Shown here: positions 1 to 64,000 of the stretch, in pieces
Position numbering within the stretch: position 1 is the stretch's first letter
How the letters are laid out: the number at the start of each line of letters is the position of its first letter
DNA from: a virus
Taxonomy: Duplodnaviria; Caudoviricetes
DNA: 64,000 bases
Virus record (IMG/VR): IMGVR_UViG_3300028887_000117
Location: 2,497-66,496 of that record
Direction: 5' to 3' (one strand)
Made by a program: the position numbers and the translations under genes
Notes under the pieces: generated by a model
The model's database searches: none
What the model was told of the DNA's origin: nothing
What the model saw: only the letters and a program-made list of their open reading frames with translations

Positions 1-34
1 TTTAAAGACCATTAAAGATTAAGGAGATACGCCA

Positions 35-223
35 ATGAACACCGAGACTCTTATGGAAATTGTAAAGAATAGAGCAGATATTAATAACAAGGATGAAAAT
101 AACCCAACAACTCATTCATTCCTATATGAGTTGTATATGGCGCTTGAAAGACTCAAGAAGTATGAGGACTTGATGAAAGAATTAGCAAAGAGCGAAAATA
201 AAAGTGAGGATATAGACCTATGA
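35..223 (+). CDS. hypothetical protein
   Basis: ORF with AAGGAG RBS, TGA stop. Confidence 0.55.
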   Translation: MNTETLMEIVKNRADINNKDENNPTTHSFLYELYMALERLKKYEDLMKELAKSENKSEDIDL

Positions 224-291
224 GATAATTAATCGTGCCGCCTTCGATAATTTGTTGGAGGCGGCGCAGTGTATTTAAGGAGATAGATTAT

Positions 292-546
292 ATGAATAAG
301 ATTTTGCAGCTCAAATACGAGATTAGTAAACTATCAAGAGAATAGAAATTTGAATTAGTAGAAATAATTTTAAAAGATATAAAAGAATAGGATAGAGTTT
401 TTAAGGCTGCTTATCCTATTGTTAAGGCACATTGGGTTGTTAATCCAGACGGCTATTATCTCCAATGTAGTCATTGTATGGAAGAAAATAGTTCAAAAGA
501 AGATATATGCCCTCATTGTGGAGCTATTATGGAGGAAGATAAATAA
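292..546 (+). CDS. small Zn-ribbon protein (2 in-frame TAG read as Gln; absent from ORF track)
   Basis: AAGGAG RBS, ATG 292, C-terminal CSHC...CPHCGAIM motif, TAA overlapping next ATG (TAATG). Confidence 0.7.
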
Positions 547-1148
547 TGGAAGAACTTGAAATTAAAAATGCAAAAATAACAAAAGTATCTTTATCAATGG
601 CAGATTATGGTTGTTTAACTTTCTATATAACCCTTGACGGTGGAGGTTGGGGATGTAACTATGGAGGATATTGTATAGGTAAAGGTTATCTTGGTGCTAA
701 AAGCTTTCGTGGTTCAGAGGCGGGGCTTGAAGTGCTAATGAGAATTATGGATACTGTTGGTGTTGAATGTTGGGAAGATTTAAAAGGACAATATTGTAGA
801 GTTAAAACCGAAGGTTGGGGCGGTAAAATTCTTAGTATTGGAAATATTTTAAAAGATAAATGGTTTGATATAAAAGAGTTTTATAATACCTATAATGAAA
901 CTCATACTTTTGATAATAATGAACTTTTAGATGAAATGGATTTAGAGAAAATCGCTTTAGACTATTCTACTCTTAATTCTTGGGCAGTTCGTTATTATGT
1001 TGATAAATATGAAAATGCTCCATTAAATACTCAACTTACGCCAAGTGGAATTGTATATTCAACTACTGATGGAATTGATACTATTACAAGTTTAGAAGAA
1101 CTCACAGATTATATAAAAGAAACCAAAAGAAAGGAAAAATATAAATGA
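546..1148 (+). CDS. hypothetical phage protein
   Basis: 200-aa ORF translationally coupled to both neighbours. Confidence 0.7.
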   Translation: MEELEIKNAKITKVSLSMADYGCLTFYITLDGGGWGCNYGGYCIGKGYLGAKSFRGSEAGLEVLMRIMDTVGVECWEDLKGQYCRVKTEGWGGKILSIGNILKDKWFDIKEFYNTYNETHTFDNNELLDEMDLEKIALDYSTLNSWAVRYYVDKYENAPLNTQLTPSGIVYSTTDGIDTITSLEELTDYIKETKRKEKYK

Positions 1149-1615
1149 AAATTTTAATTTCCTATTTTTATCAAATAAGATTTTTTAAACCTTATATGAT
1201 ACCTATATCCACTTGTTATAGCGATCCTTCGTGGTTTCACTTAAATAAGGGAAAGTTTTTTCAATACCAAGACAAGAATAAAGTTTGGAATGGAATTAGA
1301 GCAGAAGTGTTTGCCCCAGGCGCAGCTTGTGAGGGTTTATGTCACGGACCTAGTATGTGCAATTCTAAAGAAAACTGCGAATTTTTAAAAACTTATTATA
1401 ATCAGCTTAAATCCTTAGAGTTTTCCTCTATACTTCAGCGCTTTAAAGTATTAGGAGAAAAAGTTAAAGCTGCTAGTGACTTTGAGGAAGAGCCAGTTTA
1501 TGTATTGATCGTATATGAAACACCAACTAATCCGTGTTCTGAACGAATACCTCTACAAAAGTGGTTTAAAGAAAATGGATATGAATTAAAAGAGTTTAAT
1601 AAGGAGGACTTTTAA
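1145..1615 (+). CDS. hypothetical protein, possibly DUF488-like
   Basis: ORF; ISYF N-terminus and CH...E C-terminal pattern reminiscent of DUF488 (recognition only). Confidence 0.45.
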   Translation: MKILISYFYQIRFFKPYMIPISTCYSDPSWFHLNKGKFFQYQDKNKVWNGIRAEVFAPGAACEGLCHGPSMCNSKENCEFLKTYYNQLKSLEFSSILQRFKVLGEKVKAASDFEEEPVYVLIVYETPTNPCSERIPLQKWFKENGYELKEFNKEDF

Positions 1616-1878
1616 TGTATACACCTGTACAAATAGTATTAATAAAATTTTTTCGTTGGATAATTAAGTATAGCTTTTGGTTCTTTTGGTGTGTAGTATT
1701 GGCTTTAATTAGTAGTAAGATTTTTGGATATAATTTTGAGAAGATACAAGGTCTTGGATTGTTTATGGCTTGGGTATTATTGAAAGCTGCTATCCCTGTG
1801 CCACAGGTAACTTCACCAAGAATTGTAATGAAAGTTCCTAAAGTTGAAGATTTGGAAAAGGAAGAAGAAGAAAAATAA
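1615..1878 (+). CDS. small membrane protein
   Basis: two hydrophobic segments, acidic tail. Confidence 0.6.
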   Translation: MYTPVQIVLIKFFRWIIKYSFWFFWCVVLALISSKIFGYNFEKIQGLGLFMAWVLLKAAIPVPQVTSPRIVMKVPKVEDLEKEEEEK

Positions 1879-1918
1879 TTGACTTTTTAAAAAATTTTTA
1901 TTATAATATATATAGAAA
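1879..1918 (+). promoter_or_regulatory. representative of a repeated sigmaA-type early promoter (TTGACTTTTT-A/T tracts-TATAATATATATAGAAAA)
   Basis: TTGACT 1879, 17 bp, TATAAT 1902; near-identical copies near 5890, 5975, 7560, 8420, 11238, 12403, 13346, 19183, 20200, 20461, 21992, 24720, 25080, 25965, 27843, 31288, 32102, 33679. Confidence 0.85.
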
Positions 1919-1971
1919 ATAAAAACTACGACATAATGAGTTTCCCTTTTGGTTTAGAATTATGTAAATAT

Positions 1972-2042
1972 TTCTGTGTAGTGTAATGGTAGCACTTGAG
2001 ATTCTGGCTCTCACGGTAGAGGTTCGAGTCCTTTCACAGAAG
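1972..2042 (+). tRNA. tRNA-Gln(CTG)
   Basis: cloverleaf; TGAGA-TTCTGGC-TCTCA anticodon arm; TTCGAGT T-loop. Confidence 0.9.
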
Positions 2043-2046
2043 TTAT

Positions 2047-2120
2047 TTCGGATTAGTGTAGTGGTAGCACTTGAGATTTTGGCTCTCACAGCAGAGGTTC
2101 AAATCCTCTATCCGAAGCCA
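2047..2120 (+). tRNA. tRNA-Gln(TTG)
   Basis: cloverleaf, encoded CCA; D/anticodon arms nearly identical to the preceding tRNA-Gln. Confidence 0.9.
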
Positions 2121-2122
2121 AT

Positions 2123-2193
2123 GCACCTATCGTATAATGGTAGTATTCTTGCCCTCCAAGCAAGGGGTGCCCGTTCGAATCGGGTTAGGTGCT
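2123..2193 (+). tRNA. tRNA-Gly(TCC)
   Basis: CTTGC-CCTCCAA-GCAAG arm (C at position 33 instead of U). Confidence 0.85.
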
Positions 2194-2220
2194 TTATCTT
2201 AAAAGAAAGAAGGTTTTTGC

Positions 2221-3075
2221 TTGAAAAATTTTACTATATCTAATAATCTTAAAAATCAAATTATAGATAATATAGTAGATTTTTTAGAGAAAGTTAGTAA
2301 AGTAGAAGATGGAGAACTTTGTGTACCTTATCCAGAGGATGCGTTTTATGAGGAAGATTGTCCTATTTATACTTCTTTCTTTACAAAGGATAAAGGAAAG
2401 AAAACTAAATGGACATTTCATTATGGTGCAACTAAAATGGTTTTTGTACCTAATCATTATAACTTTGTTATAAAGATACCTTTTAATTGTGGCGGAGAGT
2501 TTTTATGTGGCGGCGATGATATTGCAGGTTGTTATGTAAATAGAATACTCTTTCCATATGAGAGGGCAATTGACAAAGACGATAAAGATGATTGGAATTA
2601 TTGCAAAGTTGAGGAAAAACTTTATAAAAAAGCAATAGAAAATAAGGTTGACAAGTTTTTTGCAGGAACTTATTTCTTTAAGAATATCAAAGTAAATGAA
2701 GAAATTTATCCTATTTATATTAGTGAAAAAGTTGAGCAGAATAATGGAATACTTTATGACACTTATCATTCTAATAAAGAAGAGTGTAATAAAATGTATA
2801 GACATTATAAAGCTAATACTAAATATGAATGTTGGGGAGTATCTGATGAAGCTTTACTTTTACTTTCTAAAAAGTATAGAGAGAGTGAGATTTGGAGACT
2901 ACTTGAATTTATTAGGAATTTTGGTATAACTGATTTGACTAATAGAAATTGTGGTTTTACTTCTGATGGTAGATTAGTAATCCTTGATTATAGTGGATAT
3001 AATGAGATTGATGATTACTATGATGACTATTATGAGTGTGAAGAAGAAGAGTATGAAGAGGAAGAAGAATATTAA
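2221..3075 (+). CDS. protein-kinase-like fold protein, paralog of 9081..9794
   Basis: GATKMV, VIKIP, DLTNRNCG, ILDYSG motifs; acidic tail. Confidence 0.6.
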   Translation: MKNFTISNNLKNQIIDNIVDFLEKVSKVEDGELCVPYPEDAFYEEDCPIYTSFFTKDKGKKTKWTFHYGATKMVFVPNHYNFVIKIPFNCGGEFLCGGDDIAGCYVNRILFPYERAIDKDDKDDWNYCKVEEKLYKKAIENKVDKFFAGTYFFKNIKVNEEIYPIYISEKVEQNNGILYDTYHSNKEECNKMYRHYKANTKYECWGVSDEALLLLSKKYRESEIWRLLEFIRNFGITDLTNRNCGFTSDGRLVILDYSGYNEIDDYYDDYYECEEEEYEEEEEY

Positions 3076-3082
3076 ATAATAA

Positions 3083-3203
3083 GTGTCGGTGAACAAGTAT
3101 TAAAAGTTGGCAAGACAATAGCGACCTCGTCCGTGGAACGTGATGTGTGAACTTAAACGAAATCCATAGAGGAAACGGTAGGTTGAAACTACTACCACGA
3201 CAC
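3083..3203 (+). ncRNA. candidate structured RNA upstream of tRNA-Phe
   Basis: closing helix GTGTC-GTG/CAC-GACAC, internal hairpin GGTAG-GTTGAAA-CTACT, no ORF. Confidence 0.35.
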
Positions 3204-3216
3204 TTTATATAAATTT

Positions 3217-3292
3217 GGACAGGTAGCTCCAATGGTAGAGCAGGGGCCTGAAGAGCCTCGTGTTGGGAGTTCAAGTCTCCCCTTGCCCACCA
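3217..3292 (+). tRNA. tRNA-Phe(GAA)
   Basis: cloverleaf with CCA. Confidence 0.9.
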
Positions 3293-3357
3293 CCATAATA
3301 GTATTTCCGTGAGGAAACTCACCCTCAGCCCGTTAGAGGTTAAATGGCGGGACACTT

Positions 3358-3430
3358 GCAGGTGTAGCCCAATGGCAGAGGCAGTAGTCTTAGAAGCTAC
3401 TCAGTGGAAGTTCGAGTCTTCTCACCTGTA
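3358..3430 (+). tRNA. tRNA-Leu(TAG), short variable loop
   Basis: GTAGT-CTTAGAA-GCTAC arm, 5-nt variable loop, A73. Confidence 0.85.
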
Positions 3431-3446
3431 TTCAGGAGGAATAAAT

Positions 3447-4196
3447 ATGATAGGAATTTATAAAATTACTAATAAAACTAATGGGAAAGTTTATATTGGT
3501 TAGAGTTCTAATATAGAATAGCGTTGGAAAAGACATCAACAAGTTCCTTATAATCCTAATAGTGAACAATATGAATATCCTCTTTATCGAGCAATTAGAA
3601 AATATAGTCTAAATAATTTTAATTTTGAAATTATAGAAGAATGTTCAAAAGCAGAATTAAATGATAAAGAAATATATTGGATACAATATTATGACATCTG
3701 TAGTCCAAAAAAAGGATATAACTTATCAACGGGAGGATCTGGAAATCATTTTGGAAAATTAAATTATGATACATTAAAACAAGTAATAGATTTAATTAAA
3801 AATTCTAATATAGAACTTAAAGATATTGCCAATAAGTTTAATATTTCGCTAATTTCAATCAAAGATATAAATTAGGGACATAGTTATTATAATGAAAAAG
3901 AAAAATATCCTTTAAGATAGACAAAAAATATAAAATATTATTGTCCTTTATGTGGAACAGAAGTATCTTCAGAGGGAAGAAAATGTGTTAAATGTTTTGC
4001 TTTATCTTAGAGGATAGTAGAAAGACCCAATAGAGAAGAGCTAAAATATCTTATTCGTACATTACCTTTTACTCAAATAGGCAAAAAATATGGAGTTTCT
4101 GATAATGCAATAAGAAAATGGTGTATTATAGAAAATTTACCTAAAACAAAAAAGGAAATAAATCAATATACAGAGGAAGAGTGGGAGAAAATTTAA
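3447..4196 (+). CDS. GIY-YIG homing endonuclease (5 in-frame TAG=Gln)
   Basis: AGGAGG RBS; MIGIYKITN..YIG*S, CxxC..CxxC and C-terminal HTH-like region; single open frame to TAA if TAG is read through. Confidence 0.9.
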
Positions 4197-4207
4197 TCTC
4201 CCCATAT

Positions 4208-4282
4208 GCGCCAATAGTTTAATGGTAAAACAACGCACTTTTAATGCGTGAGACGTGATGGGTTCAAGTCCCTCTTGGCGTA
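4208..4282 (+). tRNA. tRNA-Lys(TTT)
   Basis: ACGCA-CTTTTAA-TGCGT arm. Confidence 0.88.
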
Positions 4283-4289
4283 TTTATCT

Positions 4290-4380
4290 GGAGTTGTAAG
4301 CCTAATTTGGTAAGGCAGGAGATTGCTAATCTCTGAGTAACCGTTTCGACGGCGTGCTGGTTCAAGTCCAGTCAACTTCG
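4290..4380 (+). tRNA. tRNA-Ser(GCT)
   Basis: anticodon loop TTGCTAA, long variable arm, G73. Confidence 0.88.
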
Positions 4381-4409
4381 TTAAGTTAAAATTTAAAGGA
4401 GGAATTATA

Positions 4410-4526
4410 ATGTTACTTCTTGGTATAGGTTTTATTGTTGGTGGATTTGTAGGTATATTCTATTCGGCGCTTTGTAGTGCGGCAAAGCAAGGAGATAAAG
4501 ATATAGGGATAGAAGATGATAAGTAA
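4410..4526 (+). CDS. 38-aa membrane peptide, DUF3789-like
   Basis: AGGAGG RBS; MLLLGIGFIVGGFVGIFYSALCSAAK pattern. Confidence 0.6.
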   Translation: MLLLGIGFIVGGFVGIFYSALCSAAKQGDKDIGIEDDK

Positions 4527-4532
4527 TTATAT

Positions 4533-4616
4533 GCCGTAGTCGCTCAGTTGGTGGAGCAGCAGTCTTGAAAACTGCCAGCCTGAAAGGGTATGTAGGTTCG
4601 AATCCTATCTGCGGCG
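4533..4616 (+). tRNA. tRNA-Ser(TGA)
   Basis: GCAGT-CTTGAAA-ACTGC arm, long variable arm. Confidence 0.9.
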
Positions 4617-4628
4617 TTAATTAAATAT

Positions 4629-4700
4629 GCTGGGCATAGTGTAATGGAAGCACGACAGATTGTGGCTCTGTTAGTGGTCGTTCAAATCGACCTGTTCAGA
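4629..4700 (+). tRNA. tRNA-His(GTG)
   Basis: ACAGA-TTGTGGC-TCTGT arm, G-1 present. Confidence 0.85.
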
Positions 4701-4705
4701 TTTAT

Positions 4706-4779
4706 CGAGGATGTAGTGTAAGGGGAGCACGCCACTTTTGGGAAGTGGAAGAGCCGTTCAAATCGGACATCTTCGACCA
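4706..4779 (+). tRNA. tRNA-Pro(TGG)
   Basis: CCACT-TTTGGGA-AGTGG arm, CCA. Confidence 0.88.
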
Positions 4780-4796
4780 TTTTAGGGGGAATTGAA

Positions 4797-5081
4797 ATGA
4801 AGATTTATAGATATGAACACCCAGACGGTGGTGGTCCATATTGTAGTTTTTATGGATACCCAAGAGATATGAAGGTGCATTTTCCTATTGATACATCATA
4901 TCTTTATGGGTGTAAATCTATTGAAGAACTTTATAAATACTTTGAAAATCATTAGGACTTGGTAAAGGATTGTAAGATTTTTGTTTATGACGTGCCTGAT
5001 GATGAAGTGAAGATTAACGAGGTTCAAGTACAATTCCCTAAAAAGTATTATAAAAATAAAAAGGAGTATAAAGGATAGTGA
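4797..5081 (+). CDS. hypothetical protein (2 in-frame TAG; absent from ORF track)
   Basis: GGGGG RBS, MKIYRYEHPDGGGPY..., ends TAG-TGA just before next gene. Confidence 0.65.
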
Positions 5082-5087
5082 GTTAAA

Positions 5088-5588
5088 ATGGAAAAGTTAT
5101 TTACCCGTGGTAATGGACAAAAAGTTAATTACAATCAAATGATTAAAGTAATTGCAGATTATATTAAGAAAGATTTAAAAGCAGAATATGACATTACTAT
5201 TGGTACAGATAGCCAGACACATAGTGAGTCTAAAATAGTTGAGGTAATCGCTGTACATAAAGTTGGAGACGGCGGCATCTTCTTCTACCATAGCGAATAT
5301 AGAGAGAGATTTAGAGCATTAAAGGAAAAGATAGTAGAGGAAACATCAAGAAGCCTTGAAAATGCGAATGGATTTTTAGACAATATTGAGTTACTTTTAC
5401 TTGATGAAGATATTGATATAGAAAAGTTAAACCTAAATTTCCATATCCATTGTGATATTGGACATAAAGGCAAAACAAAAGAGTTAATTAAGGAGATAAC
5501 TAACTGGGTTGAATCTTTAGGCTATGATTGCTTAATTAAGCCAGAGAGTTATACTGCTTCTGGTATTGCAAATAGATTTAGTAAGTAA
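5088..5588 (+). CDS. RNase H-like YkuK/DUF458 family protein
   Basis: IGTDSQ, EE..S, HCDIG..GKT, KPESY.AS..A motifs. Confidence 0.75.
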   Translation: MEKLFTRGNGQKVNYNQMIKVIADYIKKDLKAEYDITIGTDSQTHSESKIVEVIAVHKVGDGGIFFYHSEYRERFRALKEKIVEETSRSLENANGFLDNIELLLLDEDIDIEKLNLNFHIHCDIGHKGKTKELIKEITNWVESLGYDCLIKPESYTASGIANRFSK

Positions 5589-5602
5589 AGGAGAAATTTA
5601 GA

Positions 5603-5770
5603 ATGGTATTTTTAAGACAGATGCTTATATTGTTTCCGCTTTTTATTGCTATGAGGCTTATAGCGGAAAAGATTTCTAAAATTGATAAAGAAATAAGAGA
5701 TAGAGTAATTTATTACTTTGGAGTTATAGCCTTTTTATTGGGAGGACTATTTAAAATGATAGTGAAGTAA
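5603..5770 (+). CDS. small membrane protein
   Basis: AAGGAG RBS, 55 codons, hydrophobic. Confidence 0.5.
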   Translation: MVFLRQMLILFPLFIAMRLIAEKISKIDKEIRDRVIYYFGVIAFLLGGLFKMIVK

Positions 5771-5775
5771 AAGGT

Positions 5776-5872
5776 TTACGTAGACGCCTTCGGCGGGTGC
5801 CGCCCTCGCGACCTAATGCAAGGGGATCAGATGCTGCCCGCGGCCCTCGCTGGAAGCGTCAAGGTAAACAGA
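5776..5872 (+). repeat. GC-rich dispersed REP-like element (two modules)
   Basis: TTACGTAGACGCCTWCGGCG.G.GCCGC also at 9795-9827 (+) and 37388-37415 (-); GATGCTG..CCTCGCTGGAAGCGTCAAGGTAAACAGA also at 16761-16803. Confidence 0.75.
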
Positions 5873-6046
5873 ACAGGGTAATAAAATATTTGACTTTTTA
5901 AAAAAATTTTATTATAATATATATAGAAAAGTTAAGAGAAATTAAACTTTGAGAAATCAATACCAATAAAATATTTGACTTTTCTAAAAATTTTTGTTAT
6001 AATAAATATAGAAAAGTTGAGAAAGAAAAATTTCTCAACTTAATAT

Positions 6047-6120
6047 GGCGGAGTGGAGCAGGTGGTAGCTCGTCGGGTTCATATCCCGAAGGTCGCAGGT
6101 TCGAGTCCTGCCTCTCGCAA
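6047..6120 (+). tRNA. tRNA-fMet(CAT)
   Basis: three G-C pairs in anticodon stem (TCGGG-TTCATAT-CCCGA), unpaired position 1; irregular acceptor stem. Confidence 0.8.
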
Positions 6121-6280
6121 TAACCGTTAACATTGGGTTTAAAGTTTTGCACCAGCTATATTAGATGATAGCCAACGGAGAAAACGGTATAGAAAGAAGT
6201 CAGGGGAAAACTTATTATTGACGCTAGCAGTAGCTAGTGTCATATGCACGAGTGGTGGAATGGGCAGACACAAGGGACTT

Positions 6281-7049
6281 TGGTGTGTTCTGTCATCATC
6301 AGATGACACTATTGGAAACAATAGAGAGTGCTCTAAGGGAAACCTTAGAAGTAGAAGGTTGCTAATTCGGCGAAGGCGAACACAGAACGCCGAGCAAGGA
6401 TTTTAGGTAGACGGAAGTTTTAGAGTATTTTCTATGTTTTCCTACTTATAATTGAGGTGAGGAAAATGTAGAAATATACAAAAGAATGGTTACAAGAACT
6501 TTGTGCTAGTAGTTATTCTTATGCTGAAGTCTTACGAAAAGCTGGTCGCAAAGTAAGCGGCGGCGCACAACAAACCTTAAAGAAGAAAATCGAAGAATTT
6601 GGAATTGATGTAAGTCATTTTACTGGTCAGCGTTGGCAACAATCACCAAATGCACCAGATAAAACAGGTTCAAGAGAGAAGTATTCTATTGAAGAAGTTT
6701 TTGTAAAAGATAGTCCAGTAACTCAAAAGATAATGAGAGGGTATGTAGAAAGACATAATCTTATACCTTATCGTTGTGATTGTTGTGGCTGTGATGGTCA
6801 TTGGCAAGGAGGAGAAATTTCATTAGAAATTGACCATATTGACGGAGATAATAATAATAATGAATTATCAAATCTTCGTTATTTATGTCCAAATTGTCAC
6901 GCTCTTACTGAAACTTATCGAGGAAAAAATAAGCACCTAAAATCTATGTGTAGAGACTGTACACAACCAACCTAAGTCGTTAAGATATGGTTAAGACTCA
7001 GTCCAGACTACAACACTTTTTAGTGGCTATGGCGACATAGAGTAGTAAG
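6281..7049 (+). mobile_element. group I intron in the tRNA-Leu anticodon
   Basis: U before 5' splice site, terminal G, core-like segments GCTAATTCGGCGAA / AACGCCGAGC / TGTAGAGACT / AAGACTCAGTCC, GAAA-capped peripheral hairpins. Confidence 0.85.
6466..6975 (+). CDS. intron-encoded HNH homing endonuclease (codon 2 is TAG)
   Basis: GAGGTGAGG RBS; M*KYTKEWLQELC...; CDCC..LEIDHIDG..N..L.NLRYLCPNCH. Confidence 0.88.
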
Positions 7050-7180
7050 AAAATCCCTCGGTAGAGATACCGTACGAGTTCAAGTCTCGTCTCGTGCACC
7101 AGCCGACTTGTCAATGTCGATAAACTTGGCTGACTTGTCAATGTCAATAAACTTGGTGAGTGAAGAAGCCACTCGAAAAA

Positions 7181-7259
7181 GTTGAAGTTATCTGTGTGGG
7201 GTTCGAGTCCCTCTCTGCCGAAGGGCGGAGCGTCGATTGGTAGATGGCGGAGCTTCAGC
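7181..7259 (+). ncRNA. YrlA-like permuted tRNA-mimic RNA
   Basis: order stem - T-arm (TTCGAGT loop) - 7-bp acceptor-like helix closed by GAAG - D-like arm with GG - stem; GTTGAAG pairs with CTTCAGC. Confidence 0.6.
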
Positions 7260-7378
7260 GGAAGTCGTATTCCCTCAGTGCGCTGGGCTGGCGTGTTATG
7301 ATCTGTAAATGGAACAGACCACTAAAAGCCATCTGTGGTGTTCCGAAGCACACGTAGGGATTGCCGTGTGCACTATAT

Positions 7379-7451
7379 GCTCCCGTCGACAAGCGGTACA
7401 AGTCACTGCCCTTTCACGGCAGAGTCACGGGTTCGAATCCCGTCGGGAGTA
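7379..7451 (+). tRNA. tRNA-Glu(TTC)
   Basis: CTGCC-CTTTCAC-GGCAG arm. Confidence 0.9.
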
Positions 7452-7457
7452 TTATAA

Positions 7458-7529
7458 CGCCCATTAGTCAAGTGGCAAAGACGCTGCCCTCTCACGGCAG
7501 AGACATCAGTTCGACTCTGGTATGGGTGA
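7458..7529 (+). tRNA. tRNA-Glu(CTC)
   Basis: CTGCC-CTCTCAC-GGCAG arm. Confidence 0.88.
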
Positions 7530-7609
7530 TTTAAAGTCAAGACAATACCAGTTAAAAACTTGACTTTTTAAAAAATTTTTGCTATAATAATTATAGTAAA
7601 GTTAAGAAA

Positions 7610-8219
7610 CTTGAAAACTTAATAAAAATTTATTGTAACCTTGTGTAGAGGGCTTAATCAGCCTTGCAAGGGTGCTTTGGAACTGTTTAGTATTCAATAA
7701 TTGGGATACTTATTATTGGGTGCTATCATTGAACTGAAAAGGGATATGAGAAGAGTTAGGAATAATTCAACAAAGAAGAAGTAGCGCAAGTACAATATCA
7801 ACTATAAGGTGAGCTTAGCTGGTTCTCTCCGTAATAGACGCCTCGGTGAGGAATAACCCAACAGACCACGGACTTGCAATCTGTGAGCAAATATTGGGAA
7901 CGCTAAAATAAGGGGAGTTGGTCTACAACGTAAATAGAAATATTTGCGGAACCAGACGGCGGCACGAGTAGCCTAAGACCACACTACATTAGAAAATGAT
8001 GAGTGTTTATTTGGAAAACATTAATATTCTTCTGAATGATAGGTGAAAGTTGGAGGTAGATAAATTCCTCTTAATGCTTTGAGAGTTTTATTCTACGGTA
8101 AGAACTTCGCATCGACGGGTGTTGGGGTCAGACTTATCGTCATTGTGACCGAATAATAACAGTATTGTATGAGTATGGGGATTAAGAAGCCAACAATAAG
8201 TTTTTATTAAGTTTTCAAG
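7610..8219 (+). ncRNA. about 610-nt large structured RNA, ROOL/GOLLD-like
   Basis: own promoter at 7560; 27-bp terminal helix (7610-7636 with 8193-8219); no ORF; next to tRNAs; downstream terminator-like hairpins. Confidence 0.65.
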
Positions 8220-8479
8220 AGAAAACTTAAGCTAGGTATTTTCAGCGTAGCATAAAAACTTTTGGCACGAAAAGGCTCATAGGAGTTCTTTGGCATGATA
8301 AAGTTTTTGTAAGGGAAGCGTTGCGATGTCTTCCCTATTTTTTTTAGAGGAAAAAAACGAATTAAGGTTTTTATAAGGGTGGCGTTGCGACGTTGCCCTA
8401 ATTTTTTTTATAATTTTATTGACTTTTAAAAAATTTTTTGATATAATATATATAGAAAAGAAAGAAAAGAGGTCGAATT

Positions 8480-8770
8480 ATGGCTGTAAAAGTTACTAAT
8501 GAATTAATTGAGCAAATGGTTGAACTTTATAATAAGCTTGGTACTTACGCTGCCGTAGCAAGAGAGATTGGAGTTTCTGCCTCTACTTGTAGTAAATACA
8601 TAAAGGCGGCACTGAGTGAAGAGAAGAATAAGGTAGAAGCAAAGAAGAATTATATTGCTTTTGATAAGGAGATTAAACCAATAGAGGAAATTAAAGTTGA
8701 ATGGGAAGATATCTGTTGGTTAAGTCCTGAGGAAGTTAAGGATATTGAAGATTTGTGGAAGGAGATTTAA
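8480..8770 (+). CDS. HTH DNA-binding protein
   Basis: TYAAVAREIGVSASTCSKYI helix-turn-helix. Confidence 0.65.
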   Translation: MAVKVTNELIEQMVELYNKLGTYAAVAREIGVSASTCSKYIKAALSEEKNKVEAKKNYIAFDKEIKPIEEIKVEWEDICWLSPEEVKDIEDLWKEI

Positions 8771-8771
8771 T

Positions 8772-9080
8772 ATGTTGGCTTTTAGTTTAGTTGAGTCACC
8801 TTGTCACGAGGGAAAATATTTTATTGCTTTTGATAGTGAGAAATGCGATAAAGTAAAAATTGGAGTAAAAGGTGGAAGTTTTGCAGTTGTTGGTGCAAGA
8901 CTTTTCGGTTTTGGATATAAAGATTATTTAAAAATGTGTAGAGATGTATATGGTGCTGAGTTGTTCGGTAGGGGCACTAGATATGTCATTGCACTTTGGA
9001 GTAAGAAAGATTGGAATAAAGGAATTGAACTTGTTAAGGAGTTAAATAGAAGACTTAATTATGTACTGAAAGAAGGGTAA
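8772..9080 (+). CDS. hypothetical protein
   Basis: GGAG RBS before ATG 8772. Confidence 0.6.
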   Translation: MLAFSLVESPCHEGKYFIAFDSEKCDKVKIGVKGGSFAVVGARLFGFGYKDYLKMCRDVYGAELFGRGTRYVIALWSKKDWNKGIELVKELNRRLNYVLKEG

Positions 9081-9794
9081 ATGATGAAGTTTAATAAGAA
9101 AGATGTAATGGAATTTGTTAGAGAAGCATTGGGAGATAATGCAACTGAAGTTTTAATAGATAGATATACAATAGATGAATGTGATAATCCTTATGATTTT
9201 CCTATTTTTCTTGATAGAGATTGTAAACTTCCTTTATCTTTTAGTGAGGAAGAAGACTTTTACATAGAGAGTGGTTGTAGTAAACTTGTTATTGTCCCTA
9301 AAAATAGAAGTTATGTTATTAAAATCCCTTGGACAGGAGTATATACTAATACTGATGAATACGGAGAGAATGTTGAAGATACTTTTGATTATGAACTTAG
9401 TTATTCTCCTATGGAAGAGGAAATTAATTACTATAATGACGTAGATGAAGATACTCGACAGTATCTTGCAGAGAACGAATTTGTTGGACTTTATAATGAC
9501 AATATTCCTGTATATGTACAGAAAAAAATTAAGCATCTCGGTTGGGGTGCGGCAACTAACACTAGTGTAAGTAACAAGTTTTCTACAAAAGCCAATGTTT
9601 ATAGTCTTGGTATAAAGATTGCGAAGATGATTGTTGAGCAACTCGGATATGATGAGGGTTTTAGAGTTGTTAGAGAACTTGACAGTATTGATGATTTGCA
9701 TAATGGAAATTACGGTTTTGATAAGTATGGGCAGTTTAAAATAATTGATTATGCAGGTTTTAATACTGAGAATTATTTTGCATATAATAATTGA
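9081..9794 (+). CDS. protein-kinase-like fold protein
   Basis: GCSKLV, VIKIP, DDLHNGNYG, IIDYAG motifs. Confidence 0.65.
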   Translation: MMKFNKKDVMEFVREALGDNATEVLIDRYTIDECDNPYDFPIFLDRDCKLPLSFSEEEDFYIESGCSKLVIVPKNRSYVIKIPWTGVYTNTDEYGENVEDTFDYELSYSPMEEEINYYNDVDEDTRQYLAENEFVGLYNDNIPVYVQKKIKHLGWGAATNTSVSNKFSTKANVYSLGIKIAKMIVEQLGYDEGFRVVRELDSIDDLHNGNYGFDKYGQFKIIDYAGFNTENYFAYNN

Positions 9795-9918
9795 TTACGT
9801 AGACGCCTACGGCGGGTGCCGCCCTCGTTACCAATTCCCCCTACATAGGATATGGTTATGGCGTGACAAAAGCTGGGTGGCGGCAGAAAAGCGTAAGCAG
9901 AAAGGTTGAGGAATAGTT

Positions 9919-10224
9919 ATGAAGAAATTTAAAAGAGCTTCTCGCTCTGACCACAAACACGAATATGAAAAAATCTTAGTTCGTCATATGCTTACTATTG
10001 GTGAGAAGCATTTCTTCTATTTCTACCTCTATGATAGATGTACTATATGTGGGAAGATTACTGGAGGAATTGATGCAAGTCACGAGATTATCAAGAACGC
10101 TACTGGTTATCGAATGTCTTCTCATATACCAGATAAAATCGTTCTTGAAACTTATAAAGATTTAAAACTATTCGACGGGAAAGATAGAAAGCATAAAGAA
10201 AATTGGAAGGAGATTAAGAGATGA
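9919..10224 (+). CDS. hypothetical protein
   Basis: HKHEY...CTICGK metal-binding-like pattern. Confidence 0.6.
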   Translation: MKKFKRASRSDHKHEYEKILVRHMLTIGEKHFFYFYLYDRCTICGKITGGIDASHEIIKNATGYRMSSHIPDKIVLETYKDLKLFDGKDRKHKENWKEIKR

Positions 10225-11240
10225 TTACAAAAAATACTCTAACAGTTTTAAGAGAAATAGTAAATGTTGGCGGAGAAAAGAAATATGAAATGATTAAAAT
10301 AAAAGATAATTTATATCGAATTAAAGCACTTCGAGATTTTGGCGATGTTAAAAAAGGAGATTTAGGAGGATTTATACAAAAAGAAGAAAATCTTTCTCAT
10401 TTTGGCAATTGTTGGGTATATGATAAGGCAACAATTTATGGCAATGCACATATAGGTAACAATGCTAAAGTTAAAGATGATGCGCGTGTGAGTAATTCAG
10501 CGGTAGTTGGGGGGATCGCTATTGTAAGTGAGCGAGCAGTCATTAGAGACCAAGCAGAAGTTCTAGGATGCGCCCGTGTTAGTGGTGGAGCTTGTGTTCG
10601 TAGCAGGGCTTTCGTTGGTGATAATGCAATTGTTGATAGTCTGGCAACGATTAATGAAGATGCTAAAATTGAGGGTAACGCAATAGTAACAAATAGTGCA
10701 TATGTTGGCGGTCGAGCAGTTATTACTGGTAATGCTGTAGTTAAAGATAGTCAGCGTATAGAAGGCAACGCTGTAGTTAACATTGATTTATCTAAAAATT
10801 TAAAAGAAAATATTAGGTGTCAAACAGGTCTTTGTCCTATTGGTGATTATGTTATTGCGTATAAAGAAGTTAATAATGATTTAACTAGTAATTACGATAA
10901 AAATTTTAAATATGAAGTGGGAAAATGGGTAGAGGTAGATTATGAAAATCAATTAAAAATATTTTGGGAACAGAATAGTAACTATTTAGGTCCAACACCT
11001 TCTTCTCTTGAAAAGATGATAGAAATAGATAAAATAGACCCTTGTAGTGTTGGACTTCATTTTTCTAATGCTACTTATTGGAACTCTATAATGTATGATA
11101 GAATTGATGCAAGATTTAAAAAACTACCATCTACAATGCTTATCGCAAGAATTAATCTCGACGATATAATCACTGTTCAAGCAGGTAAAATTCGTTGTAA
11201 AAGAGCCTATATAATGGATAGTTATAAAATGAATTATTGA
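10221..11240 (+). CDS. hexapeptide-repeat (left-handed beta-helix) protein with C-terminal domain
   Basis: YRIKALRDFGDVKKGDLGGFI..E.NLSH.GNCWV followed by A.V.GNA repeats. Confidence 0.8.
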   Translation: MITKNTLTVLREIVNVGGEKKYEMIKIKDNLYRIKALRDFGDVKKGDLGGFIQKEENLSHFGNCWVYDKATIYGNAHIGNNAKVKDDARVSNSAVVGGIAIVSERAVIRDQAEVLGCARVSGGACVRSRAFVGDNAIVDSLATINEDAKIEGNAIVTNSAYVGGRAVITGNAVVKDSQRIEGNAVVNIDLSKNLKENIRCQTGLCPIGDYVIAYKEVNNDLTSNYDKNFKYEVGKWVEVDYENQLKIFWEQNSNYLGPTPSSLEKMIEIDKIDPCSVGLHFSNATYWNSIMYDRIDARFKKLPSTMLIARINLDDIITVQAGKIRCKRAYIMDSYKMNY

Positions 11241-11297
11241 CTTTTTTCTAAATTTTTGCTATAATTATTATAGTAAAATAAAGAGAGGATTGATAAA

Positions 11298-11846
11298 ATG
11301 TACATCTGTCCTGTATGTAATAAAGAATATCCAACTGAGGAAGCAGTAGCTAAATGCTTCCTCCAATGTTGGAAAGAGAATAACCCCGAACACAAGTCTA
11401 AGAACGCTCCACGAACTGAAGATAGAGTAGAGCGTCAATGTACGCAGGAGATAGAAGATTTTTTTAAAGGTTTAGAAGAAAGGAAATAAACTATGGAAGA
11501 AGTAAGAATTAAAACTCATTTAATTATAACCGACATTCACGAAGAATATAAAATTAAATGGTATGGAAAGATAGCTCAAATGAAACCTAAGTTTAAAAAT
11601 AATAAACTTCTTTTTGCTATTGTTGGAGGAAGAGGTCGAGTTGAACTTAACACCAACAATATGAAAGAAATAGAGGAAAGAGCAAAGCGTCTTACTTATC
11701 CTCGTGGAAGAACAGCGATAACCAAAGATAATGCCTATATTTATCTTATCGAAGAAGATAACACCGAGCAAAAGATTGGTACTGTCACTCATTATAAAAT
11801 TAAAACCTATGCGCCTATGTATGATAAGGTTGGATATAGATATTGA
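11298..11846 (+). other. two small hypothetical genes (11298..11489 Zn-finger-like; 11493..11846)
   Basis: ORFs with RBS after promoter at 11238. Confidence 0.6.
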
Positions 11847-11859
11847 AAGGAAGATTTTA

Positions 11860-12390
11860 ATGAAAGTTTTGTTCGTGATAGACGTGCAGAATGACTTTGT
11901 TACAGAACCTCTGGGTACGAAAGAAGCACAAGCTGCTATACCTAATATAGTAAATAAGATTAGAGAGTTTGATGGCTATGTGGTAGTTACAATGGATACT
12001 CATTATGATGACTATCCTAAAACTCTTGAAGGGAAGAAACTCCCTATCCCTCATTGTAAGATGGGAACTGCGGGAAGAAATTTACCAAATGATGTATGGG
12101 AAGTAATTAAGTGTAAAAAAGAATATGCTATTTACTCGAAGAATACTTTTGGAACTTTTGAATACATTAATGAATTAAATTTTATCCACAGAAATGAAGT
12201 TCCTATTCATAAAATTGAAATAGTAGGTTTCTGTACTGATATATGTGTAATATCGAACGCACTTATACTCCGTGCAGCTTTCCCTAATATTCCTATTGAA
12301 GTAGATGCAAAATGTTGTGCAGGAGTTACTCCAGAACTTCACGAAGCGGCACTTAAAGTAATGAAAAGTTGTCAGATTGATGTGATTTAA
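11860..12390 (+). CDS. isochorismatase-family cysteine hydrolase (nicotinamidase-like)
   Basis: VIDVQNDF, TMDTH, HC..GT.G, KNTF, GFCTDICVISNA motifs. Confidence 0.85.
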   Translation: MKVLFVIDVQNDFVTEPLGTKEAQAAIPNIVNKIREFDGYVVVTMDTHYDDYPKTLEGKKLPIPHCKMGTAGRNLPNDVWEVIKCKKEYAIYSKNTFGTFEYINELNFIHRNEVPIHKIEIVGFCTDICVISNALILRAAFPNIPIEVDAKCCAGVTPELHEAALKVMKSCQIDVI

Positions 12391-12539
12391 GCCTTTAAAA
12401 ACTTGACTTTTTAAAAATTTTTTGCTATAATTATTATAGTAAAAAGAAAAGAGGAGGAAGGTAATTATGATGTGGTGGAGAAATTTTAAGATTTGGCTTA
12501 AAAACTTGCTTTACAAGCTAAATCATAAGTAAGAATTAT

Positions 12540-13017
12540 TGGTCGGTTATCCCACCTTACCCATTTGAAAAAGGCGAAAGTCTTTTGCAAGCAAAGTTAA
12601 AAGGGTATCCTTTAAGAAGAGTATTACAATAAGGTTGTTGGAGGGGATTTCCAATGTACTAGTTTCTACTCTTGGGTTTCACATCGCAGGCGTGTCTTTA
12701 ATTCCTTGAAAAAGTAAAATGCACTGTATGCGTGGTCGGTTATATTACCTTATCCAAAGGTCGCAAATCTTCCTTAAAAGTTAAAAGATAAACAGTTCTG
12801 GTAGGCAATTTCGATTGCACACTTACCAGCCATTTGTGGTCGGTTATTCTACCTTACCCCACCAAAAGTTAAAAGGAATATTGAACAGAGCCTAGCACAC
12901 CTCTTCTTCGCTTGAATTAGCATAGCTAATTTGTTTCCACTTGCGCTCAATGTGTCCCACGCTAGACCAATGGGTCGGTGGTTGAAGCACCTTTTCCGTG
13001 AAAGTTAAAAAACTATC
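12540..13017 (+). ncRNA. non-coding RNA with four copies of a structured motif
   Basis: GGTCGG..ACCTT..AAAGTTAAAA repeated at 12541, 12734, 12838, 12973 with covarying stem. Confidence 0.65.
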
Positions 13018-13191
13018 TAACCTTTCGGTTTTGGAAGTCCCTCAAAGGTAAAAGAGTTTAAAACTTCCGTTTTATCTTGATTTTGAAAGTTTTGCAAGAT
13101 ACTACGAGATACAAAATTTTTATTAATTGAATTGCCCCGAAACTCTGCGGAGTGAGGGTAAAAGAGCTGGACGAGTCTGACTCTTTTTAAT

Positions 13192-13303
13192 AACTCTGAG
13201 GTAGTAAATTTCGTGAGGACTACAACCCGAGTGGACGACAAGGAATACAGGTAGCTCCTGTATTGCCTGAGAGATGTGGGAGATACTTACGCCCACCAGA
13301 GTT
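13192..13303 (+). ncRNA. candidate multi-branch structured RNA
   Basis: AACTCTG/CAGAGTT closing helix with three internal hairpins, upstream of terminator. Confidence 0.45.
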
Positions 13304-13405
13304 AAGAAAATTGAGGGGATGTTCCCCTCTTTTCTTTTATTTATTTGACTTTTTTAAAATTTTATAATATAATTATTATAGAAAAAGAAAAGGAGAGGAT
13401 AATAA

Positions 13406-13708
13406 TTGAAAGATTTTGAGAAATGGTTGGAAAGAGAAAAGAAAAATGATAGAAAGGAGTTTATTATTGGTTGGTTTGTTATACCAATAATTTTTATTAC
13501 TGTTGTAGTCTCACTTGCTATTATAATTACTAATATTCATTTTTCTAATCAAAAGAAAGATTATTATTCTCATAAAGCAATAGTAATTGATAATATAGAA
13601 TATAAAGTAGGAGATACCGAATTTATATCCGATGATAAAACAGGATTAATTATTAAGCTTCCTAATGGGGATGAAATACACACTAACAATTATAAATTTA
13701 AAAATTGA
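13406..13708 (+). CDS. single-TM hypothetical protein
   Basis: hydrophobic segment, RBS, own promoter. Confidence 0.6.
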   Translation: MKDFEKWLEREKKNDRKEFIIGWFVIPIIFITVVVSLAIIITNIHFSNQKKDYYSHKAIVIDNIEYKVGDTEFISDDKTGLIIKLPNGDEIHTNNYKFKN

Positions 13709-13908
13709 ATATTGTTTTAATTAAGAATTATTTAAAGCAATACTTAAAAAAATAAATCGGCTCTTTTGAGTACCCCAATCTTTTTATTTTAGTATTGAAT
13801 TGTAAAGACATTATCTTAATTCGTAGAAAAGTTAAAGGTTTAAAATCTTTGACTTTTTTATTTTTTTATGTTATAATATTTATAGAAAATAAAGAAAGGA
13901 GATTTAAT

Positions 13909-15606
13909 ATGGGTATATTTGGAAAGAAGAAAAAGGAGATTATTTTTAAGTGTAAGTGCGGCAATACTGTAACAACAACAAAGTATGACATTGAAGAGTC
14001 TTATGATACTATACTCCGTATAAATCATATTACTTATAGTGCGAAATGTAATAAGTGTAAGGAAATTATATATAAATATGAGACAGTGAGGGATTGATAT
14101 GGGATATAAGAAAATACCAGACGGATTTAGTTTTAGCACAGAATTTGATACATACATATTAGCATATTGTCCTGATGATTGCACTTGGTTTGCTACAAAT
14201 AAACGATTCTTTTATTTTGAATATGATAAAGAGTTTAAAACCGAAGAAGAGGCGGTTGCATATTTTGAAAATAATTTAAAAGAGTTTTATGATATTGAAT
14301 TAAAAATATGTGGTTATAGACCAAATTTTGCAAAAGATAAAATTTGTTTATTAAGAACAAAACCAGTAGGAAAAGAATTATTATCTTATACTGAGTATGA
14401 TATGAAACTAACACTTCACGGTTATTGGGAAGATTGCTCTAATGGCTGGATGTGTAGTGTATGCAATAGAGATAATAGATATGATGAAGATATATGTCCT
14501 AATTGTGGCGCAATTATGGACTTGAAGTACGAGGAGGAAGAAGAGTGAAGAAGATAATTAAAGAAATAAAAACTTTTACTTGTAATCAATGTCATACAAA
14601 ATTTGAAAGTGATGAATTTAAAACACATATAGATACTCTTGACGGGTGTGATATTTATAAATATATAGACACCTGTCCTAAGTGTAATAATACTGTAATA
14701 ATATCTGATTACTCTAATTATGTTCCTGTTTTCCCGCCACCTAAACAAATGCCAATGTATTAAGGAGAGAGTAGAATGAAGAATATAATAATACGAGGTA
14801 AGAAGCTCGACCCACCACAAGAACTCTTTACTTGCGACCATTGTGGCTGTTTTTTTGAAACAGATGAATATTGTCTTTTAAAGAAGCCTAGTGAATTTAC
14901 TTTCGATGCAATAAATTATTTTGAAACAACTTGTCCTCAATGTGGAAAAGATGTTCGTAGACACGGGTATTCCCACGAGAACATAAGGGAGATAAGATAT
15001 GAACCATAAAGAGATTTTCCTTAAACCCAAATACGCATATACAAGTAATGGAAAGACTTGGTATGCGTGTCCGAAGTGCGGGCATTTAATTGCTTACCTT
15101 GTGCCGCACTGCAATAATTGTAGAACTAAAATGAAATGGAGTGAAAAGAAATGAATTTGACTTTTTGTGAACTTGTTGAAGGACTTACTATTTTACTTGA
15201 ACGACATCCAGAGCTTGCAGATAAAGAAGTTACACACGCTAGTGAATGTGGATATAGTGCATCAGGTTTTGAAAGACCTCTTTGCCTTGCAGTTCCTATA
15301 ATGACAGAGGAGTTTGCAGATGAAGGAAATTATATAAGAATATGTTCTGATGATGACGGATATAGGACTAATAGAGCTATTAAAGATTGGAAATTTATAT
15401 ATCTTTGATAAGGAGGATAACAAATGACACACGATGAGTATGCAAGAGAACTTTACCAGAAAGAGAAAGATAATACCACACCAGTAGTAGAAGCAGCAAA
15501 TCATTATTATTGCGGATACTGCGAGATAATTATTGATAGATATAAGGCAAACTATTGCTACAACTGTGGAAAAAAACTTGATTGGAATAAAGTAGTAAAG
15601 GATTAA
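13909..15606 (+). other. operon of small mostly CxxC-CxxC Zn-ribbon genes (13909..14097, 14099..14548, 14545..14763, 14776..15009, 14999..15154, 15151..15408, 15424..15606)
   Basis: coupled ORFs; 14545 and 14776 are paralogous (FTC..C...FE.DE.....TCP.C...V). Confidence 0.7.
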
Positions 15607-15623
15607 AGAAAGGAGATTTAGTA

Positions 15624-16715
15624 ATGCTTGCACTGCAAGATTTTATAATGAAGAATGAGGATTGGAAAGAAAAACTTTCTAACCCTCCTTATTCGCTTAT
15701 AATAAAAGAAAAGGATAATCTTGTCCTTTTTAAATATACTCAGGGAGTATCTGATTTTAATGAGCCTATATGTAATGAAGCGCGTGGAATAATACTTGAA
15801 AAGGGAACTTGGAAAGTAGTAAGAATAGCGTTCAATAAGTTCTTTAATCTTGGTGAAGAGCACGCGGCAGATATAGATTGGGAAACTGCGGTAGCAACTG
15901 AAAAGATGGATGGTTCGCTTATATCTTTCTATTGGTACAATGGAGAGTGGAGAGTTGCTACTAATGGTTGTATAGATGCTGAAGATGCGCCTTGTGACGG
16001 AGCATTTAAGACTTTTAAGGATTTGATAGATAGAGCATTGGAAGATAATCCTATTAACTTTAATAGCCTTAATAAAAATATAACTTATACTTTTGAACTT
16101 TGCACTCCTCATAATCAGCAGGTTGTTGAGTATAAAGATTTTAAACTTTATTTCTTGCTTGCAAGAGATAACCGTACTCTTGAAGAATATATAGATTTTA
16201 AGATTGCGTGGTTGAATGGTTTTGAAATGCCTAAGCTATATCCTATTAAGGGTAATAAGGAAGATTTTAAAAAATTTGTTGAAACTTTTGGCGATGATAA
16301 AGAAGGCATTGTTGTAAAAGACTCTGGTTTTAATAGAGTTAAGATAAAGACTGAAACTTACTTCCAACTTCACCACTGGTTGAACAATGGTAATGTAGGT
16401 AGAAAGAGAATATTTGAACTTTTAGAAACAGGAGAAGATAGCGAGTTTTTAGCTTATTTTCCAAGATATAAAGATGCTTTTAATAATATGAAGAAGGAAA
16501 TTGAAAATGCTAAATATAAGATAGAAATTGTAGAAAAGTTTGTTGCAAGATGGAAAGACAGACATCCTGACGGTACTAAGAAACAGTTTAGTGAGTTTGT
16601 TAATCTAACAACTGAGAAATATCAGTTCTATTTTTATAGAGCATATGATTATGGAAAGATTGAACCGCCAGAAGATATTAATATGCGTATGAAGTTTTAT
16701 AAAATTGAACCGTAA
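15624..16715 (+). CDS. T4 Rnl1-like RNA ligase
   Basis: EARGII, AFNKFFN, TEKMDGSLI, EGIVV, VKIKT nucleotidyltransferase motifs. Confidence 0.85.
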   Translation: MLALQDFIMKNEDWKEKLSNPPYSLIIKEKDNLVLFKYTQGVSDFNEPICNEARGIILEKGTWKVVRIAFNKFFNLGEEHAADIDWETAVATEKMDGSLISFYWYNGEWRVATNGCIDAEDAPCDGAFKTFKDLIDRALEDNPINFNSLNKNITYTFELCTPHNQQVVEYKDFKLYFLLARDNRTLEEYIDFKIAWLNGFEMPKLYPIKGNKEDFKKFVETFGDDKEGIVVKDSGFNRVKIKTETYFQLHHWLNNGNVGRKRIFELLETGEDSEFLAYFPRYKDAFNNMKKEIENAKYKIEIVEKFVARWKDRHPDGTKKQFSEFVNLTTEKYQFYFYRAYDYGKIEPPEDINMRMKFYKIEP

Positions 16716-16830
16716 CGTTGTCGCTCCGCGGGGCCGCACCTTCTATATGAAAGGGGAATTGATGCTGTCGGCGACCCTCGCTGGAAGCGTCAAGGTAAAC
16801 AGATCAGCGACGCGAAGGAGGATTAGAATA

Positions 16831-17863
16831 GTGGTAGGAATAGTAATATTAATTATATTTTCACTTGTTTTTATAGGAGTGGGATTGGGATTAATGGTAT
16901 CTGGTTCACAAAGTATGAAAGTATTTATTAAAAAATCAATTATAGGTACTATTCTTATAGCATTAGGCATTACAGGAATAGTTATTGATAATGCTTGTTA
17001 TACAGAAAAAGATACGGGTTATAAAGTAGTTGATGTTGAGTATCTCAAATATAATGATGTAAGATTAACATTAAAAAAAGATGGAAAAACTTTTTGGATA
17101 ATAATGGATAAAGATGAATATAGTGGAGAAGATACTATTGGTCTTAGTAAAAGAGATTTAGCAAAATACAAAAATACTAAGGAGGATTAAAGTAATGTTA
17201 TGGATAATATTATCTATGTTTTTCTCCGTATTTGATGATGAAGAAGAGGAAGAAGAGGAGGACTAAAATGGAAGAGTTCGAAGCTAAATATATGGAAGAG
17301 GAGATAGTAGTTAGAGTTACAAGAGCAAGTGATTATACTTATAGCGAATACTACAGAATTAGTATATTTTCATTAGGTTCTCTTTTAAACCACTTAAAAA
17401 AGAGATACAAAGAAGATTGGTTCGTAGTAAATTTAAACGATAATAAAAATGATATATGTGATTATAATGTTAAAGTCGTAATCTATGACGCTCATATAGA
17501 GAAAGGATGATTAGAATGGGAACATTGTTTTTAGTTTTTGGTACAGCTGTTTGTATAGTAGGTATTGTGGGAATGATTTTCTCTATTACTGATAGAGATA
17601 CCAGTTTTATTGTCGAGGCAACTCTTATGACCATTGTTGGAGTTCTTTTAATCATTGGTTCATTTTCATCAGGAACAAAACAAGAGTATGAAGTTACTCA
17701 TGTTGAACACTTAGAGCAGGATGATGTAAGGGTTACTATTAAAAGAGACGGGGTAAGCTTCTGGATAATAATGAATGAGGAAGATTACAATAACGAAACA
17801 ACTTTAAATTTAAGTCAAGACGAAATAAGCGATTATCCTAACTCGAAGAATAAAAATGTTTGA
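16831..17863 (+). other. paralogous 2-TM membrane genes (16831..17190, 17507..17863) flanking hypothetical 17232..17510
   Basis: shared V..VE.L...DVR.T.K.DG..FWIIM C-terminal domain; GTG start after AGGAGG at 16831. Confidence 0.65.
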
Positions 17864-17911
17864 CTTTTCTTTAAATTTATAGTATAATATTATAAAGAAA
17901 GGGGAATTAAA

Positions 17912-18172
17912 ATGGAAGTTATTAGTAAATTTTCTCACCCTGAACATATGAAAGAGATTATAAACTATCTTAATGAAAAAGATTGGGTAATAAATTGTAA
18001 TTTAGAAGTATTAGAAAAGTTATGGTATGTTTATTCTGAGACGCATGGCGCGTCTTGGTTATATCCAAATAAATATCTTATAGAAGATTTTATTAAATAT
18101 ATTAAATGGATAGATATAAAAGATGCGGAGAAAATGGACTATTATGGAAATATAATAGGGAAGGAGGATTAA
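17912..18172 (+). CDS. hypothetical protein
   Basis: own promoter and RBS. Confidence 0.6.
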   Translation: MEVISKFSHPEHMKEIINYLNEKDWVINCNLEVLEKLWYVYSETHGASWLYPNKYLIEDFIKYIKWIDIKDAEKMDYYGNIIGKED

Positions 18173-18173
18173 A

Positions 18174-19148
18174 ATGAAGATAATAAATCCAGCATTTTGG
18201 AAACAGCTTCAGGATATAAACGATACAGTAAGAGCAATAAAATCTCCACTGTTGATAGTAATGGTTGGACTCCCTGGAAGTGGGAAAAGCTTCGTTGCAA
18301 AACAGCTCGCAGAAGTTAATGATGATATATCTATTGTTTCCTCTGATGCTATAAGAGAAGAGTTCTATGGCGATGCTAATGACCAGTCTCACAATGATAA
18401 GGTCTTTCAGGTTGTCAATAAAAGAATTAAAGAAGGTCTTATAGCAGAAAAGAAAGTTATTCTTGATGCGACAAATATATCTAAAAAGAGAAGAAAGACT
18501 CTTCTTAGAGATTTAAAATATCCTAAATCAATGGCAATAGTAATGGCAGTTCCAGAATATATCTGCAAAAAGAGAGATGAAGAAAGAGACCGTCACGTAG
18601 GTCCTGATGTTATCAATAGAATGATAAAGAATTGGTGTCCTCCTCATTACACGGAAGGCTTTGATTTTATTTCTATTATTTATGATTATGACAATAGTGC
18701 TAATTTTTATAATCCTGTCCTTGCTCTTGAGAGCGCAGTACAGATAAACCACGATAACCCTCATCATTCTCTTTCAATAGGTGAACATATGCTTAAAGCA
18801 GGAGAGCTTATACAGGAAGAGTTTAAAGCAGGTTGTCCTTTCTATCTTTATGCCGCTGCTCTCCTTCATGATATAGGTAAGCCCTACGTTAAGTCTTATG
18901 GTGAAGATGGTGTAGCTCATTACTACAACCATCAGAACTACGGAAGCTATTTAGGTTTATTTTATGCAGATTATATGAAATTTAGTTTAGAGGAGGCTCT
19001 TGACTTTATCAATATAATCTACTACCATATGGAGCCGCTGTTGTCTTGGAAGAGAAGTGAGAAAGCGCACGCAAAAGCAATAGAAGAACTCGGACATCTT
19101 TATAATGATATAATGGCAGTACATTCAGTCGATATAAAAGCTCATTAA
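18174..19148 (+). CDS. polynucleotide kinase (AAA_33 P-loop) fused to HD domain
   Basis: GLPGSGKS, SSDAIR, ILDATN; HH...EH and LLHDIGK HD motif. Confidence 0.85.
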   Translation: MKIINPAFWKQLQDINDTVRAIKSPLLIVMVGLPGSGKSFVAKQLAEVNDDISIVSSDAIREEFYGDANDQSHNDKVFQVVNKRIKEGLIAEKKVILDATNISKKRRKTLLRDLKYPKSMAIVMAVPEYICKKRDEERDRHVGPDVINRMIKNWCPPHYTEGFDFISIIYDYDNSANFYNPVLALESAVQINHDNPHHSLSIGEHMLKAGELIQEEFKAGCPFYLYAAALLHDIGKPYVKSYGEDGVAHYYNHQNYGSYLGLFYADYMKFSLEEALDFINIIYYHMEPLLSWKRSEKAHAKAIEELGHLYNDIMAVHSVDIKAH

Positions 19149-19236
19149 GGTCTATAAGATTTTATAGACCTATTTTTTTTATTGACTTTTTTAAAAATTT
19201 TTGTTATAATATATATAGAAAAGTTAGAAAGGAGTT

Positions 19237-21057
19237 TTGAAAATGGCTAAATTGACTAAATTGGATATAGCAAAAATTATAATTAGTGAGAGAATTTCTA
19301 GCGCAGATTTGGGAATTTTTAATACTCGAAATATAGTCGGGGATCCTATGACAACTGTTTATAGAGGTAATAATTTAACAATAGACATTTGTTATCCTCA
19401 CGCGTATTTTGAAGTTTTTGGACTTAGTGAAAAAGAATTTGAGGAACTTGCAGATTTTTATACAATAAAGAGGGAAGAGTATTTTAAAAGTTTGGGTGAG
19501 GAGGAAGATTGATGCAATATATTAAAGTAACTTACGATGTGCCGCGCTTCGCAAAATTTTGCATAGTTAATTATTATGCCTTTGATGATAAAGTGACAGT
19601 AGATAAGATAAAAGAGTTCCTTAGAGATAAGCAGGACGAGTTTGAGTGTGAAGTTGCAGAGTTTCTTGTAAAAGTGTTCGATTATACTGAACCAGCTGCG
19701 ATATTTGCAGCGAGTGTGAATGTAGATTGGGATTTTATAGATATTAAAAGTGTGCAGCTTTGATAGAGTTGTAGTAAACTTTGAAGGGCGGCGCAAGGTA
19801 AGGAGGAAGAATAATGGAACAGAATATTTCAAAGGAGAATTTTCTTAATGCAATAAATCTTATCTCGGATTTTTGCTTTTGTTCAGAATGTGAAAATTGC
19901 CCGTGTTTCTTTTGTAAGAAATGTATATTAACTGAGCCGCCTATGATGTGGAATACAAAGTTTATTGAGAGAGGCTTTAAGGAGGAAAATAATGTTAACA
20001 CCTGAAGAATTTATAGAAATAATGAAACAGATAAGTCTTTGGTCTTATGAAACAGAATTGACTATTGATGAAAATGAAGATACCTTTTGTCCTTCACATG
20101 AGGTATGTAGTTTAGATAATATAGAAGAAATATTGTTAAAATATACTTCTCATAATGACTAATTTTAAAGCCATAGTTAATTCTATGGCTTTAATTTTAT
20201 TGACTTTTAAAAATTTTTTATATATAATATTTATAGTGAAAAATTTAGAGAACCTATTTAAAAAATCTACTTTTAATTTACAAATGGAGGCGAGGTAAAT
20301 GTATAAGGATTACGATAAGATGACAAAGAAAGAAAAGAAAGCCTATAACAATTCGAAGCGCGGCACTTGGTATGGAGTCAATCCAGTAACAAGAGTTAAT
20401 AAGTCTTATTTAAAATATAAAAAGAAGAAAGCAATGCTTAAAGGAACAGATTAAAAAAAATTGACTTTCTAAGAAATTTTTGATATAATATTTATAGAAA
20501 AAATGAGAGAAAGGAAGGAATGTTAAATGAGTTTTAAAAAATACGATATTGTTAAAATTATCAAACCTTATTGGAGTGATTACCCATCAGACCCGCACAT
20601 TGGTAAAGAAGCTATTATTACCAAAATTTTTGGTGGCAAATATGATTTAACATTTCTTGACGGAAGTGGTAGTTCTGCGTGGTGGGAAGATTATCAGCTT
20701 TCTTTCTTGAGAGAAGGCAATGAAGATACTGTTAAAGCAGCAGAAATTAACTATAATAAAAAGACACAGTTAGCTCAGTCTTGGGATTGGCTTAAAGACC
20801 ATTGGACAGATAATACCATAAGTTCAACGTCAATGTTATTTTTAATGAATGAGATTGGTTATCATTCTGCTTTTGAACGTAATGGAGAATATTTTGTTCT
20901 TTTTATGGAATTTAAGGCACTATATCCTATTTTTGATTGTCTTTTTAAAGGAGAGTTGGATAATGCTTTGTCTATTGCAGATAAAGTTTTTAAACCGAAC
21001 TCTCATAATGAAGCTAAAGAAAATATAATAAAGTGTTATAATAAAATCCATAATTAA
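19237..21057 (+). other. small hypothetical genes (19237..19512, 19509..19763, 19814..20005, ~19992..20162, 20527..21057)
   Basis: ORFs with RBS and repeated promoters. Confidence 0.6.
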
Positions 21058-21076
21058 AAAGAAAGGAGTAATTCAT

Positions 21077-21979
21077 ATGGTACAAAAGAAATATAAAGAT
21101 ATTGAGCGCCTCAAGGACAAGTATGCTGGAGGTTTTACAAAAGGAGAGCATATTACAATAACAGAGAAGATTGACGGCGCTAATGCGTCTATTCGTTGTG
21201 ATGAAGAGGGTAATGTTATTTGTTTCTCTCGTCGTAACGAACTGACACCTTTTAATACGCTTCAGGGTTTTTACGAGTATGTTCAAGCTTGGGATAAAAC
21301 TGGAATTGTTAATACTCTTGGAACTCGCTATATTCTTTTCGGTGAGTGGCTTTGTAAACATACTATTCGTTATCCAGAAGATAGAATGAAGCAGTTCTAT
21401 GTATTTGATGTTTGGGATACAGAGACTGAAGAGTACCTGCCGTGGGAGCGAACAAAGGTTTTTGCAGGAGCACTTGGATTTAAAACTGTTCCATTGTTCT
21501 TTGACGGAGAGTTCACGACTTGGGAAGATGTATATGCTTTTGTTGGTAAGACTGAAATGGATGCCGAGCCTTCTGGAGAAGGAATTGTAGTTAAGTCACA
21601 GGATAGACTTGATAATAAGTCAAGCAGAACTCCAGAGTATGTTAAGATTGTTGCAAAGGAGTTTTCAGAGGTTCATAAGAGCAAAGAGCATAAAGAGATT
21701 GATACTGAAGCTCTTGCGGCAAGAGAAGCTGCAAAGGCTTTGGCTATGACTATTGTAACAGAGAGAAGAGTTGTTAAGGCAATCGAAAAAATGATTGAAG
21801 ATGATATTATTCCTGTTGATTGGGACGAGCATAATCTTGGTGTTATTGCTAAGAATCTTCCTCGTGCAATTTATAATGATTGTGTAAAGGAAGAGCCAGA
21901 AACAGTAGCGCAAATTGAAGATTTTGGAAAGATTTGTGCAGGAATTTCTATGGAGATTGCAAGAGGACTTATAAAATAA
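21077..21979 (+). CDS. Rnl2-like RNA ligase family protein
   Basis: TEKIDGANAS, LFGEW, FYVFDV, EGIVVK motifs. Confidence 0.8.
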   Translation: MVQKKYKDIERLKDKYAGGFTKGEHITITEKIDGANASIRCDEEGNVICFSRRNELTPFNTLQGFYEYVQAWDKTGIVNTLGTRYILFGEWLCKHTIRYPEDRMKQFYVFDVWDTETEEYLPWERTKVFAGALGFKTVPLFFDGEFTTWEDVYAFVGKTEMDAEPSGEGIVVKSQDRLDNKSSRTPEYVKIVAKEFSEVHKSKEHKEIDTEALAAREAAKALAMTIVTERRVVKAIEKMIEDDIIPVDWDEHNLGVIAKNLPRAIYNDCVKEEPETVAQIEDFGKICAGISMEIARGLIK

Positions 21980-22054
21980 TCTTAAAAAAAATTGACTTCT
22001 TAAAAAATTTTTGATATAATATTTATAGAAAAGAAAGAAAAGAGGTCAAAATTT

Positions 22055-22309
22055 ATGAAACCATTTAGAGACATAGAAATAATGCCTGAAATAGTAGAGT
22101 TAAAGTCTATTATCTACAATGATTTAATAGCAAATGCTCCAAAAAGAACAGATGTTCTTGACTATTGGACTAAAGCTAATTATATTGCAGAAAGAACAGG
22201 ATTAAAAATAGACTATAATTTTATTATCGCAATCACTTCTTTAAAGGAAGAGAAAAAAATTCTTATAGAAGAAGATATAGATTACGGTCTTATTATAAAA
22301 GTAAGATAA
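22055..22309 (+). CDS. hypothetical protein
   Basis: ORF after promoter 21992. Confidence 0.55.
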   Translation: MKPFRDIEIMPEIVELKSIIYNDLIANAPKRTDVLDYWTKANYIAERTGLKIDYNFIIAITSLKEEKKILIEEDIDYGLIIKVR

Positions 22310-22325
22310 AGAAAGGATAGATTTT

Positions 22326-22769
22326 ATGTTTGGTTTTAAAAGAGTGGTTAAAATACTTGCACCTAATGTTAAAGTTAAGATAGATACTACTGATTCGACC
22401 AGCTTTGATTTTGCACACAACAAAATTATAATAGGTTATGACTTTAATGATGATGAATTTGGTTTTAACTATCATCTTAAAACTGCTCATAAGTGCAAGT
22501 TTGCTGATAAAATTTCTAATGAGCTGTGGACTATACTTCACGAACTTGGACATTATTATACCAATAGCGGTATAGAAGATGAAGAGCAGGCACAGTTTGT
22601 TAGGTCAATTTGCGCTATACTTGGTGATGATGTAGTTAAGGGCAATAGAGAAGTTCAGGCTATGTACTATAATCTCCCTTCAGAGTGGGCTGCAACTGAA
22701 TGGGCTATTGATTTTGTAAGAAAAAATAAGTGGAAAGTGGTTTTTCTTAATTTCCTTGCAAAGTTTTAA
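22326..22769 (+). CDS. HExxH zincin-like metallopeptidase domain protein
   Basis: TILHELGH and downstream PSEWAA. Confidence 0.65.
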   Translation: MFGFKRVVKILAPNVKVKIDTTDSTSFDFAHNKIIIGYDFNDDEFGFNYHLKTAHKCKFADKISNELWTILHELGHYYTNSGIEDEEQAQFVRSICAILGDDVVKGNREVQAMYYNLPSEWAATEWAIDFVRKNKWKVVFLNFLAKF

Positions 22770-23014
22770 GAAAACCGCACCACTATGGTGTGTGATATAT
22801 AGTCTTCCAAGACAATAAAAGGGTTAAAGTATGAGATTGTTTGAGTATTAAGTTCTTCTCAATACTTTCTAAAACAAGTAGAATGAACTAAATATATCGG
22901 GGTAAGCGAGAGCGACCGATAAATAAATGCTATGCCTCGTACACCACGGCTTCCGTAACCACCGTGGGTTGAAAATAATGGAAGCGGCGGGTGGAGCACG
23001 AGATTACTCCATAT

Positions 23015-23086
23015 GGGAACATAAGTCAATGGTGAGACTGCTACCCTGATAAGGTAGTAATGGTAGTTCGACTCTACCTGTTCCTA
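23015..23086 (+). tRNA. tRNA-Ile(GAT)
   Basis: CTACC-CTGATAA-GGTAG arm. Confidence 0.88.
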
Positions 23087-23219
23087 TTAAATAAAAAAGA
23101 TTATGAGTGGTGCCTCACAGGCACGTTGGTGATTACTGTAAGGAAGCTGAGTCAAGACTAGACTTGTCAGCGCTCGCCATCGCTGTAAGAGCCGCCTTAA
23201 TCATACCTAGTCAGTATAT

Positions 23220-23294
23220 GCGACCATAGCTCAGTGGTGAGAGCACTCGCCTTATAAGCGAGCGATATGAGTTCGACTCTCATTGGTCGTACCA
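23220..23294 (+). tRNA. tRNA-Ile(TAT)
   Basis: CTCGC-CTTATAA-GCGAG arm, CCA. Confidence 0.88.
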
Positions 23295-23392
23295 CGGGCT
23301 GTTGTTTCCCACACGGGTGGGGCGTGTTTGTCAGCCATAAGCTGTCAGAAGAGTTGCGTCGACGCCAGTAATCAAAACAAACACAAATATAT

Positions 23393-23465
23393 GCCTCTAT
23401 AACTCAGTTGGTAGAGTATCACCTTCATAAGGTGCGAGCCGCAGGTTCGACCCCTGCTAGAGGTA
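23393..23465 (+). tRNA. tRNA-Met(CAT) (elongator; Ile2 not excluded)
   Basis: CACC-TTCATAA-GGTG arm. Confidence 0.8.
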
Positions 23466-23638
23466 TTTTTAGCTATGCCGAAGTACAAGGTTACCAATCT
23501 CGGGCAGAACTGCACAGCCTTGATAACAATGGATACGATGTGCTATTACCAGAGTCTATGAGGAGTAGCTACCTCACTAAAGTTGACGAATAAAAAGTAG
23601 ACTGGGGCGTTTAGGACGGAGATTGGATAGCTAAATAT

Positions 23639-23709
23639 GACACAGTAGCCAAGTGGAAAGGCAGGGCGCTGCAACCGCCTGAGCGTAGGTTCGACTCCTA
23701 TCTGTGTCT
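23639..23709 (+). tRNA. tRNA-Cys(GCA)
   Basis: GGGCG-CTGCAAC-CGCCT arm, U73. Confidence 0.88.
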
Positions 23710-23715
23710 TTATAT

Positions 23716-23789
23716 GGGTTCTTGGTGTAATGGTAGCATACTAATCTCCAAAATTAGTGGTATTCGTTTGATTCGAGTAGGACCTGCCA
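23716..23789 (+). tRNA. tRNA-Trp(CCA)
   Basis: CTAAT-CTCCAAA-ATTAG arm, CCA; atypical T-loop TTTGATT. Confidence 0.82.
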
Positions 23790-23793
23790 ATAT

Positions 23794-23864
23794 GCTTCCA
23801 TAGGATAATGGTAGTCTAACGACCTTGTAAGTCGTAGGTGTCTTTTCGAATAAGACTGGAAGCT
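23794..23864 (+). tRNA. tRNA-Thr(TGT)
   Basis: ACGAC-CTTGTAA-GTCGT arm. Confidence 0.85.
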
Positions 23865-23969
23865 TTAAGAGGAATAGTTAAGTAGTCGCGCACTTAATGA
23901 AAAGATGTCTCCCAAACATTTTTCCTCTTTTTATTATTTTGGGAATAAAATACTTGGGAGGTATTTAAT

Positions 23970-24713
23970 ATGATAGGAATTTATAAGATTACAAATAAAG
24001 TAAATGGAAAATGTTATATAGGATAGTCCATTAATATAGCAAGTCGCTGGAAACGCCATAAGAATACTGCATATAATCCAAATGATGAGTCTTATGATAA
24101 TCCTTTATATCAATCTTTTAGAAAGTATGGTATAGAAAATTTTTCATTTGAGATTTTGGAAGAATGTAGTAAAGAATTGTTAAATAGTAAAGAAAGATAT
24201 TGGATACAATATTATAATAGTTATAACAATGGCTACAATCAAACTGACGGAGGGTCAGAGAAGTTTTGGTCGGGAAAACTATCAAAAGAGTAGATTGTTG
24301 AAATATGTGAATTATTAAAAATGGGCAACTTAACTTAGCAAGAAATAGCAAATAAATATAATACATCTTAGCAAATAGTTGATTTAATAAATAGAGGTAT
24401 TTCATATGTTTTAGAAGGATATACTTATCCAATCAGAAGTTATCATAAAAAAATAGCTTATTGCATAGATTGCGGAAAAGAAATATCAAGAAATGCTACT
24501 CGGTGTTCAGTTTGTTCTTCTAAAAATAGAATGACATTTAAAATTTCAAGAGAAGAATTAAAACAATTAATTAGAACAATTCCTTTTATTTAGATAGGAA
24601 AAATGTTTAATGTTTCTGATAATGCTATTCGAAAATGGTGTATTAAATATAATTTACCCAAAACAAAAAAGGAAATAAAATCTTATTCTGATGAAGAATG
24701 GGAAAAGCTTTAA
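23970..24713 (+). CDS. GIY-YIG homing endonuclease, paralog of 3447..4196 (5 in-frame TAG; absent from ORF track)
   Basis: MIGIYKITNKVNGKCYIG*S...VSDNAIRKWC...EEWEKL; one frame to TAA. Confidence 0.9.
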
Positions 24714-24771
24714 AATATTTGACTTTTTTCAGAATTTATGATATAATTATTATAGAAAGTGAGGAAAAGAA

Positions 24772-25953
24772 ATGAAGTTTATTGGTGAATACGATAACGG
24801 TTATTGCGGTAACGGTGATAATGTCTACTTTTTTGAAGCAGACAATATAGATGCTGTATATGCTTATATGGCAGAAGGTCTTTATGAGTGGGCAGAACAA
24901 AATGTTATTGGAGTTGAAGGCTATACCTTTGGAGAAGGCTTTGACTCTAAAGAAGATGAAGATTACTACTTTGATAACTGTGATTACATAGTGTTTGAAG
25001 TAGATGAAGATGAGTTCTTCACTCGCCTTGAAGATGAAGGGTTTGAGAAAGATGATGTAATTAAACTTTAAAAGAATATTTGACTTTTTTTGATTTTTAT
25101 GATATAATAATTATAGTAAAGAAAAGAAAGGAGAAAAATTTATGGAACATATACTTTGGGCAGTTGAATGGGAAGGCGAGTGTCCGCAGGACGTATTCTC
25201 AACCCTTCAGGACGCAGAAGAGTTTGTACTTAAAAGAATTAAAGAAGAAGAGCCAAATGATGAATGTTATGAGCTGGCAGTAAAAGATATAGAAGCATCT
25301 TATAACGAGCAGAGAGGATTTTATATAGACAGTTATGTCTATTGTTATCCTGTAAAACTTCACGACTAAGAAAGGAAGATTATTATGGCAAGAACAGGAA
25401 CTTGTATTTGGGCAGTAGAATGGGTTGACATCTCCGTAGATATAGCTTTTGAAAGCCTTTCTGATGCTTTTGATTATGTAGTAAATGAAACAATAGGAAA
25501 TTCAGAGGAAGAAGCAATTCTTAAAGAACTCAAAGAAAACTTTAGCGAAAAAGGTTTCTGAGCTGAGGATTGGGTTTGGTGTTATCCAATAACCCTTTAT
25601 AAGAAAGGAGAATAATAATGGGATATTACACATATATGAACGCAGAACTTAAAACTGCTCCTGATGGAAAGTGGATTGAAGATACCTCTCCTATTTATAA
25701 GGAAGTTGAAGAATGGTTTACTAAGTGTTTCGAAGATAAAAATGCTCTTGAAACTATCCTTACAGGTGAAAGTCTTAAATGGTATGAAGTTGATCAGGAT
25801 ATGGTAGAGTTTGCAGAGAAATTTCCTGATGTATATTTTATACTTTGGGGAGAGGGAGAAGATAGAGGAGACGATTGGATAATTGAAACTTATCAAGGCG
25901 AATTTCACAAGAGTTATGCAGATTATACGCCTCCGAAAACTTACTTCGAATAA
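24772..25953 (+). other. small acidic hypothetical genes (24772..25071 is on +; 25142..25369, ~25385..25602, 25618..25953)
   Basis: ORFs read on + strand with RBS and repeated promoters. Confidence 0.55.
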
Positions 25954-26227
25954 GTTAAAAATAATTGACTTTTCAAAAAATTTTTAGTATAATATATATA
26001 GAAAAGTTGAGAAAAAGTTTTGCAAGTTTTCTAAGAAACTTTGCTCTGCTACTCGTATGGCGGGATTACGATAGCTGAAATTAAGTCCCGCACTAAATGA
26101 AAACCTAAAAATCGTTAGGTCAGAGAGGAAACACATAGCAAGACCGTGCCAATTTTATTGGGGCTATCGGGGAGCGTTAAGAGTATCAGTCCCGATTTGT
26201 CAAACTCTTAGCTGATGATACTTATTT

Positions 26228-26303
26228 GGGCTTTTAGTTCAGTTGGGAGAACGCATCCCTTGCAAGGATGAGGTCGTCGGTTCGATTCCGACAAGGTCCA
26301 CCA
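26228..26303 (+). tRNA. tRNA-Ala(TGC)
   Basis: G3-U70, CATCC-CTTGCAA-GGATG arm, CCA. Confidence 0.92.
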
Positions 26304-26461
26304 CTTAAACTCCACTAAGGCTTCGGAGTATAAAGATGCCCTTGTCGACAATAATGGATAGCCTATCCAATAAGTCGTATGAAAATGAAATGGCGACTCT
26401 CGGTTCTAAGAGTATAAATAAGACGTGACCTGAGCATTGTCAATAAACTACTCGTTAATTT

Positions 26462-26533
26462 ACCCTTGTAGTTCAATGGAGAGAACAAGCGCCTTCTAAG
26501 CGCTAAACGTGGGTTCGACTCCCGCTGAGGGTA
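26462..26533 (+). tRNA. tRNA-Arg(TCT)
   Basis: AGCGC-CTTCTAA-GCGCT arm. Confidence 0.88.
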
Positions 26534-26539
26534 TTAAAT

Positions 26540-26612
26540 GCGGATATAATTCAACTGGGAGAATACTTGTCTTACACACAAGAGGTTGCAGGTTCGAGTC
26601 CTACTATCCGTA
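26540..26612 (+). tRNA. tRNA-Val(TAC)
   Basis: CTTGT-CTTACAC-ACAAG arm. Confidence 0.9.
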
Positions 26613-26618
26613 CTAAAT

Positions 26619-26692
26619 GCTCCATTAGTTTAATTGGTAAAATAGCAGACTCTTAATCTGTCAGAGTAAGGGTTCGAGTCCCTTATGGAGTA
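26619..26692 (+). tRNA. tRNA-Lys(CTT)
   Basis: GCAGA-CTCTTAA-TCTGT arm. Confidence 0.88.
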
Positions 26693-26716
26693 TCAATAAC
26701 TTAAATAAATTAATAT

Positions 26717-26790
26717 GGGAGATTAGCTCGAAGGTCGAGCAAGCGGCTGTTAACCGCTAGGCGTGGGTTCGATCCCCTCATCTCCCGCCA
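26717..26790 (+). tRNA. tRNA-Asn(GTT)
   Basis: AGCGG-CTGTTAA-CCGCT arm, GCCA end. Confidence 0.9.
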
Positions 26791-27017
26791 GTAGAGGAGT
26801 CAACCTCATTAATAGAACCGTCATTGAGCACTTGACGTTAATATAAGTGTTGTAGGCAAGCTGCTAATCCGATAGAGATTGAATTAACATAGTAAGTGCT
26901 ATCCCCAAGGCTCGAGACGCAAGGGTAGTCTCTCAAAATCGTAAACGCAGTAAAATCCTAGCCGCGGCGGTAACGTTGTCCTCCTATCCGCGCTATAAAT
27001 TTGGGTGGACACTTTAT

Positions 27018-27103
27018 GGGAGAGTATACCGTAACTGGTAGCGGGGCAGACTGTAAATCTGTTGTCTTAGACTCTGAAGGTTCAAGTCCTTCCTCTCCCA
27101 CCA
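27018..27103 (+). tRNA. tRNA-Tyr(GTA)
   Basis: GCAGA-CTGTAAA-TCTGT arm, long variable arm, CCA. Confidence 0.9.
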
Positions 27104-27302
27104 CAAGGGTTTGTTAGCTTTTTTCCAGAAAAACTATCTGACTTTTGATTTGTTCAAGAAGAATAATCAGGTTTTATTTCTTTGACCTACAAAAGGGCGC
27201 TGCTGGAGCGAGAGAAAGCTGCGTTTGGTTGTTTAGGAGAGGGGAAACAGCACTGGCGGCACGGCGTCTGTGAGAGGTACAGCTGGCTTCACCGTGTATT
27301 TT

Positions 27303-27376
27303 GGTTCATTAGTTTAATAGTAAAATATAGCCCTGTCACGGCTAAGTCAGGGGAGCGTAACCCCTATGAACCGCCA
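27303..27376 (+). tRNA. tRNA-Asp(GTC)
   Basis: TAGCC-CTGTCAC-GGCTA arm, GCCA; atypical T-loop AGCGTAA. Confidence 0.85.
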
Positions 27377-27904
27377 TAACGTTCGTGAGTTACTCGTCGA
27401 AAGCTCTCTGTCAAGTATGGATAGTCTGTCCAATAAGACATTAAAATGAAATGACTCCGTTCGCCTTGCTAACGGTTACCCACCAAGGTAAGTCAAGAAT
27501 GGGTAAGCAATCCAATAAGACTTCATAAAATGAAATGCAGGTTAGAAAGTTAAACAGTTATACCTCCTCATCAGAAAAACTAAACTCCTTACCATTTCCA
27601 AAACAAAGCTAAGACTTGACAAGATTTTGTTCGGAGAAAATGGCGGCGGGCTTATCTCGATATGGTAGGCGGTGGCTGTAACCTACTGAAAAGTTGCAGG
27701 GTAGCTGACATAAACCTAGATTATGTTAGGGAGCTGAATAACCCCTTTGAGAAGATTACCCCTCTCATAAGGTTGATTACCATTATTCAATATTGTTGCC
27801 TACCAATGTCCCTATTTGTATAGGGGCATTGTTTATTTTTATTGACTTTTTAAAAAATTTTTGGTATAATATATATAGAAAAGATAAAGAAAGGAAGAAA
27901 ATCT

Positions 27905-28738
27905 ATGAACTTTTTAACTAAACTTGCAACAGAAAATATAGAGAATTATAATCAGTATCTCGATAGAATGACAGTTTCGACAGAGGTATCGACAAAGAAG
28001 AATATTCCTTTCTATGTAAAGGGAGATAAAATTCTTGATGTTGGGTGCGGCAGTGGAGTAATGCTTGAAAAGTTAAGAGAACTTTATGGTAAGAAAGAGA
28101 TAGTTGGTCTTGAGATTAACAAATATGCCGCAGATATTTGTAGAAGGAAAGGCTTTAGAGTTATTGAAAAGCCTATTGAAGAAATTAATGAGAAATTTGA
28201 TACAATTATTTTCTCGTCGGTTCTTCACGAAATAGCTTCGTATAATGATAATAAAGATAAGTATGAGATAATTAAGAATGTACTTAATGCGGCATATGAT
28301 AGACTTACTGCTGGCGGAAGAATTATTATTCGTGACGGAGTTGAAGCAGGCGTTTATGGTATAAATGTTGAATTTAAGAATAAAGAGGTAGTTAAGGATT
28401 ATTTTAAATATTGTGAAGATATTGGATACAACAATCCTTTTACAAGACAGACTGTTATGGGCAATACTGTATTAGATTTTGCACCAGTAATTAAAGAGTT
28501 CTGCTTTACATATACTTGGGGCAAAGATAGCTATGCAAGAGAAGTAAAAGAAAGATTTGGTATTCTTACTGCTGATGAGTGGTACAGAGTTGTAGATAAT
28601 CTGTATCGTATAAAATACTTTGAAACGAATAAGGAACAGTATTTGGATTATATAAAAAAATTTTGTGTGATTGACAATAATTTAGAGAAAATGTTTGAAG
28701 ATGCTACTGTTTTTATAGTAGCTGAAAGATTATGGTAA
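27905..28738 (+). CDS. class I SAM-dependent methyltransferase
   Basis: ILDVGCGSG, VGLEIN, FSSVLHE, GGRIIIRD motifs. Confidence 0.85.
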   Translation: MNFLTKLATENIENYNQYLDRMTVSTEVSTKKNIPFYVKGDKILDVGCGSGVMLEKLRELYGKKEIVGLEINKYAADICRRKGFRVIEKPIEEINEKFDTIIFSSVLHEIASYNDNKDKYEIIKNVLNAAYDRLTAGGRIIIRDGVEAGVYGINVEFKNKEVVKDYFKYCEDIGYNNPFTRQTVMGNTVLDFAPVIKEFCFTYTWGKDSYAREVKERFGILTADEWYRVVDNLYRIKYFETNKEQYLDYIKKFCVIDNNLEKMFEDATVFIVAERLW

Positions 28739-30730
28739 AGGAGTTTAAAATGACGGATTATGAAATGTATCGTGGTGGTATGATACAATGTATGTATGCT
28801 TGGGAAAATCTTGGTTGGGGTGAAACACCTGACGGATTTTATGTATATGGAACACAGAAGGGAATTGAAGACCAAATGATGTTTGATAAAAACGGAGATT
28901 TGGTTTATCACTTTGTAAATGGCGTAGAATATGTAGGATATGACGAGTATTTTTATAAAGAGGAAGATTAACTATGTATATGATATGGGATTTTTATCAC
29001 GGTGAGTCGCGGCTCATCGGTCAGACAGAAGATAAGCTTGAGGTTCAGGAGATAATTGATACCTATATGAAAGATAATTATGAATATGATATAGAAGTTA
29101 CTTGTAATGGTCTCTTTGTTACAGGTCAATTTTATCTTGCACCGTGGTATGAACTTTCTGAAGATAATGACTGTTAAGATAGGAGATAATTATGTATAAA
29201 GTTGAATTTGAAAATATGAATGGAGTTCGTAGAGAAATAGGCAGGGCGGCTCAACGTGAGGAAGCATTTAAGATAATCAACAGTTTCCTTGATGACCATA
29301 ACTATAAGTCCTATTACTTTAGAACTTGGAATACAAAGGATAATGAAGAGAAGATTGATGTAGGCAGTTGGAGTGAATTTTTTTATATTGTGGAGGAAGA
29401 GTAATGAGAAGCAGAACTATGTTAATAAAAAGGCAATTCAAATTAAATGAAGATAAGAAATTTGCAGATGAGCAGGCACTTAGTCATAAAAGAATATATG
29501 AAAAGTTTAAATCAATTTCAGATAACTGCGAGAAAGAAATAGCGCAAATTGATAAAGAATTAAAAGAAATAGAACAAGATAGAGTTGAACATTTTGCTCT
29601 TTGCTCTATTGATAATGCGATAAAACAGTTAAGCGATTATTGTCAAAATCAAGCAAAAGGTAATTGTGAAAAGTGTAAAATTCAGAAATATTGCTTAGAT
29701 TATACTATATGTGATTGGGACAATGTCAGATAAAATGGAGGTCAATTAAATGGAAAAAGATTTTAGTATCCATATAAAACAAATTAACAGTAAATCCGAC
29801 GACTATATGGAAGAGGTTTTGGAAAATATAAAGGAAATGACAAGTCACTATTATTGTATCCAAGAACCATTTCGGTCTTGGGTTGATGCAGTAATAGATA
29901 CTGATACTTTTGATGTAGATGAAGAAATAAATCTTCTTTCTCGTCATTATCCAAATTATGCGTTTAAGGTTACCACTTATGATAATGAAATTGAACAGGA
30001 TAGAACAACTTATACCTTCAATGGAAAAAGTGTTCAGTTTACTCCTGTTGTTAAATCTGCAGAGGAAGTGGCACAAGAAATGTTCCCAACAATTAATACT
30101 ATCTTTGATAGTTATAATTATATAGAAGTAGATACTATATTTCACTAAGGAGGAGTTATTTTCTAATGGGTAACTACAAACAGAAGAGAAAACCAGTCGA
30201 TCCCGTCGAGCAATTTCTTGCTAATCTTGAAGCGGAACAGCGTCAGCAAGAGGGGAATAGGAGAAAGAAAAGGAGAAACGATAAGAAACGCTATAAGAAC
30301 AAGAAAGATTATGATGACTATTGGGAATAAGTTAAAATTTAAAACCAATTAACATAAAGTTTAAAATTTATTAAGAAAAAATTACTTGATTTTTTTTCAA
30401 AAATATGATATAATATATATAGAAAAGTTAAGAAAAAATATTTTTGAAAGGAGAATTGCTGTGAAAGTTTATGTTGTTACAAGAACTTTTAAACACGATG
30501 CACCTGATATTCTTTTATATGAAAAATATCTTGATGCGTTTGGTAAGTTCAATGAGTTTCTTGGGGAATATATCACTACTGATGTTGAGGACGAGGGTCT
30601 GAAACCAGAAGAGAGTGCAAGAAATCTTACTTTTGAACACCTTGATAGCAAAGACGAATTTGGAAATCCTCTTCCGATTTGCTATGATGACAATGTAGAA
30701 TGGTACATTGATTATATGGAAATCAAATAA
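28732..30730 (+). other. run of small hypothetical genes (28732, 28974, 29192, 29404, 29750 read on +, ~30166, ~30461)
   Basis: coupled ORFs with AGGAG RBS. Confidence 0.6.
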
Positions 30731-30798
30731 CAGCATTGACTGCGGCAGTAGTTTCAGTCTTGTAAGGCTGTTGGCGGCTCGGAAAGACGAGCAAATAT

Positions 30799-30870
30799 GC
30801 CGCCGTAGCTCAACGGATAGAGCAACTGCCTTCTAAGCGGTAGATAAGGTTTCGATTACCTTCGGTGGTT
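30799..30870 (+). tRNA. tRNA-Arg(TCT), second copy
   Basis: ACTGC-CTTCTAA-GCGGT arm. Confidence 0.82.
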
Positions 30871-30876
30871 TTATTT

Positions 30877-30948
30877 GCCCCTGTCGTTCAACGGAAAGGA
30901 TACGGTGCTACGAACACCGAGATAGAGTTTCGATTACTCTTGGGGGCA
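30877..30948 (+). tRNA. tRNA-Arg(ACG)
   Basis: CGGTG-CTACGAA-CACCG arm. Confidence 0.88.
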
Positions 30949-30974
30949 TCAAACAAAAGTAAAGGAGAATTAAA

Positions 30975-32095
30975 ATGGATAAACATATATTTGTTAATGC
31001 AATGAAAGGTTATATCAACCAGAAGAAGAAAGCTGATGAAACAATAGAAAAACTCTATGACCTCTTTGGTTTTGGAGCTTATGAGTTGTTTGATAATAAT
31101 ACCTATGAAGTCCTTTTCATTAATACTGTATCTGATGCTATTAATGACAAGGCAGGGTGGCTTCCATATTTTGTATGGGAGTGTGAATGTGACTTTAATG
31201 AGTTCAATGAGAGAGTTACTGTTAGTAACGAACATCCCAATATAAAAGACTTTAAAGACCTTTATGAGTTTATTAACCCTAAAAATAATTGACTTTTCAA
31301 AAAATTTTTGTTATAATATATATAGAAAAGTTAAGAGAGGAGAAAAAATAAAATGGATAAAATCTATGTAGCAACTTGGACGTCTGAATATGGTGACCAG
31401 CGTAAAGGTTTTGCCAATAAAGAGGACGCAGAAAAAGAAATCCGTAGTTGGATTGGACAATATATCTTTGATACTTTTGAGGGAGATGGTATCGAGGAAA
31501 CAATAGACCTTCTTAAAACCATTGCTATTCGTAATGAAGCTATTTTTGATAATGTATGGTATCAGATAGATAAAGACGAAGTTTATGTCGAGGAAATTGA
31601 TTTTAAAGATAAGTAAGGAGGATTACTATGAGTGAGTATATAGAGTTTTATGTTGGTAAAGGTGATACTCTTATAGAACTCAATGCTTTTTGTAGAAGCT
31701 CTACAATATATCAATTCTTCGTTGAATATTCCGCTATTCCTTATGAGAAAGTTCGTAAGATTTTTCCAAGCGACGTTGAGTATATAACAAAATATATCAA
31801 TGATGAAATAAAACATCTTAAAAAGAGCAAGAAGAAATCAGAGAAAGAGCTTAAACGACTTCATCAGGCAGTTGGAGATTTCTATAAGACTGAGGAAATA
31901 CATCAGACTTACGAGAATATATCTAACTACATCGAGGAAATAGATAGTGAAATAAAACAGTGCAAGGCGGCACTTCACTTCACTCAAGTTCTCTACGATA
32001 TGGTAGATAGCGCAAAATATCTTGATAATGAAGTCAATTATTATGTTGGCGTAGAGAGTGGAACTAATCCAGAAATAGAAAATACAGAGGATTAA
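30975..32095 (+). other. three hypothetical genes (30975..31292, 31353..31616, 31628..32095)
   Basis: ORFs with RBS. Confidence 0.6.
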
Positions 32096-32231
32096 AAATA
32101 ATTGACTTTTTTAAAATTTTTTGATATAATATATATAGAAAAGAGAGAAAAAGAAGAACCTCTCTTAAACATAAATACAACTTTTAACTAAGAGAGCCGT
32201 ACTCGTTAAAACGGAGAAAAGGAGAATTTAT

Positions 32232-32597
32232 ATGGCACTTACATTCAGAGGTTTTTATGAGGCAATCGTTGATGGTAATGTTTCTGACGAGGTAAAGGAG
32301 TTTGCTCAGACACAGATTGAGAAGCTCAACGCAAGAAACGAGGCAAGAAAGAACAAGGAGACACCTGCTGCTAAGGCAAAGGCTGAAGCTGATGAGGCTC
32401 TTCGCCAGAGAATTGTTGAGGTAACTGAGGTTGGAGTTAACTACACTGCAAAGGCAATCGCTGATGTTCTTGCAGATGGCACTAACTTCCAGAAAGTTGC
32501 AACTGTTATGAAGGCACTTGTTGAGAATGGCACTTTCGTTAAGGGCGAGACAAAGATTAAGGGTAAGGGTAAGGTAAACTGCTACACAAAGCAGTAA
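32232..32597 (+). CDS. family A protein (helical N-terminus + winged-HTH-like C-terminus), 1 of 4 paralogs
   Basis: aligns by eye with 38234, 42641 and 47322 (F..AIV...V..E.K.FA...IE.L...N.AR). Confidence 0.75.
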   Translation: MALTFRGFYEAIVDGNVSDEVKEFAQTQIEKLNARNEARKNKETPAAKAKAEADEALRQRIVEVTEVGVNYTAKAIADVLADGTNFQKVATVMKALVENGTFVKGETKIKGKGKVNCYTKQ

Positions 32598-32682
32598 TCA
32601 AAACCAATAAACCAATAACAACATAAAGGTTACGGCGGTCTTATGACCGCCTACAACCACTTAACGAAAAGGAGATTACTGT

Positions 32683-33464
32683 ATGTTTAATTATACCGAA
32701 ACAAAAGATATGACGACAAATAAGATTAAAGATGCCGCAAGACTTGAGGTTGTAGAAAAGGTTCTTGAACTGCTTGCTCCCTTTGATGCAAGAATGGTTA
32801 GGTCTGACGGCGAGCACCCTACAAATGATATTGGTCTTTATGTTGGAGAGATAGAGCTTAAGGACGGAACAACAGTTCCCCTGTGTGCAACACTTTCCAT
32901 TTCTATGAAAGACCCTGTTGATAGACGCACAGCTAAGAAAGTTTTCCCTGCGTATGATCTCGCTGCTGCAACTCAGAGATATAATGATTATCTTGTTAGA
33001 AAGATTGAAAATGATGCAACAAAAGCAGCGCTAAAGGAAAAGAAGATTGCGCAGGATAACGCAAAGAGAGAGAAGAAAGCACAGACTGAAGATTAATCTG
33101 GAGGTAAACAATGGCAGAAAGAAAAGTAATTGACTTTACTGAAGAGAAGAAGGTTTCTGTTATAAAGGAACAGGCAAGACAGTCTGTTCTGAATGATATA
33201 TGGGAGTTCCTCACCCAGAGATATGAAAAGGTTGGAAGAGTTGGTAGTAATCAGGTAGCAGTTGTGGCAGGAGTAGCCAATGATGATGATGGGTTTGCTC
33301 AAGATGTGGTTGTTGTGTTTGATGCAACTACTAAGCCTTGGTATGATAGAACTGTTAATGATAAGGGAGTTAAACTTTCCAGACCAGTAGTAAGATATGT
33401 TTTTGATGAAGAGACTGAAGCATATGAGAAAGATAAGGGTGCAAAGAAAGCACCCAAGAAGTAA
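32683..33464 (+). other. two related hypothetical genes (32683..33096, 33111..33464), paralogous to 44415..44786
   Basis: shared Lys/Ala-rich C-terminus (K.AKE.KIA.D.AKRE). Confidence 0.6.
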
Positions 33465-33740
33465 AGCCTATAAGAATTAAACATTTTTATACAACTCCTC
33501 TAAGAAAGGAAGTCACTAATGTGGCTTCCTTTTTTGCTTATACCTTTCGCCGCAGAAGTGACCTGTTCCCCGGGATCAACCTGCGAGGGCGGCAGAAAAG
33601 TGTAAACAAATTGTTAATTTTGCGACACTTGAGGGGAATAAGTCAAAACCCCTTTACTTTCCCTTTTGTTTAAATAAATTGACTTTTTAATTTTTTTATG
33701 ATATAATATATGTAGAAGATAAAAAAAGGAGGAAAATAGT

Positions 33741-34037
33741 ATGCTCGTTAAAATATGGCTTGATGATATAAGAGTAGCACCTGATGGATACTATTGGTGT
33801 ACGTCTGTAAATGATGCAAAATACTACATTCAAGAGTGTGAAGAGCGTGGGATAGAGATTAAAGTTCTTGACCTTGATCACGACCTCGGTGACTATGCTT
33901 ATGATGGTGGAGACGGAATAAAACTAGTTCTTTGGCTTGCAGAAACTGAAAGACATTATCCTATTAGACTCCATACTCAAAATGTGGTTGGTCGTGAGAA
34001 TATGCAGGCTATTATTGATAGATATTGGAAAGGATAA
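33741..34037 (+). CDS. cyclic-phosphate-processing receiver-like domain protein
   Basis: IWLDDIR, LDLDHDLG, HTQNVVGRENM motifs. Confidence 0.7.
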   Translation: MLVKIWLDDIRVAPDGYYWCTSVNDAKYYIQECEERGIEIKVLDLDHDLGDYAYDGGDGIKLVLWLAETERHYPIRLHTQNVVGRENMQAIIDRYWKG

Positions 34038-34051
34038 GGAGGAAATATAAT

Positions 34052-35403
34052 ATGGTAGTTGTATTTGGTAAAACTGTTGATGAAATTAGAATAGTCGTAA
34101 ATTTGGATTTAATTTGGGCTTTTCGGGTTGAGGGAAATAGAGTTATGTTTTTAAAAGATGATGGCACTTGGGCTAAACCTAATCTTGAAGGGATAGGAAC
34201 TGCTCAGGAAGTTATGAAATATATATCCTATGCTCTTACTAATGAATTGAAAGTATGTTTTGTAACAGAAGAAACTATTAATGCTTTTAAGGACAGATTA
34301 AGTGGAGAAAGAGATAATTTAATAAGAAAAGAAAGAATATTGAGAAATGCTATGGCACGGACGAAGGCGGCACTGAGTAAGGAGGAAAATAAAGATGCAG
34401 ATAATATTTTATAAGGAAGATAAAGTTTATAGAATAATCAATACTGATGTGTGTGCAGATTTTCGTAATGAAAATTTTGAAATTACCTACCAACACGGTA
34501 ATTATCGTCATACTATGTCAACAGAAGGAATAGGCAATACTCAGGAGATTTTAGATTATATTGCCTATTGTTTGAAAGAGAAGAAAGAAATATGCGAAGT
34601 TCCCTCTAAGGAATACGAAGATTGGAAATCAAGGCTTTATACTACTGAAGAGGATTTGAAGAAGAAACTTATTGAAGAAGTTAATAAAGCGCCAATAGTT
34701 CTTGGAGGAAATGATTATATTGCAACTTACCACGGTATACCATTAGAAGAACTTCAAAAGGCTTATGAAGAGCTTCAAAAGGCTTATGAAGAGTCGGTTC
34801 TTTACAAAGAATATAAGGAAATAATTGATAAGTGGGCTGAAGCAGGATTTATCAATCCAATAACTTCAAAAGAAATCAAAAAAATTAAGGAACAAGAGAA
34901 GAAGGATAAGACTCAAAAAGAAAACGTAAAGGAGATTTGGGTGAATTACGATAATGCTTCAATACGTACTCCTCATTGTGGACATAAGATAAGTAATGAG
35001 GAAAGGGAAGAAGCAATCAAAAGAGCAATAGCAAAGGCTTATCTCTTTGATAAGAAAGATATAAAGTAAATTACGATGTGCCGCCCTTCAAGTTTTGCTT
35101 CAAACATCGGGGCGCGGCACCGAGTAAGAAAAGGAGGTTGAGAAAATGAATAAAGAAGAATTTATAATCTATCTTCGCCATACAATCTATATAATTAAAA
35201 GAAACTATGAGGTACTTAATGTCCTCAATAAGTATGAAGATATAAACGATTATCCAAATTCTGATGCTCTTGATTTACTTGTAAAGATTTTGGCAACTTA
35301 TTCTAAGTTAAATGCAGACGAGTTAAGTGAGTATATATGTAATGTACTCCCTTGGTCCGTGCTACCAAGAGATGAAGCATTAGGAGAGCTATATAATGGA
35401 TAA
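34052..35403 (+). other. three hypothetical genes (~34052..34414, 34395..35069, 35146..35403)
   Basis: coupled ORFs; first two share a ...EGIG(T/N)(A/T)QE(V/I)..YI.Y.L motif. Confidence 0.6.
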
Positions 35404-35809
35404 CTTTAAAGAGGTCGGCTTAACAGTCGAAGAACAAAAGCAGGTAAAACAAGGTATTCGAGATAAACAGCACGAATTTCTTTTTATGAATGTTGGTTAT
35501 AAAAGGGAGGGTGTATTTATTATAACTTTCCCAAATGCAAAGCAATATATAGGTCGTTCTAAGACTATGGGATATAGATTAAAAGAAATCTTTGCTCAGC
35601 TCTTTTGGAATAACAAGCCAAGACAACAGTGGATTTATAAAGCTAAGGAAGAGAACAAGGACAGAATGAGTGACTTTAGGGATTTATCTATAAAGATAGT
35701 GTACACCAAAGACGGACAATATGAAGAAGCATATCGTTTATATATTGCTATGGCGGCTCAGAATGAGTTTGTCGAGTTCTATAATCACGACATTAAAAAG
35801 TAGACCTGA
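35396..35809 (+). CDS. GIY-YIG-like nuclease domain protein (TAG read-through to TGA)
   Basis: GVFIITF....YIGRS....RLKE pattern. Confidence 0.5.
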
Positions 35810-35936
35810 AGTTTCAGGTTTTAATATCGGATAGGAAAAATTTGAAGATTTCAAGGATAGAAGATACTTAATATATGAAAGTTAAAGAAAGCAACTATTA
35901 AGAAAAGTTGGAAGAATACTTAAGGAGGTAATATAA

Positions 35937-36680
35937 ATGAAGTTTCAACTCTATCGTAAGGATTACTATTCTTTTAAATCTTAGAAGAAAGTAGTAACTT
36001 ATGAACTTAAAGATTTTGTTGAGGATTTAGAAGTTTCTTGTGATGATACTTTTAAACGTTTTATTAATGGAGATACTCTCTATACTAAATATGTCGGGGT
36101 AGTAGAGTTCTCTACTGATAAAGAACTTAAAGTCTATATTGATAAAGTTCTAAAAGCTAAAACCTACTATAAAAATAAAGAAATTAAACCAAAAGAACCT
36201 GAGTCTAAAAGAGGTTTAGAATTAAGTTCCCATAATATCGACCTTAATTCTAATCGAGTTAATTCTTATCGTCCTTTAAAAGACCTAAACTCTACTCGAC
36301 CAAAAGTAATAGAAGAAGATAAAGAAGAAAGTTCTACGGATTATAAATATACCGTATTACTTAATCTAATCAATTCTGCTGACTTTAAAAAAGAATATAG
36401 TAAAGCCTACTTCAACTTTGTAACCTATACTCCTTTTTCTCAATGTTATCCTAAATGGAATATAAAGTTCTATTGTTTTATGATAACTCTTAATTCCTTC
36501 TTCTCTAATTCTCTACTTAAATCCTACCGTTTTAATCTATCTAAAGACTTTACTGAAAAAGAGATTAAAGGTACTCCAAAAGATAATGTTATAATTGATG
36601 TATTTAATTTATCTATCTCCTTTAATTCAATAATCTATAAAGATTTAGCTTTAGACCTATACTCTAAATTTAAAGGTTAA
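35937..36680 (+). CDS. hypothetical protein, 247 aa with one TAG at codon 16 (track shows only 36480..36680)
   Basis: AAGGAGG RBS, ATG 35937, continuous frame to TAA. Confidence 0.7.
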
Positions 36681-36711
36681 TTCCTATGAATTAACCTTTA
36701 TTTTTATATTT

Positions 36712-37070
36712 AAACCCTTCCCCTCTAAACCCTTCCCCTCCAGCAAATCGACGTAGATTAATAAATATATATAATATATATTATAATATAATAATAAAGA
36801 GAGGGGAAGGATTAAGGAGGAAGGATTAGAGGGGAGGGAAGGAAGGAAGGAAGGATTAAAGGGAAGGGTTAAGGAAAAGGGGAGGGGAAGGGTTAAGAGA
36901 ATAAGTATAATAATATAATAATATAATAATAATAAGAAGAGAGGGGAAGGGAAGGATTAAAGGGAAGGGGAGAAGGATTAAGGGTTAAAGAAGGACTAAA
37001 GGAAGAAGGGTTAGCCTAAAGGGGAGTACCTATTTAAGTAACTATTTAAGTAACTATTTAAATAATAATA
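36712..37070. repeat. strand-asymmetric purine tract (AGGGGAAGG/GGATTAAGG units), AT-only stretches and 3 x 12-bp TATTTAAGTAAC
   Basis: directly visible low-complexity repeats. Confidence 0.8.
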
Positions 37071-38233
37071 AGGGAGTACGTCGCTAAAGAACTGTTCCGC
37101 GATGGTCACTATATAGCAATGAAGAACTAGACCTATCCCCGGGAACACCTCTCGTTCGTTCCGAAATATAGGAAAAGAATTTATAGGGGAATTAACAAAT
37201 GGGGTTGCGAGTTAAACCGTTGTTTTGGGTTCTTAGACAATTGTTAGTGTTATTAGACAGTTGTTTGTGTCTATTGAACAATTTTATTGTGTTAATACTA
37301 TTTTGTTAGTGTGGCAGCTCGTACACTAAAAGTCAATATTTTAATATAATAATATAATAAGGGGCTTAAAATTTTTCCTATCTAGTCGCGGCTCGCGCCG
37401 AAGGCGTCTACGTAAGCCGATCCCGTAAGGGATTTAAATAAAGGGGTAGGTAGCTCCTATAGTTAAGGGGTTATCCAGCTCCAATGTAAAGGGGTAGGTT
37501 ACCTCGGATTTTATTAGTAAAGGGGTACTAGATTTCGGGGCGTTTACGTTGTTAGATTTGACTTTCTGCGGGCTTCCAATTTCTGGGAAATGTAGTCGTA
37601 CTAAATTTCGAAGGAAAAATGCTATAAATTCGCTATGAAAAATTTTTTAGGAATAGAAATTCTAAAACTCTATTTTGCTTAAGTTCTAGATAGGAAATCG
37701 CCTTCAAATTCGCTAGCTGCTTTGCAGCTCGCAGAATTTTTGGAATTTGTTAAAAATTTTAACTAAATGCCGCCCCGATGCTTCTCCCAGGGACTATGGT
37801 AAAAACTGGAAACGCGCATAAATTAAAGGAAAACTAAAGCAAATCTACTATTTTGCTATTGTTTTAGGAATATTTTATCTAAATTAATAATTTACTTGAA
37901 GGAATTAAAGCAAATTTTCTATAAATTCGCTATTGTTTTGTAATAAATTAAAATTAAATCTCCGATTTAGTTAAAAATTTTAACTAATTTATATAATGTT
38001 TAAAGTTTTTTAAAGTGAAATGCTTGAGTTTTTCTAAAAAATTTGCTATAATATATATAGAAAAGAGAGAGAAAGGAACAAAATAGAGAAGAACGGTCGT
38101 AGAATTAAATGGAAAAGCCATATAAGGTGGGTAAAGTGGACTTGTTTACTTCTCTGTTGTTCCCTAAACGAATTTCTACAATTCATAAACAACTATTTAA
38201 ATATCCAGTGTAACTGGAAGAAAGAGGTACAGT

Positions 38234-38596
38234 ATGAATAAGAGAGATTTTTTCAATGCTATCGTAAAGGCTGACGTTGCAGACGAGGTTAAGGCTTTCG
38301 CAGTTAAGGCTATCGAGGACCTCGACAATAAGAACAAGGCAAGAGCAGTAAAGGCTACTGAGAAGAGAGCTGAGGTTAACGAGCCTCTGATTGCTAAGTT
38401 CAACGAGATTCTTGCTGATGGTAAGGAGCACTTCGCAGTAGATGTCGCTGAGGCTCTTGGTATTAAGGTAGCTAAGGCTGCTGTTATCGCTAAGCTGGCA
38501 GGTGCCGATAAGGCTAAGGTTAAGGTTGGCAAGGCTTATCGTATGGCTTACAAGGCAAAGGCAGAAGCTGACGAGGGCGAGGATGCCTAGGGATAA
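38234..38596 (+). CDS. family A protein (TAG read-through adds QG)
   Basis: paralog alignment; TAG-GGA-TAA end followed by terminator. Confidence 0.75.
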
Positions 38597-39009
38597 AGAA
38601 GAGATACCGTAAGGTATCTCTTTTTTTTTATTTGGGGAATTAGTTAAAAATTTTAACTAAAGTTGCAGCTCGCTTTTGTTTGGGGAATTAGTTAAAAAAT
38701 TTAACCAAATGCCTACGTTGATTGCCGCAGCTCCCACCTAGTGTCCGGACCGTAGGAATCGTAGCTCGCGCAGCTCCAGCTCGTTCGCAGCTCGCATAAT
38801 CGCAGCTCGCTGGTGAGATGGTATAGGTGCAGTATGGAAAATTTTGGGAGCGTGTTGGTGAGGTAAGAGCATCGCTTTACCACTTTAACACTTTAAAGCG
38901 TGGTGCCGTCGCGGCATTAATAGTTTGGTAATATATGAACATAATGTTACGATTGCGACAGACATAGGAAAGTTAAAATTTTTAACTAATTAAATAAAAA
39001 AGAAGAGGA

Positions 39010-39878
39010 TTATTCCTCTTCTTCGATATGCCAACTATATGGCAAATTACCTATCTTTTTTTCAATATAACATCTATCGTAAATATCGTCATAAAAAGGG
39101 CACTGTTTGCAAGCATCACCGTGGTTTTTGCAACCCGTTGCCAGTTCATCAAGTAATCTGTAAGCCTTGTCTACAAAGGCATTTTCTGCATTGATACATT
39201 CCTTTTCTGTCTTGTGGACTTTTCCGTTAAAGTCCTTATATCTTGGTTCATTGATAATAGTCATTATTTTGACCACCTTTCGTTTTATTTTCTATATATA
39301 GTATAACATAGATTTTATTAAATGTCAATAGTTATTTTATTAAAGTTTTATTAATTAGTTAAAAGATTTAATTATTTCGTAAATGTGAACAACGCGACAC
39401 TTGTGCCGCGGTTAAAATTTTTAACTAATTAAAATAAAAAAGTTGCGGATTATACCGCAACAATTTTAAACTCTTTAATTGTTTTACCAAAAAAGGAAGG
39501 TTTTAGGAGAATGTCTATCGCTTCGTGAACCTCATTCATTGGAACTGGTTCGCTATTGGTTTGGATAACTTCGCCCGTGTTAAGAGTAATTAAGATATTC
39601 CAACCGATAGACTTATTGCTCTGACTTGTAGGTTCTTGACGGAGAGAGTTAATCTTTTTAACAAGTGCTCTAATCTTATCGTCAACCGTAGAGTTTGCTC
39701 TTACCCAAGTCCAAGACTCATTATCCCACTGGTAAATTCCTGTTTCATCTACATTGTCAGAAATCCATTCATCATTGCAATCATCAAGGAAATCTTCTAC
39801 ATTATCAATGTAAAGATACATAGGATTGTTTTTTATTGTGCAGACCTTAAAATCTTCATCAAAATACTTGTTTGCCAT
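39010..39878 (-). other. two single-gene cassettes (39010..39276, 39450..39878), hypothetical
   Basis: each with AAAGGCGG/AAAGGTGG RBS, own promoter and terminator. Confidence 0.65.
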
Positions 39879-40060
39879 ATTAGCAACCGCCTTTCTTTTT
39901 ATTTTCTATATACATTATAGCATAGATTTTATTAAAAGTCAATAGAAATAAAATTAAATTTTTATTAATTGATTAAAATATTTAATTATTGCGAAAGTGT
40001 GAACGTTGCGACAGAATAAGAGAGTTAAAATTTTTAATTAATTAAAAAGAAAAAAACGGC

Positions 40061-40726
40061 TTATGCCGTTTCTTTCCAGTATGTGCGTTGCATTTTCTTG
40101 TGCTGACGGATACAATGTGCAAAAATTTCTTTCTCAATTAGCACATCTTCGAGACCCGTGTGCGACTCTATAAAGTCGTTATTATCTGTTATATATCTAT
40201 AAAGTATTTCTGCGGTGAGTCGGGGTTGATTATTTCTCATTGTATATCCATTCTCTTTACACCAAAGTCGATAAGTCTTTTGCTTGCCTATTGTTGTTCT
40301 TGCCATAGCAAGTGTGCACCATATTGTAGTATTATATGGGAGAAAATAACGTTTTTGAGACTTAGTTATATATCTCATTGTCGTATTCAATGCGTTATAA
40401 TCGAACCGCATATTGTGGGCGATAACTGCGGATACATTGTACTTTTGAATATATCTTGCAACTATCTGTCTTGCTGTTTCAAAGTTTACAAGACGGCGTG
40501 TTTTTGCTTTTAGTGCCGTTTCGTATTGCGGAATTTTTTCGGAGTAATACGCCGTTTCCATTAAGTCTCTCATCAATACAAATACGTCATAGATTACAAG
40601 ACTTTCCGTGTGATAGACGTTGCCGTGTTTGTCTACGATTGCAAAGCCTATATCGTAAACAAGAGGGTCATCAAGTCCGTTTGCCGTCTCGGTATCAAGT
40701 ACCATAAAATATTTTTTCTGCGCCAT
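40061..40726 (-). CDS. DEDDh 3'-5' exonuclease
   Basis: VLDTET, AHNMRFD, WCTLAM, ESHTGLEDV motifs. Confidence 0.85.
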   Translation of the reverse strand: MAQKKYFMVLDTETANGLDDPLVYDIGFAIVDKHGNVYHTESLVIYDVFVLMRDLMETAYYSEKIPQYETALKAKTRRLVNFETARQIVARYIQKYNVSAVIAHNMRFDYNALNTTMRYITKSQKRYFLPYNTTIWCTLAMARTTIGKQKTYRLWCKENGYTMRNNQPRLTAEILYRYITDNNDFIESHTGLEDVLIEKEIFAHCIRQHKKMQRTYWKETA

Positions 40727-40979
40727 TTTATCAACGTCCTTTCGTTTTCTTTAATCTTATTATAGCATAGAAATTGTTAAATGTCAATAGTTATTTTATT
40801 AAAGTTCTGTGAATTTGTTAAATGTTTTAATTATTACGGGAATGTTAAGAACCCGACAGAACGATTGCGGCGCAGTTAATTCTTTTAACGAATTAATAGA
40901 AATTTAATTTTATATCTATTGATTTTAAATAATTTATATGTTATACTATATATAGAAAATAAATAAAGGAGTTGCTAAA

Positions 40980-42396
40980 ATGAATAAGACTAAACTTTTT
41001 GAAAATTTTGGATATGTTGTATTAATGGGCTTGATAATTGCTCAATGTGTTATCGGTAAGTGGTATCTTGTTGGGCAAGGAATTTATTTGACTTGCAATA
41101 TTATTTCAGTTGTTCGGAGTTTTGTACTCAATAGACCAAAAGCAGATAAGATAAAAGATTTGTCTTGTACTGCAATAACTATTGGTTTGATTTTAATTGC
41201 TATAAAGTAAAGGAGTTGAAAAATTATGGGAATTTTTGAAAAGTTTGCAGTAATTACAGGAGATTGTAAAATTGTGGGAATATTTTCCTCTATTGATATG
41301 GCAGAAGATTTTATTAAGGGATTTCAGGTAGATTTTACCAGTGAACTCCGTTATTACAAAATCTATACAGATTTCTAAAAGTTGGCAATTGCCAACTTTT
41401 TTTTTAAAAGATTTAATTATTAATGGGATATTAACAACACGACAGTTTAAGTTATTACGATAGTATTAACAACGCGATGGTAATGTCGGATTGTTAATCT
41501 CTTGTTCACAATTATAGTGTCGCGTTGTTCATACTTTAGTCATATTTGGTTAAAACTTTTAACTAATTTAAAAATAAAAAAGGTTAGCAAATGCTAACCT
41601 TTCTTTTTTAACTTAACAGTACCGCAATTAAAATCAGGAGAAGTCCAATAGCAATAGGGAGATAAATTGGCATTAGTACGAACCACCAAGACCAAGAAAT
41701 TACTCCGCACAATTTAAGTGCGATAAAAAGCAATCCCAAAAGACCAAAGAAACCAACTCCGCCGTTTGATGACTTTTTTTCCATAATAAAAACCTTTCTC
41801 GTTTTAAAGAGTTTTCGTTCTCTTATCTTGATTATAGTATAACACATTTTAGGTGATTTGTCTATTGGCAAAATAGACAAAAATAAAAATTTTATTTTGG
41901 TTATTTTGATGATTGACTTTTTAAAATGAATATGATATACTATATATAGAAAAGGAATAGGAGTTGTTAAAATGTTAATGTTCATAAAGATAATAGTAAT
42001 TATTTTTTTTATTACTTTTTTTGTTTCTGCAATTATCGCTAAGAAAGAAAAATATACAGATATTTGTGTTACAATAATGATGTGGTCTTTTCGCTTATTT
42101 ACGGGGATAATGATTTTATTAGGTTTAGGTATTTTTGTTTGGGAATTATTTAGATAAAGGAGTTAAAAACTATGGAGATAAATGCTACACAATGGGAGTA
42201 CAAAACACTTGCAGAGATGTCAAAAGGCGATTGCTTTTTAAATAACAAGGGTAATATAATAGTATTTGATAGAAAGATAGAAAATCAAAAAGATAGATAT
42301 TATGTTCATCTTTTTAGGCATAGATATTTCGGTTTGATTTCTTATAAAGATACTGGAAAACTGTTTAAAGTTATTAAAAAAGCAGAGATATTTTAA
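40980..42396. other. small genes: 40980..41210 (+, membrane), 41608..41784 (-, membrane, LKLCGVISWSWW), 41972..42157 (+, membrane), 42172..42396 (+)
   Basis: ORFs with RBS, promoters and terminators. Confidence 0.6.
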
Positions 42397-42640
42397 AAAG
42401 GAGTTGAAAGTTAATGAAAAATGTAAGAGATTAACAGATAATGTCAATCTCTTTTAATTAGTTAAAAATTTTAATTATCAAATAATTGTTAAGATTACGA
42501 CAGTAACTTTATGAATAAGATATTGAGATTGCGATGGTAATATCGGATTGTTCATATTGGATTAACAATTGCAACTATCGGGTTGTTAATAATTCGGCAA
42601 TATTTAAAATTTTTAACTAATTAAAGAAAAAGAAAAGGGG

Positions 42641-43015
42641 TTAATCCCCCTTTTCCTCTACCTGTGCGGCGTTCTTATAAGCAATTGCCCTGTTCTTGCC
42701 GTTCTTGACAGTTTCCTTGACAACAGTACCATTGTCAACAAAAGGCTTAACGAGTGCGGCAATCTTTGGAGAGTTAGCACCTGTATATGCGGCAATCTCT
42801 GCACAAGTGTGTACCTTGCCGTCTGCAAGTAGTGCATTAATCTGTGCAAGCAGTGGTGCATTTACGGCGTCCTTCTTTTCCTTGACCTTTGCGTTCCTTG
42901 CAGAGTTCTTCTTGCCGAGGGCTTCAATCTGCTTTGTTGCATAGTCTTTCAACTCCTGTGCAACATCTGCGGAAACGACTGCCTGAAAAAATTCTCTTTG
43001 TGTCATAGTATTCAC
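42641..43015 (-). CDS. family A protein
   Basis: paralog alignment. Confidence 0.75.
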   Translation of the reverse strand: MNTMTQREFFQAVVSADVAQELKDYATKQIEALGKKNSARNAKVKEKKDAVNAPLLAQINALLADGKVHTCAEIAAYTGANSPKIAALVKPFVDNGTVVKETVKNGKNRAIAYKNAAQVEEKGD

Positions 43016-43175
43016 CTTTCTCCGTTTTAAAGTCTATCGGCTGACTTATAATGTTGTTGTGGATTAGGTTCTTTCCCTTATCTCTGTATATAGTATAACA
43101 TATTTAAGGGAGTTTGTCAATTAACATTCTGTGAAGTTTTTATGAAGTTTTCGTGAATTTGTTAATTGGTTTAAC

Positions 43176-43282
43176 TGGTGGAGAAGATGGGAGTCGCACC
43201 CACTTCGACCGTATTTTTCAACGGCAACCCACGCCCCGACTTACGCCGACGTGCGCCGAGATTCTGACCTCTGCCCTTCCCC
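43176..43282 (-). ncRNA. 107-nt tRNA-like RNA with Ala acceptor identity and no canonical anticodon loop
   Basis: GGGGAAG/CTTCTCC-A-CCA with G3-U70, T-arm GTGGG-TGCGACT-CCCAT, own promoter. Confidence 0.7.
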
Positions 43283-43565
43283 TTATCTTGATTATATTAT
43301 AGCATATATTTTTTGATTTGTCAATAGGTTTTGAGATTTTTTTTATTAACTTTTTATGAATTTGTTTGTTGTGCCGCCCTTCAAAAATTTTGCGAAAGTG
43401 TGAACAACCCGACAGAACAAGGGCGGCACAAGATGAATAAACTATTAATATTGCGATAGTCCCGTCGTGATGTTAATCTCTTGTTCATAATTATAGTGTC
43501 GCATTGTTAATAATCTCGTAATAGTTAAAATTTTTAATTAATTAAAGAAAAAGAAAAGGTTGACA

Positions 43566-43757
43566 TTAGTCAACCTCATTCATTAAACTTAAATTTATTC
43601 CTAAGCATACCTTACTAAATTCATCTATAAAGGTGTCGGCTATCTCATAACGATTTTCTCCTCTATCTCCGCTATATTCTTGAAAATAAAAGAGTAAAGA
43701 ACCTGTCCAATTACTAACTTCGTTTTTAATATCATTTTTCTGCTGTTCTGTCAACAT
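43566..43757 (-). CDS. hypothetical protein
   Basis: cassette gene, stop codon inside terminator hairpin. Confidence 0.6.
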   Translation of the reverse strand: MLTEQQKNDIKNEVSNWTGSLLFYFQEYSGDRGENRYEIADTFIDEFSKVCLGINLSLMNEVD

Positions 43758-43894
43758 AATTTAATCAATTCCTTTCTCGTTTTAAAGAGTTTTTGTTCTC
43801 TTATCTTGATTATATTATAGCATATATTTTTCGATTTGTCAATAGGTTTTGAAAAATTTCTTTTTGAACTTTTTGTTAATTTGTTATTTAATTT

Positions 43895-44092
43895 AACAAG
43901 AGGTCTTGTGGTAACTACGGATTGTACGGTCTCCAATAATTACCACAAAACTTTATTTGCCGCACCTCTTGACCGCGAAAGCACTTTTACGGGTACTCAG
44001 TCCGCCATTCCAAGTAACGCTTAAATGGTAGTCACGATAAGCGTAAACAGTTCAACTCTCTGCCGTATCAGTCGTTCTTCTCTTTACCTTAC
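43895..44092 (-). ncRNA. about 200-nt ORF-less transcript with nested long helices
   Basis: promoter at 44099-44127; CAAGAGGT/ACCTCTTG and TTGTGGTAA/TTACCACAA helices. Confidence 0.55.
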
Positions 44093-44414
44093 ATATATAT
44101 TATAATATAAAATGGAGCAAAAGTCAATTACAGAATAATTACGAATAGTTACAAAATGGTTACAGTATTTGATTAAAAGATTTAACTAAATCGCTCCGCT
44201 ATGTTGGCATTTATACTTTTGTAACATTTAGGTTTTAGTTAAAAATTTTACAGGAATGTGAACAATGCGACTGTGGTATAAATGTGAAGATTGTGTTAAT
44301 AATGCGATGTGAACTGTCGTAGTATTCATACTTTCGTCATATATAAAACTATCGCAACGTTCATAATCTCGTAATAGTTAAAATTTTTAATTAATTAAAG
44401 AAAAAGAAAAGGGA

Positions 44415-44786
44415 TTAATTCCCTTTTCTCTTTTCCTTTTCTGCCCTGATTTTTGCAGAATTTTCACGCTTTGCCTTGTCTTTTGCAATTTTGGCTTCTT
44501 TTGCTTTTCTGGCATTTTCTGCCTTTACTGCATTTTTTTCGCACTCAATGCGATAACTTTTCGCTTCTGCGTATCCGTCATAGCCATCGCTTCCACGAGT
44601 GCCCGAGGGGATTGCAATTTTTACCGTGATGAAACTATCATCACCATTTTCAAGCACCGTAGGAAAAGCAATTTCGCCGCTTGCTGTTCTTACCACATCT
44701 TCATCAAGGCTTTTGAGAAAATCAGAAATCTTTTCAAGATATTCGTTCTTTTTCTCATTCTTCATTACAGTAACTGATTTTGCCAT
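44415..44786 (-). CDS. hypothetical protein, paralog of 32683..33096
   Basis: AGGAG RBS; Lys/Ala-rich C-terminus. Confidence 0.65.
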   Translation of the reverse strand: MAKSVTVMKNEKKNEYLEKISDFLKSLDEDVVRTASGEIAFPTVLENGDDSFITVKIAIPSGTRGSDGYDGYAEAKSYRIECEKNAVKAENARKAKEAKIAKDKAKRENSAKIRAEKEKRKGN

Positions 44787-45002
44787 TAGCTTCAACTCCT
44801 TTTCTTTTACTATACACATTATAACACATATCTATTGATTTGTCAATAGGTTTTTGAAAATTTCTTTATTAACTTTTTGTGAATTAATTAAAAGATTTAA
44901 TTATTGTGAAACTATGAACATCACGACACTTGTGCGGCGGTTAAAATTTTTAACTAATTAAGAAAAAGAAAATGACGAACGCTTGTTCGCCATTTCCAAT
45001 AA

Positions 45003-45455
45003 TTAGGAGGAATAATTAGTTAATGTCTTTAAATCATTTATTATATTATCCACATCAAATGCTATTCCCTTCCAATTTATTCTGTTGTTGACTTCATCGT
45101 CAAACAGAAAACCTTTTGCCAAAGTGTGTTTTGGTGTGCCATATTTAACAATAAAAATATTGTCAAATTCTACGCTTTTAAGGTGCTTTTTAAGCCATTC
45201 GATTTTGGCATTTTTTACCTTTTCATCGTATTCGGGAGTGGAGTTTTTCGCAAGCCACGAGATTACATTTATTGTAAATCCCTGCTTTTTCTTGTGGTTT
45301 AACATTCTTGCTAAAACTTGCATTTTAACAAGTGGTTTTGCTACGGCATAAGGGCGAGGATTGCAATTGATTAAATCATCAAGCCAATTATCCACGCCGT
45401 AAAGGTCTGCGATTGTGCCATCCATATCAAAATTAATTGTTTTTTCTATTGCCAT
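45003..45455 (-). CDS. HAD-superfamily phosphatase (5'-nucleotidase-like)
   Basis: FDMDGTIADL motif I, K..WL...L, LFDD motif IV. Confidence 0.8.
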   Translation of the reverse strand: MAIEKTINFDMDGTIADLYGVDNWLDDLINCNPRPYAVAKPLVKMQVLARMLNHKKKQGFTINVISWLAKNSTPEYDEKVKNAKIEWLKKHLKSVEFDNIFIVKYGTPKHTLAKGFLFDDEVNNRINWKGIAFDVDNIINDLKTLTNYSS

Positions 45456-45723
45456 TTTAACAACGTCCTTTCGTTTTATCTTGTCTATATTATATCATAC
45501 ATTTTCCGATTTGTCAATAGATTTTAAAAATTTTTTTTATTAACTTTCTGTAAATTGATTAAAAGATTTAATTATTGCGAAAGTGTGAACGTTGCGACAG
45601 AAGAATTTTGTAATCACTTTGTAACTATTTGTAATCAAAATGTAATTGACTTTTTTATTAATATGTGTTATATTATACATAGTAAAGAACAACACTAAGT
45701 CAAAAAATAGGAGTGATTTTTAA

Positions 45724-46116
45724 ATGAATAATTTAAGAGATTTTTCAGATAACTATAATTATATAATTATCGCTAAAAAGGGCAAGAAAATTTATTATTG
45801 GTGCTATGATTACACAACTGAATATAAAGCACAAGGCGCATTAATGGCACGAAAAGCAATAAGAGAGAGAAAAGAGGAATTTGATGATATAAAGGTTATC
45901 AAAGTAACATATCATATTTTTGGGCGTTCGGGAAAATGGAGAGATAGAAAACAAGTTCTTAAATGGCTTTATAATGATTTTCTCAATTGGAAAAAGTATT
46001 ATGATGATGAAGATAGAAGATGTAATAAAATAACAATAGACCGTTTTTGGCAAGAATTGGCATACGAAAAGTATTTATCTGTTAAGAATAATACTATATT
46101 GAATGAGGTTGATTAA
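45724..46116 (+). CDS. hypothetical protein
   Basis: cassette gene. Confidence 0.6.
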   Translation: MNNLRDFSDNYNYIIIAKKGKKIYYWCYDYTTEYKAQGALMARKAIRERKEEFDDIKVIKVTYHIFGRSGKWRDRKQVLKWLYNDFLNWKKYYDDEDRRCNKITIDRFWQELAYEKYLSVKNNTILNEVD

Positions 46117-46335
46117 TGTCAACCTTTTTCTTTTGATTAATTAATTAAAAGATTTAATTATTGCGAAAGTATGAACAACTCGACATTGTAATTGTTAACG
46201 GGGTATTAACTTTGCGACGGCGGCATCGGGATATTCATATTTCGTACATAACTTTATTTTGAGATTGCTGTCGCATTGTTCATAATCTCGAAATAATTAA
46301 ATCTTTTAACTAATTAACAAAAAGAAAAGAAGTGG

Positions 46336-46998
46336 TTATTCCACTTCTTTCCAGTAAGTCAACTGCATTTTTTTATGCTGTCTTTTCAAGTAGGAAAATA
46401 TTTCCTTTTCTATCATTACATCTTCTAATCCTGTATGACTTTCAACAAAGTCGTTATCTCCTGTAATAAACCTGTAAATAATTTCCGCTGTTAGTCTTAT
46501 TTGCTTATTCCGTGTCAAGTATCCATTTTCTTCACAATACCTTTTGTATGTAGGTTTGTTTTTGAAAATTGACTTTGACATTGCCAATGTGCACCAAAGT
46601 CTTGTGCCCATTGGGAAAAAATACCTTTGCTTTGAAGATGTTATAATTCTCAAAGTGGTATTTAGTGCATTGAGGTCAAACCGCATATTATGTGCCATTA
46701 CTGCATATACATTATACTTTTTCATAGTGTCAAGTACAATTTTTCTTGCTGTTGAAAATCTAACAAGTTCACGCTTTTTAGATTTCAAGTCAAGTTCGTA
46801 TTGTGGGAGTTTTTCGGCATAATACGCTGTTTTCATCAAATCTTTGCAAAGTATATAAATATCATAAATTACAAATGACCTCTTGTAATATACTTTGCCT
46901 GTTTTGTCAACAACGGAAAAACCTAAATCATAAACAAAAGGAAAATCCATATTGTTTGTAGTTTCCGTGTCAAGCACAATGTACAAACGCTTATTCAA
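46336..46998 (-). CDS. DEDDh 3'-5' exonuclease, paralog of 40061..40726
   Basis: same motifs; TTG start after AGGTG RBS. Confidence 0.85.
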   Translation of the reverse strand: MNKRLYIVLDTETTNNMDFPFVYDLGFSVVDKTGKVYYKRSFVIYDIYILCKDLMKTAYYAEKLPQYELDLKSKKRELVRFSTARKIVLDTMKKYNVYAVMAHNMRFDLNALNTTLRIITSSKQRYFFPMGTRLWCTLAMSKSIFKNKPTYKRYCEENGYLTRNKQIRLTAEIIYRFITGDNDFVESHTGLEDVMIEKEIFSYLKRQHKKMQLTYWKEVE

Positions 46999-47321
46999 TT
47001 TTAAACACCTGTCTTTCTTTAAGTTTCTGTATACATTATACATCATATAGATACAAAAGTCAATTACAAAATTATTACAAAAGGTTACAAAACGGTTACA
47101 GAACGCTTTAACGTTTTAAAGTGCTAAAATGTTACGAAAGTGTGAACGGTGCGGCGGCTCAGAATGTTAAGAGAATGTTAATAGTGCGACAGTGTCGTGT
47201 CGCTATGTTTATCTCTTGTTCATAATTAATCTGTCGTTATGTTCATAATCTCGAAATAATTAAAAAATTTAACTAATTAATGAAAAAGAAAAACGGCATT
47301 TCTGCCGTTTTCCATTTATTA

Positions 47322-47672
47322 CTACTCCGCAACTGTGAGAGTGTAAGTGGTAGTTTTTGCCTTTGCGCCCTCTCTCTTTGCCTTGCCTACGGTAACATCT
47401 GCCATTTTGCTGACAAGCGCGGCTACCTTTGGAGAGTTCTGACCTACCTCAGCACATACATCAGCGGCGAAATGCGGCTTGCCGTCTGCGAGTACCTCAC
47501 GAATTGCCTTGATGATAGGCTCATTCTCAGCGGTTTTCTTAGCCATTGCCCTGCTGTTGCGTGCATTATTCTTGTTGTCAAGCGCCGTGATTGCGGACTT
47601 TGCGTACTCAACAAGTGCGGTGTCAAGGGTTGTGTTCTCTGCGATTGTTGTGAAAAATTCTCTCTGGGTCAT
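47322..47672 (-). CDS. family A protein
   Basis: paralog alignment. Confidence 0.75.
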   Translation of the reverse strand: MTQREFFTTIAENTTLDTALVEYAKSAITALDNKNNARNSRAMAKKTAENEPIIKAIREVLADGKPHFAADVCAEVGQNSPKVAALVSKMADVTVGKAKREGAKAKTTTYTLTVAE

Positions 47673-48231
47673 ATTTTACCTACTCTTTCTCCGTTTTAAC
47701 GTCTACGGCTGACATTGATTTGTTATTGGGGACGTATGATTTTGAGGGGTTTTCTCTTTCCTTTGTTCTGTACTTATTATAGCACATTTTTTAAGGAAAG
47801 TCAATTGGCATTTTGCACAAATTTTGCGGTTTGTTTTTGTGCATTTTGCCGACTTATTGGGGAAAGTCATTTAGTGATTGAGTTTTCTGTATCTCTCTCT
47901 TTCACTATATACAGTATAACACATTTCTTTTGATTTGTCAATAGGTTTTGAAAATTTTTTTATTAACTTTTTGTGAATTGATTAAAAGATTTAATTGTTG
48001 CAAAAGTGTGAACAACCCGACAGATAGGAATGTTAAGAAAGTATTAAGGTTGCGACACGAACCTGTCGTAGTATTCATACTTTTGTTATATATATAAGAC
48101 TATCGCAGTGTTTATAGTTTCGTAATAATTAAAACTTTTAATTAATTAATAAAAGTTTAATTTTATTTCTATTGACATTTAATAATTTTTATGGTATAAT
48201 GATTATAGTAAAAGAAAAGGAGTTGAAAGTT

Positions 48232-49345
48232 AATGAAAATTTATATAGTCTTTTGTAATGGTGAAATTTATAATGCATTTGAAGATTATTCTAATGCGGT
48301 TAAGTTAATTGCAGAAATGACTGGTTATTCTATTAATTATGTTGAACGTCAATTAGTAGAAATTGGAAACATTGATGATTTCTATTATATCGAAACAACA
48401 AATCTTTATTAAAGGAGTTGACCTAAATGGAAACTGTATGGGTTGCAATTAAAGACGGCAAAGTCTATGGAGTAACAAGTGATAAGGAAACTATGTTAGA
48501 AATGATTAATGCTTATATTGGTGATAATACATCAATATTAGAAACAAACACTACAATTCTTACGGACGATATTCGTGCTGAGGAATGGGCAATAACTGAG
48601 TAAAGGAGACGTTAAAATGTTCTATGCTATGAATATGTCAACTGATGAAATCAAACTCTTTGAAGATAAGGGAGTTGAGTTTGAAAAGTTTGCAAGGCGG
48701 GCAGTCCTTGACTATTGTTCAGATTGCTTTGACGGTGGAAAGATAACAACTGGACTTATGGGAAAAACTGTAAGTATTGATGAAGATAGTTGTGAAATGG
48801 ACTTTTGGCAGTTTTGTGCAATTCTGTTCTGTAAATGTAAAACATCAAACAACTGGGAAGGAATTGTAGGAATTACAGAAATTGTAAATGAAGAGGAAGA
48901 TGAATAAGAGGAACATTTGTTCCTCTTATTTTTTCGTGCCGCCCTCTGTCGTGATGTTCATAATCTCGTAATAGTTAAAAATTTTAATTAATTAAATAAA
49001 AAAAGAGTTGACTTTTGTCAACTCTTACGGTTCATCATTCCAACCAAAAATACCAATATCAAAACTGGTAATAGTTTCATAATCTCTTATCTCACACTCA
49101 CATTCGCCGTCAGTATCTTCAAATCTCTGCAAGCAGGCATTGTAACAATCTGTAAGATTATCACTCTCACAAATCAACTCATACATATCATACATATCAT
49201 ACGCTGCAAATCTTTTCCTTTTCATTATAAAATCTCCTTTCAAAACATCAGTGCAAATAGTACACAAACTGCATATAGTCCTATTGTAACAAGAACTCCC
49301 GCAAAAATTCCGCCGATTTTTGTCATTACTTTATCGAACATTATA
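48232..49345. other. small hypothetical cassette genes (~48232, ~48427, 48617..48907 on +; ~49025..49225 and ~49222..49345 on -)
   Basis: AGGAG RBS, promoters and terminators. Confidence 0.55.
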
Positions 49346-49707
49346 GTCAACTCCTTTTGTTTTTCTATATATAGTATAGCATAAATTTTATTAAAAGTCA
49401 ATAGTTATTTTTTAAAGTTTTTATAAATTTGTTTTATTTTTTAATTATTAAGATTATGTTAATGCGGCGATGGTTGATTTGTTAAGATAATATTAACATT
49501 GCGATTGTCTATCGCATTGTTCACATTGAGAAAACATTTTGTGCCGCAGTCGTGCTGTTCACAATCTGGCAATAGTTAAAAAATAAAACAAATTCATAAA
49601 AATTTAATAAAAAAAATTCAAAAACCTATTGACAAATCTAAAAAAATATGTTATTATATAAGTACAGTAAAGAACAACAAATAAAACTAAAAAGGAGTTT
49701 TGATGTT

Positions 49708-50832
49708 ATGAAATTTGATTACAAGTTTAAGAAGAATGATATGGTAGTAAATACTGAGACAGCAAGAGTTGGCACAATTATCAAGAGAATAGGTTCATAT
49801 GATAAACCGTGTTATCTCGTAGAGTATGATATATCAACGCCGCCTTTTCTTGAAAAAGAAGAAAATCTTCATTTAGTTGTTTGTGGAACGACGTCTGAAA
49901 ATTCAACTGCAAATCAGGTTGAAAAAAATAACCTCGAAGAAAGAAAAGAAACTTTAAGAAATCATTTTGACCACATAGAAAGACACTGCCGCACAATTTT
50001 TAAATATGGTAGGAATATTTCTGAGCAGGCATTTTCAGGAAAGATAACTCCGTGTTTTGCAAGGGAAAAGGAAATTGAACAGATTAAGTGTGCTATGTAC
50101 AGAAGAACAAAGTCAAATGCTTTACTGTTGGGAAAAGCTGGAGTCGGAAAAACCGCTATTGTAGAGGGATTGGCTATTGATTACAATAGAGAATATCTCA
50201 ACGGCGAAATAGAAGAATATAATATGATACTTGAACTTAGTCTTAACGCACTTGTTAGCGGTTGCCGTTGTAGAGGAGACTTTGAGGAAAGACTCGAAAA
50301 TGTTTTGAAAGAACTTGGAAATACTCTACCATATAATGTAATAATCTTTATTGATGAAATACACAGTCTGAATGAGGTCGGCAATAGTGAGGGTGCTACA
50401 TCGGCAGGACAGATTTTAAAGCCTGCACTTGCAAGGGGAGATATAAAGGTTATCGGTGCAACGACAACAGATGAATATAAACAGTATCTAAAACCCGACG
50501 CCGCACTTGCAAGAAGATTTAACAATATTTATATTGAAGAATTTAAGGGTGAAAAAGCAAAGTCAATAGTATCAAGTATCTTTGAAGATTATGGTAAACA
50601 CTTTGGAATAGATATTAGCGAAGTTGATATAACTAATATCTATGATAAGAGTATCAATAAAATTAGCGGCACTTTCCCCGATAATTTTATTAACATAATT
50701 GATGAAACACTTGCTATTGCAAAATGCCACAAGGAAAAAGCTATAAAAATGAGTAACTTTGACAAGGTACTTGAAAGATACTATAAAATGGATAATAAGA
50801 AAAATTCTTCATTGGGATTTTCTACCACTTAA
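49708..50832 (+). CDS. ClpA/B/C-like AAA+ ATPase, first nucleotide-binding domain only, with N-terminal SH3-like domain
   Basis: RRTKSNALLLGKAGVGKTAIVEGLA, RGDFEERL, IFIDEIH, LKPALARG, IGATTTDEY, ALARRF; no NBD2. Confidence 0.85.
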   Translation: MKFDYKFKKNDMVVNTETARVGTIIKRIGSYDKPCYLVEYDISTPPFLEKEENLHLVVCGTTSENSTANQVEKNNLEERKETLRNHFDHIERHCRTIFKYGRNISEQAFSGKITPCFAREKEIEQIKCAMYRRTKSNALLLGKAGVGKTAIVEGLAIDYNREYLNGEIEEYNMILELSLNALVSGCRCRGDFEERLENVLKELGNTLPYNVIIFIDEIHSLNEVGNSEGATSAGQILKPALARGDIKVIGATTTDEYKQYLKPDAALARRFNNIYIEEFKGEKAKSIVSSIFEDYGKHFGIDISEVDITNIYDKSINKISGTFPDNFINIIDETLAIAKCHKEKAIKMSNFDKVLERYYKMDNKKNSSLGFSTT

Positions 50833-52804
50833 ATAAAAGGGAACGAATGTTCCCTTTTTATTTTCTATATTAGTTAAAATTTTTAACCAATTCCATAGTG
50901 TCGCAGTGTTCATAATCTGTTCATAACTAAGGGCGGCGCAACGTTCATAAATTGTTCATTTATTGTTTACAAAAAATTCATTGACAAATCACTTGAAATA
51001 TGTTATATTATATATAGTAAAGAACAACACTGAGTCAAAAAATTAGGAGTGATTTAAAATGACAATTTATGCAGTTGAGAAAACTTATTACGCTTGCGGT
51101 TTGCACAAAGAGATTAAGGGATATTTTTCAAAAAAGACAAAAGCAATTAAGGAATTGCTAAAAATTACTAATTATCAAAACGGTTTTCATATTTCTTATG
51201 AGGAAAAACGCTGGAATAAGGAAAATCAGAGAATGGAAACTATACTTTGTACTCCATATTACAATCCCGATAAAAAGGATATGAGTGATTGGAGACATAG
51301 CGGAATAACAAAACTTGAAATGTATAGACGTTTGTTAAAAGGAAAAAATGCGGGCTGTTATAATTATGAAACAGGCGGATATAGAATATTGGAAATAGAG
51401 GTTGATTAAAATCAACCTTTTTCTTTTGATATTTAGTTAAAAGTTTTAACTAATTCCTATGTCGCTATGTTCATAAATCCGTAATAGTTAAATCTTTTAA
51501 TTTATTAATTAAAGGTTTACTTGACAAATTGAAATTTATATGTTATACTATAATCAAGATAAGAGAACGAAAACTCTTTAAAACGAGAAAGGATTTGATA
51601 TTATGAAATTTGTTATTAGAAAAATAATTGAGAGAGAATGGGGATATGATAATTATAAACGTTCGCATTATGAAGATAAAATTTATCTTAATCCTTATAC
51701 TTATAAAGATGCTTTAAGAAAAATTAGTATGATATATGATGATATGGGGCGTATGTATAATACATTTAGTTCAACAATATATAAGTGGAATATAATTACA
51801 ATGCTTGTTCCAGTATCAGACAATTTTAAGAGTCAAACTAACTGGATAAATACAAAAAGTTTTTTAAAATATAAAGGTTGAATAAAATCAACCTTTTCTT
51901 TTTTCGTGAATTAGTTAAAAATTTTAATTAAATCGCCACGATGTCGCTATGTTCATAATTTAGACATAGTTAAAACTTTTAATTTATTAATAAAAAGTTT
52001 ACTTGACAAATTGAAATTTATATGTTATACTATAATCAAAGAAAAGAAAAGGAGTTGAATTAAATGAATTTTATATGGATAGTACATTTTTTCGATTTTT
52101 CAGAATTTAAACTGGAAATGCACATCTTCTCTCACCCGCAGTATGCATATAACTTTTGCCGTGAGTATCTGAAAAAGTATGAAAAGGAAGATTTTTACAG
52201 TGATTACTGTGCTATGTTGTGTCATTCTTATTCCGACAGTCGTGCAGATTTTGGAATTGAAAATGTAATTAGTGCAAAAAGATATGCAATTGAAAAGTAA
52301 AGTTTGTACAATTTGATGATTGACAAAAGCAAGATTATATGCTATAATATAATCAAGATAAAAGAACGGAACTTTTAAAATAAGGAGGATAATAATTATG
52401 GAAATGAAAACAACACAGAAAATTTTTAACAATTTTCTTGACAATCTTGCAGAGTTGGCTTGTGCTTTCTATGTAGCAAGTTGTGAGGAAACAGGCGCTG
52501 AAATTCTTGAACCTGATAACGAAGAACTTGCAGAAATGATTAGAGAGGTTGGCTGCAAGATTTGTGATTTTTGGCAGATTAAGGAAGTTAAAGAGGGCGA
52601 ATAACCCTCTTTAATTTTTCTTTAATTAATTAAAAATTTTAATTATTAAAGGGTTGTTAACTTTGCGACATTACAGGGGTTGAATATTTTATTAACAATG
52701 CGACTTGATGTCGGGTTGTTAACTTTCAGTTCATTTTTAAAAGGGGTCGTAATATTCATAAAAAATTAAAAAGGCGGTTCTAAATTTTAACCGCCTTTTT
52801 ATAT

Positions 52805-52845
52805 CGGGTTTCAACCTACGACATTACTACGTCCTCGATTACCCT
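52805..52845 (-). ncRNA. small hairpin RNA with GAG/GUA internal loop (copy 1 of 3)
   Basis: own promoter and terminator, no ORF; covarying copies at 54946-54983 and 56588-56633. Confidence 0.6.
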
Positions 52846-54945
52846 CTTTCTTTATATACATTATACCATATTCCTTTTGATTTGTCAAGATAAAATTTTA
52901 CTAATTTTTAAGTAGAAACTTTGTGCATTTTGTCTATTGATTTTATTATTAAAATGTGGTATATTATAAGTACAGAAGAAAACAACACAAAACTTTGAAA
53001 GGCGGTTTTATTTATGACAAATTTTGGAGAATGGGTAAGAAGAATGGTTAATCAGTATGAGGAAGATGATAGTATTTTAATTAGACTTTTTGGCAGTAAA
53101 ACCTATGTTGCATATAATTTTAAAACACAGAAAACATCTATTGCAAGATGTCACCCAAAAGATGTTTTTGTTGAAGAAATAGGTCGAGCAATTGCCTATG
53201 CACGTTGCAAGGGATATGAGATACCAAAAGTTGAGGTTTACAAGAAACTTTCCGAGATGAAGAACGGCGAAAAATTTATAACTTCTTCTGGAGATACTTA
53301 TAGATATATTGCAAGAGATGACTATAAAGGGGTTTTCGTTGTTTATAACGAGAGTAGGAAATATGGCGGAATGGCTTTTGACCTTAAATATAAAATGGTT
53401 GAGTAAAATCAACCATTTTCTTTTTAATAGAATATGAACAACGCGACAGATGAACGGCGGCACTTTGTAATCAAATCGTAATTATTTGTAACCGTTTTGT
53501 AATTGACTTTTCTATTGTTTTATGGTATATTATATATAGTAAAGAACAACATTGAGACTTTTGAAAGGTGGTTTTACTATGAATGAAATTTTTATGCTGT
53601 TGGTTTGTGTTGATGATGAGGACGCTATCTATAATCGCTATTTTTTCACAACATTTGAAAAGGCTTTTGAATTTGCAAAAACTTTTGCAAACGATTTTAT
53701 TAAAAAATGCAAGTGGGAAAATATTGAAGATGAATTGATTGAGGATTTGAGAAAATGTGGTAATCTTGCAGATTTTATCTACATTGAAAAAGTAATCCTT
53801 GACGATGGAAACAATTACTAAAAGAAAAGAGGAACGAATGTTCCTCTTTTAACTAACCTTCCTGTCGCATTGTTCATAATTAGTTAAAAGGGGAATTACT
53901 CCCCTTTTTTATAATACCTTTTAATTCTCTCGAAAACCTCTTTGACATCTAAGTAGCCTTCTACTGTGTCATCATCGTTTTCGCAGATAGCTCCAGCTAC
54001 TTCAACCAGCCCGCTATCGCGACCGTAGCTGAAATCGTGACAAATCACGTCAAGCTCCCACGTTTCAAGCTCGGGACATACAAGTTGTAGCCCGTTGAAT
54101 AGTGGACGCAGAATAAAAGGGATACCCTCGGCAGAGCACAAGTTGGCAAGGCGCAGTATTGGCTCACAATATTTGGGATTGGAAGTTTTTGGAAGCTGTA
54201 ATCCATTGTCAAAATTTGTCATATTATGACCACCTTTCAATATTTTCTAATAACATTATACCACAATAAATGTTAAAAATCAAGAGTTGAAAAATTAATT
54301 TTTTGTGAATTGATTTGTGAATGAGATATGAACGTTGCGACCGTGCAATTGTTAACATAGTGTTAAGACTGCGACGTCGCTATCGCATTGTTAACATTTA
54401 GTTCACAATTGCGCCGCCCCTCAACTGTCGCAACATTCATAGTATGTTAATAATTAAAAATTTTAACTAAGAAATAAAAGGGAGAGTAATCTCCCTTAAA
54501 TTTCCATTTCTCTTGAATAGCAACAAAGTTCACAGTATCCTTTAAATTCACCTCTAAAGAACCTAACTTTACCTTTATTGTACATTTTTGTCATTTCTTG
54601 AATGGCTTCATCAATTTTGCTTCTGGGAAAACTATGATGTACACCATACCAATCAAGTTCCTCTTCCATAAAGTCAAATGCTTCCTGATGGTTATCGAAA
54701 AGTTCGGGTTCGCCCTCTGAATAGGTTACGATAAAAAATGTTTTTGTCATTGTAAACAACTCCTTTGTTTTATTTTCTATATATAGTATAGCATATATTT
54801 TATTAAATGTCAATAGTTATTTTGTTAAAGTTTTATTAATTAGTTAAAATATTTTATTTTATGCTATTTAAATCTATCGCGTTGTTCATAATGTGTTAAT
54901 AAAAAGAGAGTTAACAAAAGTTAACTCTCATTGGGTTTTGCTTTT

Positions 54946-54983
54946 GGCTTTACGCCTACGACGCTACTGCGTCCTCGGCTACC
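54946..54983 (-). ncRNA. small hairpin RNA with GAG/GUA internal loop (copy 2)
   Basis: GCC-GAG-GACGC-AGTA-GCGTC-GTA-GGC; own promoter and terminator. Confidence 0.6.
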
Positions 54984-57900
54984 TTTCTTTTCTTTTCTAT
55001 ATACAGTATAACACATATTTAAGAAAAAGTCAATAGTCAAATTGCACAAAGTTTTTATTTTCTTTTGTTTATTTTAACAAGAGCAAAGTGTCGCAGTGTT
55101 AATAATTTGTTTACAAAATAGGGGTTGACAAATTGAAAGAAGTGTGTTATAATAAGGACAGAAAATAAAACAAAGGAGTTGTTCATATGAATACTGTATG
55201 GGTAATAGTTAAAGATGGAAAGACTTACGGAGTCGCAAAAGATAGGATTAGTGCATATCATATCCTTAAAGAGTACGTTATTAAAAATTATAACGGAGTA
55301 CCGAAAGCAATAGCAAAAAACCTTTTGACTAAAACTTTTTCAAGTCTTGATACTAAAATGTCTATAGGTAATGGAATTTATGCAGAGGAATGGGGAATAT
55401 CTGAATAAAAGAGAGTTTTAAACTCTCTTTTTATTTTTCTCTCTCTTTCTGTCGTAAACATAATAGTTTATTCATATTTTTATTCTGTCGCAGTGTTAAC
55501 ATATCATTCATTTTCGTTCACAAATTGTTTACAAAAAAATTCTTAAAACCTATTGACAAATTGGCTTGAATGTGTTATTATATAAGTACAGTAAAGAACA
55601 ACACTAAAACCTTTAAGGAGATGTTTACTATGACAATCACAAAGACAATACTTAATAAGAAACTCGAAAACCTCAACAGACAGTTTAACACAAATCTTTT
55701 TGTTCTCAACTATGCTTATGGCGGCGTTAGACTTTGCAAAACCTTTAATGAAAACGGCGGACTGACAGAAATTTCCGAAAGAGTTTCAAAGGCTGAGATG
55801 GCAAGAATTATTGACGCTATTTCAAATACTTTTTACAAGTTTGATATAAAGGTTGATTAAATTCAACCTTTATTTTTTTTCGCTTTTGTTCTGTCGCATT
55901 GTTAACATTTAATTCATAATCAATAGTGTCGCATTGGTAATAAATTGTTAATAGTTAAAACTTTTAACTAATTAAATAAAAAAGAAAAATAACGCCTCTC
56001 GGCGTTATCTTTCCCACCACTCTATGATGTCCCACAGAGTCACGATGGCGAAAGCGGACTCGTGGTCGCCTCTCTCGTCTGCCTCTCTAAGAAGGCGATG
56101 GGTCTCCGCCCAAAAGACTCTATTATCAGACAGTGGGCGACCGTTGAGGGTGATGTTTTCAAAATTTGTCATAGTGAACAACTCCTTTATACTGTTTCGG
56201 GTTTCTCTCTTACTGTACTTATAGTATACCACACTTTAAGGCAAATGTCAATTACAATTTGATTACAAAAGGTTACAAATTAGTTACAGTTTTTGTTCTA
56301 TCGCAAACATAATACTTTGTTCATATTTAATAGTGTCGCGTTGTTCATAAAAAATTAAAAGGGGAATTATCCCCTTTTAGTTTTCTCACAATGAATAGTT
56401 ACACCATTTCTCTTAATGAAGATGTACTTTTCGCCCTCGTACTCAATGTGAAAGATTGATACATAAACGTCGTCTGCCTGAAAGTCAAAATCATTCACCA
56501 AGAGAATTTTACCATAGTGAGAGCAATTCCAAAACAGATTTTCCATTTCCTTATTTGTCATAATAAACAACTCCTTTGAATAAATTAGAAAGACTTGCAA
56601 CCTACGGCACGCCTGCACCCTCGATTATCTTTCCTTTGTTTCTATATACAGTATAACACATTTTAAAAGAAAAGTCAATAACAATTTGATTACAAAAGGT
56701 TACAATTTGGTTACAGATTTTGTTCTGTCGCAATGTTCATAATCTCTTAACAATCAATAGTGTCGGATTGTTCATAAAGTTTTAATAATTAAAACTTTTA
56801 ACTTATTCAACAAAAGGAAATGGATTGATTTCTCAATCCATTACCATTGAAATAAGTTTGCCGTGTGCAATCGTTTCGTTGCGCAACTCAATCTTATTCA
56901 TTTTGCCGCAAGTCCAACAAACATAACCGTCTGCGAATGTGTACTTATAAATTTTCATAAAATCAACCTCTTTCTATGGTTTCGGGTTTTCCTTTTCTCT
57001 ATATATATAATAACACATTTTTGTTGAAAAGTCAATAGTCAAAATGACCAAAGATTTATATTAAACTTTGTCTATTTTGCGAATAGACAAAACAAGAAAA
57101 ATGTGCTATACTATAATCAAGATAAGAAAAGGAGTTGACCACTATGAAAAACAACAACTATCGCAAGATGAACACTGGCAAATATACCATACTCACAAAG
57201 AAGAACGCTCACAAGAGAGTTCGCAAGGCAAACAAGAAGATTGCCAACTCAATAGACTAAGAGGGAGAAATCCCTCTTTTTCTCTCACTCTCTATCTGTC
57301 GCTATGTTAATAGTGTGTTCATATTTTATTCTGTCGGGTTGTTTACAAAAGGTTCATAAAAAGTTCATAAACTGTTTACAAAATATTCATTGACAAATTG
57401 ATTAGAATATGTTATACTATAATCAAGATAAGGGAAGGAAAACCCACCAAACCAGAAAGGTAGTGTTTACTATGAGAAAGACCTATACTGTTGTTATGTA
57501 CGAGAACTTTACTGATGTTGTTGCTGAAAGAACCTATACCAACAAGAAAGCCGCTTTTGAAATGGCTAAGTGGTATATGGAACGTCAGTATGAACGTATC
57601 CACCCGAACAAGAAAGCGACGGACACTCTCAGAACTTGCATCAAGTACGGCACGAAGATGTTGAAAGAGAACGGCAAAATTCCTTTTATGGTAAAGATTA
57701 AAGAGAGTTGAAAAACTCTCTTTTCTTTTTGCCGTTTGCTATGTCGCATTGTTAACAATTCATTCACAATGTCGCATTGTCAATACTTTGTTCATAAGTT
57801 TGCAGTAAAGTTTGAAGTGCGGCGCAACATAACGTGTCGCAATGTTCATAAAATATTAAAGACCTTTCAAATTGAAAGGTCTTCGTTCTCGAACATCTCA

Positions 57901-60256
57901 ACAAGTTCGTAGAACTCTTTGACTGAATGACAGTCGAATTCAGTGTTGTTAATCTCACAACACTCTTCACCATAAGCGATGAAGTAAATGGATTTGGCAG
58001 TCTTTGCCAAAACCTCAAAAGTGTTTTCGATAAACTGTCTGTGTGTCATAATAAACAACTCCTTTATAGTTTTAGTGTTTTTCTTTACTATACACATTAT
58101 ACTATATATTTAGTGATTTGTCAATATTTTTTTTGAAAATTTATTTGTAAATAATTTATGAATAAGTTTATTCTGATTAACTACTCAATAGTGTCGCATT
58201 ATTAGTCTTTTGTTCATAATTAATCTGTCGCAATGTTCACAAAAAGTTAAAGAGGGAAATTACTTTCCCTCTAAGAAAAACATTGCTAAGAACTCAAACA
58301 ATTCGTCTATATCTTTTTTTGTTTTAGTCTTATCGTTTGCGCACTTATCGAATTTTTCAACAACTCTGTTGTTCTCTCCGTATCTGTCGGTAATCTTCTT
58401 TCTCATTTGCTTTATACTCATAATACACAACTCCTTTATAGTCTCGGTTTGTTCTCTTCTATGATTAAAGTATAACACATTTATACTGTTTTGTCAATAG
58501 ATATTTTGTAAATAATTTGTGAACAAAAACGGGGCGTTATCTGTCGCATTGTTCATAAAATGTTAAAGGGATTTTTTGGTAAATCCCTTTAATCATATTT
58601 TGAAAGTTGAATGAAATTATGTTCAACTTTACAAAACGGACACCACATCTTTTTTAGATGTCCTTTTGACGTTCTGCGACTTGATTTTTTATATGCCGTC
58701 GCAACAAAATTACAAGTCGGACACTTAAAACGCCGTTCTGTTACACTTGTTTTTCCCAATGTTTAATCAACTCCTTTTGTTTTCTTTATCTATATTATAC
58801 TATAAAAAAGGGGTACTGTCAATTGACATTTTGCACAAAATTATTTCTATACTTTTGGTAAAAAATAGGGGTCGGATTGTTCATACTCTGTTCATAATCT
58901 TTTAAGGGGTTGTAAACTTTTAAGGGGTTGAGATTTTTTAGGGGTTGAAAAATTTAAAACTCATTTTTCAGAATTTTTCAAACTGTCGGATTGTTCACAA
59001 TTCAGATTTATTTACTGTCGCAATGTTCACGTTCTGTTCACGAAATGTTTATAAAATATTTACAAAATATTCATTGACAAATTCGTTGAAATATAGTATT
59101 ATATAAGTATAGTAAGACAAACCCGAAACCTTTAAGGAGATGTTTAATTATGGTAATTGAGATTATGTTAGTTATTTTCATTATTCTTACTATTGTCAAT
59201 GCGTTATGCTATTTTAAAAATGCTCATAAGGAAACTATGCCAACTTATGCGGCAATTATCTGTTTAATAAATATAATCTATGGAATTATTATTGTTATAA
59301 TAGTAATGATATATGGTATAACATCATCAACAAAAGAAGAAAGCAATTCAAATTCAAGTGACTATTCAACAGAACAAACGTTTTATTATCAAATGACTGC
59401 AACCGCAGTAAATGAAAATACCTTTATAACAGAAGATGGTAATATGTGGAGAATGAAAAACATTAACATCGAAAAAGGTAAAAAGTACCAACTTACTTTT
59501 GATAATCACGATACTGAAATAATAATAGATGATGAAATTGTTGATTTCATTGAACTAAATGAAAAGGTTGATTAATGTCAACCTTTTTTCTTTATCTAAC
59601 TGTCGCATTGTTAATAATTAATCTATATTCAACTCTATCGCATTATTAATACTTTTTTAATATTTACGCCGTGCGGCACAATGTAATCTATCGCAATGTT
59701 AATATTATCTTAACAATTCTACTTTTGTTTTAGTTAAAAATAAAAACTTATTAATAAAAAGTTTAAAAAGAAATTTTTAAAAACTACTTGACAAATCTAA
59801 AAAAATATGTTATTATATAATCAAGGAAAACGAAAGAAGCCTTAAAACCTGAAACCTAAAAGGAGTTGCTACTATGAACGCAATGTGTTACAAAACAAAA
59901 GAACCTGTATACTATAACAAGGGTACAAGTTATGAAAAAAGTTGTGATACTTTTCTCTCTTATTATGCAAGCAATGACAAGAAAGAGGCAGAAGCAGAGG
60001 CAGAATATTACAACAGAGAAAAGCCTGCTAATGATGTTAGAGGTTATCCAATTGATTGGAATAAAATAGATTATTTCTATATCAATGAACAAGATTTATT
60101 TGATGACTAAGAAAAGAGGGAAAAATTCCCTCTTTTTTTTTCGCCGCCGACAGTGTCGTATTGTTAATAGCTCGTTCACAATTTGGTAGCTCGTTCATAG
60201 CTCGTAGCTTGTTTGTAGCTCGCATTATATAGGAATAAATATGGTTATATAGACAA

Positions 60257-60725
60257 TGTGAACAGTCTGTGAACGAATTGTGAATAATCTGTGAATAAAT
60301 TATGAACGAGCAGAGCAGAGCCGAATTGTGAACGAATTATTAACAAATTGTTAACGCTTAACTTATTCATCAGAAATTCACCTCTTGTTCATATTTTGTT
60401 CACATCTCGGCTCTCGCTGCATTTGTGAACGATTTGTTAAATTCTCTTGAATACACTGTTATTATACCACTTTTTGAACAAATTGTAAAGGGCTATCGGA
60501 AATTTAATGAACAGTTCATATGTGAACAAAATATGAACAAAATATTAATAAAGTGTTAATAAGTTAAATGTTGTTAATTGTGAACAAAGTGTTAATAAAG
60601 TATGAACAAAGTGTTAATAAGTTAAAGGTTTCTAAATGTGATCAAAATGTGAACAAAATGTTAATAAAGTGTGAATAAGTTAAATTAAATTAACTATTAC
60701 CAATAAATGTAAATGTGAACAAATT
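60257..60725. repeat. 11-bp-phased TGTGAA(C/T)AA-type repeats, DnaA-box-like
   Basis: starts at 60257, 60268, 60279, 60290, 60301 and again through 60520-60720; TGTGAATAA is the reverse complement of TTATTCACA. Confidence 0.8.
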
Positions 60726-60750
60726 ATTAATAAATTAAAATGGTTATAAC

Positions 60751-60925
60751 ATACTGATTTAGTATGATTTAAAGTATACTGATTTAGTATGATTTAAAGT
60801 ATACTGATTTAGTATGATTTAATTCATAGTGTTTTAGTATGATTTAAAGTATACTATTTTAGTATGATTTAAAGTATATTGTTTTGGTATGATTTAAAGT
60901 ATACTGATTTAGTATGATTTAAAAT
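60751..60925. repeat. 7 x 25-bp tandem repeat ATACTGATTTAGTATGATTTAAAGT (iteron-like)
   Basis: head-to-tail, no spacers, internal ATACT/AGTAT palindrome. Confidence 0.92.
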
Positions 60926-61224
60926 TTGATAAAAGTCAAGTGTAATCGTTTTGTTACTTTTGTAATTAATTTGTTACTTTTATTGTAAATTGACTTGAAA
61001 AAATGGTAATTAATAGGATAGAATGTTATCGTTTTGTAATTTTTGTTATGCAATATGCACAAAAATCTTTTGGTCGTTTTGTGCACATTGACGAAAAAAG
61101 TTACATAATGATTAAAATTTGCCGTTTTGACTTGAAAAGTGCGAAAAAATCAGTATAATTATACTTGTGGATAGCAAAAACGCACCACATAACAATATTT
61201 TACATTCTAAGGAAGGTGTTTTTT

Positions 61225-61725
61225 ATGACTAAGAGAAACGACAATTTCAACACTGACGCTATAAAGGCGAATATCTACGGACTTGCAAGCACTTTACTTA
61301 TTGTTACAAATGCTTTTTGGCGTTCTGATTTAGTGGTTGCTTATCGCTTTATCCGCGCTGAAACTAAGAACGACAACGCTTTAAACTCTAATCTTTTCGG
61401 GCGTGTTTGTACTGACAATGCTTTTAAGGCTGACAAACAGTGCATTAATGTACTTAGCCGCTTTTATAAGTCTTATACTATCGACTTTGTAACTACTGTA
61501 CAGGAACTTGAAACGATAGCACAAAAGCACGATTGCAATTTAGGATTTGCCGCTGAAATAGCACTTGTTAATAGTGGACTTTACAAAAAAGCGTCTGCTA
61601 AATATGACCGCAAAGGTGTAGACTTGATAGAAAAGTCAACTAATAAACTTGTTCAAGTCAAGTGTTCTGTGGTAAAAGCTGGAAGTCACGGTTCAGCGGG
61701 CGTGACCAATAAAAAAGCACATTAA
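61225..61725 (+). CDS. hypothetical protein
   Basis: AAGGTG RBS, own promoter, terminator at 61730-61765. Confidence 0.65.
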   Translation: MTKRNDNFNTDAIKANIYGLASTLLIVTNAFWRSDLVVAYRFIRAETKNDNALNSNLFGRVCTDNAFKADKQCINVLSRFYKSYTIDFVTTVQELETIAQKHDCNLGFAAEIALVNSGLYKKASAKYDRKGVDLIEKSTNKLVQVKCSVVKAGSHGSAGVTNKKAH

Positions 61726-61945
61726 ACATTATCGGGCGTTCAATATGAACGCCCATTTTTTTTAGCTTATTTTACTTAACAAATTAACACGGGGGGTACA
61801 AATTCTTAACAATTTGTTCACATTTTCCGTACCCACACCCCCTAGCACAAAATTCACACCCTTTAAAATTTAGAATCAGATCTAAAACCTAATCCCTTGA
61901 CTTTCCGAAAAATTTCGAGTATAATATCTATAGGAGGTGAGGAAA

Positions 61946-63133
61946 TTGAAGTTTAAATTAGACTTTAGCATAGTCTCAGCAAAAGACCGACTTAACGCAA
62001 TCAAACAAATTGATTTATCTACTCTTACCAAAACCGAATTAGAGACCGTTACCAATTATGTTCTCTATGGTAAAGATGAAGATGGAACCTCTGTAGTAGA
62101 TAGAAAAGAAGTTTAGATTAAAAGGAAATTTAGTTCCTTTGATAAAAATAGAACAGTTAGCCTAGAGGCTTTACTTGAAAGCCCAACTTTTGACGAGAAT
62201 ATTTTCCTTAGAGAGAAAAACATTTATACAAAAGCTACCCCCAAAATTAAGGATGTTAGGGATAGAGTTGAACACATACCAGAATTTTAGCAACTTTGGG
62301 CAGTTATTGACCAAATGAAACGTACTTACGACGAAAATACAGGCAAATTAGAAAAAACCGAAGAAACCCCTACTCTTAATTAGACTCAAATTTACTATTT
62401 ACGCCATTAGCTAATTGAATAGTATAAACAATAGTATGCATTACTTGATTCGTTTTTACCGACTATGAGGGCGAAGAAGAATAGATCGGAATATCATGGA
62501 AGTATTACGGAGAAGCAAGTTAATTTTCCCATATTACCAAGAGGTTTAAAGAACTCAATTAACGATAAAGGATTTGAAGAACCATATTACGACAAGAAAC
62601 GAATTGCGGCTGCGCCGCAAAACGAGGAAGAAATTATTAATAGTGGAAAGCCTTATATTGATTTTAGGAACATAGACCATTTATATTACTTGATTTAGTA
62701 TTATTTAGATTTAGAAGATTCGGTTAGAAATTAGCCAGATAGTTTAATTAACAATTTACTTTGGACGCTTGATTTTTATATTGAGAAAGCAAACTTAAGT
62801 CCACAATAGAGATTAATAGTTGAAGGAAAAAAGCAAAGACTTTAGATTAAAGAAATAAGGGAAAGACTTAACAAAGAGTTAGGTATTGACCATAAAGATA
62901 ATTATATAAGTACAATTTGGAATAAAAGTTTAGAATTGATTAAAGAAGCAGTTGAATTGAATTATGATGAATTTTTAAGTAAAGATTATGAGAAAGCTTG
63001 GAAGAAATGTAGTAGATGTGGAAAGGTTTTATTGAGAGACCCTAGAAATTTTGTTAGAAAGAGCAAGGCAGTTGACGGTTTAACTGGAAGATGTAAACGT
63101 TGCGATCGAGAAGTAAGATAGGGAAATAAGTAA
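61946..63133 (+). CDS. 395-aa protein with C-terminal CxxC-CxxC Zn finger; 11 in-frame TAG (track splits it into 62465..62698 and 62936..63121)
   Basis: AGGAGGTGAGG RBS, TTG start, one frame with no TAA/TGA until 63131. Confidence 0.85.
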
Positions 63134-63228
63134 CGATTTAAGTTGTTATTTTTCTTACTCGGTGCCGCGCCCCACACTTTTTAGCAACTCTACTATAGAG
63201 ACAGCTTAACAATAATGGAGGATTAAAA

Positions 63229-63552
63229 ATGAGATTTAAGAAAAAGGATAAATTGGCTAAAGATGCATTAAGCATTATTAGTTATTTTTAGTATTTTTAG
63301 ATAACCGACTTACTTGCATTTGGTAAACTTCTAGGTGTAGAAGAGCAAGATGACTTTGAAGATTATTTAGCAGAAATAACTTTAAAGTACACAGAGTTAT
63401 CCAAGAGAGAAAAGGATAAATATTTAAAACTTGCCAAAGCATTAGCAGGTAAAACTGGTGGAGACATGAAGGAAGTTGAGAAATTAAGAGAGACTTATAG
63501 ATTAAAATTAAAAGAAAAATTAGAAGAAAATTCCGAAAAAGTTGGAGACTAA
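63229..63552 (+). CDS. hypothetical protein with 2 in-frame TAG (absent from track)
   Basis: GGAGG RBS, continuous frame to TAA. Confidence 0.75.
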
Positions 63553-63695
63553 AATTTGTTGATTACTTACTTAGTGCCGCGGCTCAAAAAGTTTTGAATG
63601 GGTTTGGGATAAACGTATGATTTGTCAAGACCTATGCAGAAATTTGCGAAGCGCGGCACAACGTATATTTAAACAAATGAAAGAAGGTGATTAAA

Positions 63696-64000
63696 ATGGC
63701 ATCAAAAGTATGTATGAAATGTGGTGTCGAAAAATCTACTGCAAACTATATCGCTGTAAATTCTCCAATTCATAATGGAAGTTTACCTATATGCCGCGAC
63801 TGTATTGCAGATATGATTGAACAATCGGAAGAAAAATGGAATACGGTTGATAAAATATGTTAGTGGGCTGATATACCTTTTGTTCCAGAATAGTGGGAGA
63901 AAATTTATCAAGGTCAAGGAAGAAATGCTTTTGGAATGTATGCAAGTATTTTCCGTTCTTCCCCATATGATACTCTTGATTGGAAAATGTATAATGATGT
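63696..64000 (+). CDS. Zn-finger protein, truncated by window end, 2 in-frame TAG; possibly terminase small-subunit-like (weak)
   Basis: AAGGTG RBS; CMKC...PICRDC...IC*WADIPF. Confidence 0.65.

What the first reader, a model, noticed from the sequence alone, without database searches (positions are those of the whole stretch)
3447..64000. TAG use is partitioned: long early genes are TAG-free, homing endonucleases and right-end genes are TAG-gated
Rnl1 (363 aa), Pnk-HD (324 aa), the Clp ATPase (374 aa) and nearly all cassette genes contain no TAG and are translatable in the host code. Genes from 61.9 kb carry 15 TAGs in about 600 codons. All three intact homing endonucleases have a TAG very early (HNH codon 2, GIY-YIG codon 19), as does 35937 (codon 16). 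Inference: the code switch acts as a timer keeping toxic nucleases and late genes off until a suppressor is made. No CTA-anticodon tRNA is in this window, so it should lie elsewhere.
Basis: partly seen in the sequence, partly recalled or inferred. Interest (0 to 1): 0.7.

Follow-up and report, generated by a model that had tools for sequence, protein, structure and literature searches.

The report
Amber-recoded phage with partitioned TAG use
This is about one third of a large phage genome that reads the stop codon TAG as glutamine only in its late-module genes and its selfish DNA-cutting genes, a real and statistically clear pattern whose "translation timer" explanation has already been published for other phages.

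Summary
In my 109-gene model of the 66.5-kb contig, 33 in-frame TAGs fall in only 10 genes (26 expected if spread over Gln-like sites; P<5e-5). The class-B early-promoter block has 0 TAG in 3,832 codons; the three right-end genes have 15 in 603. All 3 homing endonucleases carry TAG, against 3 of 101 neighbouring genes (p=1e-4). TAG means Gln: 8 of 11 TAG columns in the 395-aa right-end protein are mostly Q in 43 homologues, two invariably so. TAG replaces CAG.

Corrections:
- The suppressor tRNA(CUA) is on the same contig, 1.9 kb left of the window, behind a host-type promoter.
- "TAG very early" is not statistically robust.
- The four genes that end in TAG all have a back-up stop within one codon.

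The partition recurs in a complete 163.5-kb relative (late block 9.3 TAG per 1,000 codons, other blocks 1.4-4.8). There, late genes with expression-type codon bias avoid TAG.

The timer idea, including recoded stops gating a homing endonuclease, was published by Borges et al. TAG=Gln was reported in what appears to be this phage group by Babkin et al. 2023. This scan has noted the same pattern on other DNA. Verdict: a new member of a known kind. Adaptive timing is plausible but unproven.

The parts
292..546 (+). Small ORF (84 aa, C-terminal zinc ribbon) with in-frame TAG at codons 18 and 33, inside the mostly TAG-free block
3447..4196 (+). Free-standing GIY-YIG homing endonuclease between tRNA-Leu and tRNA-Lys. 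It has 5 in-frame TAG; the first is codon 19, in the YIG-Q-S motif.
   Evidence: PF01541 at 1.1e-09 and phrog_7168 at 3.6e-37 run across the TAGs. Positions. Two G002 paralogues have Q at the codon-19 site.
4797..5081 (+). 94-aa ORF with TAG at codon 53. It ends TAG-TGA.
   Evidence: phrog_1106 matches residues 1-83, across the TAG. Terminal codons.
6246..7101 (+). tRNA-Leu(UAA) split between U34 and A35 by a 769-nt intron-like insert that holds the HNH gene. The insert follows a U and ends in G.
   Evidence: ARAGORN with introns allowed, sequence read. The Rfam group I model did not match, so the intron class is unverified.
6466..6975 (+). HNH homing endonuclease (169 aa). Its only TAG is codon 2.
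   Evidence: phrog_10822 at 2.5e-52 aligns from the N-terminus. Start context.
23970..24713 (+). Second GIY-YIG homing endonuclease after a tRNA cluster, with 5 TAG (codons 19, 108, 123, 134, 208). It is about 51-54% identical to the first.
35937..36680 (+). 247-aa ORF of unknown function with TAG at codon 16. It is the last TAG-bearing gene before the class-B block.
   Evidence: no family match
15624..16715 (+). RNA ligase 1 (363 aa), TAG-free; Gln codons CAA 2, CAG 5
   Evidence: phrog_562 at 4.9e-49
18174..19148 (+). Polynucleotide kinase-like protein (324 aa), TAG-free; CAA 0, CAG 8
   Evidence: phrog_6931 and phrog_505
49708..50832 (+). Clp-type AAA ATPase (374 aa), TAG-free; CAA 0, CAG 5
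   Evidence: phrog_4871 at 6.7e-67
36700..61800 (.). Block of 36 small genes on both strands behind about 33 class-B promoters (TTGACA, 17 nt, TGn-TATAAT). It has 0 in-frame TAG in 3,832 codons.
35396..35809 (+). Gene ending TAG-ACC-TGA: a TAG terminator with a back-up stop
38234..38596 (+). Gene ending TAG-GGA-TAA: a TAG terminator with a back-up stop
47319..47672 (-). Gene ending TAG-TAA: a TAG terminator with a back-up stop
61897..61925 (+). Host-type promoter TTGACT-17-TATAAT, 20 nt before the first TAG-rich gene. An equivalent promoter stands in the same place in two other lineages.
61946..63133 (+). 395-aa protein with 11 in-frame TAG, the first gene of the TAG-rich module. PHROGs labels it 'sigma factor'; that identity was not verified here.
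   Evidence: phrog_5767 at 1.9e-19. About 24% identity to Enterococcus phage genes annotated as sigma factor. In 43 homologues, Q is the commonest residue at 8 of the 11 TAG columns. No Pfam or NCBIfam sigma domain. Fold matches only Z about 6.5.
63229..63552 (+). 107-aa ORF with TAG at codons 21 and 24
63696..64000 (+). Start of a phrog_3314 gene (2 TAG in 101 codons) that runs off the contig. It is syntenic with the gene after the sigma-labelled gene in G002.

Best explanation
The contig is about a third of a roughly 160-200 kb phage genome. The phage carries Firmicutes-style signals and appears to belong to the Enterococcus-phage-EF1 / phAss-like group. It uses genetic code 15 (TAG = Gln) in only part of its genes.

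Shown:
- A phage tRNA with a CUA anticodon and a tRNA-Gln-type acceptor end and D-arm is encoded 1.9 kb left of the window, behind its own near-consensus host-type promoter.
- Genes behind the two classes of host-type promoter are written so that either code reads them. They have no in-frame TAG, and the four TAG terminators are backed up by TAA/TGA within one codon.
- The module that starts at 61.9 kb, the three homing endonucleases embedded in tRNA operons, and four small ORFs (one of them left of the window) use TAG where other genes use CAG.

Inferred: without the suppressor, ribosomes terminate at the first TAG, so these products can be completed only once the tRNA has accumulated. For the 11-TAG right-end gene, which also has a host-type promoter, full-length yield should rise roughly as the eleventh power of suppression efficiency. 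That would be a feed-forward delay, not a late transcriptional switch.

My odds: partial code-15 recoding with a real partition, about 0.95. The partition maintained by selection as a timer or safety gate rather than being merely tolerated, about 0.4-0.5.
For: TAG = Gln:
- Q is the commonest residue at 8 of 11 TAG columns in 43 homologues, and invariant at two of them. Background Q frequency is 5%.
- TAG/Q polymorphisms occur among close relatives.
- The YIG-Q-S motif site is TAG or Q in different GIY-YIG paralogues.
- CAG is 7% of CAA+CAG in TAG-bearing genes against 55% in TAG-free genes, p=5e-10.

Suppressor:
- ARAGORN finds tRNA(cta) at contig 525-596, and the Rfam tRNA model scores it 63.4 bits.
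- It has U1-A72 and G73. Its D-arm 20-mer matches tRNA-Gln in 7 of 11 exact genomic hits.
- A TTGACT-17-TATAAT promoter lies at contig 434-462.

Partition:
- Statistics.
- 61 near-consensus promoters are found against 5 expected, in two classes.
- Back-up stops: 4 of 4 TAG-ending genes against 8 of 109 others, p=8e-5.

Replication in relatives:
- Complete relative G002 has a tRNA(CTA). Its late block has 9.3 TAG per 1,000 codons, against 1.4-4.8 in the other four blocks; the late block stays higher within each stratum of Lys/Glu G-ending codon use.
- 4 of its 5 GIY-YIG-type genes carry TAG.
- The TAG-free to TAG-rich boundary falls at the same gene, behind a host-type promoter, in lineages 58% and 46% identical.
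- No RF or GlnRS/GluRS-type synthetase gene (Pfam PF00472, PF00749) was found.

Published model.
Against: - No expression data exist. Timing is inferred from promoter classes only.
- The suppressor shares its promoter class with 26 TAG-free operons, so it may be present almost from the start.
- TAG position shows no robust 5' bias.
- TAG sites turn over between lineages, with few shared columns.
- In G002, late genes with high AAG/GAG/CAG use carry 0-1 TAG, and paralogues of one virion protein family range from 0 to 8 TAG. Both fit cost-driven avoidance as well as timing.
- The host and its genetic code are unknown.
- The 'sigma factor' label of the right-end gene is unverified.
Confidence: 0.8

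Rival explanations
1. Passive tolerance with no regulatory role. Once the suppressor exists, C-to-T mutation in an AT-rich genome turns CAG into TAG in any gene whose product is not needed before the tRNA accumulates and is not made in bulk. The partition is then a footprint of where TAG is harmful, not a device selected to delay expression.
For: - TAG specifically replaces CAG, and TAG-bearing genes are generally poorer in G-ending codons.
- TAG sites differ between lineages.
- There is no robust 5' bias.
- Late genes with expression-type codon bias avoid TAG in G002.
- The endonucleases' TAG share of Gln-like codons (11 of 34) is no higher than that of the right-end genes (15 of 28).
Against: - The boundary is sharp, sits at the same gene and follows a host-type promoter in three lineages that have different TAG positions.
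- The HNH gene's single TAG is at codon 2.
- The late against non-late difference persists within codon-bias strata.
- None of these excludes neutrality.
Confidence: 0.4
2. Foreign origin. The endonucleases, and perhaps the late module, were acquired from other amber-recoded phages and keep the donor's codon habits. The partition would then reflect history rather than expression.
For: - Homing endonucleases are mobile.
- Their codon use (CAA plus TAG, almost no CAG) matches the right-end class, not their neighbours.
- The suppressor tRNAs of this contig and of G002 do not look homologous on inspection, which suggests parts are exchanged.
Against: - The two GIY-YIG genes here are only about 51-54% identical paralogues, so they are probably long resident.
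- The late module is syntenic across relatives.
- Foreign origin would not explain the back-up stops or the total absence of TAG in 3,832 codons of the class-B block.
Confidence: 0.12
3. The TAG-containing ORFs are decaying pseudogenes, and TAG is an ordinary stop.
For: Homing endonucleases often decay. 35937-36680 and three small TAG-bearing ORFs have no family match.
Against: - Family profiles align across the TAGs.
- TAG columns are Q in homologues.
- TAA and TGA never interrupt these frames.
- A tRNA(CUA) is present.
Confidence: 0.02

Closest known systems
Alternatively coded (code 15, TAG=Gln) gut phages and the 'recoding regulates late and lytic genes' model (Borges et al., bioRxiv 10.1101/2021.08.26.457843; proteomic support in Peters et al. 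2022, PMC9523058; block-wise codes in the Mgcod preprint, bioRxiv 10.1101/2022.06.29.495998)
   Same: - A phage-encoded suppressor tRNA.
- Only part of the genes recoded, with early genes compatible with the standard code.
- TAG rare as a terminator.
- Recoding concentrated in the late module.
- The same proposed mechanism: translation blocked until the suppressor is available.
   Different: - The lineage is a large EF1/phAss-like phage with Firmicutes-style signals, not a crAss, Lak, Garnet or Topaz phage.
- No RF or aaRS helper gene was found.
- The first TAG-rich gene is a putative regulator behind a host-type promoter, rather than a lysis cassette.
Group I intron endonuclease of TGA-recoded Agate phages, preferentially recoded and proposed to be held off until late (Borges et al.)
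   Same: Selfish endonuclease genes embedded in early-transcribed DNA carry recoded stops while their neighbours do not. One of them here (the HNH) lies inside an intron-like insert.
   Different: - Here the codon is TAG (Gln), not TGA (Trp).
- Two of the three are free-standing GIY-YIG genes in tRNA operons.
- The interrupted gene is a tRNA-Leu(UAA), not a protein gene.
- The intron class is unverified.
phAss-1 / proposed Phassvirus group (Babkin et al. 2023, PMC10607447)
   Same: - Large gut phages with many tRNAs, tRNA-Sup(CTA) genes and TAG=Gln in a minority of ORFs (28% in phAss-1).
- No synthetase gene.
- The authors place Enterococcus phage EF1 near the group, and the 395-aa protein here also hits EF1.
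   Different: - No direct similarity to phAss-1 itself was found. It was not among the nine phage records that matched the 395-aa protein.
- That paper does not analyse partition by promoter class or the endonucleases.
Phage T4 intron endonucleases (I-TevI and relatives), whose translation is delayed by late promoters and RBS-sequestering hairpins. This is from my own knowledge of Gott et al. 1988; I did not read the paper here.
   Same: The functional outcome is the same: a homing endonuclease embedded in early-transcribed RNA is kept untranslated until late.
   Different: The mechanism differs: RNA structure plus late transcription in T4, dependence on a suppressor tRNA here. This is an analogy, not membership.
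T4 SegB and the T5 free-standing endonucleases in tRNA gene clusters
   Same: GIY-YIG and HNH endonucleases inserted between phage tRNA genes.
   Different: Those phages use the standard code. No stop-codon gating is involved.

Membership tests
Code-15 partially recoded phage (Borges-type alternatively coded phage) | In-frame TAG inside genes whose homologues continue across it | tested here: met
   Pfam and PHROG profiles span the TAGs in the GIY-YIG, HNH, phrog_5767, phrog_3314 and phrog_1106 genes.
Code-15 partially recoded phage (Borges-type alternatively coded phage) | TAG corresponds to glutamine | tested here: met
   Q is the commonest residue at 8 of 11 TAG columns and invariant (43 of 43) at two. 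TAG/Q polymorphism among relatives. CAG depletion.
Code-15 partially recoded phage (Borges-type alternatively coded phage) | Phage-encoded suppressor tRNA with CUA anticodon | tested here: met
   Contig 525-596: ARAGORN and Rfam tRNA at 63.4 bits. It lies outside the window but on the same contig.
Code-15 partially recoded phage (Borges-type alternatively coded phage) | TAG depleted as a true terminator | tested here: met
   Stops are TAA 84 and TGA 25. Only four genes end in TAG, each followed within one codon by TAA/TGA.
Code-15 partially recoded phage (Borges-type alternatively coded phage) | Recoding biased to late genes, with early genes compatible with the standard code | tested here: met
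   Contig. Complete relative G002: 9.3 TAG per 1,000 codons in the late block against 1.4-4.8 elsewhere. Same boundary in L030 and L034. 'Early' and 'late' are inferred from promoter classes and gene content.
Code-15 partially recoded phage (Borges-type alternatively coded phage) | Host uses the standard code | not testable with these tools
   The host is unknown. SD motifs and sigma-70-type promoters only suggest a Firmicutes-type host.
Translational timer (recoded stops delay protein production) | TAG-containing proteins appear later than TAG-free ones in infection | not testable with these tools
   This needs time-course proteomics or Ribo-seq.
Translational timer (recoded stops delay protein production) | TAG placed early in gated genes beyond chance | tested here: inconclusive
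   Contig: first-TAG p=0.035, all-TAG p about 1. G002: p=0.17 and p=0.008.
Group I intron with homing endonuclease | Group I catalytic core; 5' exon ends in U; intron ends in G | tested here: inconclusive
   The splice-site nucleotides and the U34/A35 insertion site fit. Rfam reports no group I match at E<=1.
Sigma-70 family sigma factor (for the 395-aa right-end protein) | Sigma region 2 and region 4 domains | tested here: inconclusive
   phrog_5767 'sigma factor' at 1.9e-19. No Pfam or NCBIfam sigma model in 44 members. No sequence match to solved structures. Fold matches to sigma-H, SigB and ECF sigma chains only at Z about 6.3-6.5, within noise.

The most novel reading that the evidence does not exclude
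The code switch sits upstream of late transcription. A host-RNAP-transcribed suppressor tRNA would license translation of a TAG-dense regulator, the 395-aa 'sigma factor'-labelled protein. That gene is the first gene of the late module, has its own host-type promoter, and keeps 5-13 TAGs at changing positions in three lineages. Late gene expression would then be triggered by tRNA accumulation through a steep, multi-codon threshold. This would be a tRNA-licensed checkpoint, not just late genes that happen to contain TAG.
Probability: 0.2. Interest if true: 0.6.

Novelty: new member of a known kind. Interest (0 to 1): 0.35.

Why it matters
It adds a clean, quantified example of block-wise amber recoding in a large phage group with Firmicutes-style signals. 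Early blocks are defined by promoter class. TAG terminators carry back-up stops. TAG stands in for CAG. The TAG-free to TAG-rich boundary is conserved at one putative regulatory gene.

It also shows that the published 'timer' reading cannot be told apart from simple cost-avoidance by sequence alone. In a complete relative, late genes with expression-type codon bias avoid TAG, and there is no solid 5' bias of TAG.

For annotation, such contigs need mixed-code gene calling. With table 11, the endonucleases and the late module are fragmented.

Tried and rejected
- Group I intron model on 6100-7400: no Rfam match at E<=1. A blastn search of the insert against phages found only the HNH core. The intron class stays open.
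- Theta (minimal HDV-like) ribozyme after the suppressor tRNA, following bioRxiv 10.1101/2023.06.13.544163: no Rfam match in contig 1-2600. There is no G within 5 nt of the tRNA end. The fold of contig 597-706 is not unusual, z=-1.6.
- Sigma identity of the 395-aa protein: Pfam, NCBIfam, PDB sequence search, Foldseek and VIA-align all failed to confirm it.
- Pure codon-bias explanation of the partition: rejected as the sole cause, because the late block keeps 2-3.5 times more TAG within each stratum of Lys/Glu G-ending codon use in G002.
- Release factor or GlnRS/GluRS-type synthetase helper genes (Pfam PF00472, PF00749): none in the contig or in two complete relatives.
- An endonuclease next to this contig's suppressor tRNA: none found, unlike in G002.
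The closer relatives (66-77% identity, contigs up to 184 kb) could not be inspected.
- The metagenome scan returned only the 58% and 46% lineages.

Full report
**What the DNA is.** The window is bases 2497-66496 of a 66,496-bp viral contig that CheckV estimates at 32% complete. GC is about 33% and the + strand has a strong positive GC skew. The window holds 28 tRNA genes covering all 20 amino acids. It also holds an RNA-repair set (Rnl1, Pnk, Rnl2, a tRNA methyltransferase-like gene), a Clp-type ATPase, two GIY-YIG and one HNH endonuclease, and many small ORFs. The 395-aa protein at the right end is about 24% identical to Enterococcus phage genes (EF1, VRE9) annotated as sigma factor. It is 58% identical to proteins on 154-170 kb IMG/VR contigs. 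I fetched one of these, G002 (163,503 bp, terminal repeats, 100% complete), in full.

**Checking the observation.** I built a gene model with TAA/TGA as stops, starts chosen by Shine-Dalgarno motif and coding score, and a codon log-odds filter. It gives 110 genes; one dubious 61-aa ORF was set aside.
  - Rnl1 (363 aa), Pnk (324 aa) and the ATPase (374 aa from 49708) are TAG-free.
  - The three right-end genes hold 11, 2 and 2 TAGs in 603 codons.
  - The GIY-YIG genes start at 3447 and 23970, each with a TAG at codon 19.
  - The HNH gene starts at the ATG at 6466 with TAG as codon 2.
  - 35937 has TAG at codon 16.
- Family profiles align across the TAGs, so these are read-through frames and not wrecks.
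- The clustering is far beyond chance. The 33 TAGs fall in 10 genes; dealing them at random over all 312 Gln-like codons hits 26 genes on average and never fewer than 18 in 20,000 trials.
- By block, TAG as a share of all Gln-like codons (TAG+CAA+CAG) is 0.50 in the two ORFs left of the suppressor, 0.07 in the class-A block, 0.00 in the class-B block (3,832 codons) and 0.54 at the right end.
- Inside the two host-promoter blocks, 3 of 3 endonucleases carry TAG against 3 of 101 other genes (p=1.1e-4).

**What TAG means.** The 395-aa protein has hundreds of full-length homologues. In an alignment with 43 of them, Q is the commonest residue at 8 of the 11 TAG columns and invariant at two. Q makes up 5% of residues overall. 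Close relatives show TAG/Q polymorphisms. The codon-19 TAG of the GIY-YIG genes sits at the Q of the YIG-Q-S/T motif in two G002 paralogues. TAG-bearing genes have almost no CAG: 3 CAG against 41 CAA, where TAG-free genes have 129 CAG against 106 CAA (p=5e-10). TAG plus CAG together make 47% of Gln-like codons, close to the 55% CAG of TAG-free genes. TAG is therefore Gln and stands in for CAG.

**The suppressor.** The window has no CUA tRNA. ARAGORN on the whole contig finds one at contig 525-596, 1.9 kb left of the window, and the Rfam tRNA model scores it 63.4 bits. It has U1-A72 and G73. Its D-arm 20-mer occurs in bacterial tRNA-Gln in 7 of 11 exact genomic matches; the other 4 are tRNA-Cys, which I recall has a different discriminator base. 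A TTGACT-17-TATAAT promoter lies about 60 nt upstream. No release-factor gene or GlnRS/GluRS-type synthetase gene (Pfam PF00472, PF00749) is present in this contig or in two complete relatives.

**Promoter architecture.** The contig has 61 sites within one mismatch of TTGACA-16..18-TATAAT, against 5 in shuffles. They fall into two classes.
- Class A is TTGACT with a conserved T4-A6-T5-G spacer. It occurs 26 times on the + strand, from the suppressor tRNA to 33.7 kb.
- One further TTGACT-17-TATAAT site, with a different spacer, lies at 61897-61925, 20 nt before the 11-TAG gene.
- Class B is TTGACA with an extended -10. It occurs about 33 times on both strands between 39 and 60 kb, driving small genes.
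- The endonucleases have no promoter of their own. They lie inside tRNA operons.
- In G002, class-B-like sites fill 0-13.5 kb, class-A-like sites fill the replication and tRNA regions, and the 14-60 kb virion block has only three such sites, all inside genes.
- I infer that class B is immediate-early, class A is early or middle, and the promoter-poor block is late. This is inference from promoter and gene content only.

**Code-neutral writing of the early genes.** Only four genes end in TAG, and all four have TAA or TGA within one further codon. That compares with 8 of 109 for genes ending in TAA/TGA (p=8e-5). This implies the suppressor is active while such genes are still being translated.

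**Replication in relatives.**
- G002 carries a tRNA(CTA) in its tRNA cluster. Its scaffold looks unrelated to the one here, and it lies 140 nt before a GIY-YIG gene with six TAGs.
- TAG per 1,000 codons in G002 is 9.3 in the late block, 1.4 in the takeover block, 2.2 in the replication block, 4.8 in the 101-120 kb block and 1.6 in the tRNA region.
- Four of G002's five GIY-YIG-type genes carry TAG.
- In L030 (58% lineage), 13 upstream genes have no internal TAG, and the TAG-rich run starts exactly at the homologue of the 395-aa gene. In L034 (46% lineage), that gene has 13 TAGs after a largely TAG-free upstream region.
- All three lineages have a host-type promoter directly before the gene.
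- TAG positions are mostly different between lineages.

**Limits of the timer reading.**
1. TAGs are not placed early beyond chance. The mean relative position is 0.470 against 0.474 for CAA/CAG in the same genes. The first-TAG test gives p=0.035, but two of its ten genes are paralogues sharing a site. In G002 the corresponding results are p=0.008 for all TAGs (mean relative position 0.442 against 0.499) and p=0.17 for the first TAG.
2. Several genes in G002's late block have high AAG/GAG/CAG use and carry 0-1 TAG. Four paralogues of one virion protein family (phrog_2729) have 0, 1, 8 and 8 TAGs, inversely to CAG. That these are abundant virion proteins is my inference from codon bias and position. 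TAG therefore looks costly and is also avoided by codon-bias class. The late block still keeps 2-3.5 times more TAG within each stratum of Lys/Glu G-ending codon use.
3. The suppressor shares the class-A promoter with the TAG-free genes. Any delay is tRNA accumulation time.

**Comparison with what is known.**
- Borges et al. (bioRxiv 10.1101/2021.08.26.457843) already propose that early genes use the standard code, that suppressor tRNAs are made early and that recoded late and lysis genes follow. [quoted passage not shown]
- Peters et al. (PMC9523058) give proteomic support for code 15 in crAss-like phages.
- Babkin et al. (PMC10607447) describe TAG=Gln with tRNA-Sup(CTA) in a phage group that they say may include Enterococcus phage EF1.
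- This scan has also logged amber-gated endonucleases on other genomes.

The finding is thus a well-documented new member of a known kind.

**What may be new here.** Several details stand out. A conserved host-type promoter precedes a TAG-dense putative regulator at the head of the late module. TAG terminators have back-up stops. TAG substitutes for CAG. An HNH gene with TAG at codon 2 lies inside an insert that splits tRNA-Leu(UAA) at U34/A35. The 'sigma factor' label rests on PHROGs alone; Pfam, NCBIfam, PDB sequence search and fold searches did not confirm it.

Noticed in passing
contig G000:C1:525-596 (L001:525-596), 1.9 kb left of the window: Suppressor tRNA(CUA) with U1-A72, G73 and a tRNA-Gln-like D-arm. 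It has its own TTGACT-17-TATAAT promoter at contig 434-462. Just upstream, a 66-codon ORF (contig 192-392) carries 3 TAGs.
   Followed up: yes
window 6246-7101: tRNA-Leu(UAA) interrupted between U34 and A35 by a 769-nt insert that carries the HNH gene. The 5' exon ends in U and the insert ends in G, as in group I introns, and from memory this is the site of the classic cyanobacterial tRNA-Leu intron. Rfam's group I model does not match.
   Followed up: partly
window 7615-8211 (+): Full-length ROOL RNA (238.7 bits against a gathering score of 99.1), directly behind a class-A promoter at 7560-7588.
   Followed up: no
window 13191-13304 (+): skipping-rope RNA match just above the gathering score (38.7 against 36.7 bits).
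   Followed up: no
window 7173-7277 (+): Weak YrlA (Y RNA-like, tRNA-like module) match, E=0.023 and far below the gathering score, in the ORF-free stretch between the tRNA-Leu gene and tRNA-Glu.
   Followed up: no
whole contig; class A from -2062 to 33707 (+), class B from 39300 to 60500 (both strands): 61 near-consensus sigma-70-type promoters against 5 expected, in two families with different -35 hexamers and conserved spacers. The class-A spacer, T4-A6-T5-G, is nearly invariant and may be a binding site.
   Followed up: partly
G002 reverse complement 139984-141058 (forward strand: L008:2446-3520): In the complete relative, the suppressor tRNA (81 nt, a scaffold that looks unrelated to the one here) lies 140 nt upstream of a GIY-YIG endonuclease with six TAGs. 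In this contig, no endonuclease adjoins the suppressor.
   Followed up: partly
G002 reverse complement 27522-35795 (L013:7709-15982, minus strand): Four tandem paralogues of a virion structural protein (phrog_2729) have opposite Gln codon habits. Counts as CAA/CAG/TAG are 0/19/0 and 5/12/1 against 25/2/8 and 14/2/8.
   Followed up: partly
window 40061-40726 (-) and 46336-46998 (-): Two paralogous genes of phrog_20187, with a weak match to a DNA polymerase exonuclease subunit, in the class-B block.
   Followed up: no

Follow-up and report, generated by a model that had tools for sequence, protein, structure and literature searches.

Large phages of the gut and rumen spend kilobases of sequence on tRNAs and on orphan structured RNAs (e.g., ROOL, GOLLD, and skipping-rope). 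Like the small RNA module described here, skipping-rope, ROOL, and GOLLD are conserved, phage-associated structured RNAs of phages and Firmicutes that lie near tRNA genes and are orphan in function. However, their folds and sizes are unrelated to those of the module, which is much smaller and multicopy.

Other described RNAs resemble the module in part. [quoted passage not shown] These antitoxins and pseudo-ToxI share with the module small pseudoknotted units in several copies, and phage copies can be decoys; the module differs in its ~21 invariant bases, its irregular spacing, and the lack of a recognizable toxin gene after it. Second, the abiF RNA (RF03085), the antitoxin of AbiF/Abi_2 toxins, is likewise short, conserved, and structured, and it binds AbiF directly, neutralizing the toxin (PMC12373285). 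It is similar to the module in neither sequence nor structure. Third, theta ribozymes are small pseudoknotted, HDV-like RNAs found beside the tRNA genes of recoded gut phages (PMC10879173), which is the habitat of the module too. The HDV fold is a nested double pseudoknot that comprises a 6- to 7-bp P1 (the 5' end paired with bases that follow P3), P3/L3, P1.1, and a catalytic C that comes first in J4/2 (PMC10879173); the module lacks all of these elements.

Two further groups are alike in topology. In the exoribonuclease-resistant RNAs (xrRNAs) of plant viruses and flaviviruses, a hairpin with an internal loop pairs its apical loop with downstream bases, often in tandem and upstream of an accumulating RNA, as in the module. 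Nevertheless, they have no conserved nucleotides in common with it and give no Rfam match, and exoribonuclease resistance of the module would be an analogy. To our knowledge, there is no bacterial example of an xrRNA. PreQ1-I and other H-type aptamers are built from a stem 1, a loop, a stem 2, and an A-rich third loop along stem 1, an arrangement that the module shares.

The module lies in what we call the window, the whole 64-kb stretch of DNA that was analyzed, which is part of a 66.5-kb uncultured virus record estimated to be about one third complete. The window DNA is matched by bovine gut/rumen sequencing runs and contains 28 to 29 tRNA genes, a ROOL RNA (4.3 kb upstream of the array), and RNA-repair genes. 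Between an isochorismatase-family gene, which ends at 12390, and a 100-amino-acid open reading frame (ORF), which starts at 13406, there is an ORF-poor transcription unit. Its parts, from 5' to 3', are a promoter, a 21-codon small ORF (sORF), four motif units, ~170 nt of unassigned RNA, a skipping-rope RNA, and a terminator. The unit and its surroundings are as follows:

11731-12390: isochorismatase/nicotinamidase-family gene, directly upstream of the array
12403..12431, + strand: near-consensus sigma-70-type promoter (TTGACT, 17 nt, TG-extended TATAAT; 11 of 12 matches)
12467..12532, + strand: 21-codon sORF with a strong AGGAGG ribosome-binding site, read directly and below the size limit of the ORF list
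12541..12607, + strand: unit 1, 41.9 bits with the covariance model
12734..12791, + strand: unit 2, 43.6 bits, with a 21-nt insert
12838..12880, + strand: unit 3, the minimal form at 43 nt, 45.1 bits
12973..13017, + strand: unit 4, 42.9 bits
13191..13304, + strand: skipping-rope RNA (RF02924), 38.7 bits against a gathering cut-off of 36.7, E value of 2.5e-7 in a local search
13313..13337, + strand: intrinsic terminator (13313-13329 plus a T run), which closes the transcription unit
13345-13373: second promoter, a near-identical copy of the first, after the terminator
15624-16715, 18174-19148, and 21077-21979: Rnl1-type and Rnl2-type RNA ligases and a kinase-HD (Pnk-like) protein, at most 9 kb downstream of the array

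The sequence-only reading had described an ORF-free transcript behind a strong promoter and a 21-codon peptide. The promoter and the sORF are indeed present, as is a terminator, and the ORF list shows no ORF between the array and the terminator, but the 3' end of the transcript is the known skipping-rope RNA. The RF02924 match covers 13191-13304 only, and all four units fall outside that model. The sORF product starts with MMWW and is basic and amphipathic. Its stop codon lies 8 nt upstream of unit 1, and a terminating ribosome would therefore reach the 5' strand of the first hairpin. The sORF has no substitutions in a ~90%-identical relative (weak evidence) and was not found adjoining the motif in other phages. 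As for proteins, the 100-amino-acid ORF after the terminator has no Pfam or PHROG match, and the neighboring proteins have no informative one except that encoded by the upstream isochorismatase-family gene. Together with the two RNA ligases and the kinase-HD protein, this gene forms an RNA-repair neighborhood around the array.

Three window ORFs (3309-4196, 23970-24713, and 61937-63133) are open only with TAG read as an amino acid, and two of them then match GIY-YIG (homing endonuclease), which is consistent with a TAG-recoded phage. No tRNA with a CUA anticodon was found in the 64-kb window; the relatives L295, L297, and L308 each carry one.

Every unit contains GUCGG, then CCUUAYC, and then AAGUUAAAA. 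GGTCGGT occurs four times in the window against 1.3 copies expected by chance, each time within a unit (at 12541, 12734, 12838, and 12973), and each copy is followed by ACCTT and then by AAGTTAAAA (at 12594, 12778, 12866, and 13002). The four-copy array is thus where the sequence-only reading had put it, at 12540-13017. The differing inserts and distances noted by that reading are confirmed as well: the inserts of units 1 to 4 measure 30, 21, 6, and 4 nt, and the distances from one unit start to the next are 193, 104, and 135 nt. Moreover, Tandem Repeats Finder detected no array at the units, the pairwise identity of which is 51 to 70% of the longer unit. The units are therefore not recent duplicates, and the earlier description of a conserved structure rather than a recent duplication is also borne out by the covariation of the two helices presented below.

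In the ~90%-identical relative, substitutions within units occur only at the Y position and in variable linkers; those in unit 3, for instance, are confined to the Y position and the variable linker (12857 and 12862). The spacers between units fold no better than shuffled sequences, except for a 41-nt hairpin at 12797-12837. Related strains carry a 29-nt insertion at window position 12967, just 5' of unit 4, that resembles a vestigial unit, having a GGUCGC..UUACCC word without the loop or the A-rich tract.

Each unit is organized around two helices, S1 and S2. S1 is a hairpin in which nGU-C-GGN pairs with NCC-UU-A-Y-CN; RNAfold repeatedly pairs the two 5' GGU words with two downstream ACC/AYC words. 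The two short helices of S1 are separated by an invariant, asymmetric internal loop in which U-C (5' strand) faces U-U-A-Y (3' strand). An invariant single-stranded tract, AAAGUUAAAA, follows a few to ~40 nt downstream of S1, and S2 is formed by the pairing of the S1 apical loop with the bases directly 3' of this tract. Because S1 encloses the 5' half of S2, the unit is a pseudoknot. The evidence below shows that S1 and S2 together make an H-type pseudoknot, in which S2 is convincing in ~70% of units. The module is 43 to 75 nt long, with ~21 near-invariant nucleotides in ~45 nt; S1 and the A-rich tract may be separated by an optional insert, and the block spacings vary by 6 to 34 and 2 to 32 nt. 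Regarding this anatomy, the sequence-only reading had recognized the stem that we call S2 but had overlooked the conserved hairpin S1, which is what makes the pseudoknot.

Support for S1 comes from covariation. When 16 units of six phage contigs are aligned, 97.9% of the S1 cells are paired, and the value is 99.4% for 29 units aligned to the covariance model, a model-fitted alignment that favors pairing. Both sides have changed at three of the six pairs, and at no pair has one side changed alone. At the outer pair, G-C is replaced by A-U, or by C-G as seen by eye in L175 and in unit b of L297. In the inner helix, one pair has C-G in place of G-C, and its neighbor has A-U or G-C in place of U-A. 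None of 500 shuffles reached the observed score, and slid registers drop to 34 to 62% paired. Also, a scan for the C-G flipped form yielded a further independent member, L308, in which the neighboring pair has changed too.

S2 is supported by energetics. Across 23 representative units, the duplex of the apical loop with the unit's own tail has a mean energy of -4.33 kcal/mol, compared to -2.14 ± 0.40 kcal/mol with permuted tails, and none of 20,000 tail permutations was as low as the own-tail mean. The sister units of L175 and L297 show a compensatory change in S2, and 19 of 164 S2 pairs are G-U. A strand test gave -4.35 kcal/mol for the + strand and -3.88 kcal/mol for the other (p 0.09), which weakly favors the + strand. 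A convincing S2 partner is absent in about 7 of the 23 units, including short-loop units with a GGUG/CACC stem (e.g., L007 and the first unit of L301).

Within the window, the covarying stem claimed by the sequence-only reading is upheld in units 1, 3, and 4, whereas unit 2 has a weak version of it. In unit 1, the outer and inner helices of S1 pair 12541-12547 with 12554-12562, and S2 pairs 12548-12552 with 12603-12607 at -4.5 kcal/mol, with 1 of 31 foreign tails as good. An optional hairpin insert with a GAAA loop (12563-12592) precedes the invariant A-rich tract of this unit (12593-12602); the insert is absent from a strain variant seen in an RNA library. S2 in unit 2 amounts to four A-U pairs, or seven pairs with one mismatch. 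Unit 3 has a 6-bp S2 for which no foreign tail is as good. Unit 4 has an inner S1 helix lengthened to GGUG/CACC, and a U replaces the A of its internal loop. An alternative fold, in which the strand after S1 forms a hairpin with the 3' flank, suits units 1 and 2 along with a few more; it was rejected as a general fold, given that it fails in units 3 and 4, L005, L010b, and L273.

The module is a real RNA family of a previously uncatalogued kind, as evidenced by the recurrence of its fold, with compensating mutations, in about ten other large gut phages. The sequence-only reading had found no known label for it, and none emerged from Rfam 15: no family matches the units, whether in the whole window at the gathering cut-off or in 12380-13400 at an E value of ≤10. 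A literature search for the conserved words returned only Cas9 guide scaffolds; a catalogue of 10,006 candidate phage RNAs (PMC10690425) lay outside this comparison. The 9-mer AAGUUAAAA and the GG-loop-CC-UUAUC word do occur in the Streptococcus pyogenes Cas9 guide scaffold. There, however, their order is permuted, and the module is missing the rest of the anti-repeat, has no colinear nexus or terminal hairpins, and gives no Rfam match. Considering the permuted order and the lack of any further match, the likeness is treated as a coincidence.

Two more identities were rejected. A theta or HDV-like ribozyme would need a catalytic C, which the module does not have, given that the strand before the 3' half of its pseudoknot is C-free in 30 of 32 units; also, no complement of the 5' GGUCGGU follows the hairpin, which leaves no long P1, and no HDV-type Rfam family matches at an E value of ≤10. 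A preQ1-I riboswitch is contradicted by the absence of an RF00522 match at an E value of ≤10, by the lack of a downstream gene or of a ribosome-binding site in stem 2, and by different invariant bases.

The distribution of the module was established with exact-pattern scans and a covariance model (R1), with which true units score 27 to 50 bits against a window background of ≤17 bits. The search of viral contigs with this model and the patterns placed the module in about ten lineages of uncultured 90- to 180-kb gut/rumen phages, at one to five copies per genome as counted in whole phage records:

Window: four units; rumen phage
G001-type contigs: one unit; human gut, 135 to 163 kb
G002: one unit
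G003: four units
G004 and its relative L297: five units, back to back
G006 type: one unit, 7 nt after a tRNA
G007: two units
L295: two units
L301: three units, abutting tRNA-Leu; 153-kb phage-like contig binned with a rabbit-gut Clostridia metagenome-assembled genome (MAG)
L308: one unit

L175 has five units, and in both L175 and L297, the units adjoin without spacers. The carriers are diverse rather than one clade, as the window Rnl2 protein is 67% identical in G002, 49% identical in G004, and absent from three other carriers. All convincing instances lie in tRNA/noncoding RNA (ncRNA) islands, beside tRNA genes on the same strand, and several carriers have a CUA-anticodon (TAG-suppressor) tRNA.

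Pattern matches without tRNAs are of another kind. Those in L257, L283, L286, L300, L303, and L304 are located within long ORFs and were judged to be chance matches, and those in L285, L288, L292, L293, L299, and L302 are not among the convincing instances. Partial patterns (GGTCGGT..ACCTTAYCC or CCTTAYCC..AAGTTAAAA alone) gave mostly chance matches in coding DNA of viral contigs and were dropped. In a pattern scan of bacteria and archaea, with one genome for each of 185,579 species, the sole convincing match was the phage-like contig L301; of the others, three were inside long ORFs and one was at a contig end (L302). A model search of 150 other Clostridia genomes, in which only a fraction of the candidates was scored, found no unit, and BLAST searches of the window, L242, and L175 arrays against deposited phage genomes returned no match or only a tRNA. 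The motif hence seems restricted to phages. No gene consistently co-occurs with it, the neighbors being unrelated or without known identity.

Rumen metatranscriptomes suggest that the array is expressed: the region 12593-13035 is covered by contigs of three bovine metatranscriptome runs, which come from two studies, although DNA carry-over is possible and the contigs do not show ends, strand, or level. Contigs of one run also cover the skipping-rope part. One RNA-library contig, 452 nt long and at a depth of 67, has adapter sequence at both sides. The same contigs lack cover at 12450-12590 and 13045-13122, which carries no weight either way. That the array is transcribed and structured, as the sequence-only reading supposed, thus has support from this cover, within the limits of possible carry-over, and from the covariation and permutation results for the two helices.

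Our best guess, to which we assign a probability of roughly 35%, is that the module is a trans-acting, multicopy RNA that binds a protein as a decoy. The sequence-only reading had likewise proposed a multivalent protein sponge, e.g., an anti-defense RNA, and a multivalent protein-binding role of this sort would be in keeping with our guess. In an H-type pseudoknot, the third loop lies along stem 1, and the invariant A-rich tract must then pass the invariant internal loop; it would run along the groove of S1, and tract and loop probably form one composite surface. This surface may be a protein binding site, the likeliest partner being a protein of the host, either an RNA-binding enzyme or an immune effector. 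One to five copies would be made per phage transcript and, once released from tRNA/ncRNA precursors, would act in trans. The variable copy number, the back-to-back units, the absence of a following ORF, the dispensable S2, and the restriction to phages all favor a decoy, and an S2 that some units can do without is easier to reconcile with a bipartite protein site than with a catalytic core.

Other observations count against a decoy. No consistent gene is seen among the neighbors, and the bacterial genomes searched yielded no RNA with the motif that could be mimicked. Also, ~21 near-invariant nucleotides in ~45 nt are commoner in ribozymes and aptamers than in most protein sites. A lone unit is found in several phages at the extreme 5' end of a longer ncRNA or directly before or after a tRNA, a placement that suits a cis-acting role equally well.

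Such a role is the first alternative to consider, and we regard it as unlikely yet worth serious attention. The pseudoknot would mark or protect the 5' side of downstream stable RNAs, either by stalling a 5'-to-3' exoribonuclease (e.g., RNase J1) as the small viral xrRNAs do or by guiding an endonuclease to cut within the A-rich tract. Indeed, the units always precede a stable RNA in the same orientation, and a terminator never follows at once. The first unit is ~5 to 50 nt from the likely transcript start in L301, L005, L007, and L308, and units lie 7 nt after a tRNA in L273 and against the next tRNA in L301. By analogy, the topology (internal-loop hairpin, apical loop-to-3' strand pairing, and tandem occurrence) is that of the small plant-virus xrRNAs. 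Nevertheless, no Rfam xrRNA family matches, RNase P removes tRNA leaders anyway and makes protection needless there, and the five back-to-back units of L175 have nothing between them to protect. Moreover, S2, without which no ring could form, is missing in ~30% of units.

A broader proposal, which we hold to be improbable, is that the module represents either a new class of self-cleaving ribozyme or the first exoribonuclease-resistant knot from a bacterial virus, which would cut out or protect the RNAs of tRNA/ncRNA operons in large recoded gut phages. The internal loop and the A-rich tract would then be the active or blocking core.

The ribozyme on its own, a new small self-cleaving class that would cut the tRNA/ncRNA precursors of phages and have its active site in the internal loop and A-rich tract, is a still more doubtful prospect. 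The module looks the part, being small, with ~21 near-invariant nucleotides on variable helices, an optional hairpin insert, tandem copies, and no ORF association. It shares the tRNA arrays of TAG-recoded gut phages with the theta (HDV-like) ribozymes (PMC10879173), and one contig with two units (L278) also has a RAGATH-18 RNA and a group I intron. Yet no known ribozyme family matches, S2 is absent in ~30% of units, and variable spacers separate some units from neighboring RNAs, and hence no fixed cleavage product is evident. Also, skipping-rope RNA, which is cotranscribed with the array, has been reported as not self-cleaving (PMC5737381), and a ribozyme-like appearance is thus no predictor of catalysis.

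A small-molecule aptamer, whether a riboswitch-like sensor or a ligand sponge built like the preQ1-I or SAM-II pseudoknots, is very unlikely. Pseudoknots of these types have an A-rich third loop in the groove of stem 1, and tandem aptamers are known; the H-type pseudoknot, A-rich loop 3, and invariant loop nucleotides of the module resemble them by analogy. Against this reading, the units have neither an expression platform nor a downstream ORF, another RNA stands between them and the terminator, and S2 is dispensable in some units. Riboswitch families, too, give no match at an E value of ≤10.

We give slightly less credence again to a special case of the decoy, in which the module would mimic a type III antitoxin (ToxI, CptI, or TenpI) or another host RNA antitoxin. 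A phage mimic of this kind would not be expected to carry a toxin gene. Several pseudoknot units do occur in one phage, there is precedent in the pseudo-ToxI of phages, and gut Clostridia have CptIN systems (PMC3401426). The likeness to type III antitoxins drawn by the sequence-only reading does not survive closer comparison, however: the units are pseudoknotted, as these antitoxins are, but they lack the near-identical, head-to-tail arrangement, are followed by no recognizable toxin gene, and match no antitoxin family of Rfam. Nor was a bacterial locus with the motif found, by pattern in 185,579 species or by model in 150 Clostridia genomes, where few candidates were scored. A search for ToxN (PF13958) in five carrier phages gave no match, but control genomes gave none either.

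The other host antitoxin to consider is the abiF RNA. In L278, a 38-kb rumen phage fragment, two units at 11081-11198 have an abiF RNA directly 3' (11038-11074, - strand), matched at 46.1 bits against a cut-off of 37. No Abi_2 gene (PF07751) is found in L278 or in the carrier phages searched, and the abiF RNA of L278 is thus an orphan antitoxin-type RNA. It may be a phage counter to AbiF systems, and its position beside the units is circumstantial support for the decoy that we favor and for an anti-defense role, besides favoring an antitoxin mimic. In the window region, abiF RNA has no match at an E value of ≤10, and a search of five carrier phage records (the window and four others) gave no match, nor did the controls. 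The RAGATH-18 RNA and group I intron of L278 lie on the minus strand, at 4027-4087 and 5420-5732.

Finally, repeats that act at the DNA level, as protein-binding iterons or recombination sites, can be set aside with near certainty, as can a chance pattern. The three short conserved blocks might conceivably be sites on DNA, and the S2 strand test favors the + strand only weakly. However, block spacing varies (6 to 34 and 2 to 32 nt), both-side changes preserve two helices, and 19 of 164 S2 pairs are G-U. The array also lies between a promoter and a terminator, is on the strand of the tRNAs, and is covered by RNA-library contigs, and the conserved words are far more numerous than chance predicts.

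The module is strongly constrained (~21 invariant bases and two covarying helices), multicopy, and seemingly restricted to phages, and at a minimum of 43 nt, it is small enough for synthesis, probing, crystallization, and pull-down. If titration of a host protein is the true function, it would add an RNA-based tool for take-over or counter-defense in phages of Clostridia; if it is catalytic or nuclease resistant, it would be a new functional class of RNA in bacteria. Either way, it provides a covariance-model seed for annotating these phages.

Two other repeated elements were seen in the course of the analysis. In several carriers, a covarying inverted repeat (AAGACAnn..ACAGC, 30 to 60 AT-rich nt, ..TGTCTTG) precedes each RNA gene, namely, at 6270-6470 and 6830-6890 in L005, 1060-1150 (-) in L007, 6560-6680 and 6940-7020 (-) in L175, and 2390-2620 in L308. 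This repeat may be a hairpin that bears a promoter, or else a signal for processing, and is absent near the window array. In the window itself, H-type pseudoknots of a second, very small kind, with an AUAAA(C) linker, are found directly after tRNA 3' ends (7102-7160 and 26305-26450). Their stems and loop-to-3' pairing hold by eye for the copies at 7102, 7128, and 26309, and their topology is the same as that of the four-unit module, with different conserved bases.

Follow-up and report, generated by a model that had tools for sequence, protein, structure and literature searches.

Patterned spacers in a putative early-gene cassette array of a large uncultured phage

Introduction

Most of the unknown anti-host genes of phages reside in their early regions, and outside T4, T5, and SPO1 little is understood of how these regions stay together and how they are regulated and renewed. 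The PeSLs (promoter-early stem-loops) of T4-type phages consist of strong sigma-70-type early promoters and terminators, and in the hyperplastic regions they flank small ORFans (Arbiol et al. 2010, PMC2839356; Comeau et al. 2014, PMC4122927). SPO1's host-takeover module, as summarized in PMC6873191, comprises at least two dozen small early genes in short operons, with very strong promoters and ribosome binding sites (RBSs) (Stewart et al. 1998, cited therein). In the cluster A mycobacteriophages, the stoperators bound by the L5 repressor are more than 20 asymmetric 13- to 17-bp sites, distributed over promoters and short intergenic spaces, and their orientation matches the direction in which transcription runs, and function depends on it (PMC9283540). 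The first-step-transfer region of T5 encodes a nucleotidase and nucleases, and is bordered by a dense non-coding block of direct repeats and palindromes with DnaA-like 9-mers (Davison, bioRxiv 10.1101/866236).

Here we analyze a stretch of 64,000 nucleotides (hereafter called the “window”) from a large uncultured phage, in which about 22 kb is occupied by tiny self-contained gene units separated by patterned spacers. The array is an unusually legible case, with at least four layers of grammar: promoter classes, phased upstream repeats, pairs of a 17-bp site, and caps. We propose, with a probability of about 0.5, that the spacers are sites for one or more phage-encoded early DNA-binding proteins that would insulate the units or shut them off, and that homology exchange between cassettes is a by-product.

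Results

Organization of the array

The coordinates of the array and its features are collected in Table 1. The contig is a 66.5-kb fragment, which corresponds to 32% of the genome and lacks end repeats. Within the 22 kb, 31 promoters have at most one mismatch to TTGACA-17-TATAAT, as compared to 0.68 in shuffles, and relaxed rules give about 40 near-consensus sigma-70-type promoters. Terminator-like sites are also in excess, both between 37000 and 50500 (32 versus 7.9 expected) and between 50500 and 64000 (34 versus 4.9 expected). Each unit contains one to three small genes with strong AAGGAG-type RBSs, and the 42 called ORFs (median 79 aa) are divided between the plus strand (22) and the minus strand (20). 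From a terminator to the next promoter, 60-250 bp intervene, and the motif modules lie in these intervals. An earlier note on this DNA had described about 35 units of promoter, gene, and terminator in mixed orientation; the design holds, while the number rises to about 40.

The promoters themselves fall into classes. In the class-B promoters, four TGTAAY hexamers in 11-bp phase abut the -35 element, and 11-bp arrays are common upstream of the array promoters. Another class, uniform in itself, comprises 21 promoters of equal strength at 1879-33679 and lacks the 17-bp sites, which indicates that the motif marks one promoter class.

The roughly 40 array proteins are ORFans in Pfam, except for the NT5C-like and AAA+ proteins. 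The array exonuclease was recognized by PHROGs and by source names only; among the proteins P0001-P0014 (ENA and Logan), with 70-100% identity to the exonuclease, an identical one is encoded on a 176.9-kb contig. The true start of the second exonuclease paralog is probably downstream of the listed one. A search of Rfam over 36-64 kb gave no match. The host of the phage is probably of the low-GC, Gram-positive type. From its promoter type, its gene size and content, and the near-absence of TAG, we infer that the array represents a large phage's early region, of the host-takeover type.

Table 1. Features of the cassette array and its surroundings (window coordinates)
Feature	Coordinates	Strand	Description
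Putative early-gene cassette array	37746..60230	both	~40 promoter-ORF-terminator units with patterned spacers
Right-hand array part	54874..60169	+	23/23 sites on +, single or in 35-bp pairs
Boundary block	60250..60990		~25 half-sites TGTGAACAA phased by 11 bp, followed by 6.9 copies of a 25-bp repeat
Module A	41400..41570		sites 41429-, 41464-, 41483+, 41517+; cap 41546; between convergent genes
Module B	42455..42625		sites 42487-, 42521-, 42540+, 42575+; caps 42458, 42600; convergent
Module C	43370..43545		sites 43399-, 43443-, 43462+, 43496+; cap 43521; tandem minus-strand
Module D	44225..44400		sites 44257-, 44294-, 44314+, 44349+; cap 44374; tandem minus-strand
Module E	46135..46320		sites 46170-, 46204-, 46223+, 46268+; cap 46293; convergent
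Module F	47110..47280		sites 47141-, 47176-, 47197+, 47231+; cap 47256; tandem minus-strand
Module G	47975..48150		sites 48007-, 48042-, 48063+, 48100+; cap 48125; divergent
Module H	52620..52790		sites 52655-, 52690-, 52708+, 52744+; cap 52626
Module I	54295..54475		sites 54327-, 54361-, 54380+, 54425+; cap 54450; tandem minus-strand
Indel cassette (563 bp)	45601..46160	+	present in window, absent from contig Ga0310786_10005966
Replaced cassettes	50858..52020	+	116-aa and 92-aa ORFs; unrelated 1.28 kb in close relative
Winged-helix protein, 124 aa	42641..43015	-	long helix and C-terminal winged HTH (model); candidate motif binder
Winged-helix paralog, 118 aa	38234..38590	+	43% identical to 124-aa protein
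Winged-helix paralog, 116 aa	47322..47672	-	
Fourth, more distant winged-helix paralog	32175..32594	+	outside array; HMM E = 1e-21
DnaQ/epsilon-like exonuclease paralog 1, 221 aa	40061..40726	-	
Exonuclease paralog 2	46336..47046	-	63% identical to paralog 1
NT5C-like 5'(3')-deoxyribonucleotidase	45003..45455	-	
AAA+ ATPase (ClpA/B-like)	49708..50832	+	largest array gene

A 17-bp motif in the spacers

Using an iterated 17-bp weight matrix, we found 75 copies of CTGTCGCATTGTTCATA within 38906-60169, with 49 on the plus strand and 26 on the minus strand. Over the whole window the matrix gives 78 matches, as compared to 2-3 in base shuffles. The consensus with at most three mismatches gives 51 matches versus 0.6 expected, all of them inside 39384-60169. 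The earlier hand count, more than 40 copies on the plus strand and more than 20 on the minus strand, is thus borne out, whereas the motif length of 15 bp given with it has to be replaced by 17 bp. The sites are strictly intergenic, with none inside the called ORFs. Positions T3, C4, G5, G10, T11, T12, A14, and A16 hardly vary; all 51 strong sites have an unchanged core, and the flanks carry about 0 bits.

The sites are arranged in a regular manner. Eighteen pairs of neighboring sites on the same strand are 34-36 bp apart, and a half-site TTMAYA lies 11 bp past each site's own TTCATA, so that the half-site distances peak at 11, 22-23, 35, and 46 bp. Of the 35-bp lattice proposed previously, the pairs with a half-site between them are retained and the long arrays are not: the sites form pairs, and rarely triplets. 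In addition, minus sites meet plus sites head to head at 10 junctions of 18-21 bp, in which the 5'-TGTCG tips are separated by 2-5 bp.

How are the sites placed with respect to the genes? At least one site is present in all of the convergent spacers and, among the tandem spacers outside operons, in about 85-90%; three of the nine divergent spacers contain none. The distance from a site to the -35 element varies between about 21 and 84 bp, and site orientation is independent of transcription. In the right-hand part of the array, the sites are on the plus strand even beside minus-strand genes, and each is found either upstream of a plus-strand promoter or directly beside the terminator of a gene on the minus strand. 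Given the variable distance and the independent orientation, a classical operator role is not supported; in view of the variable distance, the promoter-free modules, and the 21 site-free strong promoters, we rejected promoter operation as the only role of the motif. We also rejected the motif as an alternative promoter, since only 9-of-12 sigma-70-like matches are present, and these are no commoner than chance.

Caps and four-site modules

AT-rich palindromes cap the spacers, as the earlier note had proposed: 27 of them (at most three mismatches) span 37746-56805, versus 0.08 expected. In a spacer “arm”, two asymmetric 17-bp sites stand 35 bp from each other and enclose a half-site at 11-bp phase; a cap ends the arm, and arms are found singly or back to back. 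In nine spacers, back-to-back arms form a full palindromic module, in the order of cap, two minus sites, two plus sites, and cap. The strand asymmetry noticed before, in which minus copies precede plus copies on the left and plus copies prevail on the right, is real: nine spacers are full modules, and the sites beyond 54.8 kb are exclusively on the plus strand.

The modules are located in convergent, tandem, and divergent settings (module G, for example, lies between the divergent promoters 47913(-) and 48172(+)), indicating that they serve neither simply as operators of promoters nor as stoperators. The arms are no more complementary within a module (0.41) than between modules (0.46), so that the symmetry resides in how the sites are arranged, and not in a folded DNA. 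For want of covariation within modules, we rejected hairpin or cruciform structures of the attC or REPIN kind.

Cassette turnover in a close relative

A 16.4-kb metagenome contig, Ga0310786_10005966, is 98-99% identical to the window over most of its length and carries the same motif. The two differ by five structural changes, with gain, loss, and replacement of cassettes at the elements of the grammar, and the spacer breakpoints for which the earlier note had proposed a check are thus present. First, the indel cassette, composed of a phased TGTAAY upstream region, a promoter (45646), a 130-aa ORF (45724-46116), and a terminator, is flanked by a direct repeat of about 45 bp containing a cap and a site (45549-45600 and 46133-46186); the right-hand copy is the left cap and site of module E. 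Second, of the junctions of the replaced cassettes, one coincides with the end of terminator 50835-50858 and the other lies within promoter 52003-52031. Finally, RBS sequence flanks or bounds two indels of ORFs, which delimit a 91%-identical block. The cassette turnover is T4 PeSL-like, and the repeated spacers are among the places of exchange. The junctions in the RBS and promoter repeats point to general homology-driven exchange.

Could a dedicated recombinase act on the arms and caps, as on integron, shufflon, or transposon ends, to move or invert the cassettes? The mixed cassette orientation would be in line with such an enzyme, as would the head-to-head tips, which resemble abutted element ends, and the one indel that is bounded exactly by cap-and-site repeats. 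However, neither the 66.5-kb fragment nor a relative that is 93% complete and carries an analogous array yielded a match to tyrosine or serine recombinases (PF00589, PF00239), in keeping with the earlier remark that no integrase is visible. The sites flanking the indel are direct rather than inverted, for which reason we rejected the transposon-end reading; the other junctions lie where homologous exchange predicts them; the arms lack attC-type hairpin covariation; and no inversion was seen between the window and its relatives. A dedicated recombinase is accordingly highly improbable. Of the gene-shuffling platform suggested earlier, the PeSL-like part is supported by the structural changes, and the integron-like part is not supported, given the lack of a recombinase match in the fragment and the 93%-complete relative, the cassettes' own promoters, the absent covariation, and the junctions in RBS and promoter repeats.

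Conservation of the motif core

The 42 sites shared with the close relative differ by 24 substitutions, all at degenerate positions or at G10. At T3, C4, G5, T11, T12, A14, and A16, there are no substitutions versus about 10 expected, and the sparing of these seven core positions argues for a bound protein. Judging from this pattern, the motif core is under selection, and part of its constancy could stem from gene conversion among the copies.

The spacers might instead have no sequence-specific function, and be paralogous copies produced by duplication or gene conversion, in addition to the AT-rich upstream curvature that strong promoters require. Near-identical spacer subfamilies do exist (41483, 43462, and 47197 are nearly identical between the sites, as are 44314 and 48063), and multi-base changes within single sites look like conversion patches. 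Moreover, the motif positions are overall no better conserved than the other spacer bases (3.4% versus 2.0% differences; at 2% divergence this whole-spacer comparison, unlike the per-position one, carries little information), and 11-bp arrays are frequent upstream of the array promoters. We nevertheless regard this explanation as quite unlikely. The core is invariant between flanks of nearly no information, single-base changes avoid it, and full modules are present between convergent genes without any promoter. In addition, the unrelated cassettes of the close relative bear their own 17-bp sites, while the strong promoters outside the array lack them.

More distant relatives and host factors

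No near relative at the DNA level was found among the cultured phages, with a best protein identity of at most 43%. IMG/VR was scanned with the 17-mer in its exact form, with a strict pair of sites, and with the conserved junction of arm and cap, and nothing real emerged; the strict-pair pattern matches only twice in the window itself, and its scan is therefore insensitive. In a metagenome scan with CTGTCGCANTGTTMAYA, 118 of 120 stretches among the matches listed have a chance-like number of at most two matrix matches, and L166 and L119, also among those listed, are two halves of one real relative. More distant relatives were found through the exonuclease gene, and they share the array design with different motifs. 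The closest array-bearing one, L090, has 17 copies of AATTAGATGTAnTACATCTAATT, 11 of which are placed 7-8 bp upstream of the -35 element; L092 has a 20-bp lattice of AACTAAnnTTAGTT; and an analogous array is carried by the 93%-complete relative, G001. This fast change of the motif fits a co-evolving phage protein.

Alternatively, the sites may bind a host protein, such as DnaA, Spo0A, or an OmpR/PhoB-family member (PhoP or WalR, for example), by which the phage would sense the host state, titrate the factor, or anchor its DNA. Directly repeated in 11-bp phase, the half-sites TT(A/C/T)A(C/T)A are consistent with such a protein, as are the phased TGTAAY hexamers of the class-B promoters; we take the half-sites to resemble the PhoP (TTHACA) and WalR (TGTWAH-N5-TGTWAH) boxes. 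Furthermore, neither the fragment nor the 93%-complete relative encodes an HU/TF1-type or OmpR-type domain, which leaves room for a host protein. The first-step-transfer region of T5 contains DnaA-like boxes, including TTATTAACA (bioRxiv 10.1101/866236).

Against these points, the invariant TCG core is absent from the host boxes, and most half-sites finish in ATA rather than ACA. The canonical DnaA box TTWTNCACA is not enriched in the window (13 versus 10.2 expected); three matches (TTATTCACA) lie inside the block at 60.25-60.7 kb. The 0A box TGNCGAA requires an A at position 6 of the motif, where the 51 sites have C 36 times, G and T seven times each, and A once. The likenesses to Spo0A and DnaA boxes, to which the earlier note had drawn attention, are hence not upheld. 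The unrelated motifs of related phages at the same spacer positions would be unexpected for a conserved host factor. On balance, binding by a host protein appears unlikely.

A winged-helix family as the candidate binder

What, then, might bind to the spacers as a phage-encoded protein? The only DNA-binding candidate that we found is a winged-helix family with four paralogs. The AF2 model of its 124-aa member (pLDDT 88.8) contains the helices 71-78 and 82-94 and the strands 98-105 and 108-115. All of its top Foldseek matches are winged-helix DNA binders, with weak E-values of about 5e-3; the PHROG match is to MarR (E = 1e-3), and no Pfam family scored above the cut-off. As modeled, the protein has a winged-helix fold. 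Members occur in the lineages that have TTAG-type palindromes, namely the window, the close relative, L090, and L092, and the search gave none in the other eight loci. The family is linked to the motif by co-occurrence in three related lineages, and is the best candidate for the motif binder; as the fragment covers only 32% of the genome, the binder could also be encoded elsewhere or by the host.

The Foldseek matches include centromere-binding winged-helix proteins, such as AspA, and this bears on another explanation, in which the sites act on the whole DNA molecule, in T5-like pausing of injection, replication, segregation, or compaction, with the boundary block as the master site. The half-site that fills this block at 11-bp phase beside the 25-bp iterons is the reverse complement of TTGTTCACA, the same 9-mer half-site as in the array, and the nucleotidase and the two exonucleases functionally recall the pre-early genes of T5. 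In contrast, nothing ties the dispersed sites, 75 in number, to injection, a comparable block is lacking in L090, and where the array lies with respect to the genome termini does not follow from the fragmentary contig. The T5 injection model is itself a hypothesis (bioRxiv 10.1101/866236). We consider an action on the whole molecule to be very unlikely.

Discussion

A model for the patterned spacers

We propose the following model, in which the 17-bp sites and the caps are predicted binding sites for one or more sequence-specific DNA-binding proteins. The binder would most likely be phage-encoded and expressed early, and the winged-helix family, with three copies inside the array, is the best candidate. 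By loading onto every spacer, it would cause the array to be treated as one regulatory class; once loaded, it would insulate neighboring units from each other, shut the class off together, or both. As a by-product, the repeated spacers, promoters, and RBSs would provide portable homology for the gain, loss, and replacement of cassettes. We infer the binding, the identity of the binder, and the insulating or shut-off effect from sequence data. The protein lattice envisaged in the earlier note is plausible in this light, since substitutions spare the motif core and the array encodes the winged-helix family. In a more elaborate version, which we find unlikely, the capped four-site modules would be the assembly points of the winged-helix proteins, and about 30 nucleoprotein boundaries would create insulated single-gene domains, enable their joint switch-off, and serve as the edges of cassette exchange.

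If the winged-helix proteins do bind to the sites, then the array would be a compact model for the co-ordinate control and insulation of dozens of strong promoters. The different motifs of the relatives, within the same design, would then be a source of orthogonal operator-binder pairs, and cassette boundaries would become predictable in metagenomic phage genomes.

Comparison with known systems

Like an integron, the array is a series of small single-gene cassettes, and imperfect palindromes stand between them. It differs in that each cassette brings its own promoter and terminator, both orientations occur, the fragment and the 93%-complete relative yielded no integrase, and the arms show no attC-type covariation. 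As in the first-step-transfer region of T5, a nucleotidase and nucleases are encoded and a dense repeat block forms the border; unlike in T5, there is no enrichment of canonical DnaA boxes, and the motif is spread over 22 kb rather than confined to one block.

The 75 asymmetric intergenic sites are reminiscent of the stoperators. In contrast to stoperators, their orientation does not depend on transcription, they form 35-bp pairs and inverted quartets, and they also lie beyond terminators; moreover, we saw no homolog of the repressor in what looks like a virulent phage. With the SPO1 host-takeover module, as summarized in PMC6873191, the array shares small genes in short operons with strong promoters and RBSs, most of the products being ORFans. 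It exceeds that module about twofold in length and also in number of units, the summary describes no comparable repeated spacer motif, and no sequence homology between the two was found.

The likeness to the T4 PeSLs is twofold. Dozens of promoter and terminator copies are clustered in a plastic region in both systems, and in both, close relatives differ by indels and replacements with their junctions in repeated regulatory sequences. However, the array has spacers of 60-250 bp in place of a compact promoter-terminator composite, and adds the promoter-independent 17-bp motif, the 35-bp pairs, the four-site modules, and the caps. Its genes occupy both strands, and its phage belongs to an unrelated lineage of the Gram-positive type. 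The array is thus a variation on known phage early-region designs, and its combined grammar of insulation and shuffling, if true, has not been described for any phage.

The array and its 17-bp site

The pattern of the array, a run of promoter-ORF-terminator units in both orientations with patterned spacers, is real and highly ordered. The 17-bp site has the consensus CTGTCGCATTGTTCATA, which matches 51 times with up to three mismatches (0.6 expected), and an iterated weight matrix finds 78 matches in the window. These counts uphold the repeated spacer motif described in the earlier note. All sites in the array are intergenic, and the called ORFs contain none. Among the 51 strong sites, T3, C4, G5 and A14 never vary and G10, T11, T12 and A16 hardly do; the flanks carry no information content. 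A half-site, TTMAYA, is located 11 bp past the TTCATA of the site itself. Half-site distances peak at 11, 22-23, 35 and 46 bp; 18 same-strand neighbour pairs are spaced 34-36 bp, and 10 minus-to-plus junctions 18-21 bp. The proposed likeness to a Spo0A box fused to a DnaA-like box is not borne out: where Spo0A requires A, all but one of the 51 sites have C, G or T, and TTWTNCACA shows no enrichment. The 11-bp direct repeats of half-sites presumably recall OmpR/PhoB-family sites.

How are the sites arranged? Alignment of the spacers gives an arm in the order inner site, half-site, outer site, cap. The cap is the AT-rich palindrome TTAGTTAAAAnTTTTAACTAA (27 matches, 0.08 expected), mostly 7-12 bp past a terminator. 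In nine spacers two arms stand back to back, with the caps outermost and 2-5 bp between the central 5'-CTGTCG ends, forming a four-site module of ~170-190 bp. Full modules lie between convergent genes (four), tandem minus-strand genes (four) and divergent promoters (one). Right of 54.8 kb the arms are solely plus-strand, as the bias reported for the right-hand spacers had suggested, even beside minus-strand genes, whose terminators they adjoin. The orientation of the sites therefore does not track transcription. The distance from site to -35 varies from ~21 to 84 bp. On a rival reading, the sites would serve the molecule as a whole, for instance in injection, replication or segregation.

Besides the sites, GTGCCGC occurs 25 times on both strands across the window (~1 expected). 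In the array it often stands immediately 5' of a 17-bp site, and site 43399 is bracketed by an 11-bp inverted repeat containing it (43371/43423). Repeats of GCAGCTCGC/TAGCTCG (13 matches in the window, 2.6 expected) are concentrated at both array edges.

Features of the window and of related loci (window positions unless a locus is named)
Feature	Position	Strand	Remark
Weight-matrix sites	38906-60169	49 +, 26 -	75 of 78 matches
GTGCCGC, examples	39403, 43371/43423, 48936, 49541, 53457, 59673
GCAGCTCGC/TAGCTCG edge regions	37314-38810, 60186-60223		9 of 13 in the first; 1 at 60215
TGTAAY-subclass promoters	44099, 45646, 47035, 53503, 56223, 56650
Promoters with no ORF of at least 25 aa behind	43296, 44099, 47776, 47913, 52860, 55005	-
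Second promoter class	1879-33679	+	21 promoters
Boundary block	60250-60990
Boundary block, second part	60751-60923		25-bp repeat, 6.9 copies
tRNA genes	2-31 kb		28
Frame opening only with TAG as amino acid	61937-63133	+	11 TAGs
Frame opening only with TAG as amino acid	3309-4196	+	5 TAGs
Frame opening only with TAG as amino acid	23970-24713	+	5 TAGs
NT5C-like deoxyribonucleotidase	array		domain/family match
Two exonuclease paralogs	array		63% identical mutually; match PHROG 'DNA polymerase exonuclease subunit' family
AAA+ ATPase	array		domain match
116-124-aa winged-helix family	array (three copies); 32175-32594 (fourth)		sequence family
ORF exclusive to the close relative	L166 4458-4640		helix-turn-helix-looking sequence
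Regions with own spacer grammar	L090 6046-13919; L092 3180-8130; L091 promoters

Promoters, boundary block and gene products

The array has 31 promoters of nearly perfect sequence (0.68 expected), and terminator-like sites exceed expectation four- to seven-fold. The 42 called ORFs (22 plus, 20 minus; median 79 aa) stop at TAA (35), TGA (5) or TAG (2). Nearer the promoters, and separate from the sites, 11-bp-phased arrays of GTTCATA/GTTTACA, TGTAAY or A-tracts define promoter subclasses; in the TGTAAY subclass, four hexamers at this phase run into the -35. The second promoter class is equally strong and very uniform, TTGACTTTTTTAAAAATTTTTGnTATAAT then ATATATAGAAAAG, and has no sites and no caps. 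The motif thus marks the array, not strong promoters generally. The second class may have its own regulator; its spacer is itself an A/T palindrome. The array promoters of consensus sequence that have no ORF behind them may drive small RNAs, and no Rfam family matched in 36-64 kb.

The 9-mer TTGTTMAYA occurs 50 times where 6 are expected, and copies of it at 11-bp phase also pack the boundary block at 60.25-60.75 kb. There, ~25 copies of TGTGAACAA/TGTTAATAA repeat the array half-site in minus orientation, and one protein may read both this block and the array sites. L090, the closest array-bearing relative, has no comparable block at the matching place.

The window is almost the whole of a 66.5-kb IMG/VR record, estimated by CheckV at 32% of a genome, and DNA and protein comparison found no close cultured phage. 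Its genes include those for RNA ligases and a polynucleotide kinase. With TAG translated as Gln, a few frames outside the array extend further. The TTGACA-17-TGnTATAAT promoters and AAGGAG ribosome-binding sites suggest that the host is of low-GC Gram-positive type. The array products are almost all ORFans. The homologs of the exonucleases are labelled 'DNA polymerase III epsilon subunit-like' in their source records.

Cassette turnover in a close relative

The metagenome matches listed for the motif are mainly single chance occurrences. The exceptions are two loci (L166 and L119) that join into contig Ga0310786_10005966 (16,366 bp, 45 matrix matches); among these matches, the exact motif is known only from this phage and that near-identical relative. 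The contig aligns collinearly with window 36966-53414 and is 98-99% identical to it, except for one 91% block. A 563-bp cassette in the window (phased upstream region, promoter, 130-aa gene and terminator) is missing from the contig; a ~45-bp direct repeat of cap plus site flanks it in the window and is single-copy in the contig. Window 50858-52020, two cassettes, is swapped for an unrelated 1.28 kb with its own minus-minus-plus-plus module. The left junction is a terminator end and the right one falls within a promoter; a 28-bp patch common to both phages inside the spacer indicates further mosaicism. The contig also has two extra single ORFs, each within an operon. Copies of the RBS repeat AAAGGAGTTGAAAA stand on either side of one, and the other lies between the promoter and start codon of a gene. 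The 91% block extends between these two indels and was thus apparently acquired from a more distant relative.

Such structural differences between near-identical phages mean that cassette turnover is fast relative to point change. It exploits any short regulatory repeat at hand, as at the PeSLs, the promoter-early stem-loops of T4 (PMC2839356; PMC4122927). Cassette order, whose invariance would have spoken against the gene shuffling proposed in the earlier note, indeed varies. A dedicated recombinase, as the integron-like option of that note would imply, is not supported. No tyrosine or serine recombinase was detected in the 66.5-kb fragment or in a 93%-complete relative, in agreement with that note's finding of no integrase. 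The sites on either side of the cassette indel are in direct rather than inverted orientation. Arms of the same module are no more alike (0.41) than arms of different modules (0.46), which argues against selection for attC- or REPIN-like folding.

Selection on the sites and a candidate binder

Are the spacers functionless paralogous repeats? Between the window and its close relative, motif bases are no less prone to differ than the rest of the spacer, with differences of 3.4% in motif bases and 2.0% in other spacer bases. However, the 24 differences in 42 common sites all fall at positions 0, 1, 2, 6-10, 13 and 15; T3, C4, G5, T11, T12, A14 and A16 have none, against ~10 expected if evenly spread. 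The motif core is under selection, and since 10 of the 15 altered sites carry a single change, its sparing is not only conversion between copies. The spared core, position-specific information, fixed spacings, intergenic placement and presence in unrelated incoming cassettes lead us to read the sites as putative protein-binding sites.

On a rival reading, a host factor would bind them. The sole DNA-binding candidate found in this analysis is the phage-encoded 116-124-aa family, which has only 24 database relatives. AlphaFold2 on the family alignment (pLDDT 88.8) gives a winged helix-turn-helix preceded by a long helix. The top Foldseek matches are all winged-helix DNA binders (Stf76, MarR and ArsR types, AspA), though at E ~5e-3, and a protein atlas agrees. 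HU/TF1-type and OmpR-type domains were looked for and are absent.

The array exonuclease as query retrieved 11 viral contigs at 43-62% identity. In L090, from a 108-kb contig (93% complete), same-strand mini-units make up an 8-kb array, which holds 16 of the 17 copies of the 23-bp palindrome AATTAGATGTAnTACATCTAATT; in 11 of the 17, the palindrome ends 7-8 bp upstream of the called -35. L092 carries AACTAAnnTTAGTT blocks on a 20-bp lattice, and L093-L098 repeat the GTGCCGC-related palindrome AAAGTGCCGGCACTTT. In the L091 promoters, CAAAAGCTAAA replaces the -35 upstream of TATGATATAAT. The array design is thus a trait of the phage group, with a motif that varies by lineage. L090 and the window share a nucleotidase, a winged-helix gene, a 123-aa gene and the exonuclease in roughly the same order, with one swap; their remaining cassettes are mostly not common. 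The outer AATTAG...CTAATT of the L090 palindrome resembles the window's cap, as do the TTAG/CTAA halves in L092. The winged-helix family occurs in exactly these three lineages and in none of the other eight loci. As the three are related, this co-occurrence weakly favours a link between the family and cap-type palindromes.

Proposed role and comparison with known systems

We propose that the region is an early, host-takeover-type cassette array. The putative binding sites in its spacers would be occupied by a protein that is probably early and encoded by the phage, and the winged-helix family is the candidate. The sites would set the array apart as one class, handled co-ordinately with its units mutually insulated, and the repeated spacers would double as recombination homology. 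We give this reading as a whole about an even chance.

Of the defining features of integrons, neither an integrase nor attC was found in the DNA analysed, and the array fails the orientation feature of stoperators. It is without the compact promoter-terminator composite that defines PeSLs, but likewise shows turnover at short regulatory repeats.

Follow-up and report, generated by a model that had tools for sequence, protein, structure and literature searches.

The tRNA genes of phages are commonly interpreted as serving codon usage or as a protection against nucleases. Phages are also known to make small stable RNAs of other kinds, such as species 1 (rnaC) and species 2 (rnaD) of T4, which are about 120-140 nt long, are made together with the tRNAs and have an unknown function; to our knowledge no alanine identity is known for them, and they are likened to the RNA described here by description only, as small stable phage RNAs. 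It is also known that AlaRS needs only G3-U70 in the acceptor helix, even in minihelices. The closest described system that we found is that of the Mycobacterium phage DS6A, which encodes a 'TLD-only', message-less tmRNA (tmID 11587; PMC4131195, PMC11915505), and a molecule similar to it strongly inhibits tmRNA (PMC4131195). We located the DS6A TLD at JN698994:28478-28560, with a length of 83 nt. CDS-less tmRNAs that accept alanine, have no tag frame and are conserved have been described in organelles as well, in jakobid mitochondria and some plastids (PMC11915505).

In the window, i.e. the whole 64,000-nt stretch of phage DNA that was analysed, there is a 107-nt RNA gene, which we call X. Like the TLD-only tmRNA of DS6A, X is phage-encoded, has a T arm and an alanine-type acceptor with G3-U70, and lacks both an anticodon and a tag frame; for both molecules alanine charging without decoding is expected. 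By contrast, the D loop of DS6A is open (CAAUGGUGGUCGAC) and is accompanied by a single closing hairpin while X has a D-like stem and two more hairpins, and the CCA is encoded in X (107 nt), in contrast to DS6A (83 nt). With tmRNA in general (RF00023) X shares the acceptor with G1-G4, G3-U70, A73 and CCA and the T arm adjoining the 3' strand of the acceptor, whereas it has no message part, pseudoknots, P2 helix or tmRNA D loop. The CDS-less organellar tmRNAs are about 65 nt long, are recognisably tmRNA-derived and co-occur with SmpB, whereas the body of X is larger and a search of the phage records found no SmpB gene. With tRNA-Ala and the class II tRNAs X shares the four-arm layout, the 7+5 stack, the alanine acceptor and a long extra arm, and its D-like arm, which has a long stem and a 4-nt loop, recalls tRNA-Sec; it differs from canonical tRNA in having 4 nt rather than 2 between the acceptor and the D stem (or a 3-bp helix there), and most copies have G55 or an 8-nt T loop. 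We found no description of the X family in the literature, and DS6A is the one published precedent that we found for a phage alanine-type, non-decoding mimic. The X family differs from it in architecture and lies outside the tRNA and tmRNA models.

The original prediction, which had been made from the letters of the window, placed X exactly where we find it and left the strand unstated; X is encoded on the minus strand, with the 5' end at 43282 and the 3' end at 43176 (Table 1). Most of its structural details are confirmed in the sequence, i.e. the 7-bp acceptor GGGGAAG/CUUCUCC with G3-U70, A73 and encoded CCA, the T arm with G55, the irregular arm that replaces the anticodon (the GUAA-capped helix), the 5-bp variable arm (the 5-bp hairpin before the T arm) and the perfect promoter of its own cassette, and its general picture is supported, i.e. 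that of a stand-alone, promoter-driven RNA which resembles a tRNA, has the alanine identity set and lacks an anticodon loop. X is also, as claimed, remote from the tRNA clusters: the 28 tRNAs called by ARAGORN in the window, X not being among them, lie without exception on the plus strand, from 1971 to 30950. The phage has an ordinary tRNA-Ala elsewhere (26228-26303). The GC content of X is 60%, compared with about 33% in the surrounding phage fragment, and the folding energy of X on its own is unexceptional (z = -1.3). X starts 13 nt past the -10 hexamer; the transcript would start upstream of G1 and therefore a short leader must come off, presumably by RNase P. No intrinsic terminator was found between 43176 and 43120, i.e. 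from X to the promoter of the next cassette, and the transcripts of X probably run on into that cassette. X is one unit in a minus-strand array of about 35 promoter-small gene-terminator cassettes, which is of the early, host-takeover type. The IMG/VR record of the window, which is 66.5 kb long and is estimated to be 32% of the genome, also encodes two RNA ligases (one of them Rnl1-like), a kinase-HD phosphatase and, just beyond the window edge, a tRNA with anticodon CUA. Searches of the 66-kb record for SmpB, RF-1/ArfB-type, TROVE, FemAB and AlaRS gave no match, and these negatives carry little weight because the record is only about 32% of the genome.

Table 1. Features of X and of its downstream neighbour. 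Coordinates are positions in the window; nt denotes the RNA position p, which corresponds to the window coordinate 43283-p.
Feature	Coordinates	Strand	Basis
X, RNA gene	43176..43282	minus	sequence; fold; eight distinct homologues with covariation
Acceptor 5' strand GGGGAAG, nt 1-7, partner nt 97-103	43276..43282	minus	pairs 1-5 invariant in 8/8 copies
GGC, nt 8-10, candidate 3-bp helix with nt 55-57 (G[U/C][U/C])	43273..43275	minus	RNAalifold
D-like hairpin, nt 12-25, 5-bp stem (12-16/21-25), loop CAGA	43258..43271	minus	covariation
Central variable hairpin, nt 26-54, long irregular helix, GUAA cap	43229..43257	minus	fold; alignment
Conserved hairpin, nt 58-75, 5-6 bp stem, 8-nt A-rich loop UGAAAAAU	43208..43225	minus	covariation; loop conservation
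T arm, nt 80-96, 5-bp stem, loop UGCGACU (G55)	43187..43203	minus	covariation
Acceptor 3' strand CUUCUCC + A73 + encoded CCA	43176..43186	minus	sequence; ACCA invariant in all copies
Promoter TTGACA-17-TGnTATAAT	43296..43324	minus	12/12 consensus match, with TG
Spacer 3' of the CCA	43121..43175	minus	terminator search
Next cassette: promoter 43120..43092, 124-aa winged-helix-like ORF 43015..42641, terminator 42659..42628	42628..43120	minus	conserved downstream neighbour

Covariation was computed on eight distinct sequences, with 240 pair cells. Standard pairs make up 98.3% of these cells, the proportion becoming 42-59% when the alignment of the 3' partners is shifted by one, two or three columns, and the observed covariation score was reached by none of 500 column shuffles. 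Two-sided changes are present in seven pairs: the acceptor pairs 6-98 (A-U / C-G) and 7-97 (G-C / U-A), both of which are doubly changed in the two copies from IMG/VR (L149 and L146, see below), the D-like pair 12-25 (G-C in five copies, A-U in three), two pairs of various types at the base of the central hairpin, pair 61-72 of the hairpin 58-75 (G-C / G-U / A-U) and the T-stem pair 81-95 (U-A / C-G / U-G). The D-like segment, which had been described as unpaired, is thus a 5-bp stem that shows a G-C to A-U double change in the relatives; across the copies this stem has 5 bp and a loop of 4-6 nt. Since the covariation is compensatory, X is no decayed tRNA, and the case in which the original prediction was to fall, a decayed tRNA absent from relatives, does not apply, conserved copies having been found. 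The pairing marks X as a genuine gene for a conserved tRNA-shaped RNA. Note also that the acceptor pairs 1-5 including G3-U70, together with A73 and the CCA, are invariant in all eight copies and that the AlaRS identity set (G3-U70, A73, G2-C71, G1-C72) is complete and invariant. Read from the alignment, this pattern of invariant G1-G4, G3-U70, A73 and CCA is the one expected under selection for alanine identity.

The remaining elements are conserved to different degrees. In X, nt 8-11 (GGCA) form a 4-nt linker after the acceptor strand; their GGC is 100% paired with nt 55-57 across the copies, with one-sided GC/GU changes only, and for this reason the helix is consistent with the alignment rather than proven by it. 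An extended D helix of nt 9-10 with nt 27-28 was dropped, the pairing being absent from the relatives. The central hairpin is 27-32 nt long, has the loops GUAA, ACCGAAAG, GAUGA and GAUGG in the different copies, and covaries at the base of its stem; as its length, sequence and loop differ between copies, it has no conserved loop. The hairpin 58-75 carries the 8-nt loop UGAAAGAA in the other seven copies and UGAAAAAU in X, and is separated from the T stem by 4-5 nt (CGAA in X). The 7+5 bp stack of acceptor and T stem is present in X, with a T loop able to close U54-A58. One copy, L017, has the D-like loop CGGAAA with the canonical T loop UUCAACU, and the remaining copies have the D-like loop CAGA or CAGAA with the T loop UGCGACU or UGCCGACU; this co-change of the D-like and T loops is suggestive of a maintained elbow contact, and no more than suggestive since it is one event. 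Two arm assignments fit. In the first, which is that of the original prediction, the central hairpin takes the place of the anticodon arm, with the hairpin 58-75 as a long variable arm. In the second, GGC pairs with nt 55-57, the hairpin 58-75 is at the position of the anticodon arm and the central hairpin is an insertion. Under either assignment, no copy has a 7-nt anticodon loop that contains U33 and caps a 5-bp stem, so that X would be unable to read a codon.

The standard tools give X no place among known families. Rfam at gathering thresholds has no match at X, and the check that had been suggested for the original prediction, with ARAGORN and Rfam, returned neither a tRNA nor a tmRNA call on X. 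In a permissive Rfam scan the best match is tRNA-Sec (RF01852) with 16.2 bits against a cut-off of 47, and within the RF00005 clan the best match of 16.2 bits is below the cut-offs of 29 and 47. Moreover, X differs from tRNA-Sec in having a stack of 7+5 rather than the bacterial 8+5 and in having no UCA loop. A Y RNA or YrlA was rejected, as the ends of X form an acceptor stem with CCA and the record has no TROVE match, and so were a viral 3' tRNA-like structure (Tymo_tRNA-like, 13.9 bits against a cut-off of 40) and a two-piece, permuted tmRNA that would use the leader GGGAAAG of the next cassette, a motif common to all the cassettes (16 bits).

Relatives of X were sought via homologues of the 124-aa ORF downstream of it and then with the covariance models R1 and R2 on the contigs of these homologues. 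Seven further distinct copies of the X family were found, with E values of 1e-11 to 1e-24 in the covariance models, and the X-type RNA is 105-107 nt long. Directly upstream of the 124-aa ORF the RNA is present at L017, L018, L019, L025, L028-L032 and L142, the copies of L028-L032 being the same sequence as L025; every cassette-type copy is preceded by its own consensus promoter of the same type as that of X, and X is 77-90% identical to the other cassette-type copies. A divergent copy was first met as a contig in the sequencing run X4. This run is labelled metatranscriptomic and is probably DNA. A variant, V, was rebuilt from difference tables and is approximate (six substitutions are unlisted), and was thus excluded from the counted alignments; this approximate variant shares 92-93% identity with L018 and L142, which are independent contigs. 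Scanned for the motif of the conserved hairpin, IMG/VR gave two more distant copies, L149 and L146 (82 bits), whose carriers are phages of 186 kb (complete) and 94 kb. In both of them the X-type RNA lacks its own promoter and belongs to a tRNA operon, where tRNA-Leu(AAG) follows after 7 nt, which argues that the function of X is independent of the cassette and of the downstream ORF.

Our searches met the X family only in cattle-gut phage contigs and two IMG/VR phage records. Two studies of the bovine gut, one of them possibly the source, have metagenome runs with DNA near-identical to that of the window, and a contig of the second study spans X with 1 difference in 712 bases. The RNA-Seq run X24 gave one contig, which lies inside the neighbouring ORF, and none over X; such contigs show neither ends nor strand and are no evidence on transcription either way. 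Among the reference phages, a megablast of 12 kb found no relative, and a blastn of 251 nt found only AT-rich promoter-like matches and 31-40 nt of the T-arm/acceptor ends of tRNA-Ala. Exact-pattern scans with the 3' end and the 5' end of X had no match in IMG/VR, and the exact-pattern scan of metagenomes gave one identical copy alone (probably the source contig). Scans with 17-mers gave 3 loci in IMG/VR and about 104-105 stretches of species-representative genomes, none of which is the X RNA: the 3 IMG/VR loci have no model match at the pattern sites, and the one genome match among 105 that has CTTCTCC correctly spaced is unrelated to X in sequence. No X homologue was found by blastn, nhmmer or model R1 at 11 loci reached via a 221-aa exonuclease-like neighbour, the single weak match there being an ordinary tRNA cluster, and no close relative was found in IMG/VR via the Rnl1-like ligase. 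A host search for the tmRNA-like 3' end had no match among the 401 genomes that were sampled from one Bacillota-type phylum.

X is accessory: in close relatives it is absent, or a different RNA fills its slot in front of the winged-helix-like ORF. Three relatives have no RNA in the slot, one has a true tRNA-Lys(UUU), within the ORF leader, two have another small RNA with covarying hairpins that ends in CUCUACCA, and two (L023 and L024) have a 98-nt RNA that is a sibling of X. The sibling of L023 scores 32 bits on model R2 and retains G2-C71, G3-U70, G4-C69, A73 and CCA; its D arm contains GG, and it also has the 8-nt loop UAAAGACC, for which ARAGORN gives the anticodon reading 'aaga'. In two IMG/VR contigs, bona fide tmRNAs have the same T arm and acceptor as the sibling, over the last 27 nt and 6 of 7 positions of the 5' strand, and because of this identity the top half of the sibling appears to be copied from, or to be a mimic of, tmRNA.

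The carriers of the two distant copies, G416 and G417, both encode a complete tmRNA, and the SmpB gene was not found in G000, G416 or G417. In the first 60 kb of G416 (complete, 186 kb) there are 47 tRNA genes. Two of these have the anticodon CUA, and adjoining the two is a 351-nt tmRNA with the tag ANDFAFAA. This part of G416 also encodes, besides the X-type RNA, a second, unrelated 120-nt alanine-type RNA, and its tmRNA and X-type RNA are 18 kb apart and have different acceptor stems.

Our explanation of these data is as follows. Based on established tRNA biology, RNase P would cut the short leader off X, trimming would expose the encoded CCA and the host AlaRS would load alanine onto it. 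The charged RNA, which would not be selectable on a codon, would then act in trans by mimicking the acceptor/T-arm half of alanyl-tRNA or tmRNA. That X is a functional, alanine-type, non-decoding tRNA mimic is, in our judgement, very probable. As the field of its action we favour the ribosome-rescue axis (AlaRS, EF-Tu, SmpB-tmRNA) in amber-suppressing phages, where X would work like the TLD-only tmRNA of DS6A, although outside that family. This axis is favoured because tmRNA function needs alanine charging, because the sibling RNA copies the top half of tmRNA, because a molecule similar to that of DS6A inhibits tmRNA (PMC4131195), and because the carriers suppress amber codons and two of them invest in tmRNA. 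The relevance of stop-codon read-through, which the original prediction had brought up, thus receives support of a circumstantial kind, from the tRNA(CUA) in the record and from the X-type RNA, two tRNA(CUA) genes and tmRNA of G416. Against the rescue axis, X has neither the tmRNA D loop nor P2, its own lower body would fill the space that SmpB takes on tmRNA, and the possession of a tmRNA by G416 and G417 sits badly with a simple block of trans-translation. Also counting against the explanation are the failure to find an SmpB gene in the three records searched, the missing RF00023 match on X and the accessory nature of X. We regard the ribosome-rescue system as the target of X as somewhat doubtful, and the explanation as a whole, i.e. 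a non-decoding, alanine-accepting tRNA/tmRNA mimic acting in trans with the ribosome-rescue axis favoured, is the best one we have and is put forward tentatively.

The main rival to it is that X diverts, as a decoy or sponge, a host defence or toxin directed at tRNA, with an abundant early RNA offering a tRNA elbow and a CCA/aminoacyl end and thereby absorbing a nuclease, an acceptor-end modifier or a sensor. It fits the place of X in an early, host-takeover array of about 35 cassettes, it agrees with the fact that X comes and goes among close relatives and that the same slot carries other ACCA-ending small RNAs or a true tRNA-Lys, and the two RNA ligases and the kinase-HD phosphatase make host tRNA cleavage a live pressure. 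Nevertheless, a generic decoy leaves unexplained why G3-U70 and A73 are invariant while nearby acceptor pairs change, the copies of G416 and G417 are in a tRNA operon rather than in an anti-defence island, and no candidate defence system is pinpointed. We consider the decoy unlikely.

The original prediction had proposed a minimal tmRNA tRNA-like domain, acting by titration of SmpB/EF-Tu or by release of stalled peptides, alongside a decoy for tRNA sensors and nucleases. In the first of these readings X would be a true TLD homologue, bound by SmpB as tmRNA is, that titrates SmpB or takes stalled peptides untagged. It is consistent with this that the acceptor and T arm of X resemble tmRNA 3' ends (tmRNA_permuted gives 16.1 bits, with a cut-off of 47, covering the T arm and the 3' strand only), that the sibling of L023 has a top half common to real tmRNAs and scores 14.8 bits on the 3' part of RF00023, and that DS6A is a precedent. 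However, the DS6A TLD, taken as a positive control, scores 43.2 bits on RF00023 and has its open D loop and one closing hairpin, whereas X, with a D-like stem and two further hairpins, has no match at E<=10. The L149 copy scores 12.9 bits on RF00023, and other sub-threshold matches of 70-90 nt in the same genomes score 14-27 bits, several of them coinciding with ARAGORN-called tRNA genes. The single-stranded D loop of tmRNA (GG..UUCGAC type), which has no D stem, is replaced in X by the covarying pairing of nt 12-16 with nt 21-25. In place of the P2 helix the body of X consists of local hairpins, the sole candidate for long-range pairing in it being the 3-bp GGC/GYY helix abutting the acceptor, and a tag reading frame with a resume codon is absent from the 107 nt, which have no message part. 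ARAGORN calls no tmRNA in the window, and the carriers G416 and G417 already have complete tmRNAs. A true minimal tmRNA is for these reasons improbable.

It is still less probable that X is a non-proteinogenic carrier of alanine for a non-ribosomal aminoacyl-transferase acting on cell wall, lipid or another acceptor. Special tRNA-Gly species of staphylococci, which are glycine donors outside the ribosome, give an analogy, a non-ribosomal aminoacyl-transferase requires the acceptor arm only, and in X the alanine identity is kept while the decoding capacity is absent. Set against this, the 66-kb record, about one third of the genome, has no FemAB-type transferase and no candidate partner enzyme is pinpointed.

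That X is an odd decoder, with nt 58-75 as an anticodon arm whose 8-nt loop would read a four-base or odd codon as alanine, is a highly improbable reading. Frameshift-suppressor tRNAs have 8-nt loops, the hairpin 58-75 is suitably positioned and its 8-nt loop is conserved, and the sibling of L023 has an 8-nt loop too, in which ARAGORN reads 'aaga'. But the U33 position has no U, the loop of X itself would alter the codon read, the stem can be extended to 6 bp with a 6-nt loop, and we know of no programmed shift site.

Least probable of all, and largely refuted, is that X is what remains of a decaying tRNA or tmRNA, a piece of an integration site or a cis processing signal for the downstream mRNA: although the standard detectors reject X and some close relatives lack it, every helix is kept by compensatory changes in eight variants, X has both acceptor strands and its own consensus promoter, the downstream ORF is served by a separate promoter and, in relatives that have no such RNA, is expressed all the same, and the copy of G416 is in a tRNA operon far from that ORF.

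Returning to the non-decoding alanine mimic, we may ask what it would do in its carriers. A bolder extension of the rescue reading, which we think unlikely, is that dedicated alanine-charged, anticodon-less mimics in stop-recoding phages gain entry to ribosomes that have stalled or paused, or vie with tmRNA for such ribosomes, so that read-through products and the phage proteins synthesised under amber suppression escape tagging and degradation. If this is true, such phages would run a tag-free ribosome-rescue arm of their own on an RNA body unlike that of tmRNA. More generally, an alanine-accepting half that is under selection points to AlaRS, EF-Tu, the rescue system or a tRNA sensor as its interaction partner. 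Since ARAGORN and Rfam are blind to the family, X-type genes go unannotated. The large carrier phages, with their amber-suppressor tRNAs and, in two of them, a full tmRNA, make a link between recoding and rescue testable with a 107-nt RNA, and the X family suggests that 'DS6A-like' molecules are perhaps one tip of a broader class.

The cassette slot, i.e., the site upstream of the winged-helix-like 124-aa ORF that in the window holds the 107-nt alanine-type, anticodon-less tRNA-like RNA, holds other small RNAs in relatives (see the table). In the 98-nt sibling, G3-U70, A73 and CCA are present but A1-C72 is mismatched; the D arm contains GG, the 8-nt loop UAAAGACC closes a 6-bp stem, and a further, AU-rich arm has a GUAA cap. 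In T arm and acceptor alike, this RNA is identical to the tmRNAs at L159:4400-4693 and L156:2997-3287. In the ~75-nt family, both hairpins are fully compensated between the L027 and L144 copies (GACC/GGUC vs GGCA/UGCC). The tRNA-Lys(UUU) is positioned after the promoter of the ORF and before its start codon. Moreover, at the same place as the inverted repeat of the window, a similar GTGCCGC/GCGGCAC pair is present in the relatives L015 and L140.

Outside the slot, the 120-nt RNA of G416, a complete 186-kb phage in IMG/VR, lies 300 nt downstream of that phage's own counterpart of the 107-nt RNA, and has an alanine-type acceptor (GGGGCUU/AGGCUCC-ACCA) and a T loop UGCAAUG, with G55 as in the 107-nt RNA. 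The miniature fold is without CCA and has, besides a 7-bp stem (AAGGUGG/CCACCUU) and one small hairpin, an element that resembles a T arm, GGGG-UGCAAGU-CCCC, also with G55. The GC-rich stretch at 6985-7104, for which ARAGORN made no call, has the long motifs AGUCCAGACUACAACACUUU and AGUAGUAAGAAAAUCC in common with L013:1501-1604, inside the tRNA cluster of another phage. The four GC-rich islands have common motifs, e.g., ACGTAGACGCC...GGCGGGTGCCGCCCTCG, and CCCTCGCTGGAAGCGTCAAGGTAAACAGA.

Features in the window, in its source record (G000) and in related phages
Feature	Location	Details
Sibling tRNA-like RNA	L023:4400-4497, L024:513-610	98 nt; cassette slot
Third small RNA family	L027:9730-9810, L144:230-310 (approximate)	~75 nt; cassette slot; 3' end CUCUACCA
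tRNA-Lys(UUU)	L016:5275-5348	normal, CCA encoded; within 5' leader of winged-helix-like ORF
Inverted repeat, long-range	window 43370-43434	GTGCCGCCCTT ... AAGGGCGGCAC; just upstream of promoter of 107-nt RNA
Second alanine-type RNA	L149:4898-5017 = G416:C1:5997-6116	120 nt; unrelated to 107-nt RNA
Miniature tRNA-like fold	L004:14490-14550 (approximate)	directly 3' of stop codon
RNA-like GC-rich stretch	window 6985-7104 (+)	~115 nt; T arm CGAG-UUCAAGU-CUCG, ACCA end
GC-rich islands	window 5754-5884, 9789-9870, 16706-16829, 37360-37450	
ROOL RNA	window 7615-8211	238.7 bits, above Rfam threshold
Skipping-rope RNA	window 13191-13304	38.7 bits, above Rfam threshold
Rnl1-like RNA ligase	window 15624-16715	
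Kinase-plus-HD-phosphatase protein	window 18174-19148	
Second RNA ligase	window 21077-21979	
Full tmRNA and two tRNA(CUA) genes	G416:C1:24252-25294 (L165, L169)	directly adjoining
tRNA, anticodon CUA	L145:525-596 = G000:C1:525-596	just upstream of window; ARAGORN call, label 'Pyl'

The ROOL RNA of the window is located just 3' of tRNA-Glu genes, and the two ligases together with the kinase-phosphatase constitute a tRNA-repair set. In G416, where the first 60 kb contain 47 tRNA genes, the tmRNA scores 107.8 bits and has the tag ANDFAFAA, and a similar tmRNA is present in the 94-kb phage G417, which also bears an RNA of the 107-nt type. The tRNA(CUA) upstream of the window is, by its anticodon, an amber suppressor, which agrees with a separate original prediction that TAG is a sense codon in this phage.

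Follow-up and report, generated by a model that had tools for sequence, protein, structure and literature searches.

This locus raises the question of why a large rumen phage should carry, behind separate consensus promoters, several copies of a hairpin only 28 nt long, and of what such an RNA could be doing for its phage. Below, "the window" means the whole stretch of phage DNA that was analysed (64,000 nucleotides, 64 kb), and its three copies of the hairpin are called c1, c2 and c3.

Three copies of one hairpin on the minus strand

All three copies (n = 3) lie on the minus strand and share the form P1(4 bp)-GAG-P2(5 bp)-tetraloop-P2'-GUA-P1'. A preliminary description of this DNA had quoted their sequences, which re-reading of the window returned unchanged; it had also placed them correctly, but the ends of the two spans that it gave as 29 nt were off by one, each hairpin being 28 nt.

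52813-52840, minus strand: hairpin c1, AAUC-GAG-GACGU-AGUA-AUGUC-GUA-GGUU, 42.1 bits
54953-54980, minus strand: hairpin c2, AGCC-GAG-GACGC-AGUA-GCGUC-GUA-GGCG, 41.5 bits, outermost A.G unpaired
56599-56626, minus strand: hairpin c3, AAUC-GAG-GGUGC-AGGC-GUGCC-GUA-GGUU, 39.6 bits

The scores are those of a covariance model built from c1, c2 and c3 and run over the 64 kb of the window, where the best other score was 10.9 bits. The core pattern CGAGG-N12-CGTAGG occurs four times in the window against 0.04 expected, a count reached in 0 of 100 shuffles. The fourth match, at 9806-9827 on the minus strand, was excluded from the family, having a score of 10.9 bits (E = 2.4), an unpaired outer stem, by reading no TTGACA/TATAAT promoter upstream, and a position between plus-strand genes. 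The U.G and G.U pairs of the hairpins are possible solely in the minus-strand transcript, that is, in the strand driven by the promoters, and thus point to the RNA level and to the strand of action.

Two stand-alone units and a gene leader

The elements surrounding the hairpins are the following.

52860-52888, minus strand: unit 1 promoter, TTGACA-17-TATAAT, 12/12, TG-extended, kept in relatives L429 and L424
52757-52801, minus strand: unit 1 intrinsic terminator, 13-bp stem and U run, z = -4.6, conserved in relatives
55005-55033, minus strand: unit 2 promoter, TTGACT-17-TATACT, TG-extended
54899-54929, minus strand: unit 2 intrinsic terminator, 10-bp stem and U run, from the fold
56650-56678, minus strand: unit 3 promoter, TTGACT-17-TATACT, TG-extended
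56367-56561, minus strand: 64-aa ORFan gene (an open reading frame) 3' of c3, on the predicted c3 transcript

In every unit the distance from the -10 box down to the hairpin is 13-24 nt, and in the case of c1 and c2 a terminator follows 20-45 nt after the hairpin, so that RNAs of about 90 nt (unit 1) and 100 nt (unit 2) are predicted. The intrinsic terminators found 3' of c1 and c2 bear out the earlier view that two of the copies form complete promoter-RNA-terminator units, and the third was rightly taken for a gene leader, c3 being followed by a ribosome binding site and an ATG at 56561. Neither c1 nor c2 has a dependent gene downstream: c1 faces convergent plus-strand genes, and for the gene that follows c2 a separate promoter is present. 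Within the stand-alone units, the ORF list and reading gave no plausible ORF, and a comparison of the units gave no seed common to the paralogues beyond the hairpin, which together count against base-pairing or coding roles. By eye, the hairpin has no complementarity to the ribosome binding region that the early genes share or to the spacer motif.

Orthologues of the 64-aa gene (approximately 55-60% amino acid identity by our estimate) have ordinary leaders, which are short and lack the hairpin. The stand-alone RNA is accordingly the primary form, and the leader copy c3 would be a secondary fusion; the finding also favours an RNA acting in trans and is compatible with a decoy. The placement of c3 in a 5' UTR may nevertheless leave room for a role in cis, and to that extent counts against the trans reading.

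Such a cis-acting element could shield the 5' region against RNase J/Y, act on RNA polymerase by pausing or modifying it (antitermination of the put/nut type included), or tune translation of the gene behind it, the stand-alone units then being cassettes that lost their ORF. This is consistent with the promoter-proximal position of the hairpin in every unit and with c3 in its 5' UTR, where the 3' strand of the outer stem (UCUUU) could, in our reading, pair with the Shine-Dalgarno sequence AAAGG; the c1 spacer GAAACCCGA, moreover, is similar to the leader of a neighbouring gene, the one at 56172. In lambda nut and HK022 put, a promoter-proximal RNA element is followed by a terminator, and the phage units share with them an RNA structure of this kind, a terminator at the short distance given above and a location in a phage early region. 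They differ in having neither boxA/boxB nor a two-hairpin put, and in that read-through reaches no useful genes: from c1 it would run antisense into the convergent plus-strand genes, while the gene after c2 is served by its own promoter. The orthologues of the c3 gene manage without the hairpin, an invariant 6-nt loop is needless for stability or pausing, and units devoid of an ORF have been retained, with compensatory changes, in all three sub-lineages described below. We therefore consider a cis-acting role unlikely.

Variation among relatives

Variants were read directly from contigs of strain-level relatives in many bovine and sheep rumen assemblies and amount to eight distinct hairpin sequences. 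Across these, 94% of cells are paired overall and 100% in P2, with changes on both sides at 5 of the 9 pairs; the observed pairing and covariation values were reached in 0 of 500 shuffles. Pair 11-18 follows the path G-C > G.U > A-U and pair 8-21 goes from G-C to A-U, so that the stem covariation first noticed among the three copies is not only upheld but extended by the strain variants. Unchanging in all eight sequences are C-GAG, GUA-GG, loop bases A13-G14 and stem base G19; the GAG/GUA internal loop, described as fixed on the basis of three copies, is thus invariant throughout. All six of its bases fall within the 12 invariant columns of 28 (chance about 0.002, our hypergeometric count). 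Between c1 of the window and the L424 type, 8 of 18 stem positions differ and 0 of 10 unpaired positions do. The structure of the hairpin is clearly real and under selection.

The number of hairpin copies per phage is one, two or three; c3 is identical in L124 and L125, and c2 has variants among relatives. Promoter, hairpin and terminator are retained in three sub-lineages, among which leader and spacer sequences have diverged and the cassettes nearby have been gained and lost. Indeed, the surrounding region is a recombining cassette array with promoters and leaders in common. This, together with a very narrow distribution, would suit hairpins that were non-functional leftovers of cassette recombination, that is, repeated DNA that serves no purpose itself. 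Such a reading is already disfavoured, and we hold it to be distinctly improbable: the compensatory substitutions are restricted to stems, the loop is invariant in three sub-lineages and many independent samples, and the G.U pairs are strand-specific.

Outside the 28-nt core, two of the copies can be folded further.

52806-52844, minus strand: c1 with an optional outer stem P0 (GGGU/ACCC) and 3' bulge GAA, from the fold
56587-56634, minus strand: c3 with an 8-bp outer stem P0 (GGAAAGAU/GUCUUUCU) and 3' bulge GCAA, from the fold

P0 is retained in L429/L431, with the bulge GAAA or AAA. The fixed 3' bulge of the preliminary description therefore holds in part, but its letters vary (GAA, GAAA, AAA, GCAA, GUAAA) and the outer stem is missing in one lineage. 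An A-rich 3' bulge or tail, a compact fold, invariant unpaired purines and terminators directly 3' of two copies are features that a small-molecule aptamer could conceivably have, either as a riboswitch-like sensor or as an RNA sponge whose target is a metabolite or an immune signalling nucleotide. However, conservation does not extend to the outer stem and bulge, a core of 28 nt is very small for a selective pocket, no alternative antiterminator pairing is present, and c1 and c2 are not followed by a regulated gene; Rfam gave no riboswitch match, permissive filters included. An aptamer is thus very improbable.

Several known structural classes were considered and rejected. An RNase III site would need a longer total helix than c1 and c2 offer, a K-turn would need a 3-nt bulge followed by G.A/A.G, and the sarcin-ricin bulged-G register breaks P2. 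The likeness to group II intron domain V is superficial, the lower helix there being fully paired.

Distribution and database searches

The hairpin is carried by large rumen phages that are closely related to one another and form one species-level cluster. Model R1 had no match in Clp-ATPase relatives at about 37-50% identity (L044-L048, L050, L055 and others, L126-128), where weak matches in L126 proved to be palindromes within that phage's spacer repeats and not the hairpin motif. It had none in contigs with 52-67% identical 68-aa neighbours, and none in 14 whole records related at the family level via a 398-aa late protein (nine of them complete genomes), a search in which the phage's own record served as positive control and passed first. 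The range of the RNA is narrow, and its absence from phages with 37-67% identical marker proteins indicates that the phage group at large can do without it.

Exact-pattern scans of IMG/VR gave chance matches in coding DNA only. Among the matches listed in the pattern scan of metagenome contigs, the sole real one was L183, the same phage, and among those listed for bacterial genome contigs there were no arrays and no host copy. Rfam, at gathering and at permissive thresholds, gave terminator-driven noise only (L20_leader at 20.6 bits, sraA, STnc50). The 39 neighbouring cassette proteins include no RNA-binding domain by Pfam and PHROGs, all being ORFans or proteins without such a domain, and no partner protein emerged from them. 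One run labelled "metatranscriptomic" is probably DNA and consists of contigs only, and has no bearing on transcription.

The scans also bear on the idea that the units are RNA anti-CRISPRs (Racr, or solitary repeat units, SRUs), which would mimic a host CRISPR repeat and trap Cas proteins. The c1 tail GUAGGUUGAAAC resembles GUGGAUUGAAAC, which we take to be the end of type I-C CRISPR repeats. As with Racr, a short structured phage RNA lies right behind a promoter, among small genes of early or counter-defence type and possibly in several copies; indeed, SRUs have been described as a short hairpin behind a promoter without cas genes (PMC10651486), and the promoter and short hairpin found here, with no cas genes nearby, match that description. 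What the phage hairpin conserves, however, is an internal loop, a feature that CRISPR repeats lack, and not a repeat handle. The would-be handle is not conserved at all, since the 3' flank of the hairpin differs in every paralogue and lineage (five flanks: UUGAAAC, AAAACCC, CGUAAAG, UUGCAAG, CAAAAUC). Furthermore, the matches listed in the genome and metagenome pattern scans include no array-like multiple matches and no resembling CRISPR repeat, and no Rfam CRISPR-DR model matches the hairpins. We regard this idea as highly improbable.

Likeness to loop E of 5S rRNA

The preliminary description had equated GAG/GUA with the letters of 5S loop E, and the equation is correct: E. coli rrfH has 5'-CGAG at C97-G100 and 5'-GUAG at G76-G79. 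The likeness includes the closing C-G pair and the expected G.A, A.U and G.G pairs, and loop E is a protein-recognition surface. It is therefore conceivable that the RNA is a specific decoy of loop E that soaks up free bL25/Ctc or a related binder, which would upset the assembly of host ribosomes or the stress response; the invariance of the internal loop and the stand-alone, strongly promoted units would be in keeping with such a role.

A complete loop E, however, consists of two sub-motifs around a central G.A, with seven non-canonical pairs and the adjoining helix IV, and bL25 contacts the seven-pair loop E plus helix IV/loop D. The 28-nt tetraloop hairpin has one of the two sub-motifs, a single 3x3 loop between ordinary Watson-Crick helices of 4 and 5 bp, and lacks both the central G.A pair and an equivalent of helix IV/loop D. 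It has no sequence homology to 5S rRNA: model R1 has no match to E. coli 5S (rrfH), and no Rfam model of 5S or of a ribosomal protein leader matches the hairpin. No biological rationale for such a decoy is known, and a search of the literature turned up no relevant work on phage decoys of loop E. "Decoy for bL25/Ctc" is thus a guess, and one to which we give very little credence.

Discussion

The best available reading of the hairpin, as we infer it, is a binding site for some protein. Purine-rich internal loops such as 5S loop E and HIV RRE IIB are classic protein-recognition sites. The units would accordingly be genes for a lineage-specific small structured phage RNA, each transcribed early by host sigma-A-type RNA polymerase via its consensus promoter. 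The stand-alone product, 90-100 nt long, would start at its 5' end with a short leader rich in purines, continue with one irregular hairpin and a spacer rich in A, and close with the intrinsic terminator. At its core, a presumably rigid, purine-rich 3x3 internal loop with predicted G.A, A.U and G.G pairs, loop-E-like, sits between two Watson-Crick helices capped by a tetraloop starting AG, and would be the surface by which a protein, of the host or of the phage, recognises the RNA. The free-standing RNAs may then bind, titrate or scaffold that protein in trans during early infection. We put this reading forward tentatively and give it somewhat less than an even chance, its transcription, binding and action in trans all being deduced. 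The confinement of the family to a single phage cluster and the failure of the cassette proteins to yield a partner weigh against it.

Other systems offer partial parallels. HIV-1 RRE IIB-type loops widen the major groove for peptide recognition, and have in common with the phage loop G.A and G.G pairs and a U between Watson-Crick helices; they come from an unrelated organism and sequence, and in the phage the U stands opposite an A in a symmetric 3x3 loop. CsrB/RsmZ are likewise non-coding RNAs with a conserved hairpin motif of the protein-binding type and not a seed, and high transcription is predicted here too, but each phage RNA has one hairpin (loops AGUA/AGGC) in place of many, with no GGA loop, its multiplicity arising from several genes. 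One short hairpin per RNA would make a weak sponge compared with CsrB-type RNAs, which counts against titration.

A bolder version would make the RNA a phage counter-measure, in which early, high-copy, loop-E-like decoys capture a host RNA-binding protein, either ribosome-associated and Ctc/bL25-like or part of an RNA-sensing or RNA-cutting defence. We think this quite unlikely. Were it true, paralogues with the same loop and different stems would allow a higher dose and keep the copies from recombining with one another, and such a class of counter-measure would be one not yet described for phages.

Small RNAs encoded by phages are few in number, and most of them lack an explanation. The RNA described here has a minimal core of 28 nt, in which the stems show compensatory evolution of the textbook kind and the non-canonical loop is invariant, and consensus promoters drive it within a region of host-takeover type. 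As it is confined to a single species-level cluster of phages, its general importance is limited; even without a partner, it would still be an RNA family of narrow distribution that merits deposition as a motif. If, on the other hand, a specific partner exists, the units would be a case in which a rumen phage titrates a protein, its own or the host's, by means of RNA.

Results

Hairpins and their surroundings

Reading the minus strand confirms the three hairpins of the preliminary description, each 28 nt long and of the form P1 (4 bp)-GAG-P2 (5 bp)-tetraloop-P2'-GUA-P1':

c1, 52813-52840, minus strand, AAUC-GAG-GACGU-AGUA-AUGUC-GUA-GGUU
c2, 54953-54980, minus strand, AGCC-GAG-GACGC-AGUA-GCGUC-GUA-GGCG
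c3, 56599-56626, minus strand, AAUC-GAG-GGUGC-AGGC-GUGCC-GUA-GGUU

Their core pattern occurs four times in the window versus 0.04 expected, and R1, a covariance model built from the three, scores them at 40-42 bits, the best other match in the window reaching 10.9 bits. The hairpins start 13, 24 and 23 nt downstream of the -10 box (c1, c2 and c3, respectively). On the 3' side, an A-rich spacer (11 nt for c1, 23 nt for c2) separates the first two hairpins from a strong terminator, and c3 leads into an RBS and a 64-aa ORF, in agreement with the earlier account of two promoter-RNA-terminator units and one gene leader. Several pairs are U·G or G·U, and the fold therefore exists only in minus-strand RNA; the promoters drive this same strand. 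No RNA run containing the window was found, and transcription of the units is predicted only from their conserved consensus promoters and terminators.

The fourth core-pattern match (9806-9827, minus strand) was rejected as a member, since it scores 10.9 bits with R1 and its outer stem is unpaired; no TTGACA/TATAAT promoter was seen reading upstream, and it lies in a GC-rich spacer between plus-strand genes. A GC-rich hairpin, GGCGGCACCCGCC, lies at 9804-9830 (both strands) of this spacer (9795-9918), with minus-strand flanks CGAG and GUAGG and a GCGGCAC heptamer within it.

The units sit among about 35 single-gene cassettes. Each of these has a separate promoter of the TTGACA-17-TATAAT type, an intrinsic terminator and an RBS, AAAGGAG, that is almost the same in all. 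Nearly all cassette genes (window 37-60 kb) share the initiation region AAAGGAGTTGTT(T/C)A..ATGAC, so that many products start MT. A (T)ATGAACAAYGCGACA motif recurs 3' of almost every terminator (for example at 52745-52760, 54880-54895 and 56335-56350), in place of which the equivalent spacers of a 49% relative, L126, bear TGTGAATGA...TTCATAA palindromes. Consensus promoters at 43296, 44099 and 47913 (all minus strand) have no SD and start within 130 nt, so that c1 and c2 are not the only non-coding cassettes of the array, which has several more; the promoter at 43296 drives a tRNA-like RNA. A GUC-AGCCG(A)UA-GAC hairpin followed by UUAAAACGGAGAAAG, apparently another small leader motif, is shared by ~43029-43047 and ~47698-47716 (minus strand); the genes behind it have long leaders (~72 nt or more), both products begin MTQREFF, and its loop letters AGCCG..UAG echo the flanks of c2.

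The IMG/VR record behind the window (its bases 2497-66496) is 66.5 kb long and ~32% complete; 28 tRNA genes, one ROOL RNA and one skipping-rope RNA lie in the window. Exact copies of the window's proteins are borne by a contig of 176,882 bp, a close relative has a contig of 171,956 bp, and the phage is present in bovine and sheep gut/rumen metagenomes (runs and assemblies) from at least a dozen studies. An ORF at 61937-63133 (plus strand) is open only with its 11 TAG codons read as a residue; with TAG as Q, 15 large phage contigs match it nearly full length at 37-58% identity, consistent with a reassigned TAG in late genes.

Covariation among strains

Base changes within c1 and c2 were first seen in contigs of other runs aligned to the window. 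Strain-level relatives were then traced through the protein clusters of two neighbours (108 and 84 aa), and direct reading of their units gave eight distinct hairpin sequences. In these, 94% of cells are paired (100% in P2) and both sides change in 5/9 pairs, values reached by none of 500 shuffles; in slid registers pairing drops to 22-56%. Pair 11-18 runs through G-C, G·U and A-U, pair 8-21 goes from G-C to A-U, pairs 1-28 and 2-27 from A-U to G-C, and pairs 9-20 and 12-17 differ on both sides between paralogues. Between the unit at the c1 position in the L424 sub-lineage and c1 itself, 8 of 18 stem positions differ and none of the 10 unpaired ones. C4, G5, A6, G7, A13, G14, G19, G22, U23, A24, G25 and G26 are invariant in all eight sequences; the internal loop thus stays conserved in further homologues while the stems covary, as had been proposed. 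The hairpins are well supported as a real observation, with natural variation as the support, and inert recombination debris, a reading that this covariation contradicts, is quite unlikely.

Every lineage retains promoter and terminator, whereas leader and spacer have diverged, to 66-92% and 78-84% identity, respectively, from one orthologous unit to another. The homologous 12-20 kb holds one copy (L424 type), two (L429/L431 type) or three (window type). The set of neighbouring cassettes differs from strain to strain through gain and loss; for example, that of a 73-aa gene (~55075-55461) is absent from other strains. In contigs of other runs this gene is replaced by a joint of 55054/55075 to 55450/55461, and several other joints within 52700-56750 skip or reorder cassettes. 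A fixed 3' bulge had also been described. It is present beside the outer stem P0 in c1 (4 bp; bulge GAA, GAAA or AAA) and c3 (8 bp; GCAA), but its letters vary, and P0 is marginal in c2 and absent from the L424 type, so that P0 with its bulge does not define the family.

In L429, L431, L422, L425 and L427, the 64-aa gene has orthologues (an estimated ~55-60% identity) with the same upstream context and a short ordinary leader (promoter, ~20 nt, RBS) that lacks the hairpin. It follows that c3 in its leader position is a fusion specific to its lineage and that the primary form is the free-standing promoter-hairpin-terminator unit, which weakens cis-regulatory readings. An element acting in cis on stability, pausing or antitermination is further at odds with the invariant internal loop, the convergent genes behind c1 and the independent promoter of the gene behind c2, and we consider it unlikely.

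Distribution

No Rfam family matches the hairpins, all listings under permissive filters being terminator-driven. Pattern scans gave only chance matches in coding DNA in IMG/VR and, among the matches listed from JGI metagenomes and GTDB genomes, only these and L183, the same phage. No CRISPR array was among the matches listed and the hairpin flanks are not conserved, both of which make mimicry of a CRISPR repeat highly improbable. R1 found no match in phages with a Clp-like ATPase ~43-50% identical, beside homologues of the neighbouring 68-aa protein (52-67% identity), or in 14 whole records related via a 398-aa late protein (37-58% identity; nine of them complete genomes of 135-180 kb), a search for which the phage's own record served as a working positive control. 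Within the reach of these searches, the family is confined to a single species-level rumen phage cluster.

Discussion

The letters of the GAG/GUA loop, with C-G and G-C as closing pairs, are those of half of loop E in bacterial 5S rRNA; the pair geometry of loop E in published structures is presumed to apply here. This likeness, on which the preliminary description built a decoy for a ribosomal or other loop-E-binding protein, is correct: C97-G100 and G76-G79 of E. coli rrfH carry the matching letters. However, the hairpin is half of loop E only and has no equivalent of 5S helix IV/loop D, nor does any 5S or r-protein-leader model match it, and a decoy for bL25/Ctc specifically would be a most improbable role. 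That the RNA is an aptamer seems very unlikely, and a modest share of the probability falls on none of the readings named here.

Paralogues share nothing beyond the hairpin, no common seed being found outside it; the stand-alone units hold no plausible ORF; and conservation falls on the unpaired letters. Together this suggests that the RNA is recognized by its folded surface rather than acting by base-pairing. Symmetric loops of the GAG/GUA type are typical protein sites, and for both reasons we tentatively favour a protein-binding RNA. None of 39 scanned cassette proteins has an RNA-binding domain. Taken together, the hairpins are an undescribed, narrowly distributed family of phage small RNAs which, if this possible reading is right, would bind a protein in trans and early, as titrator or scaffold.
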